DNA of 32,000 nucleotides from Granulicatella balaenopterae (GCF_900111135.1 NZ_FOGF01000015.1:1-32000), one strand, 5' to 3'; shown: positions 1 to 32,000, counted from the first letter of the stretch. The notes: generated from the letters alone by a model not told the origin. Numbers and translations are program-made.

Positions 1-53
1 TTTATTATGGCTTCCACTTTTCCAACAATTCATTTTATATCCCTCAATAATGA

Positions 54-78
54 TTGTATCAAAAATATCTTGATACAA
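54..78 (-). terminator. Weak AT-rich hairpin downstream of the 288-aa pilin gene
   Basis: Perfect 9-bp inverted repeat ttgtatcaa / ttgatacaa with a 7-nt loop, 17 nt after the stop at 96. On the minus strand it is followed only by UCAUUAUU, so the U-tract is poor. Confidence 0.25.
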
Positions 79-95
79 CAATTCATCCCACGAAG

Positions 96-962
96 CTAAA
101 GCTTCGGAGATTTCTTGGTACTATTTTTAACGATAATCTGCTGATCAACCAACTCAACTGATTTTACCACTGTATGATAATCTGACTTTACCTTTGATTT
201 TTCAAGTTTTGTTTTTATTTGTTCAACATTTTCTTGATTAATTGCTATTCCGTTTGCGATAAAGGACTCTTTATTAGATTTCATTATGAAAATAGCTGGA
301 TTTGTAGTATCTCTACTATCAGGGTCGTTTACATCATAAGTAAAATCAAGATACTTACGGGCTGTATCAGAATTATGTTGATCAAATCCTTCTAAATAAA
401 TACGCAAGGCTTGATTCTGACCATCTACCATATAAGTAACTGCAGCATCTCCTACATCAAATGGGATTTCTGCGGCTTCTTCTTGATTATCTATAGGACT
501 ATTAGTAGCTTTACAACTTACCTTAATGATAGCACCACTTGCCTCATATTCAAAAATAACGGTGTAAGTAGCAGGAGTATTATCCATTACCTCACAATCT
601 ACCATTTTATCCTTAAATGGTAAACTATCTGTTAGCTTACTGAAGTTATTTTTGGCTTTACCTTTAGCAACGACACCTGAAACTTCTACTATTGTTACTG
701 CTTTTGGAGTGGTTCTAGTAGTTGTTATCTCACCATCAACAGGCTTGTAGATGGCATTACCAGAACTTGTCTCGGTCAGGTAAGCTGTCTGGGCTTCGGC
801 ATAGGCATTACGCAAATTGGCCACTGTTACAGCATCACGAGACTTTTCTAAATGCTCTGAAAAGATTGGAATAGATAACGCGACTAACATACCAATAATT
901 GCCACAACCATTAATAACTCCGCTACAGTAAATCCTTTTTTATTTGTCATTATCCTCAACAT
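96..962 (-). CDS. Type IV pilin with an additional ~135-aa C-terminal module (288 aa from ATG 962)
   Basis: GGAGG lies 5 nt upstream of ATG 962, so the ORF-track start at 992 is an upstream extension. N-terminus MLRIMTNKKG|FTVAELLMVVAIIGMLVALSIPIF has Gly-1, Phe+1, Glu+5 and a hydrophobic helix. Residues up to about 160 (ORF numbering) align with the 145-aa pilin at 3523..3960 (VANLRNAYAEAQTAYLTETSSGNA; AKGKAKNNFSKLTDSLPF; ATYTVIFEYEASG). A further ~135 aa have no counterpart there. Confidence 0.8.
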   Translation of the reverse strand: MLRIMTNKKGFTVAELLMVVAIIGMLVALSIPIFSEHLEKSRDAVTVANLRNAYAEAQTAYLTETSSGNAIYKPVDGEITTTRTTPKAVTIVEVSGVVAKGKAKNNFSKLTDSLPFKDKMVDCEVMDNTPATYTVIFEYEASGAIIKVSCKATNSPIDNQEEAAEIPFDVGDAAVTYMVDGQNQALRIYLEGFDQHNSDTARKYLDFTYDVNDPDSRDTTNPAIFIMKSNKESFIANGIAINQENVEQIKTKLEKSKVKSDYHTVVKSVELVDQQIIVKNSTKKSPKL

Positions 963-994
963 ATCCCCTCCGTCTTTATAATAATTCAACAATG

Positions 995-1003
995 ATTATA
1001 CCA
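995..1003 (-). promoter_or_regulatory. Extended -10 element TGGTATAAT upstream of pilin 96..962
   Basis: Minus strand reads ctaaggtaTGGTATAATcattg about 35 nt upstream of ATG 962. There is no good -35, which is typical of extended -10 promoters. Confidence 0.4.
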
Positions 1004-1144
1004 TACCTTAGAAAAGAACTTGTGAACAGGATATGTCCTAGTGCTAGTAGTTCTTTCATTAGCAAAACTGCTATCCTTCCTCAAAAAGACGTCCATAACT
1101 TCACAAAAAAAGCGCCAACTAATTAGCTGACACTTATACTAAGT

Positions 1145-1654
1145 TTATAAGTTATCAAAATGATTGACAGATGCATTATCAAAAGCATATTTAGGAGATA
1201 TTGCATCGCAGGGTACGTCCCAATCTTTATCACCTTGTTTTTCAAATACAATCTCACCATCTTCATTAATATAAGGATACGACTTAATAGGATCACTATC
1301 ATCTGAATTAATAAGCACAAATACTCCCAAAATCTTACCTGACTTCTGCTCTCTACATGGTAATATTTCAGTATATTCATGAAAAGAGTTTGAGTTCCCG
1401 CTAAAAAAATTATCTTCATCAAATAATTTTTCTCTTTTAATATTGTAAAGATAATATTTAGGTCCTACTTCGCCACTTGATAGATACTCTTCATAACAGA
1501 TAGAGATACCACTTCTAATATTTGCTATATCTCTTGCATCTTTCGCCTTTTGTAATTGGCCATTAAATACTGGTATTGCAATGGCGACTAATACTCCAAT
1601 AATTGCTACAACAACTAATAATTCCGCTAAAGTAAAGCCTTTTTTATTCTTCAT
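1145..1654 (-). CDS. Type IV pilin paralogue (169 aa from ATG 1654; ORF-track start 1663)
   Basis: N-terminus MKNKKG|FTLAELLVVVAIIGVLVAIAIPVF. GGAG abuts ATG 1663 with zero spacing but lies 9 nt from ATG 1654, so the second ATG is preferred. The C-terminal globular part is unrelated to the other paralogues. Confidence 0.8.
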   Translation of the reverse strand: MKNKKGFTLAELLVVVAIIGVLVAIAIPVFNGQLQKAKDARDIANIRSGISICYEEYLSSGEVGPKYYLYNIKREKLFDEDNFFSGNSNSFHEYTEILPCREQKSGKILGVFVLINSDDSDPIKSYPYINEDGEIVFEKQGDKDWDVPCDAISPKYAFDNASVNHFDNL

Positions 1655-1738
1655 ATTTTTCATCTCCTACTATAGATAATTCTAAATAATTATATAGTTA
1701 TATTTTGTTGATATTTTATTTATCAATTATTCAAATTT

Positions 1739-1768
1739 ATTATACCACTACTCAAGGTCTCTATTCAA
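1739..1768 (-). promoter_or_regulatory. Sigma-A type promoter for pilin 1145..1654
   Basis: Minus strand has TTGAAT (1763..1768), an 18-nt spacer, then extended -10 TGGTATAAT (1739..1747). Confidence 0.55.
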
Positions 1769-1848
1769 TTATCACTTATATATTTTGTATTATTTCGAAA
1801 TATTGCAAAAAAAGTGCCAATAATTCAGATTATCAACACTTGATTAAC

Positions 1849-2334
1849 TTATTCAAAAATGGATACATTATAACGATCTTGTTCAAAAGCTTGAATAATA
1901 TATAACTGATTGGATTGATTATACTTAAATTCTATCACATAGGATTTCCCCTTAGCATTATCTAATTGCTCCATTGTGCCATGAAAGAGTAATTTATGTG
2001 GTATCTCTTCGGCTAACCCACTAAAATCATTCTGTTTCGTTCCTTTAGCTACAATGTCTTTCACGACAATCATTGCCTTTGTATGGCCATCATCTCCAAC
2101 TTTATCAGGATAGGACACATAGATACAATCATTTGATGCACTAGATTCTGATTCAAAAACAGATTTCGCTTCATTTTCTGCATGGATAATTTGTTCAATA
2201 GTCGCTTCATCGCGTGAATGTTCGACATAATCAGTAGCACTAGGCCAGAATAAAGCAATAATCCCCATAGCTACAACTGATACTATCATTATTTCAAATA
2301 TGGTAAAAAGGTGTTTACTCATGAATGTTTTCAT
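1849..2334 (-). CDS. Pilin-like paralogue with a degenerate class III signal (Gly-1 replaced by Leu)
   Basis: The C-terminal two thirds align with pilin 2929..3411 (KGTKQNDFSGLAEEIPHKLLFHGTMEQLDNAKGKSYVIEFKYNQSNQLYIIQAFEQDRYN versus KGKNDNSFTELTEDISFKDVFHETMAKLDDGSGESYVIEFKYDQAGKLYLVQAFDQESYN). The N-terminus is MKTFMSKHL|FTIFEIMIVSVVAMGII. Phe+1 and Glu+5 are retained but the residue before Phe is Leu, not Gly. RBS AAAGGGGG precedes ATG 2334. Confidence 0.7.
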   Translation of the reverse strand: MKTFMSKHLFTIFEIMIVSVVAMGIIALFWPSATDYVEHSRDEATIEQIIHAENEAKSVFESESSASNDCIYVSYPDKVGDDGHTKAMIVVKDIVAKGTKQNDFSGLAEEIPHKLLFHGTMEQLDNAKGKSYVIEFKYNQSNQLYIIQAFEQDRYNVSIFE

Positions 2335-2395
2335 ATTATTGCCCCCTTTTTTTCTAATTAGTAGCTAATCTTACTCTTCTTTCTAACTCTTCCTT

Positions 2396-2404
2396 AGTAT
2401 AGCA
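2396..2404 (-). promoter_or_regulatory. Extended -10 element TGCTATACT upstream of 1849..2334
   Basis: Minus strand reads ttcaTGCTATACTaagg about 60 nt upstream of ATG 2334. Confidence 0.35.
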
Positions 2405-2485
2405 TGAATCCTATCAAAAATAATGACTAAGCATGATATTTGAAGAATGATTATTTTTGAAAGGCTTGTACAGAAAAAATTCTCC

Positions 2486-2788
2486 TTAATCGTTATCCTT
2501 TTTCCCTTTTGGCTCGAATCCCTTAACTAACACCATCTTGTCAACAGCAGAATTCCAAGGATAACTATCATAGTATACCACCCCATCCGAACTACTAGTC
2601 TCAGTTGGGTAAGCAGTTTGAGCTTCGGCATAGGCACTACCTAAATTGGCTACCGTTACTGCATCACGGGACTTTTCTAATTGATTTGTAAATATGGGGA
2701 TGGCGATGGCGACTACTACTCCAATAATTGCGACTACTACTAATCATTCTGCTAAAGTAAATCCTTTATTGTGCTTTTTGTCTACCAT
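2486..2788 (-). pseudogene. Pilin pseudogene: intact RBS, start and class III signal, interrupted by an in-frame TGA at codon 15
   Basis: Not in the ORF track. Manual minus-strand translation from ATG 2788 (GGAG 8 nt upstream) gives MVDKKHNKGFTLAE*LVVVAIIGVVVAIAIPIFTNQLEKSRDAVTVANLGSAYAEAQTAYPTETSSSDGVVYYDSYPWNSAVDKMVLVKGFEPKGKKDND*. The TGA at 2744..2746 sits where the paralogues have Leu (AELL), one substitution away from TTA. The product is also short (100 codons versus 145-170). DNA of the N-terminal half is very similar to pilin 96..962. Confidence 0.65.
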
Positions 2789-2831
2789 ATTATTTCTCCA
2801 GTCATGATATATTATTTACATTTGTGAAATT

Positions 2832-2840
2832 ATTATATCA
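2832..2840 (-). promoter_or_regulatory. Extended -10 element TGATATAAT upstream of the pilin pseudogene
   Basis: Minus strand reads ggaataTGATATAATaatttc about 45 nt upstream of ATG 2788. Confidence 0.35.
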
Positions 2841-2873
2841 TATTCCTATTAAAATCGATGCTTTTTTATGTAA

Positions 2874-2904
2874 ATAAAAAAGTATCAGCCTTATTGACTG
2901 ACAC
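2874..2904 (-). terminator. Rho-independent terminator after pilin 2929..3411
   Basis: Minus-strand RNA GUGUCAG-UCAAUAAGG-CUGAUAC forms a 7-bp stem (one G-U pair), followed by UUUUUUAUUU. Confidence 0.5.
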
Positions 2905-2928
2905 TAAATCGTTTGGTTTATTACATAA

Positions 2929-3411
2929 TTATTCGAGTATTTCTTCGTTATAACTTTCCTGATCAAAAGCTTGAACAAGATATAGTTTTCCTGCTTGGTC
3001 ATATTTGAATTCTATGACATAGGATTCCCCTGAGCCATCATCCAATTTGGCCATGGTTTCATGAAAAACATCTTTAAATGAGATATCTTCTGTTAATTCA
3101 GTGAATGAATTGTCATTTTTACCCTTTGCAATGAAATCTCTTATAACAACCATGCTTTTAGTCTTGCCATCATCTCCAACCTTATCTTGATAGGATACAA
3201 AGATTGCATGCCCATCTTTTGTGCTTTGATGATTTTGTTGGACTAATTGGGCTTCTTGATAGGCACTTTGTAATTCAGCGATTGTTGCTGCATCACGTGA
3301 CTGCTCTATTAAGTTCATGCAGATTGTTAGTGTTAATACTAGCATTACCCCAATAGCAGATATGGTCATTAATAATTCTGCCGTTGTAAACCCTTTTTGA
3401 TTATTCTTCAT
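2929..3411 (-). CDS. Type IV pilin paralogue (160 aa from ATG 3411)
   Basis: GGGAG lies 6 nt upstream of ATG 3411; the ORF-track start 3438 is an extension. N-terminus MKNNQKG|FTTAELLMTISAIGVMLVLTL, followed by the shared SRDAATIAELQSAYQEAQ helix. Confidence 0.8.
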   Translation of the reverse strand: MKNNQKGFTTAELLMTISAIGVMLVLTLTICMNLIEQSRDAATIAELQSAYQEAQLVQQNHQSTKDGHAIFVSYQDKVGDDGKTKSMVVIRDFIAKGKNDNSFTELTEDISFKDVFHETMAKLDDGSGESYVIEFKYDQAGKLYLVQAFDQESYNEEILE

Positions 3412-3445
3412 CTTGCTCTCCCATTGACTACTAGACACTTACAGA

Positions 3446-3493
3446 CAATAAAAAACTGAAAACACCAAGCTGGTATTTCCAGTTTCAGTTTCG
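3446..3493 (-). terminator. Hairpin plus U-tract between the candidate major pilin and the next pilin (possible attenuating terminator)
   Basis: Minus-strand RNA is AAACUGAAACUGG-AAAUA-CCAG(CUUGGUGU)UUUCAGUUU followed by UUUAUUG. The stem has an 8-nt internal loop. Confidence 0.45.
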
Positions 3494-3522
3494 TTCATAT
3501 TAAAATGATGGATTAATTAGTT

Positions 3523-3960
3523 TTATTCTACTGCAATTGAAGAAATTTCTCCATTAGATCCATAAGTAAATGTTACAGTATATTTTCCTGGAGCATTATC
3601 CATTGCATCGAAACCAGATTGTTTATCTGCAAATGGTAAATCTGTTACTAACCCGCTAAAATCATCATCTTTTTTACCTTTAGCGATAACGTTTGTAACT
3701 GCTACTGTTGCTTCACCAGCTGTAGAAGTTGATGATTTATCTGTATAAGTAGCATTTCCACTAGTTGTTTCTGTCATATATGCTACTTGTGCTTCTGCAT
3801 ATGCTGAACGTAGGTTTGCTACTGTTACGGCATCACGTGATTTTTCTAATTGACCTGAGAAGATTGGGATTGAGATGGCTACTAATACCCCGATAATTGC
3901 TACTACTACTAATAATTCAGCTAATGTGAATCCTTTTTGTTCTTTTAATTTTTTGAACAT
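3523..3960 (-). CDS. Type IV pilin, best candidate for the major subunit (145 aa from ATG 3960)
   Basis: A perfect AGGAGG lies 7 nt upstream of ATG 3960; the ORF-track start 4038 is an extension. N-terminus MFKKLKEQKG|FTLAELLVVVAIIGVLVAISIPIF. It is the first gene after pilC, has its own promoter and the strongest RBS of the array, and is followed by a hairpin. This is the usual signature of a major pilin. Confidence 0.85.
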   Translation of the reverse strand: MFKKLKEQKGFTLAELLVVVAIIGVLVAISIPIFSGQLEKSRDAVTVANLRSAYAEAQVAYMTETTSGNATYTDKSSTSTAGEATVAVTNVIAKGKKDDDFSGLVTDLPFADKQSGFDAMDNAPGKYTVTFTYGSNGEISSIAVE

Positions 3961-4033
3961 CTTTATTCCTCCTATAATACGTGTTTTCTTTTTTAAACAA
4001 TACCATAATATGGTCTTCGTTTTCCTTACTATT

Positions 4034-4063
4034 ATCATATAATACTAACCATAGACAGGTCAA
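4034..4063 (-). promoter_or_regulatory. Candidate sigma-A promoter for the major pilin in the pilC-pilin gap
   Basis: Minus strand has TTGACC (4058..4063), an 18-nt spacer, then TATGAT (4034..4039). Confidence 0.45.
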
Positions 4064-4121
4064 TAATTTTCCACTAATTGATTAAAATTTAACTATGGTA
4101 TCCAATTTTGCTACTTATTTC

Positions 4122-5330
4122 CTACATAAAGTTATACATTGTGAAGATTGGTAAGTAGATGGCAATAACGATAAAGCCGGCGAATAAGGCTAGAAAGACT
4201 AGTAATGTCGGTTCTAACTTACTGATGGCTTGTTGCATAGCGTATGATGCTTCATTATCATAATAGTCACCAATTGTCAATAATGTGTCTTCTAATTCCC
4301 CGGTCTCTTCACCGATGGCACACATTTCTTTTAATGTATTAGGGAAATAATTGCAACGTCTAATGCATTCTCCTAATGACTTCCCTTCTTGTAAGGAAAG
4401 TGTCATACGACCGACTTCATCCCCTAAGGTACGGTTAGTCATTGACTTGGCAGTTGTCTGGATAGCATCATCAATACTTAATCCGGCAGTTAATAAAACG
4501 GCCATCGTAGTTGCGAATTGGCTTGAACCTGTTAGAAGATTAATCTTCCCGATGATAGGTGTTTTTAAGACAACATTACTCCAGAATACTTGGCCTTTTT
4601 CAGTTAATGCGCTTAATTTTAAGCCGGCAATGATAGCCCCGATTATAACCATAATGAATAGCCAGTGTGCCGCAAAAAATTCTGATGTTTTAATTAATAC
4701 TCTAGTCATCGCTGGTAATTCCCCACCAAAGTCCTTAAATACGGCTGATAGGGTTGGGATAACTTTTGCCATTACAATAATTAAGACAATAATAGCCACA
4801 ATCACCACAAAGATGGGATAAGTTAGGGCTTGTTTGACTTTTTGATTGGTCTTTTGCGATCTTGTAAAGTAAGTCTCCATCGCTTTAAAAGAATTAGCTA
4901 GAGTTCCTGAGCGCTCGCCTGCTCGCACCGTCTCAATAAATGTCATTGGTAAGCCTTGTCCATGTCGCTCCATAGTATCAGCAATTCCCATACCTTCTGA
5001 GATATCTTCTACTGAGGCTACTAGCATTTTCTTTAATTTTTTGTCTTCTGTTTGTTCAGCAATCATCGCCATAGCTCGTGCAATACCGACGCCTGATTTT
5101 AAGATTATGGCAAATTGTGAACACATCACTGCTAGATGTTTATGAGCTACTTTTGAGCTACCAACTTCCATATCTAGGATGCTATTGGTTTCTTTTACGG
5201 GATTGATTTTAGTAACAACTGGATACGTCGCTTTAATCTTATCAACCGCTTCAAATTCATCAAGTGCTTTGACGACGCCTTTTTTTTGAAGGCCTTCATT
5301 CGTTAAGGCACTATAGCGATAGGTTCTCAT
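4122..5330 (-). CDS. pilC: Type IV pilus platform protein PilC (GspF/T2SSF family)
   Basis: 402 aa with three hydrophobic spans. The GspF-type cytoplasmic domain is duplicated, with the GE(x)(S/T)GxL motif present twice (AGERSGTLANSF and IGEETGELEDTL). It sits immediately after pilB-pilT. Confidence 0.93.
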   Translation of the reverse strand: MRTYRYSALTNEGLQKKGVVKALDEFEAVDKIKATYPVVTKINPVKETNSILDMEVGSSKVAHKHLAVMCSQFAIILKSGVGIARAMAMIAEQTEDKKLKKMLVASVEDISEGMGIADTMERHGQGLPMTFIETVRAGERSGTLANSFKAMETYFTRSQKTNQKVKQALTYPIFVVIVAIIVLIIVMAKVIPTLSAVFKDFGGELPAMTRVLIKTSEFFAAHWLFIMVIIGAIIAGLKLSALTEKGQVFWSNVVLKTPIIGKINLLTGSSQFATTMAVLLTAGLSIDDAIQTTAKSMTNRTLGDEVGRMTLSLQEGKSLGECIRRCNYFPNTLKEMCAIGEETGELEDTLLTIGDYYDNEASYAMQQAISKLEPTLLVFLALFAGFIVIAIYLPIFTMYNFM

Positions 5331-5361
5331 AATTATCCCCCCTTTTTTAGTCTAATGATGC

Positions 5362-6447
5362 TTATTTCCAAGTAGAGATTCCTGGCGGGCGTGTACCTAA
5401 ACGTTGCGCCAAAAAGTCTACATCCTGAGCATTGGCAAAGGCTGTTTCGCTTTTAATTTTATTGGCTCTTACTAATTCAGCCAAGCAATTATCCATAGTG
5501 ATGCTACCGATGTCTCCTGAAGATAAGATGGAAGATTTGATTTGCGGTGTTTTACCTTCACGTATTAAGTTTTTAATGGCGGGTGTTAAAATCATTGTCT
5601 CATAAGCTAGCACACGGCCATTTTCATATTTATTAGGTAATAATTGCTGTGATAATACGGCTTTTAATGTCATTGATAATTGCATACGAATTTGTTGTTG
5701 GCGATTCTCTGGGAAGACGCCAACAATACGGTCAATGGTATCTGAGGCAGAATTAGTATGCAAGGTTGCAAATACTAAGTGTCCGGTCTCAGCGGCAGTT
5801 AGAGCTGTTTCGATAGTGTCAAGGTCACGCATTTCCCCGATTAGAATAATATCTGGGTCTTCACGTAAAATAGCTCGTAAGCCGTCTTGATAACTAGCAG
5901 TATCTTCACCAATTGCACGTTGATTAATCACACATTGATCCGGTGTATAGATATATTCGATTGGATCTTCTAAAGTAATAATATGGTCTTGTCTTTTATG
6001 ATTAATTTCATTAAGTAGTGCAGCTAGGGTAGTTGATTTACCGCTACCAGTCTCACCTGTTACAAGAACTATTCCTTTTTGCCATTTTGTAAAGTCTTTA
6101 ACAACTGGTGGTAAGCCTAGTCTTTCTAATTCTGGGATGGTGCTACTAAGAATACGTAATGCCATTGAGACAGATCCTTGTTGGCGGAAGATATTAATTC
6201 TTAGTCTTTCATTAGCAAGGGTTGCTCCTAAGTCCACTTCACCAATCTCACGCATTTGTTGATATTTCACTCCTGCAAGTGCTTGAGCCATTTGTTCGCA
6301 ATCTTCATCTGTTAATATTTTCTCATCCAAATCGACCAAACGTCCATGTAAGCGGCATTTAACAGGTAAGCCTTTTACAATATGAATATCTGATGCACCC
6401 AAATTAGCAGCTTTTTCAACCAATTGTTCTATACGATTCATTGTCAC
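5362..6447 (-). CDS. pilT: Type IV pilus retraction ATPase PilT
   Basis: 361 aa. Walker A GETGSGKSTT, Asp box EDPIEY, Walker B DIILIGEMRD, His box GHLVFATLHT, and PilT signature AIKNLIREGK. Confidence 0.95.
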   Translation of the reverse strand: MTMNRIEQLVEKAANLGASDIHIVKGLPVKCRLHGRLVDLDEKILTDEDCEQMAQALAGVKYQQMREIGEVDLGATLANERLRINIFRQQGSVSMALRILSSTIPELERLGLPPVVKDFTKWQKGIVLVTGETGSGKSTTLAALLNEINHKRQDHIITLEDPIEYIYTPDQCVINQRAIGEDTASYQDGLRAILREDPDIILIGEMRDLDTIETALTAAETGHLVFATLHTNSASDTIDRIVGVFPENRQQQIRMQLSMTLKAVLSQQLLPNKYENGRVLAYETMILTPAIKNLIREGKTPQIKSSILSSGDIGSITMDNCLAELVRANKIKSETAFANAQDVDFLAQRLGTRPPGISTWK

Positions 6448-6511
6448 TTTACCACCCTACTTTCTTTTATTACGATACCTCACACCTTAAATTTGGCTAT
6501 GAGTGTTCGTT

Positions 6512-8215
6512 TTAATACTCCATAAAGGCCATTACGCGACCGATTTCTTCTACGGTTGTAATGCCATCTTCGACCATTTCTCCAACACAATCTTGCATCG
6601 ATACAAAACCTGTTTCGTTAATCATTTCTAATAGTTCTTGCTTGTCGACATCTTTTGCAATTGCATGTCTTAATTGACGATTGGTAGATAGAATTTCAAA
6701 GACACCTGTACGTCCACGATATCCTGTATGGAAACACTCATCACATCCTGCTCCATGGTAATAGGTACGCTTAATGCTTGGGTCTAAGCCAGCAATCTTA
6801 ATCGCTGATTCTTCTGGTGTGTATTCTTCACGACAATTCTTACAAATGCATCGTACCAATCTTTGTGAGATAATCCCTGTTAAGCCCCCTGCAATTAAAT
6901 ACGGTTCAACGCCCATATCTTTTAGACGGTCAATCGCAGAGATGGCATTTTCTGTATGGATGGTGGTGATAACTTTATGTCCGGTCATCGCAGCACGCAT
7001 CGCAATCTCAGCTGTCTCACCATCACGAATCTCACCAACACAGATAATGTCTGGGTCTTGACGTAAGATTGAACGCAAGCCACTCGCAAATGTTAGACCT
7101 GTCTTTTCATTAATATTGACTTGAGTGGCCCCTTCAATACTAAATTCAACCGGGTCTTCTAAAGTAACTAAATTCACCGATTCATCTAATAATTCTTGAA
7201 TTAAGGTATACATTGTAGAAGACTTACCACTTCCGGTAGGCCCAACAATCATAATAACCCCATTGCTGGCAGCCATTAAGTGATCTAACTTAGCTGATTC
7301 TTCTTCTGGAATGCCAATCCCACTTCTAACAAATAGACTTGGATCTTGGACTAAGAGACGAATTACGACTTTTTCACCCGAAATCGATGGTAGAGTTGAT
7401 ACACGTAGGTCAATTGATTTGCCTTGAACGGTGGCTTTAGCACGACCATCTTGAGGGATACGGCGCTCCACCAAATTCATATGAGACATAATCTTCAAAC
7501 GTGAAATAACGGAATCTTGTAAATCACGTGGAATCACTAAAATATTATGCAAACGACCATCAATTCTCATTCTTACGCGCATATCACCTGATGAGGGTTC
7601 AAAGTGAATATCACTTGCATTTTCCACATAGGCACGCTCGATAATTGAATTAACTAATTTGATGGTTGGAGCTGCATTAGAATCATTTTCTGCTAAAATT
7701 TCTTCTTGCTCTGTGGCTTCATTCCAGATACCTGCTTCGGCTTTCATTTGCATAATGGCTTCATTGGCACCCTTATTACTATACAGTGTCGTAATCGCAT
7801 GACGAATACCACGCTCTGTTCCAATCATTTGAATAATACGCATCTTGGAAGCACGTCTAGCCTCTTCAACCGCCTCAAAATTCAGCGGGTCTTGCATTGC
7901 TAAAAACAACATATTCTTAGCAACTTTTACTGGTACAATACTATATTTTCGTGCTAATTGTTTAGGAATATATTGTACCATTTCTGCATCAATATCATAC
8001 TCTGACAGGTCAATATAATCGATTCCTAATTGTCGGCTTAATGTATCGACAAGCTGTGATTCTGAAATAAATTTATTATTAATTAACACTTCACCAAGTC
8101 TGGTATGTGTTGGTGCTTGCTTTTGAATCTTCAATGCTTGTTGAACTTGCTCCTCGGTAATCAAACCTTCAGCGACAAGCATATCTCCTAATCTCATATA
8201 TCGAATTCCAGCCAA
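6512..8215 (-). CDS. pilB: Type IV pilus extension ATPase PilB (GspE family) with an MshEN-like N-terminal domain
   Basis: 567 aa. Walker A GPTGSGKSST, DPDIICVGEIRD, GHKVITTIHT, and the tetracysteine motif CKNC...CDEC. The start is either TTG 8215 (AAGGA 8 nt upstream) or ATG 8197 (MRLGDML). Confidence 0.95.
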   Translation of the reverse strand: MAGIRYMRLGDMLVAEGLITEEQVQQALKIQKQAPTHTRLGEVLINNKFISESQLVDTLSRQLGIDYIDLSEYDIDAEMVQYIPKQLARKYSIVPVKVAKNMLFLAMQDPLNFEAVEEARRASKMRIIQMIGTERGIRHAITTLYSNKGANEAIMQMKAEAGIWNEATEQEEILAENDSNAAPTIKLVNSIIERAYVENASDIHFEPSSGDMRVRMRIDGRLHNILVIPRDLQDSVISRLKIMSHMNLVERRIPQDGRAKATVQGKSIDLRVSTLPSISGEKVVIRLLVQDPSLFVRSGIGIPEEESAKLDHLMAASNGVIMIVGPTGSGKSSTMYTLIQELLDESVNLVTLEDPVEFSIEGATQVNINEKTGLTFASGLRSILRQDPDIICVGEIRDGETAEIAMRAAMTGHKVITTIHTENAISAIDRLKDMGVEPYLIAGGLTGIISQRLVRCICKNCREEYTPEESAIKIAGLDPSIKRTYYHGAGCDECFHTGYRGRTGVFEILSTNRQLRHAIAKDVDKQELLEMINETGFVSMQDCVGEMVEDGITTVEEIGRVMAFMEY

Positions 8216-8443
8216 ATTCCATTCCTTCTTTCTTTAAATCTTTTTCTTGCTCCACTTTGATAATTACTAAGACTTGCGCCTAATAGTAAATGTAAAGCAG
8301 CGTTAACCACGTCTCTGACAAAAAGCATGCCATATTATATACTTCAAGACACGTGATGAACTACCTCGCTTAGTAAGTCGACGAGGATTTAACGACTTCA
8401 TTTTGAACTTCTCACGACGAAAATCACGAGTACTTTTTTCATT

Positions 8444-9064
8444 TTATAAGATTGGTTCATCTTCAATCGTCTGTGCTGTATCTTCTTTTGAACGGACTAA
8501 TCCTTCTGTTGTGTCAGCGCCTTTCATCATTTCAACGAAGACGATTTGCACGCTAGTAGTCCATGAAGATGCCTGATTATCTTTTCCATCAGTACTAGCA
8601 GCAATGCTAATATCATTAATTAAACAACGATTATCCCCTGTGTATAATTGATGGATAATTCTTTTGGCTGTCGCATAATCTTCTGTTGTAAACGAAAGAG
8701 CAACGGGACGTTTGATAGCGTCTCCTGTCTGCACTGCATCTGAAAAACTAATATCAAAACTTGTTGTTTGCGTCATAATTTGGTTTAAAGCATCTACTTC
8801 CGCTTGTAAATGATTATATGGATAGACTTGACCTAGACCGGCTTCTTGATTGTCTTTTATTTCACGTTCCATATTTTTATTTTGGTCACGACGCATCTGT
8901 TCAAAAGTAAGTTCCTGCATTAATTCATCTGTTTGATATCTATCAATCATATTGTGACAAGGCTTATAACAAGCAAAATAATAAATCGAAAATACTAACA
9001 TCACTACTGCAATAATAATAATAGCTTTTTCTTTTGCTTCTAATTTCTGTTTAAATTGCATCAT
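8444..9064 (-). CDS. pilO: PilO-like bitopic alignment-complex protein
   Basis: 206 aa. Short cytoplasmic N-terminus, a single TM (AIIIIAVVMLVFSIYYFA), a coiled-coil-like stretch and then a globular domain. Its start overlaps the pilN stop (ATGA). The assignment rests on position after pilM-pilN and on topology, not on strong sequence motifs. Confidence 0.6.
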   Translation of the reverse strand: MMQFKQKLEAKEKAIIIIAVVMLVFSIYYFACYKPCHNMIDRYQTDELMQELTFEQMRRDQNKNMEREIKDNQEAGLGQVYPYNHLQAEVDALNQIMTQTTSFDISFSDAVQTGDAIKRPVALSFTTEDYATAKRIIHQLYTGDNRCLINDISIAASTDGKDNQASSWTTSVQIVFVEMMKGADTTEGLVRSKEDTAQTIEDEPIL

Positions 9065-9678
9065 GATTCTTCACCCCCAACTTTAAAAGTAATGGAGATG
9101 GTGCCATCAACTGTTGTACTATCTTCATTATGATTAGCCGTATGAACCGTTACAAAGGTGACTTCTGGATCTTCTTGTACACGCTCAACAATTGCTGCCA
9201 TCTTCTCAAGAGTTGTCTCTTTAATCACGACATCCGCATGATTGTCATTTATATCATAAGAATCGACTACCGCATCAACGGCCACTTTTCGGTCAATTAA
9301 CTCAATCATCATCAAACGATTAGGCTGTAACTTTTCTTCATCAGTTAGACAACCATTCCCATAACGATTATAGTCATCACGAATATGAGCATATTTCTTA
9401 CTATCTTCTTGCAATGTTTGAATATTGCTTTCAATGGCTTGATAATTTTCTTTAGCTAGATAGGCCTCTTCAACTAAATCCACCACAAATACTTTCCCTA
9501 AACCAAGCAGCAAGATAATCCCCAAGATAATACTCACTGTCGTAATAATAGAGACCTTCTTCTGTTCGGCAGTTACAAAGTTGATTGTTTTTTTTGATGG
9601 ATATTGATTATTACTTGTTAAATCTTTGCTCCCTAATTGCTTTAAGCGGGAAAGAAAATTCGAATCCACTTGTTTCAT
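9061..9678 (-). CDS. pilN: PilN-like bitopic protein
   Basis: 205 aa. The cytoplasmic N-terminus carries KKTINFV, resembling the PilM-binding INLLP motif. It is followed by a TM (VSIITTVSIILGIILLLGLG) and a coiled coil. It lies directly after pilM and ends with TGA. Confidence 0.7.
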   Translation of the reverse strand: MKQVDSNFLSRLKQLGSKDLTSNNQYPSKKTINFVTAEQKKVSIITTVSIILGIILLLGLGKVFVVDLVEEAYLAKENYQAIESNIQTLQEDSKKYAHIRDDYNRYGNGCLTDEEKLQPNRLMMIELIDRKVAVDAVVDSYDINDNHADVVIKETTLEKMAAIVERVQEDPEVTFVTVHTANHNEDSTTVDGTISITFKVGGEES

Positions 9679-9689
9679 CTCTTACCCCC

Positions 9690-10694
9690 CTATTCTAATA
9701 CCATTCCTAATAATTGCGGACATAATTCTAATTCGTCCATTGACATTACATCATTACTAAATAATTCTTTGATGGACTTGACATTAAGATCAACCGAACG
9801 AGTAATACTCTCTACTAATGGCTTAATATTCGTGCCACCTCCACAAATATAGACATTCTCTAAATCTGATCCTGCATGGTTATATAAATAGAAATTCATA
9901 ATCCGCATAATCTCAATAGCTACTTGATCATACATTGGCATTAAACGCTCATGATATTGAATATTTTGACGATTGGCTTCATAATCCAGATGTGCAATAT
10001 GAATATCTACCTCATTAATTTCCGCAGCTTGAGCAATAAAGTTATAACAACCAAATTCCATTGTTCTAGTGATATCATATTCCCCTTCAGAAAAGAATTG
10101 AATAATAATCGTCTCTGCTCCTAAATCCATCACCGCATAATCATGCTTACCAGTAATCCCATTTCGCTCTTCATAATGATCAATAATATTCTTAATCGCT
10201 AAACATTCCGGCATCAAAACGGCTAACTTCAATCCTGCACGACGAAACATTGCTTGGTAGGCTTCTAATAATTCACGCTCCACGGCAATGGCTAATAAAT
10301 CCATCTCGCCAATTTTAGGATTTTTTTCATCTTGCTGAACATCAATTACAGCATAATCATAGACATATTGATCTTTACTACCTGTTATATACATCTTAAA
10401 TTCATATGGTAAATTCACCTTCAATTGGCTAATAGTCATCAAAGGCATATTCAAACGACGTACCAATAACTTTCTATCTGGTAAAGTTAACGCCACCTTC
10501 TTACAATTAATGCGATGCTCTTTAAAAGTCTCCCTAATAAAATCAGCCATCGCATCATAAGAGACAATCTGATTATCTCGCACCATATTATCTGGTAATT
10601 CCGCTTGAATAAACTTTTGTGGCTTACCATTCACACAAATCGCTAATTCTAATGTATGATTACCAATCTCAATTCCAACTATCTTCTTAGCCAT
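9690..10694 (-). CDS. pilM: PilM, actin-like ATPase-fold pilus assembly protein (334 aa from ATG 10694)
   Basis: MAKKIVGIEIGNHTLELAI (phosphate-1 like), AVMDLGAETIIIQFF (phosphate-2 like), YICGGGTNIKPL (adenosine motif). The ORF-track start 10796 would overlap pilD by 76 nt. ATG 10694 has GAGGG upstream and lies 26 nt after the pilD stop. Confidence 0.88.
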   Translation of the reverse strand: MAKKIVGIEIGNHTLELAICVNGKPQKFIQAELPDNMVRDNQIVSYDAMADFIRETFKEHRINCKKVALTLPDRKLLVRRLNMPLMTISQLKVNLPYEFKMYITGSKDQYVYDYAVIDVQQDEKNPKIGEMDLLAIAVERELLEAYQAMFRRAGLKLAVLMPECLAIKNIIDHYEERNGITGKHDYAVMDLGAETIIIQFFSEGEYDITRTMEFGCYNFIAQAAEINEVDIHIAHLDYEANRQNIQYHERLMPMYDQVAIEIMRIMNFYLYNHAGSDLENVYICGGGTNIKPLVESITRSVDLNVKSIKELFSNDVMSMDELELCPQLLGMVLE

Positions 10695-10720
10695 CTTCAC
10701 AACCCTCTCTTCACTCAACT

Positions 10721-11560
10721 TTAAAATAAACTTAAATACCAAGTCGTCACCGAAGTACCAATTAATAATGTGATAAAGACCGCCACCGAAATACACGGCC
10801 CAAATGGAATACGATTCTTCTTAACTAATACTGAAAAAAGAATCCCCATCACACATGATAAAATTAAACAGAACAAACTCTCAAAAAGCCCCATATATAA
10901 ACCAGTCATAAAGAATAACTTAATATCTCCACCACCAAGACTTTCCTTCCCACTTAACTTATCAAAAATAATCGATAAAACTAATAACGAACCCGCAATA
11001 ATAAAGCCTCCTAATAAACCATCCGTTGCACGGCACATTAAATACTCAAGTGGTACCAGCGCTTTAGGACTTGCTAATTCACTCGGACCAATCACTCCAG
11101 CTTGTAATGGTAAAAAGACTAACCAATTCACAATCCCCCAAATAATAAAACTATCTGGAATCTCATAAATCGCCAAATCCACCAATGATAATCCCAATAA
11201 CAAACAACTTAAGACTAAATAACTAAGCGCCTGCCAAGAAATACCAAAAACAGCTACCACCGCTACAAAAGCAAGTCCTAATACCAATTCCGTCAACATA
11301 TATCTAGGATGAATCTTAATGCCACAATAACGACAGCGACCCTTCAAGAATAAATAACTAAAAATGGGCACTAAATCCTTGGCAGCTAATATATGTCCAC
11401 AACTTGTACAATGACTGCGACCACTTCTCACTGATTCATGATTCGCCATACGCCATGATAGACAATTAATAAAGCTACCAAATACTATTCCCAAAATAAA
11501 CACTACTCCATATATATACACTACCAAAAATCCATTATCTGGGAACATTTCTCCTAACAC
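10721..11560 (-). CDS. pilD: Prepilin peptidase / N-methyltransferase PilD (A24 family)
   Basis: Polytopic membrane protein with the CxxC...CxxC zinc motif (CTSCGH...CRYCG) and two catalytic Asp contexts (LVDLAIYEIPD and GGGDIKLF). The start is ambiguous: GTG 11560 or ATG 11548. Confidence 0.93.
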   Translation of the reverse strand: MLGEMFPDNGFLVVYIYGVVFILGIVFGSFINCLSWRMANHESVRSGRSHCTSCGHILAAKDLVPIFSYLFLKGRCRYCGIKIHPRYMLTELVLGLAFVAVVAVFGISWQALSYLVLSCLLLGLSLVDLAIYEIPDSFIIWGIVNWLVFLPLQAGVIGPSELASPKALVPLEYLMCRATDGLLGGFIIAGSLLVLSIIFDKLSGKESLGGGDIKLFFMTGLYMGLFESLFCLILSCVMGILFSVLVKKNRIPFGPCISVAVFITLLIGTSVTTWYLSLF

Positions 11561-11619
11561 CCTTCTCGTTATGATTACTTTTCATTTATCTAGGTAAAAA
11601 CTTATAAATTCTCATCATT

Positions 11620-11649
11620 ATTATATCATATGAAAACATTTCCTCGCAA
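11620..11649 (-). promoter_or_regulatory. Promoter of the pilD-pilC machinery operon
   Basis: Minus strand has TTGCGA (11644..11649), an 18-nt spacer, then extended -10 TGATATAAT (11620..11628), about 60 nt upstream of pilD. Confidence 0.55.
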
Positions 11650-11840
11650 TCTTAGGTCTTATATAAGTAATATTTTTATCGATAGTTCCATAGAATTAGA
11701 CATATATCAGACAATCTATGCAAACAAACTCTAAACCGCGTAAACCAACACACGAAAAAAGTGACGTAGACAAAACATACCGACTGATTAACTTGCAAAA
11801 AAACACCAGCCCCTGAAAAAACGACCGCTACCTTGTTAGC

Positions 11841-11872
11841 AAAAAAATGGCGTCCACATATGCGAGAACACC
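11841..11872 (-). terminator. Rho-independent terminator after 11888..12490
   Basis: Minus-strand RNA GGUGUUC-UCGCAUAUGU-GGACGCC forms a 7-bp stem (two G-U pairs), followed by AUUUUUUU. Confidence 0.5.
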
Positions 11873-11887
11873 ACCCCCAAATTACTC

Positions 11888-12490
11888 CTAATCGGTTAAA
11901 GACTCCTTCAATAACTTCACATCACCTGTAGCCTGCCACCATAAATAATACTCATAATGATCCTTTTTATCTTCATGAACACTCACAAACAACAAACAAT
12001 CCCTCAAATCATACGTCTTACCCACCTTCATCTCCTCACCAATCCAAAAATCCCCTGGCACAAAATCACTTGACACCTCAGTCGATGAGACAAAGCGCGT
12101 CTGCCATGGATCTGGGGACGTTAAGGTTAATGCTTCGCCATAATTCTCAAAAGGCTCAACCCCTCTAGACTCTAAGCGAACCTTGAGAGCGGTTAATGTT
12201 TCATTTTCTTTTAAAGCATAAATACGCTTCCCTTTTGAATCCACCACAAATGCCACCTGAGCATTCTTATCAATCGCTTCCCCTAAAGAATCACTCCCTA
12301 AAGTAAAAGCCTCTCTAGCCGCATTACGGGCCGTTCTTTCATAACCTAATATAATAGTTTCAGATTGAGTGTTATCCTGCTTTACAAACTGTGGCACAAT
12401 TAATAAAATCACACAAACCACAATGATAATAATCGCTAATACAACCGGTAATGACGCACCAGACGACCTTCTATTCTCTTGAAAAATCAT
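11888..12490 (-). CDS. Membrane-anchored protein with a non-canonical (Glu5-less) pilin-like N-terminus
   Basis: AAGAGGTG lies 6 nt upstream of ATG 12490; the ORF-track GTG 12499 lies inside the RBS. N-terminus MIFQENRRSSG|ASLPVVLAIIIIVVCVILLIV has a short basic leader, a Gly and a ~20-residue hydrophobic helix but no Glu at +5. It shares G-x-(S/T)-L-P with the divergent gene 12645..13364. Confidence 0.6.
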   Translation of the reverse strand: MIFQENRRSSGASLPVVLAIIIIVVCVILLIVPQFVKQDNTQSETIILGYERTARNAAREAFTLGSDSLGEAIDKNAQVAFVVDSKGKRIYALKENETLTALKVRLESRGVEPFENYGEALTLTSPDPWQTRFVSSTEVSSDFVPGDFWIGEEMKVGKTYDLRDCLLFVSVHEDKKDHYEYYLWWQATGDVKLLKESLTD

Positions 12491-12580
12491 TGTTAACACC
12501 TCTTAAATTTCAAATATTCTTAATACTTAATATTATCATATATCACAAATTTTCACAAACTCGCAACTATTCGTCATAAA

Positions 12581-12609
12581 TTGAATTCACTAAGTATTAT
12601 TGCTATAAT
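12581..12609 (+). promoter_or_regulatory. Sigma-A promoter of the plus-strand minor-pilin operon
   Basis: TTGAAT (12581..12586), a 17-nt spacer, then TATAAT (12604..12609). AAAGGAGG follows at 12633..12640, before ATG 12645. Confidence 0.65.
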
Positions 12610-12644
12610 TTGTTATGAACTATTAGAAAAATAAAGGAGGCGAA

Positions 12645-13364
12645 ATGCCCATGCCCCAAATAACCACTAACAAAGACAAGCGCTCATTGAAAAAGCGTTT
12701 AACCAATCAAAAAGGAGTCACATTACCACTTGCATTACTATTCTTTATTGTCTGCGCAGTCATTGGCTCTATTATCCTAGCAACAGCAACCGTAGCATCC
12801 AATCGGGTTGGTGGACTAGTCTCCCAACAACAACCCTACTACACCACCACTTCTGCTGCCAAAATGATGAAAAATATCTTAGAGGGCACCAGTTGCGAAT
12901 TGGTCTATATTAAAGAAGATGGCCAAAAAGTTAGCGAAAACATTACTTACCAAGGGGCTGATAGTCAATTACCACCCAAATTCTTAGTACAAGTAGTCGA
13001 GACTTATGAACATCTTACTTTAGGACAAGCTCTAGTCAAACAACCACTCAGCTTCAATCTAACGAGTAGCCAAAAAGAATTAAATCTAACAGAAGGTACA
13101 CTGGCACTAAGCTCCAAAGAAGACACAGCTTACGATATTCAGATGAGCTTCAAAACAGAAAATAAAAACAATGCCTACTACTGCCAATTAGTTGCGCCAT
13201 CTTCCGTTACAACAACCGAAGAATTGCTATGGTATGACGCAGCGGGTGTTCTAGTCGACAATCCAAGCGAAACTGATTTAAGCAAATGTACTAAAAAAAC
13301 AAAAATCACCACCACCATCAAATGGCCCAAAGCAACCATTCAACAAGCGGAGGTGCAAAACTAA
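12645..13364 (+). CDS. Minor pilin-like protein lacking Glu5 (GspK/PilX-like class)
   Basis: 239 aa. N-terminus MPMPQITTNKDKRSLKKRLTNQKG|VTLPLALLFFIVCAVIGSIILA has a basic leader, Gly-1 and a hydrophobic helix, with Leu instead of Glu at +5. It is the first gene of a three-gene operon with tight coupling. Confidence 0.7.
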   Translation: MPMPQITTNKDKRSLKKRLTNQKGVTLPLALLFFIVCAVIGSIILATATVASNRVGGLVSQQQPYYTTTSAAKMMKNILEGTSCELVYIKEDGQKVSENITYQGADSQLPPKFLVQVVETYEHLTLGQALVKQPLSFNLTSSQKELNLTEGTLALSSKEDTAYDIQMSFKTENKNNAYYCQLVAPSSVTTTEELLWYDAAGVLVDNPSETDLSKCTKKTKITTTIKWPKATIQQAEVQN

Positions 13365-13840
13365 TGACAAAAGAACTGACAAAACAAACTGGTGAGGTAC
13401 AATTTGATAAGAGGCAAGTACAAGATGTGCAATCTAATAAAGCGCAAATACAGGATGTGCAGTTTTTGAAAAATTCCGAATTAAAAGAGAATTCAGACGA
13501 CACACAGCGCAACCTCTATTTCACAGCAAAAGACAAACTAGCTAGCCAAAAAGGAGAATCAATCGCCGAAGCACTAATCGCCCTACTAATCGTGGCATTA
13601 GGTATCGTACTACTAGCAATCATGATTAGCGCCTCAACCCGCATCGTCAAAAAAAGTAATGAGCGACTAGAAGCCATGTATCAAGTAACCAATCAATTAG
13701 AAGAACAAACAGTCCCTCCTACTACTAATTCACTAACAATCGACCTTAGTGGTAGCACAAAGACTATCCAAGTGAATCAACACAGCGTAGAAGATAACAT
13801 GTATCAATTCAACTTATACTCATATGAAATGAACGAATAA
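13364..13840 (+). CDS. Minor pilin with an unusually long (64-aa) leader and a small mature domain
   Basis: GGAGGTG lies 8 nt upstream of ATG 13364, which overlaps the preceding stop (TAATG). The ORF-track start 13322 is an extension. The class III motif ASQKG|ESIAEALIALLIVALGIVLLAIMI (Glu at +5) begins only at residue 64-65. The leader contains VQFDKRQVQDVQSNKAQIQDVQF. Confidence 0.7.
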   Translation: MTKELTKQTGEVQFDKRQVQDVQSNKAQIQDVQFLKNSELKENSDDTQRNLYFTAKDKLASQKGESIAEALIALLIVALGIVLLAIMISASTRIVKKSNERLEAMYQVTNQLEEQTVPPTTNSLTIDLSGSTKTIQVNQHSVEDNMYQFNLYSYEMNE

Positions 13841-13869
13841 GCCAAAATAAGAGTAAAGGCAGATGACTT

Positions 13870-14400
13870 ATGAAAAAAAGAATCAAGCACAAACTACAAT
13901 CGACTAAAGGTTTCTCATTAGGTGAACTCCTGCTAACGATTTTAATCATCAGTTTAGCAGGAGTGGCCATGACAGGTGGATTTACCGTGGTGCATCACTC
14001 ATACAAAAAAATCACCCAGCAAGCCAATGCCGAAACCCTACTATCAACAACCATCAATAAATTCAATAATTACGTACGCTATGGCGAAGAGATCACTAGT
14101 AACAGTCCTACCAGTATCACCTTTATTGACCCAACTAATGGCATAAAAACAACCATTACAAACGGTAGTGATAGCACTGGAACTGGTGGCGCAAGCGTAA
14201 ATAACACAGGACTAATTATCAGCTACACAGGCGGATCACACCAACTATTAGCAGATAGCGCAATGAATGATGGCCTAGTTCCAGAAATTACAAACATTAA
14301 CAAAAACGGCCAAACCGTCAACTACACCATCACCATTAAAAACAATAAAGGTAACGAAATCACCAAACAAGCAGTCACCACCAGACTACTGAATGAATAA
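13870..14400 (+). CDS. Minor pilin (canonical class III signal)
   Basis: 176 aa. N-terminus MKKRIKHKLQSTKG|FSLGELLLTILIISLAGVAMTGGF has Phe+1 and Glu+5. It is the last gene of the plus-strand operon. Confidence 0.8.
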   Translation: MKKRIKHKLQSTKGFSLGELLLTILIISLAGVAMTGGFTVVHHSYKKITQQANAETLLSTTINKFNNYVRYGEEITSNSPTSITFIDPTNGIKTTITNGSDSTGTGGASVNNTGLIISYTGGSHQLLADSAMNDGLVPEITNINKNGQTVNYTITIKNNKGNEITKQAVTTRLLNE

Positions 14401-14439
14401 GATGAGAATAGTGCTAGCTACAGGTTTTAGAGTTTTAAA

Positions 14440-14516
14440 ACGAAAAATCGATTAGGAAACGAAAGCTCGATTCCGAAATCCAAAACCCGCTTTAGAAGCG
14501 AAAAATCGAGTTCGAA
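14440..14516. repeat. Three copies of a 19-nt motif rCGAAArmTCGAkTnnGAA in the convergent intergenic region
   Basis: ACGAAAAATCGATTAGGAA (14440..14458), ACGAAAGCTCGATTCCGAA (14459..14477) and GCGAAAAATCGAGTTCGAA (14498..14516). The first two are directly tandem. Confidence 0.5.
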
Positions 14517-14562
14517 ATGGACACGCCAGTTGAAAACAAAAATTACATATGCACGTGCACTT

Positions 14563-14600
14563 AAAAAGCCACACTAGCGAAAAACTAGTGTGGCTTTTGT
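14563..14600. terminator. Bidirectional rho-independent terminator shared by the minor-pilin operon and the giant pilin gene
   Basis: Perfect 11-bp stem AGCCACACTAG / CTAGTGTGGCT with loop cgaaaaa. It is flanked by AAAAA upstream and TTTTGTGTGG downstream. Confidence 0.8.
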
Positions 14601-14778
14601 GTGGGAAAAAGACTAAGTGACAAACGCAAATGAAAAGCCCTACCTAAAATGTAACGCCTTCCCCACGCCGTTTTTCAGCGAAAACAAAAAGACGCTAGCA
14701 AGGATCATTCCCTACTAACGCCTCTATTAATTGCATCATAACGCCCAATGCAAAATCTAATCACATAATGAAATCATG

Positions 14779-17700
14779 CTAATGTTCTAATTTTGATACT
14801 GCTTCATGTGAAGAAGTCGCCTCACCTGAACTTGATTCTTGCGAGCTTGACGCTTCATTCGAATGAACTGTTTGTGATTTGGCACTTGATTCTTCATTCA
14901 GATTTTCTTCAGGCTTCGTTGGTTCACTTGGCTTTTGAGAAGAACTATCAGAATCTGCCTCAGCTGGTGCAATTGGTTTATTATTTGGCTTATTAACTGA
15001 ATGATTGTCTTCTTCATGTATTGGCTCTGTTGTAGAGTCTTCTACTGAGCGAGAATCAGATGACGAAGCATCGTCTACTTCTTCCAATAAAGAATTTGGC
15101 TGAACTAGTAATACACTTCTAGCTCCTCGTATTTGACTAGCATCAAAGCGAACTGTCAATGTTGCTACTACTTTTTTATTTGAAGGATTGTATTCATAAT
15201 CAACATCAATAGCTTTACTATCAATAGGATGTCCATCAACCGTAATATGATCTACAACAGACTGATCAAAAGTATAATCCCCAATTGGTTTAATTGTACA
15301 AGTCGTTATATTGCCAGCTTGCGTCTTATTAATCTTGAACTGCACATTCTTTAAAGGTGTATGATCTGGGAAATACCTAACATTAGTAATCGTATTCCCT
15401 GCTTTATTAAGATTAAATCCATCAATTGGTTTCAAGAAAATATTATTAGTAAATAATTCTTTTTTCAAGACATTATCATAAACACTAGCTACAGTTGGTT
15501 TTACCACATCATTTTCATGATAGACACTTATAAACGCTCCAAACGCACGAACATAGCGCGCAAATAATTCAAATGTATCATAGGAATTACCTTTATCATT
15601 ATAATTAATCCAACCTTTATGGTATTTCTTAGCTATTGTACCAAAATTACAATTAAATTCTTGATTTAAGTCATTTAGATTTAAACGTAAGCGAGTATTC
15701 CATGCAATATTATCAACAATATCAACAAAATACCCAATATTCTTTAATTCTTTAGTCTGTAATGAACCATTATTATCAAAGTAAGCAACTTTCATTCCTG
15801 ATAAATAGACTTTATTACGTCCCATCTCAATGGCTTCTTTAAAGGAACTAATTGTCACATTAATATCATATACAAACACATTTTTACCATATAATTCTAG
15901 ATTATTTACATAATAATCTCCATATAATGGTAATTGTGGTAATAATGTATGATCTGGTTGTTGACTAACAAAATACCCATAAGGATAATCAACACCTTTA
16001 AGAACATCACTATATGGATAGACCATACTTTGCTTGTAATCATTCCAAGCTGGAGTACCATCAGGATTCACTACTTCTTTCATTTTTTGAACAATTTGAT
16101 GAGATGAACCAGATGTTACGCCATTACCATCTAATGTTGTTTGCGAACCTTGGTTAGCTACACTAAAGCAATCTTTTAATTTTAGATTTGTATGATTGTA
16201 AAAACTTATGTAATTATTTTTATTTCTAACAGCAGCATAATTACGTTCTACAAGAAGTGAATACTGATCATAATTAAAGTAGTTGATCGAATTAATAAAG
16301 CCTGATATTTGTTTTGCATTAACATAAGAATCACCAATCGCAAAGGAATTCTTTATTATATGCTCATTACGTGTATCTTTTGCACCATCAGAATGGACTT
16401 TTGCAAAGCCGCTAAAAGTCTCCAATTCATTTTTTATATCTGCTGTATAATTAACATAACAAGAATCAATATAACTATAATTATTCATTACAAAGCCGGC
16501 TACATCCCCTTTATGCCAACGATCAATATTCGCTGCATTAAAATTCGCTGTAACAGATGAGCGGACGATTTTGTGATTATTTTGTTGAGCAAATCCAGCT
16601 ACTTCATCTGATAATTGACCATCTGACTTCTTACCAATTGTCACTAGTAGATAAAGATTACCATGCTCTCCAATTAATTCTTCAATTGCTTGTTGTGTAA
16701 CTTCTTCACGAGTGATTTTATTATTCGTTACAAATTGATATCCTTCAAAAATCGTTCCAGGGCGATACATCATACTTTGCACTAAAGCGTCATTCCCCCA
16801 TTGATAATTCGTTACATTAACATATTGTTTTAAATACTGTTCATACTTGCTACGATCACTATATAATTGACAACCTGAAATATCTCCATAGTTTTTCGTA
16901 ACAAATCCTGTTGACGCAATTTGTGAATTAACAATATCAATATCAGAAACTTCATGATTATTCACCATAACAGCACCTGGACCATCAATTGTACAGTGGA
17001 TAAGCGCTATATTGTGATGATTATTAGAATTCACTACTCCATCATTAATCGCTACTAGACCTGCTTCTGTGATATGACTATTTTTAACAAATGGATTCGT
17101 TATCGTACCAACATTTTTAAAGATAAAGCCATTTTTAGCGATTGTTGGGCAGTCGGTTACTTGAGCATTTGTTATTGTTGCATGGTCATTCCAACTAGCA
17201 AAGCCATTGCCACTAATACTTGGTGATGTCGCAAAACCATAACCGATTTTATGAACGAAACTATCTATAATCTGAGCATTTGGTTGATTACTAAAGACAA
17301 AGCCATCTCCATTAATTTTTGTGGTAATATGACCTGTTGCTTCAACCGAACTAGCAGAGATAATTTTCTGATTATAGGTTACAAAGCCTGCATTACTTGC
17401 CCCACTAGTCCCAATAATTGGACAATCAATGACGTGAGAATTGTCAATAATTCCTCCATTAGTAAAGATAAAACCACTATTAGAAATACTTATATCATTC
17501 GGATTAGCATAACCAATTCGTTCAACTTTACTAGCAGAAATCTTACCAATCCATGAATTAATATTAGCAAAACCATCCCCAAATATTTGAGTCGGTTGTG
17601 TACCATTAGATGTCACCGAACAACTAGTAATCTCACCATTATTTGTGAATACAAATCCAGCATTTGTAGTACCATCTTTCCCGATAGCTGGGCAGTCGAC

Positions 17701-20700
17701 TACTTGAGACTGGTTAATTGGTCCATTATTGGTAAATACTAATCCGGCTGCTTGTACAATACTTGTTCTAACCGCCATCAGATTATTGATTGTTCCTTTT
17801 CTGGCGTCTGTAGCAAATGTAGCTACTTCTTTTGTTTTAAAGACAGCTAACTTGTTCTCTGTTTGATTATTAGAAATAAATGGTAAATCAGCAAATTTTT
17901 GAAACTCTTTTTCCACCATGAAAGTGGTCATTTCTGGCATACTTCTTGGCGTAATTGTTTGATGATTAATGGTTGAATTCTCTACTGTACATCCAGCAAT
18001 GGAACCACCATTATGACTAGTATGAACCAATCCCCCAACCGTTGAAGCTACATCTGTTTGAAGGTGAGTCACGTTACAATTGGTTACAGAACTTTGCGAT
18101 TGACCGATTAATCCACCCACACAGAGGGCATTCGTTACTTGACTCATCATAACATCTGACACTGTAGAATGCGTTACAACAATGGATGCTTGTCCAATCA
18201 GCCCTCCTAGATATAATTGACCTGTAGATTGGATATTATTCATTGTTGTATTCGCTACCGAGCAACCACTGACATTACTTAATGTTTGCCCACTTAATCC
18301 ACCGACATACGTGGCCGTAATATTATCCATTGTGATATCAGACACCGTATTATCTGAAATAGTACCCGCATTGGTTAATCCGACCAAGCCACCGACATAT
18401 ATAGCATTAGTTGGATTTTCTATGCGAATATTAGACACCCTACAACGAGCAATCTCACTACCACTTGAATGTCCAACCAAGCCACCAATATGAGCTCCAT
18501 CTGCAAACTTAGTAGTAAAGTTTGATGCCTGACAGTTCGTGATTGTACCACTATTTATATTTGCAATGGCATTATATAAATGTACTTCTTGTGTGCCAAG
18601 ACAGTCAATCTCAACCGAGTCAATAATACCCGCACTAGCATTGGCTACACGACGAACTTTGGCGGCAGCTTGCTCATTTGGTGTTAATTGATATTCAAAA
18701 TTAAAATTACTTATTTTACCAGTATTGTTATCAGCGTAAGTTTGTTTATCTAATCCTTTAATCCAATAATGGTCTGCTTTATTTGTTGAAGTACTTACCG
18801 ATCCACTATGCGAACCATCAATGACACAAGCGACAGTTTTTAATAGTGAACTTTCAGTATAATTATAATCTCGTAAACCAAAATCAACATCTAACATTTG
18901 GTGAATCGTAACATCTTTGTTAGCCATTACTGCTCTATCTTGATGTGATACTTGCTGCATGGCTTCATATTGGTTTAAAGACCTTACTTCAAATTCTGTA
19001 CCAAGATTTGGTGACTCTGATTCTCCAACTACTTGTGCTGTATGTGCCAAGTATGGTATGTATCCGTATTTAGCGCTAAAGGTTCCATTTGATTCAATGG
19101 TTACTGTTAAACTATTTGGATTACTTGTTAATAATGGATATATCGTATCTTTAAACCAATTACTGTGATAAGTATTTTTGGCACTAGGCATTCCATCCAA
19201 GTGGTATAGTTGATACTCTTCAGTAATGTTCAGAGCTTTCTTAACGCCAGCGCTCAAATTCGTATTTGCAATAGCTCCTAAATTCGTATCAAAGGCTTGT
19301 TTACCTGTTAATGTCGTACTATTATCAAATGTTATTGTTACTTGATCAAGATTCCCAATTAAGACTAAAGCGTAGCCACTATCCACTAAGTATTTACCTG
19401 GTGTTGTATCAAATGCTACATTCTGCGTTAAAGTCGTTCCATCCCAAGAGTACGTTTGTTTTTCGGTTGGGTTGTCTTTATCAAAGTTGCCTTCAAAGTA
19501 ATATGTTTGATTGTCAAAAGTTTCATAATAGACTAAGCTTGTTTCGCATGTTATATCAGGAATTGGCCAGTCACCGTAATGCGTCTCGTCAATGACTGGG
19601 CGCAATGGGAAGGTTCCTGTTTGCTGGCTTGGATCTTTTAAGTCTTCATCATATGGATGTGCTGTATATGTTTTTTTAGCGCCGATTATATCGGTACTTG
19701 CTTTTGTGGCAATTGTTGCATCTTTATCATTGCCGACGATTTGTACTTCTGAAGAATTGATGCCTGATAAGACATAATTATTCTTATTAAGAGAGCTGAC
19801 ATTTTGGTCGACTTTACCAATGAATGTTCCAGCGTTATCATTGCTCTTATTAGCTTTAACCAAACCAGTCGCATAAGAATTGTCTACCTGGATGTTTTTA
19901 GCTTGTCCAATCAATCCACCAATATTTTGTTGACCATTTCCAGTTGCACTAACCGAAGCAGTTGTATAACAATTATTAATAGCTACTACTTGCGGACTAT
20001 TAACTGTCCCAATGAAGCCGCCAATATTCGTTGTTTTACCATTGGTTACATTTGCAGTAATATTACTTGCCGTCTCAGCATACTTCCCACCATTTATTGT
20101 ACGGCCAGCAACATAACAATTTTCGATTAAACTATCTTGCTGTGTCTGAATAATTTGTCCGATTAAGCCACCTGCAAAGGATTCAATTCCTGAACTATCT
20201 GATTGCTTAGCTTCGATGGTAACTAATGCATTAGAATAACTATCTTTAACCGTTAACTTTCCAGCACTAACTGCTCCGACTAATCCACCTACTGCAGGAT
20301 GTGTACCAGTTACTGTGACTGTCATATTCTTACCTTTTACAAAGGAGTCTTCAATAGTCAGATTATTTTCACCACTAACTAAGCCAACCATTCCACCTGC
20401 TACGCTATGTTTAGCCGCTTGTGCTTTGGTTGTTATATATGACTCTTGGCTTGTTTTTGTGTCATCTGCTTCTACAGAAGAATACTTAATCTCTAGGGAG
20501 CCACTTGTTTTAGCAACGAATCCTCCAGAAGTTTCTTGCCCGTTAATACTTGGATTTTTTAGTTGTAGATTTGACATTAATAATGAGCTATCCAATGTTA
20601 ATTCTCCAAACATCCCGGCATTTGCTTGATCTGTAATCGTTAAATTTTTGATTTGGAATTTGTTCCCATTATATGACGTTAAATGATTATTCGTAATGCT

Positions 20701-22008
20701 ATAGTAGCTATCTTGTGTAGCTGGCGTACCATCTGCTTTATAAATTGTAAACGATGAATCACTTTCCTTAGCTACTGCTTCAAATATGCGATAATCTAGT
20801 TGCTCGTCTTGTTCAAAGCTAGTCATATCAAGCCCCATTCCCTCAGCACACTCAACTTGTGTACTTGCCAATTGACTCGCATCCGTAATCGCATCTTCCG
20901 CCATACCAGAAATTGTTGGATCAAGATTTTCTAAGTGACGAATAGAAGAAACATTAGCCATTATAATAGTATTGCCATCCTTATCAGTGGTTGTTGTGAC
21001 TGAATGAAATAAACTATTCGTCGTTACTGGTTTTGTTTTAACAATTGGGGTTAATACCTCTTTACCAACTGCTTTCACAGTAATGGTAATATCTTCTCCC
21101 GGTGTGAAACCATCTTTTTTTCCAGTAGCTGTTTCAGCAAAAAGTTGTGCAAAATGCTTATCTTTTATCGTAATATCATCTAATATTACCGTATAAATTT
21201 TTTTACCCTGTTCTTTTTTTGCATTTTTTTCGTTTAGAGGAATTATCTTTTTAGCATGACTTGTTTCGCCTGTTACTTCGAGGCTAATATTGGTCTTAAT
21301 CTTATTAGTATCAGTTACCTTTACAATTAATTTATCACCATTTAATACATTAATAGTTGGTGTGTCTATTTTTTCTACTGGTGCCCCACTAACAGCACTT
21401 CCCCCATAATAACCAAGTGGGAATTTTTTACCACTTTTCTTTTGAGCTTTCATACGATCTTTAGGACTGCCACGATAGCCATCTCCCGGAAGAAAGCGCC
21501 CAGTCTCATCAGTTGCTGTTAACTCGTTTTCTTGGCCTTTTTCCGTATAAAACACAGCATAAACACTCGCATTTTTTACATTATATTCAATAATATACGA
21601 GCCTGCTTCACGTGCAACACCGTCAATTGCCCCCATCGGCAACATCTCTTTTAAAATCGTATTATCTAAAGTATCCTTATTAGCTGGACTATAGACAAGA
21701 TAATAATAATCACCTTCATGCCAATCCGCATCATCCATGTCATATGGCTTAGATGGCAGTTGTTCGCCTAAAGTAGTCGTATCTAATTCTGCTAATTCAC
21801 CATTTGCTTCCGCATAAGTTAAGTGGTTTTGTGCAGCAATATATATTTCTTTTGCTGTTTGATCCATCTCTAATTGCTTTAGGTGCTTATAATATCCGCC
21901 AACACCAACCACTGTAATGGCACACAAAATCCCAACGATTGCGATAACTGTCAATAATTCTGCCAATGAATATCCTTTCTTGCGTCTATTGCTATCAAAT
22001 ATCTTCAT
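14779..22008 (-). CDS. Giant (2,409 aa) modular type IV pilin / pilus-associated adhesin with GLUG-like beta-helix repeat blocks
   Basis: GGAGG lies 5 nt upstream of ATG 22008; the ORF-track start 22032 is an extension. N-terminus MKIFDSNRRKKG|YSLAELLTVIAIVGILCAITVVGV is a class III signal with Glu+5. The single uninterrupted ORF contains repeated xGG(L/F)(I/V)Gx motifs (VGGLVGA, AGGLIGQ, IGGFIGT, IGGLIGQ, VGGLVGL, VGGLSGQ, LGGLIGQ, VGGLIGQ) spaced roughly 25-50 residues apart. A second repeat series has (A/N)GF(V/I)FxN motifs. The C-terminal ~100 aa are acidic and Ser-rich. There is no LPXTG and no other TM segment. Confidence 0.85.
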   Translation of the reverse strand: MKIFDSNRRKKGYSLAELLTVIAIVGILCAITVVGVGGYYKHLKQLEMDQTAKEIYIAAQNHLTYAEANGELAELDTTTLGEQLPSKPYDMDDADWHEGDYYYLVYSPANKDTLDNTILKEMLPMGAIDGVAREAGSYIIEYNVKNASVYAVFYTEKGQENELTATDETGRFLPGDGYRGSPKDRMKAQKKSGKKFPLGYYGGSAVSGAPVEKIDTPTINVLNGDKLIVKVTDTNKIKTNISLEVTGETSHAKKIIPLNEKNAKKEQGKKIYTVILDDITIKDKHFAQLFAETATGKKDGFTPGEDITITVKAVGKEVLTPIVKTKPVTTNSLFHSVTTTTDKDGNTIIMANVSSIRHLENLDPTISGMAEDAITDASQLASTQVECAEGMGLDMTSFEQDEQLDYRIFEAVAKESDSSFTIYKADGTPATQDSYYSITNNHLTSYNGNKFQIKNLTITDQANAGMFGELTLDSSLLMSNLQLKNPSINGQETSGGFVAKTSGSLEIKYSSVEADDTKTSQESYITTKAQAAKHSVAGGMVGLVSGENNLTIEDSFVKGKNMTVTVTGTHPAVGGLVGAVSAGKLTVKDSYSNALVTIEAKQSDSSGIESFAGGLIGQIIQTQQDSLIENCYVAGRTINGGKYAETASNITANVTNGKTTNIGGFIGTVNSPQVVAINNCYTTASVSATGNGQQNIGGLIGQAKNIQVDNSYATGLVKANKSNDNAGTFIGKVDQNVSSLNKNNYVLSGINSSEVQIVGNDKDATIATKASTDIIGAKKTYTAHPYDEDLKDPSQQTGTFPLRPVIDETHYGDWPIPDITCETSLVYYETFDNQTYYFEGNFDKDNPTEKQTYSWDGTTLTQNVAFDTTPGKYLVDSGYALVLIGNLDQVTITFDNSTTLTGKQAFDTNLGAIANTNLSAGVKKALNITEEYQLYHLDGMPSAKNTYHSNWFKDTIYPLLTSNPNSLTVTIESNGTFSAKYGYIPYLAHTAQVVGESESPNLGTEFEVRSLNQYEAMQQVSHQDRAVMANKDVTIHQMLDVDFGLRDYNYTESSLLKTVACVIDGSHSGSVSTSTNKADHYWIKGLDKQTYADNNTGKISNFNFEYQLTPNEQAAAKVRRVANASAGIIDSVEIDCLGTQEVHLYNAIANINSGTITNCQASNFTTKFADGAHIGGLVGHSSGSEIARCRVSNIRIENPTNAIYVGGLVGLTNAGTISDNTVSDITMDNITATYVGGLSGQTLSNVSGCSVANTTMNNIQSTGQLYLGGLIGQASIVVTHSTVSDVMMSQVTNALCVGGLIGQSQSSVTNCNVTHLQTDVASTVGGLVHTSHNGGSIAGCTVENSTINHQTITPRSMPEMTTFMVEKEFQKFADLPFISNNQTENKLAVFKTKEVATFATDARKGTINNLMAVRTSIVQAAGLVFTNNGPINQSQVVDCPAIGKDGTTNAGFVFTNNGEITSCSVTSNGTQPTQIFGDGFANINSWIGKISASKVERIGYANPNDISISNSGFIFTNGGIIDNSHVIDCPIIGTSGASNAGFVTYNQKIISASSVEATGHITTKINGDGFVFSNQPNAQIIDSFVHKIGYGFATSPSISGNGFASWNDHATITNAQVTDCPTIAKNGFIFKNVGTITNPFVKNSHITEAGLVAINDGVVNSNNHHNIALIHCTIDGPGAVMVNNHEVSDIDIVNSQIASTGFVTKNYGDISGCQLYSDRSKYEQYLKQYVNVTNYQWGNDALVQSMMYRPGTIFEGYQFVTNNKITREEVTQQAIEELIGEHGNLYLLVTIGKKSDGQLSDEVAGFAQQNNHKIVRSSVTANFNAANIDRWHKGDVAGFVMNNYSYIDSCYVNYTADIKNELETFSGFAKVHSDGAKDTRNEHIIKNSFAIGDSYVNAKQISGFINSINYFNYDQYSLLVERNYAAVRNKNNYISFYNHTNLKLKDCFSVANQGSQTTLDGNGVTSGSSHQIVQKMKEVVNPDGTPAWNDYKQSMVYPYSDVLKGVDYPYGYFVSQQPDHTLLPQLPLYGDYYVNNLELYGKNVFVYDINVTISSFKEAIEMGRNKVYLSGMKVAYFDNNGSLQTKELKNIGYFVDIVDNIAWNTRLRLNLNDLNQEFNCNFGTIAKKYHKGWINYNDKGNSYDTFELFARYVRAFGAFISVYHENDVVKPTVASVYDNVLKKELFTNNIFLKPIDGFNLNKAGNTITNVRYFPDHTPLKNVQFKINKTQAGNITTCTIKPIGDYTFDQSVVDHITVDGHPIDSKAIDVDYEYNPSNKKVVATLTVRFDASQIRGARSVLLVQPNSLLEEVDDASSSDSRSVEDSTTEPIHEEDNHSVNKPNNKPIAPAEADSDSSSQKPSEPTKPEENLNEESSAKSQTVHSNEASSSQESSSGEATSSHEAVSKLEH

Positions 22009-22079
22009 AACTTCCTCCATACTAATCCCCATCTATTTTTAACGCTATTATGCGCATTCTAATTAATATACTCACTAAA

Positions 22080-22088
22080 ATTATACCA
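22080..22088 (-). promoter_or_regulatory. Extended -10 element TGGTATAAT upstream of the giant pilin gene
   Basis: Minus strand reads tttgtgTGGTATAATtttagtg about 70 nt upstream of ATG 22008. The same 9-mer occurs at 995..1003 and 1739..1747. Confidence 0.5.
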
Positions 22089-22197
22089 CACAAAAAGCGT
22101 TATTTCTTGTGAAACTAAGCATTCCAATAAGGAAAATAAAAAGAATGCCCCCAATCCGCTTCACGGTTAGCACATTATGAAAGTCTATTCACTTCCT

Positions 22198-22238
22198 AAA
22201 AAAAGAAACCACATCAGCTATTTTAGCCGAGTGATTTC
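22198..22238 (-). terminator. Rho-independent terminator after the CWB-repeat peptidase gene
   Basis: Minus-strand RNA GAAAUCACUCGGC-UAAAAUA-GCUGAUGUGGUUUC forms a ~13-bp stem with one bulge and G-U pairs, followed by UUUUUUU. Confidence 0.65.
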
Positions 22239-22303
22239 TAAACTTGTCTTTTCTCTATTGCTTATCTATTGTTAGAAGCTATTTAGTTAACATGCGGTAG
22301 TCT

Positions 22304-24079
22304 TTATTTGATGATAATTGCCATTTTACCACGCATTTGATAGGCTTTTGCTACTTTATGACTACTTACCCAATAATGTCCTGAGATTGAATCTGCGCAA
22401 TAAAAGGAATCATCCTTAAATCCAGCTAAAACAATTGCGTGTCCATTCGATGGTTCAGGCCCAAACCAATAATAATTCATAGTTGGATAACTAAATTTGG
22501 GCGTTGTGCCCCAGACAATTACGGGATTCCCTTTAACGATTTCTTCTTTCATCTGATCAAGTGTATATCCTGTTGCGTCCATGGCTTCGGGAGCATATTG
22601 TTGTGCTAATGGCAATAGTGCCTTTGGATAGACTGTTGCGATTGATGAGACGTTATAATAAGGATTACCGACATAGCCATTGTGTGGATTTCCATTAGGG
22701 GATTTTTTCACTTCTTTGGTTAGTTGATAGGCTGTTTTGTCTTTGGCATAGCCTTTATAATGCAAGGCTTGTGTCAAGGCATATACCTCGCATGAATTAA
22801 CTGCTTGGGGATATTGATGATAGACGGGTACATCGAGTGTTACTTTTTTGCGATATAATCCTGTATCATCGACATAATATTTGCCGATTGATTTATTTTT
22901 GGCCATTCTACCAGAATTTTCTAAATAATAACTTCCTATCCATCTATTGCTTTCTAAGTAGCCACCATCTTTAAAGTAATACCAATCTGTTCCTACTTGC
23001 ACCCAGCCTTTATTAATTTTTTTGCCATTTGCATCTACATAATTCCAATTACCATCTTTTTGTTGATAGAGCCATTCGTTTTTAGCCATATAACCCCATT
23101 GTTTTAGATAGTAATCACCAACCCATTTGTTTTGAACGTAGGTACCGTCTGGATTAAAGTAATGCCAACCTGTTTCGGGACTCCACGCCCATTCCTGTTT
23201 GGCCATTTCGCCCCATTTTTTTAGATAGTATGAGCCTTTCCATGTATAACGAGCATATGAGCCATCTTCTTTAATATAGAACCAGTTTTCATAGTCTTTA
23301 TCATAAATCCATTCGTTTTTAGCCATATAGCCCCATTGTTTAATGTAGTAAGCACCGACCCATTTGTTTTGAACATAGGTACCGTCTGGATTAAAGTAGT
23401 GCCAACCTGTCTCGGGACTTTTTGCCCATTCCTGTTTGGCCATTTGTCCATTTTCTTTTAGGTAATATGATCCCTTCCATGTATTGGTGATATATTTGCC
23501 ATCATTGCCGAAATAATACCACTGCTCTTGTTGAGTGTGTACCCATTGATTTTGGAGACGTTTGCCATCTTTATCGACATAGTATTCATCTACTATCGCA
23601 TCTCTGACTAACTCAGCATTTTCGTTAAAGTAATACCAATCATTTGTGGCTTTATCTTTTAGCCATTCTGATTGTCGTAAAAATGCTGTCTTAGTATCCG
23701 CATAATAGCGCTCTTGTCCAATTTGAATCCAGCCTGTTTGAACAATTCCTTCTTGATTCGTATAAATCATCTGCTGTGAATCAGGGATTGTATAGAAACC
23801 AATTACTTTTTCACCAGTTTCTAAAAAATAATATAGTTTGTTGTCAATTTTTACAAAGCCTTGTTGTTGCTTTTGGGGTATTGAAGCGCCATCTTCTATT
23901 GGTGTGGTGTCCTCTATTGGCTTGGTATTGTCTGTTGGTGTGGTGTTATCTATTGGTGTGGTGTCCTCTACCGCTTTAATAGTAATTGGTGTGGTATTGT
24001 TTTGTTCTGTCGCCATTACTGTTGGAGTAGCTAGCCATAATAGCGTACCAATTGTGGCTACATAAGAAAATTTTTTCAT
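22304..24079 (-). CDS. Secreted protein: TP-rich spacer, choline/cell-wall-binding repeats, C-terminal YvpB/C39-like cysteine peptidase
   Basis: 591 aa. Signal peptide MKKFSYVATIGTLLWLATPTVMA. (D/E)xT(T/K)P(I/T) hexapeptide repeats. About 12 CW_binding_1-type repeats (GWxxxxxxWYYFxxDGxxxxxxW pattern, e.g. TGWHYFNPDGTYVQNKW and GWVQVGTDWYYFKDGGYLESNRW). The C-terminal domain LDVPVYHQYPQAVNSCEVYALTQALHYKGY...NGHAIVLAGF matches my memory of the B. subtilis YvpB / Peptidase_C39_2 pattern, with a Cys in xxCE(V) and a downstream His. Confidence 0.85.
   Translation of the reverse strand: MKKFSYVATIGTLLWLATPTVMATEQNNTTPITIKAVEDTTPIDNTTPTDNTKPIEDTTPIEDGASIPQKQQQGFVKIDNKLYYFLETGEKVIGFYTIPDSQQMIYTNQEGIVQTGWIQIGQERYYADTKTAFLRQSEWLKDKATNDWYYFNENAELVRDAIVDEYYVDKDGKRLQNQWVHTQQEQWYYFGNDGKYITNTWKGSYYLKENGQMAKQEWAKSPETGWHYFNPDGTYVQNKWVGAYYIKQWGYMAKNEWIYDKDYENWFYIKEDGSYARYTWKGSYYLKKWGEMAKQEWAWSPETGWHYFNPDGTYVQNKWVGDYYLKQWGYMAKNEWLYQQKDGNWNYVDANGKKINKGWVQVGTDWYYFKDGGYLESNRWIGSYYLENSGRMAKNKSIGKYYVDDTGLYRKKVTLDVPVYHQYPQAVNSCEVYALTQALHYKGYAKDKTAYQLTKEVKKSPNGNPHNGYVGNPYYNVSSIATVYPKALLPLAQQYAPEAMDATGYTLDQMKEEIVKGNPVIVWGTTPKFSYPTMNYYWFGPEPSNGHAIVLAGFKDDSFYCADSISGHYWVSSHKVAKAYQMRGKMAIIIK
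23006..23479 (-). repeat. Tandem ~237-bp (79-aa) duplication within the cell-wall-binding repeat region
   Basis: Residues 201-279 (WKGSYYLKENGQMAKQEWAKSPETGWHYFNPDGTYVQNKWVGAYYIKQWGYMAKNEW...) and 280-358 (WKGSYYLKKWGEMAKQEWAWSPETGWHYFNPDGTYVQNKWVGDYYLKQWGYMAKNEW...) are near-identical over the first ~57 residues. Confidence 0.8.
23896..23967 (-). repeat. 4 x 18-bp in-frame tandem repeat encoding the TP-rich spacer
   Basis: Plus-strand units are ctattggtgtggtgtcct, ctattggcttggtattgt, ctgttggtgtggtgttat and ctattggtgtggtgtcct. The first and fourth are identical. Confidence 0.8.
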
Positions 24080-24363
24080 TTTTTCCTCCTATCTTTTTTA
24101 TCGCTCAAAAATTTGTCCAACTTCCTCTTTATGTGTCACTCATTAACTAAAATGAGTCTCAACATGAATCATCCAGTCAAATCCTTTACTTATATATTAC
24201 ATTATTCAGATTTCTTTGTGAAATATTTTGTTGATTATTTGCGTTATTTTTTATTTTTTTAGACAATAATCAGAATAGTTTCTCTTTTTACCCTTATCTT
24301 TACTAGGAATCATCCCGCTTTGCTTGATTTGCCTTTTTGATGTTGATGTCGTGGTTTGTGAAT

Positions 24364-24402
24364 AAAAAAGAAACCACATGAGCTATTTAGTCACGTGGTT
24401 TC
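24364..24402 (-). terminator. Rho-independent terminator after the CAMP-factor gene
   Basis: 12-bp stem gaaaccacatga / tcacgtggtttc (one position is a G-U pair on the minus-strand RNA) with a 9-nt loop, followed by UUUUUU on the minus strand. The left arm and loop are nearly identical to the terminator at 22198..22238. Confidence 0.7.
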
Positions 24403-24448
24403 TCAAATCTTATGAATGCTATTTGTCAAAAAGTCTCATTATTTTTCG

Positions 24449-25204
24449 TTATTGTTGTAATGCAAATTCCATTGCGTCTTGTAACATCAAAACAGCATTA
24501 TCAACATCTTGCACAGTTGTTGTTCTTCTTAATTGGATGCCAACTGCTTTTGTAATCACTTTATTTAGGTTATTATAGGTTTTAAAATTTTTCACCCCAA
24601 GAATTTTTTGATCGCGTTCAAATCTTGTATTCCAAATAGCTTTTCTTAGTTTTGCTTTGGCATAGACTGTTGCGCGGCTATTTGGGTCAAGGTCTGCATA
24701 ATTCACTAATTTTTCTTTTAAATCGTTAACTACAGCTACTTGATTCTTGATTGATTCTACACTTGAGAATGGGTCTGCAATGCGGATAACTAGTTTTGTA
24801 ATGGCGAATCCCATTTCACGGTGAGCTGCTTCAACTTTGCCGCTTAGTTCATTTGATGCGAAGTTAATAGCATCAATTACATCTGCTAGTGCTTCAATTC
24901 TTGCACCTAGGCTATCTAAGTCATAGATTGTTTCAGGATTGAACTTCAATGTTGGGTCTGTTTCGTTTTGTACTTTTAATTTTTCCAAAGCCGCAATTGC
25001 ACTATTTGTCATATTTTCATATTGTGTTCCCTTAACTGCATCTTTAAGTTCAGCTAACTTCTGAGCATCTTCAGTAATCTTCGCTTCAAGATTTTGGTCA
25101 TTCACATATACTGGTTCACTGGCTTGTACATTCACTGCCATGACGGGTGCAATGCTTGATACTAACATTGTAGAAGCTAATACAATAATAATTTTTTTCT
25201 TCAT
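24449..25204 (-). CDS. cfb: CAMP-factor family secreted pore-forming co-haemolysin homologue
   Basis: 251 aa with signal peptide MKKKIIIVLASTMLVSSIAPVMAVNVQA. Long colinear matches to my memory of Streptococcus agalactiae CAMP factor: GTQYENMTNSAIAALEKLK, NPETIYDLDSLGARIEALADVIDAINF, MGFAITKLVIRIADPFSSVESIKNQV, RATVYAKAKLRKAIWNTRFERDQKILGVKNFKTYNNLNKVITKAVGIQL. The length is also the same (~250 aa). Confidence 0.85.
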   Translation of the reverse strand: MKKKIIIVLASTMLVSSIAPVMAVNVQASEPVYVNDQNLEAKITEDAQKLAELKDAVKGTQYENMTNSAIAALEKLKVQNETDPTLKFNPETIYDLDSLGARIEALADVIDAINFASNELSGKVEAAHREMGFAITKLVIRIADPFSSVESIKNQVAVVNDLKEKLVNYADLDPNSRATVYAKAKLRKAIWNTRFERDQKILGVKNFKTYNNLNKVITKAVGIQLRRTTTVQDVDNAVLMLQDAMEFALQQ

Positions 25205-25244
25205 TAATATTCCCCTTTCATGATTTAACGTTTTTATGGTTCTA

Positions 25245-25273
25245 CTTATAATTTTCTTTCAACTAATCGACAA
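25245..25273 (-). promoter_or_regulatory. Candidate promoter for the CAMP-factor gene
   Basis: Minus strand has TTGTCG (25268..25273), a 17-nt spacer, then TATAAG (25245..25250). RBS AAAGGGG precedes ATG 25204. Confidence 0.35.
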
Positions 25274-25741
25274 ATAGGCTTCTTAAGATATACTTTACTT
25301 TCATAAATCGCTGTCATTTTATTACAAAGATATACTGAGGTCAATTCATATTTTCATAATGAATAGAACGTTTTCTTTTCTTATTTTTTATTTATTTTGG
25401 GCAAAGATATCTTATTGTGTCTTTCTCTTAGCAAAACGATAAAAAAACGCAAAATTTTATTTATTAAGAATGAAAACTTATCTTCAACTTTTTTGCATGA
25501 TACTGGTTCTTTTTGAAGAATTATTAGAAATAAAAACTTATTGCTTGATTAGTTAAGGTTGTAGAAGAGAGGTATTCCTATAAAGATATGGCTTCGGGCT
25601 TTGGCGCTTGGGTTGTGGGGCATTTAGTGATTCATTTGGATTTAGGACTTTTTTATTTTTGCATAATATTACCTAGAACAAGCCAGTGAAACATTTAGCA
25701 AAGCATGTACCACTGAACTAGCTCGTTAATATAAAATTCGA

Positions 25742-25776
25742 TAAAAAAAGTTGGCAACTATATTAGTTTACCAACT
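25742..25776 (-). terminator. Rho-independent terminator ending the priA-prkC operon
   Basis: Minus-strand RNA AGUUGGUAA-ACUAAUAUAG-UUGCCAACU forms a 9-bp stem followed by UUUUUUUAU, about 50 nt after the prkC stop. Confidence 0.75.
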
Positions 25777-25825
25777 TCTACTAGATTGACACTTTTTACT
25801 GGCTTATAAGGTTACTTAGAGCCGC

Positions 25826-27814
25826 TTATTGTGCATATCCTTCTTCAATTGTTTCACCATCTCGAACGATTTTGTAACGTCCTTTTGGTACTTTATTTGA
25901 TAATGTGAATTTAATGTCAATTGTTTTTGATTCCGTAATTTTATAGGTTTGATAGATTGAATCAAATGAAAAATTAGCATCCTCAACATAAATTTCAACT
26001 ACATTACTTTTGGCAGCAACTGAACTATTTGTTTCTGGTTCTTGACTTGTTTCAACAGGCTTCACATAGGGAATCGTAATTTTTTTAGTAACGGTTCTTT
26101 CTCCTAAGCCTTTTGATAAGACAATTGTTAATGTATCACCTTGTTTGACTTCTGTTCCGGCTGCTGGATTTTGGCTAATAACGGCGCCTTGTGGCATGCT
26201 ATCTGATTCTTTTTCGCTAAAACTTACTAGCAAACCATTTTGTTTAGCATAATCTTCAATTGCTTGACGACTATATTTTGATAAGTCTTTTATAACAATT
26301 GGTGATTGCCCTTTACTAATAGTTAAAGTCATGACTTGGTCTTTTGCGATTAATTCTTTTCCTGCTTCAATACTTTGTGAAATAATCTTTCCTTCTGGTG
26401 TATTATTATCATAATCTTCTCGTCGCTCAACAATAAAACCTAATTTCTTGAGTTCATCGCGAGCTTGTTCATAATCTTGACCTTCGTAATTGGCTACGGT
26501 AATTTTTTCAGTTCCTGTACTGACTGTTAAGACCACATTTGAGCCTGTCTTAACGGATGTTCCTGGTTTGGGATTACTATCTAAGACTTTTCCTGCTTCA
26601 ACAGTTTCTGAACTTTCACGTTTAATATCTTTTACACTTAACTCGAACTTTTCTAATAATTTAGTCGCATCTTCTTCTGTTAAATTCACAACATTTGGAA
26701 TCTCAACATCTTTTGGTGTATTCATCACGAATGAATAATAGAAAAATAAGAAAACACTAGCAACAACCATCAATCCTAAAACAACCCAAGGCCATTTACG
26801 ACGCTTTTTCTTTTCGGGTTGATTGTTTGTGTGCTTCACTGTCATTGGTGGTTCATCATCTAATGGGACAATTGGAATATCTTCAAATGATGTTGCTGTC
26901 TTCTTAATTGGGCTATGTTCGACAACCGGCTTCAATACTTTTGTCTCACCTGAGAATGTATTTGGTTGATAGACTGGTTCATGAATACGATTAGGATTTA
27001 AGGCTGTTGAGATATCATCTAACATTTCTTCACATGAGTCATAACGATTCAATGGGTCTTTAGCCGTTGCTTTTAAGACGACATTTTCTAAACTTTGTGG
27101 AATCGTTGGCATAATTTTGGTTAATTGTGGCATTGGTGATTGGAAATGTTTTAGAGCAATTGAGACAGCTGATTCACCATCAAATGGTACATGCCCCGCT
27201 AATAATTCAAATAGCACAACCCCTAATGCATAGATATCAGATTTAATGGTTGCCATACCACCACGCGCTTGTTCTGGCGATAGGTAGTGAACCGAACCTA
27301 ATAATGTATTTGTTTGTGTTAATGATGTCTCTGATAATGCAATCGCAATCCCGAAGTCAGTAATTTTTACATTGCCATATTGATCAATTAATATATTTTG
27401 CGGCTTAATATCACGGTGAATAATACGATTACGGTGAGCCATTTCAATTGCGGATAAGATTTGCTTCATAATCGCAACGGACTCTCTTGGTGAGATGGGC
27501 CCTTTTTCGTCAATATATGACTTTAAATCTTGTCCTTTGACATATTCCATTACAATATAACTTGAGCCATTTTCTTCACCAACATCATACACACCAACAA
27601 TATTTGGGTGAGTTAATTGTGTTGCTGATAGTGCTTCTCTACGAAAACGTCTCATTGCATCTGGATTAGTGTAAAAGTCTTGTCTTAATACTTTTACGGC
27701 TACTTCACGCTCTAAAATCAAATCTCTTGCTAGGTAAACTGTAGCCATTCCACCTGTCCCTAAATGCGAAATGATTTTATATCTTTCACCGATATTTCTT
27801 CCAGCTTCAAGCAT
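25826..27814 (-). CDS. prkC: Eukaryote-like Ser/Thr protein kinase with PASTA domains (PrkC/StkP)
   Basis: 662 aa. GTGGMATVYLA...VAVK, HRDIKPQN, DFGIA, GSVHYLSPEQ. TM segment WPWVVLGLMVVASVFLFFYYSFV. There are three PASTA-like repeats plus a C-terminal beta-rich domain. Its start overlaps the stp stop (TAATG). Confidence 0.95.
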   Translation of the reverse strand: MLEAGRNIGERYKIISHLGTGGMATVYLARDLILEREVAVKVLRQDFYTNPDAMRRFRREALSATQLTHPNIVGVYDVGEENGSSYIVMEYVKGQDLKSYIDEKGPISPRESVAIMKQILSAIEMAHRNRIIHRDIKPQNILIDQYGNVKITDFGIAIALSETSLTQTNTLLGSVHYLSPEQARGGMATIKSDIYALGVVLFELLAGHVPFDGESAVSIALKHFQSPMPQLTKIMPTIPQSLENVVLKATAKDPLNRYDSCEEMLDDISTALNPNRIHEPVYQPNTFSGETKVLKPVVEHSPIKKTATSFEDIPIVPLDDEPPMTVKHTNNQPEKKKRRKWPWVVLGLMVVASVFLFFYYSFVMNTPKDVEIPNVVNLTEEDATKLLEKFELSVKDIKRESSETVEAGKVLDSNPKPGTSVKTGSNVVLTVSTGTEKITVANYEGQDYEQARDELKKLGFIVERREDYDNNTPEGKIISQSIEAGKELIAKDQVMTLTISKGQSPIVIKDLSKYSRQAIEDYAKQNGLLVSFSEKESDSMPQGAVISQNPAAGTEVKQGDTLTIVLSKGLGERTVTKKITIPYVKPVETSQEPETNSSVAAKSNVVEIYVEDANFSFDSIYQTYKITESKTIDIKFTLSNKVPKGRYKIVRDGETIEEGYAQ

Positions 27815-28563
27815 TAATTCTCACACCCTTCATTGATCTGTTTTTTTGCTAATAGGATGGTAATATTATCTGTCCCCCCCGCAGCATTAGCTAGTCCGAC
27901 TGCTGTATCGGCAATTTCTTCAATACTTAATTGGCTACTTAATAATTCTTCAATGGTATCCACACTGATCATATTCGTTAAACCGTCTGTGCATAATAAT
28001 AAGCAATCTCCTTGTTTCATTGTGGAGCGGACAAAATCTACTTCAACAGAATCCATCACCCCTACTGATCTAGTAACATAATTTCTTTTCGGATGAACTA
28101 AGGCTTCCTCAGCAGTAATTTCACCGCTTTTTACTAATTCATTCACTAAAGAATGGTCTTCCGTTAAAAGATTTAAGGTGTGATTATGTTGTAAATACAC
28201 ACGACTATCTCCAACATAGGCAACCAATACATTCTCTTCGACGACTACAGCAGCTACCAAAGTCGTTCCCATCCCGATTAATTCTTCATTTTTTTTGGCT
28301 TTTAAATAAATTGATTGATTGACTGCTATAATCGATTTACGCAACCATAAATGAATGTCTTCTAAATTGGTAAAGTCTGTTTCTTGCCATGCATTACCTA
28401 ATTCACAAACAGTCATTGCGCTCGCAACATCTCCAGCATTATGACCCCCAATCCCATCACAAGTAATTAATAATACAATTCCTGATTGGTTATAAAAATA
28501 ATTGGCATAATCTTCGTTGACCGCTCTTTTTTGACCACGATCACTTTTCACTACGATTTCCAT
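27814..28563 (-). CDS. stp: PP2C-family Ser/Thr phosphatase (Stp/PrpC/PhpP)
   Basis: 249 aa. Motifs RAVNEDY, CDGIGGH, GTTLVAA, VGDSRVY, CTDGL and GGTDNIT. Confidence 0.95.
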   Translation of the reverse strand: MEIVVKSDRGQKRAVNEDYANYFYNQSGIVLLITCDGIGGHNAGDVASAMTVCELGNAWQETDFTNLEDIHLWLRKSIIAVNQSIYLKAKKNEELIGMGTTLVAAVVVEENVLVAYVGDSRVYLQHNHTLNLLTEDHSLVNELVKSGEITAEEALVHPKRNYVTRSVGVMDSVEVDFVRSTMKQGDCLLLCTDGLTNMISVDTIEELLSSQLSIEEIADTAVGLANAAGGTDNITILLAKKQINEGCEN

Positions 28564-28591
28564 CTTATCACCTCGACTAATTTCACATTAC

Positions 28592-29929
28592 CTATATTCT
28601 CACTAAACGACAGATGAAGAATCCATCTGTATAATAGTAATTTGGTAAAATTTGAATTGTTCCATTTTCTTGTAATGATTCATTTAAGTAGTCTAATTCA
28701 ACAATTGGATCAATTGCGAAATCTGTATGACTAGCTAAAAAGTCCATTACGGTTAAATTATTTTCTATATTACTTAGTGTACACGTTGAATAGATTAATC
28801 GTCCACCTTTTTTTACAAGTTTTGCTACAGAATTTAAAATTTCTACCTGTATTTTATGTAATTGTTCCATATCTTGGTATTTTTTTGTATATTTGATATC
28901 TGGTTTACGACGCATTAAACCTAATCCGGAACATGGCGCATCAACATATATTGCATCAAAGGTTTCTTCACCGAATTCTTCTGCGGCACATCTAGCATCT
29001 AATTTGCGGGCATCGACACGATCTTCTACATGTAGACGTTTAACATTTTGATTGATAAGAGCGATTTTATGGTCATGAATATCTAATGCGACTACTTTTC
29101 CGCCTTGTGAAGCCGCTAGGTAACTAGCCATATGCGTTGTTTTTCCGCCTGGTGCTGAACAGGTATCTAATACTTGATCGCTTGCTTTTAAATTGCCGAC
29201 TGGGGCTACTAACATGGAAGACTCATCTTGAATGGTTACTTCACCATTTTGGAATTCTTGTGTCTTAGTAATAGAACCATTCAGAATGCGAATACCAAGT
29301 GGTGATACAACAGACGGCACAACTTCCATTCCTTGCTTAATTAGACTTTCTATTACAGCATCACGGTCAGCATTTGGATCTTGCATACGTAATGAAACAC
29401 TTGGAGCAGTTAAGACAGATTCAGCAATCACTTCTGCTTCTTCTAGGCCAAATTGTTTGACTAGTAATTCAACTAACCATTCTGGCATACTATACATCAC
29501 GCTAATACGTTTTATGTCGGGTTTAATCTTAGTTAAATCTTTTAATGTGGCGCGTTGGAATGAACGCAAGACGCCATTGACGAATTTCACGACTCCTTGG
29601 TGTCCACGCTTTTTCGCAATTTCAACTGATTCAAAAATAATGGCATGATCAGGAATACGATCTAAATAGACTTTTTGATAGACAGAAATGCGTAATAAAT
29701 TCATCACCCATGGCTGTACTTTTTGTGGTTTTTTAACGAAATCTGATAAATATTCATCGATGGTTAGTTTGTGTTGCAATGTACCATAGACTAATTCCGT
29801 TAATAAGCCTCTATCTTGATCAGAAAAGTCATATTTTTGCACATATTTATTAAATAGAATGGTTGAGTATGCGCCACCTTTTTCGATTTCGACTAACATA
29901 TCAACTGCTGATGATCTTACTTTATCCAT
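28592..29929 (-). CDS. rsmB: 16S rRNA (cytosine967-C5)-methyltransferase RsmB (Sun)
   Basis: 445 aa. NusB-like N-terminal domain, SAM-binding DTCSAPGGKT, and catalytic Cys contexts DAPCSGLG and YSTCT. Confidence 0.93.
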   Translation of the reverse strand: MDKVRSSAVDMLVEIEKGGAYSTILFNKYVQKYDFSDQDRGLLTELVYGTLQHKLTIDEYLSDFVKKPQKVQPWVMNLLRISVYQKVYLDRIPDHAIIFESVEIAKKRGHQGVVKFVNGVLRSFQRATLKDLTKIKPDIKRISVMYSMPEWLVELLVKQFGLEEAEVIAESVLTAPSVSLRMQDPNADRDAVIESLIKQGMEVVPSVVSPLGIRILNGSITKTQEFQNGEVTIQDESSMLVAPVGNLKASDQVLDTCSAPGGKTTHMASYLAASQGGKVVALDIHDHKIALINQNVKRLHVEDRVDARKLDARCAAEEFGEETFDAIYVDAPCSGLGLMRRKPDIKYTKKYQDMEQLHKIQVEILNSVAKLVKKGGRLIYSTCTLSNIENNLTVMDFLASHTDFAIDPIVELDYLNESLQENGTIQILPNYYYTDGFFICRLVRI

Positions 29930-30881
29930 TTATTTTCCCCTCAAATACTGGTTTTGTCTCTAGTAAAGCTTTGAAGCCATTTTGATAGGCTTTAATATCC
30001 ATTTTTGCTTTACCAGCTGGTTGAATCACATTAACTTGGACTAATTTTTGGTCACCACATGCGATAACGACACGATTTTCGTCATCAATATACATGGTTC
30101 CTGGCGCTTCTTTAGTTGTCTCTTCTAATGGTGTTACATCCCAAATTTTGTAGCGTGCTCCTTCTAATAAGGTAAAGGCACTTGGCCATGGACGTAAACC
30201 ACGAATAAAACAATCCACCATTTCGGCTGATTTATTCCAATCGATTTGTTCTTGTTCACGAGTAATATTTGGTGAGAATGAGACTTTTGCTTCGTCTTGT
30301 GTTACTTCTTTTAATTTTCCTGCGAATAATAATGGTAGGGCTTCTTTTAATAGTTGGGTACCTAGTAGGCTTAATTTTTCAAACATTGAAGCAACATCAT
30401 CTGTTTTTTGGATTGGGATTGCTCGTTGCATGAGGATATTACCGGCATCCATTTTTTTCTCCATACGCATAATAGTGACACCAGTTTCTTTATCACCACT
30501 TAAGATTGAGTAGTGAATTGGTGCTCCTCCGCGATATTTTGGTAATAATGAAGCGTGAACATTGACCGCACCATATTTTGGAAAGTCTAAAAATGATTGT
30601 GGTAAGAATTGACCATATGCAGCCGTAACGATTAAATCGATATCTTCCATTGCCATTAATTCTTTTAATTCGTCTGAACCAGATAATTTTGTTGGTTGGT
30701 AGACTGGTAAATCATGTTTTAATGCGACTTCTTTTACTGGACTTGGTGTAATAATTTTTTTGCGTCCAACAGGTTTGTCAGGTTGAGTTACAACAGCTTT
30801 TACTGTATAGCCTTCCTCCAATAACATTTCTAAGATATTTGTTGAAAATACGGGCGTTCCCATAAAGATAATATTTTTCAT
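29922..30881 (-). CDS. fmt: Methionyl-tRNA formyltransferase
   Basis: 319 aa. IIFMGTPVFS N-terminus and HASLLPKYRGGAPI motif. It overlaps rsmB by 8 nt. Confidence 0.95.
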   Translation of the reverse strand: MKNIIFMGTPVFSTNILEMLLEEGYTVKAVVTQPDKPVGRKKIITPSPVKEVALKHDLPVYQPTKLSGSDELKELMAMEDIDLIVTAAYGQFLPQSFLDFPKYGAVNVHASLLPKYRGGAPIHYSILSGDKETGVTIMRMEKKMDAGNILMQRAIPIQKTDDVASMFEKLSLLGTQLLKEALPLLFAGKLKEVTQDEAKVSFSPNITREQEQIDWNKSAEMVDCFIRGLRPWPSAFTLLEGARYKIWDVTPLEETTKEAPGTMYIDDENRVVIACGDQKLVQVNVIQPAGKAKMDIKAYQNGFKALLETKPVFEGKING

Positions 30882-30899
30882 TTTGTACGTCCTTTCTCT

Positions 30900-30931
30900 A
30901 AAAAAATTCTCCTCACAACCAAAGTCACGAG
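30900..30931 (-). terminator. Strand-specific G-U-rich hairpin plus U-run between priA and fmt (possible attenuator)
   Basis: Minus-strand RNA CUCGUGAC-UUUG-GUUGUGAG forms 8 bp (three G-U pairs), followed by GAGAAUUUUUUU. The plus-strand version cannot pair because the G-U positions become A-C mismatches. Confidence 0.3.
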
Positions 30932-30945
30932 TATTTATTTTATGA

Positions 30946-32000
30946 CTATAAAAAGCTCATCGGTTCGACATCAATCGAGACCGTCACTTTATTAGCGGTT
31001 GTTTGTTGGGTTTGAAGCATCAATTCATTTAATGCTCGAGTTAATTGTGGTTCTCTTTTATATTTAATTAATATTTGGAAATAATAGCGCTTATTAATGC
31101 GGGCAATCGATTTAGGTGTTGGTCCTAAAAGAATCGTCTGTCCTGTTAATATCTGTTCCAAATACTGTCTAATCTTAACAGCTTCACGCAAAGCTAGGCC
31201 TTCTTCTTCACTAGAGACAGTAATCATCGTAGTAAAGACATATGGCGGATAATTCCCCATATGACGTACTTGCATCTCTCTAGCATAAAATTCACGATAA
31301 TTATGACTTTTGGCTAGTTGGATGGCATAATTTTCTGGGTTAAAACTTTGAATCATGACTTCCCCTGCTAAATCTCCTCGACCTGCACGCCCGGCTACTT
31401 GCGTTAATAACTGGAATGTCCGCTCAAAAGAACGAAAATCAGGAATATTCAAACTCGTATCAGCATTAATAACCCCCACTAATGTCACATTTGGGAAATC
31501 AAGTCCCTTAGCAATCATTTGCGTTCCCAGTAAAATATCCGCCTGATTTGAACCGAATTTATTCAATAAAGCTTCATGTTGCCCTTTTTTACGAGTTGTA
31601 TCAACATCCATACGAATAATGCGTGCTTCTGGGAATAATTCTTGTAATTCTTCTTCTACTTTTTGTGTCCCTGTTCCGTAATAACGAATCTGATTTTCAA
31701 AACATTTTGGACAGCGACGGGGAATATTGGTCTCAAAGCCACAATAATGACACTTCATTTGATGGACGTCCATATGTAAAGTTAGTGAAATATCACAATT
31801 GGGACATTCCAAGACATAACCACAATCACGACACATCACAAAAGAGGAATAACCACGACGATTCAGTAATAAGACAGTTTGTTCTTTTTTATCTAAGCGG
31901 TCTTTTATCGCCTCTTGCAATTCCAATGAGAATGTCCCACGATTTTTTGAATATTCTTGCTTCATATCAATGATTTTAACTTCTGGTAAGGGTTGATCCT
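30946..32000 (-). CDS. priA: Primosomal protein N' (PriA helicase), C-terminal ~350 aa; 5' end lies beyond the window
   Basis: The reading frame stays open upstream of the ORF-track Met: 31966..32000 translates as DQPLPEVKIID before MKQEY. Zinc-binding Cys clusters CRDCGYVLECPNC...CHYCG...CPKC and helicase motif QVAGRAGRG are present. Confidence 0.93.
   Translation of the reverse strand, partial: DQPLPEVKIIDMKQEYSKNRGTFSLELQEAIKDRLDKKEQTVLLLNRRGYSSFVMCRDCGYVLECPNCDISLTLHMDVHQMKCHYCGFETNIPRRCPKCFENQIRYYGTGTQKVEEELQELFPEARIIRMDVDTTRKKGQHEALLNKFGSNQADILLGTQMIAKGLDFPNVTLVGVINADTSLNIPDFRSFERTFQLLTQVAGRAGRGDLAGEVMIQSFNPENYAIQLAKSHNYREFYAREMQVRHMGNYPPYVFTTMITVSSEEEGLALREAVKIRQYLEQILTGQTILLGPTPKSIARINKRYYFQILIKYKREPQLTRALNELMLQTQQTTANKVTVSIDVEPMSFL

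Follow-up and report, generated by a model that had tools for sequence, protein, structure and literature searches.

Streptococcus sanguinis, a monoderm, builds a type IVa pilus without a secretin (PMC6916266, PMC8179133, PMC9934059). Its pil locus encodes PilD, an extension ATPase, a platform protein, PilM, PilN, PilO and PilT, along with more than one major-pilin paralogue and modular pilins bearing adhesive modules. The S. sanguinis PilO is a bifunctional protein of 56.6 kDa and its PilN measures 22.3 kDa (PMC6916266), and PilA is a small pilin with a degenerate signal peptide, carrying Pro4 and lacking Glu5 (PMC9934059).

All of these functions recur in the window (the whole 32,000-nt stretch of DNA analysed), where positions 96-22032 hold the genes for PilD, PilM, PilN, PilO, PilB, PilT and PilC, five intact pilin paralogues and one pilin pseudogene, four minor-pilin-like genes and one giant pilin gene (2,409 aa, with GLUG repeats) (Table 1). 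The gene content, order and strands given in the initial annotation were borne out by reading of the sequence and by HMM searches, and its view that a monoderm host carries all the genes for a type IVa pilus, retraction ATPase included but no secretin, is likewise supported. No secretin was found anywhere in the genome, and the host is taken as monoderm by inference from its Fmt, which shares 64% identity with the Granulicatella elegans protein. Beyond this list of functions, the proposed likeness to the S. sanguinis locus breaks down. The large bifunctional PilO has no match, PilO and PilN being 206 and 205 aa here; the S. sanguinis modular minor pilins carry vWA (PilB) and lectin (PilC) modules, whereas Pfam detects no such adhesin-type domain in the window's pilins, its matches being limited to N_methyl and GLUG; the modular pilin has about five times the size, the genes are arranged in another order and the machinery is of Clostridia type. 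Two pilins here share the PilA-like motif (G/ASLPV at 11888-12490 and G/VTLPL at 12645-13364), a likeness in motif only, as no sequence similarity of these Glu5-less pilins to the solved S. sanguinis PilA was found. Judged by its sequence, this is no S. sanguinis-type locus. We consider it likely that the locus was acquired horizontally by a Granulicatella-like species of the Lactobacillales and codes for an entire type IVa pilus machine of a Clostridia-type lineage.

Table 1 Features of the pilus locus and the evidence for each, in coordinates of the window.
Feature	Position	Strand	Evidence
Copy, at contig start, of a ~130-nt multi-copy genomic repeat	1..130	.	Stop codon of pilin E (96-98) inside
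Pilin E, KKG/FTVAE	96..962	-	N_methyl; bimodular
Pilin D, KKG/FTLAE	1145..1663	-	N_methyl 3.8e-9
Pilin C, paralogue of pilin B, KHL/FTIFE	1849..2334	-	45% identical to pilin B over 154 aa
Pilin pseudogene	2486..2788	-	N_methyl match with one TGA inside
Pilin B, QKG/FTTAE	2929..3411	-	Sequence and public gene calls
Pilin A, 145 aa, QKG/FTLAE (cleavage after Gly)	3523..3960	-	N_methyl 1.4e-7
PilC platform protein	4122..5330	-	T2SSF 5.9e-52, two stretches
PilT retraction ATPase	5362..6441	-	TIGR01420 434.9 bits, cut-off 319.1
PilB extension ATPase	6512..8197	-	T2SSE 1.7e-122, MshEN 3.7e-17
PilO, short form, 206 aa	8444..9064	-	T2SSM 6.5e-5, below cut-off
PilN, 205 aa	9061..9678	-	Family, fusions, motif, fold
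PilM	9690..10694	-	PilM_2 1.6e-24
PilD prepilin peptidase/methyltransferase	10721..11494	-	A24_N_bact 8.8e-29 and Peptidase_A24
Promoter-like site 5' of pilD, TTGCGA-18-TG-n-TATAAT	11620..11649	-	Consensus match only
Orphan pilin-like protein, SSG/ASLPV (Pro4, no Glu5)	11888..12490	-	Sequence; no homologue found
Minor pilin 2, GspK-like, QKG/VTLPL, no Glu5	12645..13364	+	GspK 0.0048
Minor pilin 3, QKG/ESIAE	13364..13840	+	PilV 4.8e-4; orthologue 3.4e-12
Minor pilin 4, TKG/FSLGE	13870..14400	+	Orthologues 1e-15, 1.2e-10
Intrinsic terminator after giant pilin gene	14688..14725	-	17-bp stem, z -3.3
Giant modular pilin, 2,409 aa, KKG/YSLAE	14779..22008	-	GLUG repeats; acidic Ser-rich tail; 245 relatives
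Extended -10-like element TGgTATAAT 5' of giant pilin gene	22081..22090	-	Read from sequence

The core machinery has the composition of a type IVa pilus. PilD is a family A24 peptidase with an N-terminal methyltransferase domain (A24_N_bact 99.9 bits, cut-off 23; Peptidase_A24 35.9 bits, cut-off 26.5), and its sequence shows CTSC and CRYC as Cys motifs and GGGD as the aspartate box. PilB (T2SSE, 409 bits) and PilC (T2SSF, 175 bits) score far above the Pfam cut-offs. PilB also carries a tetracysteine motif and reaches 523.6 bits on the TIGR02538 equivalog, under its strict cut-off of 675.65. PilT exceeds the curated cut-off for a type IVa retraction ATPase; its Walker A motif reads GETGSGKST, and an AIKNLIRE motif is also present. 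The pilO-pilB gap of 228 nt reported by the initial annotation holds if PilB starts at TTG (8215), and becomes 246 nt with the ATG (8197) at which public gene calls start it.

HMM support for PilM, PilN and PilO had been named as the test of their assignment, and the evidence as a whole is favourable, though not clean. PilM passes Pfam (PilM_2 86.9 bits, cut-off 27) and falls short on TIGR01175 (125.6 bits, cut-off 133). PilN and PilO stay under curated cut-offs, PilN having no direct match in curated HMMs including Pfam. In PilN, an N-terminal YPxKxxIN(F/L) motif is accompanied by a single transmembrane helix, and the C-terminal domain is laid out as alpha-beta-beta-alpha-beta-beta. A two-sequence PilN profile retrieves 974 proteins, of which some form the C-terminal portion of PilM fusions of 544-573 aa; among 96 members checked, three carry PilM_2 and three match Pfam PilN, and the invariant Asn of the family sits in a YPxKTxINL motif. 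Structure models of PilN and PilO, built from two-sequence alignments, have a modest mean pLDDT of 61 and 64. The PilN C-terminal domain (pLDDT 76-90) has a predicted fold matching PilO/PulM/EpsM at E-values of only 4e-3 to 0.1, and the PilO model matches PilO structures (3jc8_Oa 3.2e-5; 2rjz 1.1e-3; 5uvr TM 0.74). The Oscillibacter orthologue of PilO matches T2SSM. The identities of PilN and PilO are thus supported by homologues, PilM-PilN fusions, the N-terminal motif and predicted folds.

The weak matches of minor-pilin orthologues to ComGE, ComGG and GspK would fit a type II secretion system, or a further pilus for DNA uptake (competence), in place of a type IVa pilus, a reading that we regard as highly improbable. 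The genome has a separate Com locus with its own ComGA, pilins and peptidase (the Com pilus on contig C79, a second peptidase on C35), and the window encodes PilM, PilN, PilO and PilT, which Com systems and type II secretion systems lack; neither a secretin nor a GspL-type protein is present. A Com pilus (ComGA-type ATPase of ~360 aa, comGB-GG, no PilM/N/O/T) was rejected as the identity of the locus on its PilM/N/O/T and the location of Com on C79, and a type II secretion system (secretin, GspL/GspM) because the genome lacks a secretin and the host is by inference monoderm.

Pilin A, the candidate major pilin, has a class III signal peptide (Gly-1, Phe+1, Glu+5) typical of type IVa pilins, and its matches to type IVa major pilins of solved structure range from 2e-10 to 1e-3. 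Pilin E joins a pilin A-like module (56% identical to pilin A over 149 aa) to ~135 extra residues. Pilin C has Leu at position -1 rather than Gly and is probably not cleavable. The pseudogene has its TGA directly after Glu5 at 2746, and its frame is truncated after ~100 codons. The genome carries at least 12 copies of the ~130-nt repeat (88-100% identity), of which several sit at contig ends; the copy here lies over the end of pilin E and may have altered its C terminus. These signs of decay count against our main explanation, and together with the lineage not being found in 400 other genomes of the order and the exact locus occurring in only two public records, they would suit an island of recent import, silent or in decay, from which the host gains no functional pili. 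That seems quite unlikely, since counterparts of all ten genes of the S. sanguinis essential set (PMC6916266) as well as PilT are intact, the genes have catalytic motifs and plausible ribosome-binding sites, and the locus is identical in the two records, which are independent.

Terminators punctuate the array. A strong one follows pilin A (3486-3452, z -4.3), another follows pilin B (2905-2881) and a terminator-like hairpin follows pilin D (1135-1110); a hairpin with a U7 tract lies 3' of the orphan gene. Strong terminators after pilins A, B and D and the giant gene suggest more transcription units than the three putative ones of the initial annotation. The promoter-like sites that it named 5' of pilD and of the giant gene are present in the sequence, but sites of this kind are no commoner than chance (56 found against 55.1 expected; 48 against 49.6). 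The left border of the locus is the contig end, so further genes may belong to it.

The initial annotation had proposed that four minor pilins and an adhesin-bearing pilin form a tip or priming complex. Three of the four have orthologues beside giant pilins in other Firmicutes; the fourth (11888-12490) is an orphan with no homologue detectable in homology searches. Orthologues of minor pilin 2 (4.6e-14, 5.4e-12, 9e-6) all adjoin giant pilins and, where the flanks of the relatives were available, the giant pilins adjoin a trio of 223-262, 99-115 and 161-181 aa whose members are the respective orthologues of minor pilins 2, 3 and 4. Minor pilin 3 has a mature part of ~94 aa behind an unusually long leader (~64 aa), the leaders of its orthologues being short, and an orthologue of minor pilin 4 matches PilV at 7.9e-9. 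Matches of the minor pilins to GspK, PilV and GspI are all under curated HMM cut-offs. The conserved neighbourhood supports a tip or priming complex of minor pilins 2-4 and the giant pilin.

In relatives no gene is linked to pilMNO more closely than the giant one, which follows immediately downstream in L085, L087 and L108 (pilM-N-O in L085, pilD-M-N-O in L087), and the minor pilins resemble GspK, GspI and ComGE. Both observations could be read as marks of a device for display or export of the giant adhesin, a short T2SS-like pseudopilus stub rather than long retractile motility pili. We think this unlikely, given a PilT above its curated cut-off, several major-pilin paralogues and, after pilC, a canonical major pilin that is followed by a strong terminator of its own, as in expressed type IVa loci.

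The machinery of the type IVa pilus that we favour shares 35-64% identity with its counterparts in Oscillibacter, Stecheria, a Lachnospiraceae MAG and further loci of metagenomic origin. Across the five loci compared (L084, L087, L106 from Oscillibacter valericigenes, L107 from Stecheria, and L108), identity is 50-59% for PilB, 43-56% for PilD, 35-40% for PilM and 23-33% for PilN/O, and 61-64% for PilT where an orthologue is present (L084, L106). In pilus loci of same-genus or same-order relatives, PilC/D are only 27-30% identical and similarity of PilM/N/O is undetectable. One genus relative (G035) has an S. sanguinis-like locus with 27-49% identity for PilB/T/C/D and undetectable similarity for PilM/N/O; of the genus's other 43 genomes it is also the only one to give a PilM match, a remote one (19% identity). 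PilM of the window's lineage occurs in none of 400 other genomes of the host's order. Taken with the Clostridia-type kinship, this absence makes horizontal acquisition likely, and the source seems to be Clostridia-type bacteria. Counting against it, GC is only mildly raised (37.7% in the locus against a genome mean of 33.9%), and because gene order beside stkP varies across the genus, an empty site cannot be demonstrated.

In the mechanism we infer, the host would be piliated. PilD would cleave and methylate prepilins, PilM, PilN, PilO and PilC would form the membrane assembly complex, and PilB would polymerise pilin A, possibly with paralogues B, D and E also entering the filament, which PilT would retract. 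Minor pilin 2 (Glu5-less, GspK-like), minor pilins 3 and 4 and the pilin module of the 2,409-aa protein would constitute a priming module that comes to lie at the pilus tip, where the GLUG-repeat part would be displayed as an adhesin. Polymerisation is probably gated by c-di-GMP through the N-terminal MshEN motif pair of PilB (NF053729, 69.6 bits, cut-off 38). Residues 2-25 of the 561-aa protein fit the 24-residue motif, and the second copy deviates at the central Gly. The motif is shared, above the NCBIfam cut-off, with c-di-GMP-binding MshE/PilB ATPases (PMC11731258), in which the spacer is 5 residues rather than 7; binding here is predicted from sequence. Seven GGDEF genes occur in this genome and the other 43 of its genus have none, a co-occurrence with the pilus that rests on one genome of 44. 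An extra pilin gene on contig C56 adjoins EAL and GGDEF genes.

Among known loci, those of O. valericigenes (GCA_021531435.1), Stecheria sp. CLA-KB-P133 (GCA_033971865.1) and a Lachnospiraceae MAG (GCA_028692395.1) belong to the same machinery lineage. They have generic annotation only, and literature searches found no study of them. PilD is 43-56% and PilM 35-39% identical between these three and the window, and PilB (53%) and PilT (64%) can be compared in the O. valericigenes locus, where both genes are present in the fetched sequence. PilN and PilO are short in all (~190-210 aa), and in O. valericigenes and Stecheria a giant prepilin adjoins orthologues of minor pilins 2-4, as in the window. 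Their order is pilB-T-C-pilins-pilD-M-N-O, whereas here pilD-M-N-O precedes pilB-T-C; their giant gene is co-directional with or adjacent to pilO, whereas the window's converges on the minor-pilin trio; and their hosts are Clostridia or Erysipelotrichia, not Lactobacillales. Defined by synteny, this Clostridia-type giant-pilin lineage has short PilN and PilO, a giant prepilin and a trio of ~240, 100 and 170 aa, all of which the window shows. A further parallel lies in the diderm core minor pilins (GspH/I/J/K, PilH/I/J/K) and the tip adhesin PilC/PilY1. The effector here is a pilin itself, whereas in diderms it is the beta-propeller protein PilC/PilY1, and only three small pilins are conserved here. 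Both systems have an operon of small pilins that includes one without Glu5, a genetic link to a very large adhesin-like protein and the same proposed role in priming and tip display.

The type IVa pilus gene set at this locus is genuine and complete, with intact core genes. The gene map proposed in the initial annotation is borne out by ORF listing and profile searches: on the minus strand, pilD-M-N-O is followed, across a 246-nt non-coding gap from pilO to pilB, by pilB-T-C and five intact pilin genes. An orphan pilin-like gene lies upstream of pilD, a plus-strand trio of minor pilins (12645-14400) diverges from it, and a giant pilin gene with a canonical prepilin N-terminus and GLUG repeats converges on the trio. 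The locus is identical in GCA_054054285.1 and run SRR4235419, where public gene calls agree with our frames and helped in choosing start codons. The right flank is unremarkable chromosomal sequence and encodes PriA, Fmt, RsmB, a PP2C phosphatase, a PASTA kinase, a CAMP factor and a choline-binding C39-like protein; the last two are of a kind typical of the surface and secreted factors of oral Gram-positive bacteria.

Features of the pilus locus and its right border (↓, prepilin cleavage site)
Feature	Position	Strand	Evidence
~130-nt repeat	1-130
Pilin E	96-962	-
Pilin D	1145-1663	-
Pilin C	1849-2334	-	KHL↓FTIFE
Pilin pseudogene	2486-2788		TGA immediately behind Glu5
Pilin B	2929-3411	-
Pilin A, 145 aa	3523-3960	-
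PilC	4122-5330	-	T2SSF 5.9e-52
PilT	5362-6441	-	TIGR01420 434.9 bits (cut-off 319.1); AIKNLIRE motif
PilB	6512-8197	-	T2SSE 1.7e-122; MshEN 3.7e-17
PilO, 206 aa	8444-9064	-	T2SSM 6.5e-5 (sub-threshold); fold
PilN, 205 aa	9061-9678	-	Family, PilM fusions, motif, fold
PilM	9690-10694	-	PilM_2 1.6e-24
PilD	10721-11494	-	A24_N_bact 8.8e-29; Peptidase_A24 1.1e-8; CTSC/CRYC Cys motifs and GGGD box in translation
Orphan (minor pilin 1)	11888-12490	-	G↓ASLPV
Minor pilin 2	12645-13364	+	Orthologues 4.6e-14, 5.4e-12, 9e-6; Glu5 missing in all
Minor pilin 3	13364-13840	+	Strongest orthologue match 3.4e-12; G↓E..xE start in all
Minor pilin 3 leader	13364-13555	+	~64 residues
Minor pilin 4	13870-14400	+	Orthologues 1e-15, 1.2e-10
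Giant pilin, 2,409 aa	14779-22008	-	KKG↓YSLAE
Choline-binding-repeat protein with C39-like peptidase domain, and CAMP-factor (Cfa) homologue	22304-25204

Fmt in the window shares 64% identity with that of Granulicatella elegans and ~60% with proteins from Vagococcus, Enterococcus and Carnobacterium. This places the host among the Lactobacillales as a Granulicatella-like species and, by inference, a monoderm. Its genome (2.14 Mb, 33.9% GC) encodes no secretin, and other contigs carry a distinct competence pilus locus as well as a second prepilin peptidase.

Profile support for the proposed PilM/N/O complex is direct for PilM, while PilN and PilO stay below curated cut-offs and are identified through indirect evidence. 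PilN has no match to curated profiles, PilO reaches only T2SSM, and a word-based search with PilN returns no relatives beyond PilN itself. Homologues of both (26-28% identity) come from L084, a metagenome locus, and a profile built from two PilN sequences retrieves 974 proteins at E <= 1e-3, of which 659 reach E <= 1e-10. In several hits, 544-573 aa long, the matching part is the C-terminal third. In 96 members scanned, PilM_2 occurs in three, which are thus PilM-PilN fusions, Pfam PilN in three, and T2SSL and T2SSM in one each. Family members have in common an N-terminal YPxKTxINL motif, whose Asn is invariant; this motif occupies the position where PilN binds PilM, and it resembles (MILF)N(FYW), the core of the monoderm motif (PMC6916266). 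AlphaFold models of PilN and PilO are of modest confidence (mean pLDDT 61 and 64); in both, a single long helix leads into an alpha-beta-beta-alpha-beta-beta domain. The PilO model matches Myxococcus PilO (3jc8_Oa, 3.2e-5) and Pseudomonas PilO (2rjz, 1.1e-3), and also 5uvr (TM 0.74). The PilN model matches the same structures more weakly (4e-3 to 0.1) and aligns with the C-terminal domains of PulM and EpsM at TM 0.65-0.76. Against PDB sequences, the PilN-family profile finds PilN 3jc8_Na only at E 0.082, and its PilM matches are due to the fused members. We accept the PilM/N/O assignment, with indirect evidence for two of the three proteins.

The tip or priming complex suggested in the initial annotation draws its strongest support from the company kept by the giant pilin. 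This protein has 245 detectable relatives of 1,400-4,000 aa, many matching N_methyl, GLUG or InlB-B-repeat profiles; their sources are Lachnospiraceae, Oscillibacter, Saccharofermentanales and Erysipelotrichaceae, and their annotation is purely generic. Neighbourhoods were looked up for five of them, and BLASTP identifies the trios beside these giant pilins as orthologues of the plus-strand genes of the window. Because the trios are orthologous across relatives, the giant pilin and three small pilins form a conserved unit found in at least three classes. The Glu5-less member has a sub-threshold NCBIfam match to GspK (0.0048 in the window; orthologues 1.7e-4 and 0.015), the small member matches ComGE or PilV below threshold, and the third member has sub-threshold PilV/GspI matches, with 7.9e-9 in one orthologue. 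This unit parallels both the PilA-PilB-PilC model of S. sanguinis and the GspK-capped complex of diderms (PMC9934059). The leader of minor pilin 3 is hydrophilic with QxQDVQ repeats; in Oscillibacter, Stecheria and L108 the orthologous proteins start with ordinary leaders of ~10 residues.

Related pilus loci: gene order at the giant pilin (GIANT; numbers between hyphens are lengths in aa) and identity to the window proteins (%); empty cells, no value
Locus	Gene order	PilB	PilT	PilC	PilD	PilM	PilN	PilO
L084 (metagenome, 56% GC)		59	61	51	54	37	28	26
L085	pilM-N-O-GIANT
L087 (Lachnospiraceae MAG)	pilD-M-N-O-GIANT				56	39	28	23
L106 (Oscillibacter valericigenes)	Machinery operon diverging from GIANT-262-114-167	53	64	45	43	35	26	24
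L107 (Stecheria)	257-115-181-GIANT-143-pilD-M-N-O				44	38	30	31
L108	pilB-pilC-pilin-pilD-M-N-O-GIANT-223-99-161

The orphan had been counted as a fourth minor pilin of this complex, a role that finds no backing: it has no detectable homologue, not even at the same position in related loci, and is pilin-like by its N-terminus only. That N-terminus shares Pro4 and the absence of Glu5 with S. sanguinis PilA. Orthology with the small gene upstream of pilD in L084 (179 aa), L087 (149 aa) and L107 (143 aa) was considered and is rejected for now, as the searches show no sequence similarity. Searches of minor pilins 1, 2 and 4 against PDB sequences gave no meaningful match.

Within the minus-strand array, pilin A follows pilC, matches solved type IVa major pilins (2e-10 to 1e-3) and is the strongest major-subunit candidate. 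Over 149 residues pilin E shares 56% identity with it, and ~135 extra residues come after; pilins B and C are 45% identical, and the pseudogene lies between them. Pilin C is an intact paralogue in which Leu replaces Gly before the cleavage site, and its processing by PilD is unlikely. The repeat at the left end of the window has at least 12 genomic copies, several at contig ends, and also ends the contig in the other public assembly. The end of the pilin E gene, its final 11 codons plus the stop, lies within this repeat; pilin E may therefore be altered, and the locus may extend past this contig end.

The promoter-like elements named in the initial annotation are present, and such matches are as frequent in this AT-rich window as in shuffled sequence, so they carry no weight. 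Strong terminators stand behind pilin A (z -4.3) and the giant gene, and a hairpin with a U7 tract follows the orphan. None is seen in the pilO-pilB gap, nor a clear one for the plus-strand trio. The pilin array probably contains several transcription units of its own.

In PilB, the MshEN c-di-GMP motif (PMC11731258) is matched by residues 2-25 (561-aa numbering); the central Gly is where a second copy departs from it, and the NCBIfam MshEN motif model scores 69.6 bits (cut-off 38). The genome encodes seven GGDEF proteins, on contigs C56, C37, C58 and C28 outside the window, with GG(D/E)EF intact in six; GGDEF has no match in the genomes of the 43 other species of the genus, of which 28 are >= 90% complete. 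Given the MshEN motif and the GGDEF/EAL genes, it is reasonable to infer that PilB-driven extension would be controlled by c-di-GMP. An Rfam search of the window (E up to 1) finds no riboswitch or regulatory RNA, c-di-GMP riboswitches included. Among the 44 genomes of the genus, c-di-GMP signalling and an MshEN-PilB pilus are both unique to this species. A further canonical pilin, of 268 aa (QNG↓FTIAE) and apparently bimodular, is encoded outside the window on the minus strand of contig C56. Its gene heads a row (62468-69780) ~350 bases from the contig end, in which the other products are a membrane EAL protein, then one of HAMP-GAF-GGDEF architecture, then another membrane EAL-like paralogue. 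The giant-pilin loci L107 and L108 are flanked by GGDEF/EAL and PAS sensor genes, again linking the lineage to c-di-GMP signalling.

The window proteins are much closer to loci of other Firmicutes classes than to those of their own order. Full-length PilB occurs in one of the 43 other genus genomes (G035, 38% identity), whose PilM is barely detectable with ours (19% identity, 1.4e-7). The locus of this congener (L089, G035:C1:308000-327999) is the only other pilus locus in the genus; its pilB-pilT-pilC genes are accompanied by pilins of 151, 196 (Glu5-less, G↓STLP), 444 and 503 aa, a layout that looks like that of S. sanguinis. In a sample of 400 further genomes from 82 genera of the order, no PilM matches that of the window at E <= 1e-10. 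Scanning the genome collection with PilB gives remote loci only (at most 41% identity), which lack PilM/N/O or minor-pilin similarity; closer relatives were reached through one metagenome locus and by way of the genes around giant-pilin homologues. In related loci the order is pilB-T-C-pilin(s)-pilD-M-N-O, and the window has the two halves swapped. GC content of the machinery region (37.7%) is slightly high for the genome, at the 97th-98th percentile of 5-kb windows. Together with its absence from relatives, the GC content and the closeness to other classes point to horizontal acquisition from Clostridia-like bacteria. The genes downstream of stkP in three congeners reveal no empty insertion site, since synteny at this spot varies within the genus. 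The locus does not belong to the S. sanguinis type, which it resembles in its list of functions: S. sanguinis PilO is large (PMC6916266), whereas PilN and PilO are each ~190-210 aa in L084, L106, L087 and L107, with PilO likewise short in the window. We place the locus, probably acquired by horizontal transfer, in a Clostridia-type lineage that is so far unstudied and has a short PilO and a conserved module of a giant pilin with three minor pilins.

A wider proposal, to which we give somewhat less than an even chance, is that this lineage is widespread in Firmicutes and carries a fixed four-part tip module (a Glu5-less GspK-like pilin, ~100-aa and ~170-aa pilins, and a 1,800-3,400-aa pilin with a GLUG or InlB-B-repeat fibre), that retraction would pull on the giant adhesin, and that the system was imported here with a c-di-GMP network (seven GGDEF proteins versus none in 43 congeners). 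If so, a lactic acid bacterium would have c-di-GMP-controlled surface motility or adhesion absent in its relatives. The locus clearly illustrates the movement of a complex surface machine from one Firmicutes class to another and, in this one genome, occurs together with c-di-GMP cyclases that were seen nowhere else in the genus. With two cultured carriers, Oscillibacter valericigenes and Stecheria sp., the giant-pilin module is open to experiment.

Monoderm type IV pili serve as simple models of filament assembly, in which minor-pilin roles and the way effectors reach the tip are open questions (PMC6916266, PMC9934059). Among surveyed pilins, 860 aa has been described as the extreme (PMC8179133); the locus and its relatives offer a natural case of a pilin far above surveyed sizes, tied genetically to three conserved small pilins and a short-PilO machine. 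Our search for literature on GLUG pilins and on Granulicatella pili found nothing relevant. Systems of this kind are already known; judging from the literature searched, what is new here is the variant, its occurrence in Lactobacillales and the c-di-GMP genes that go with it.
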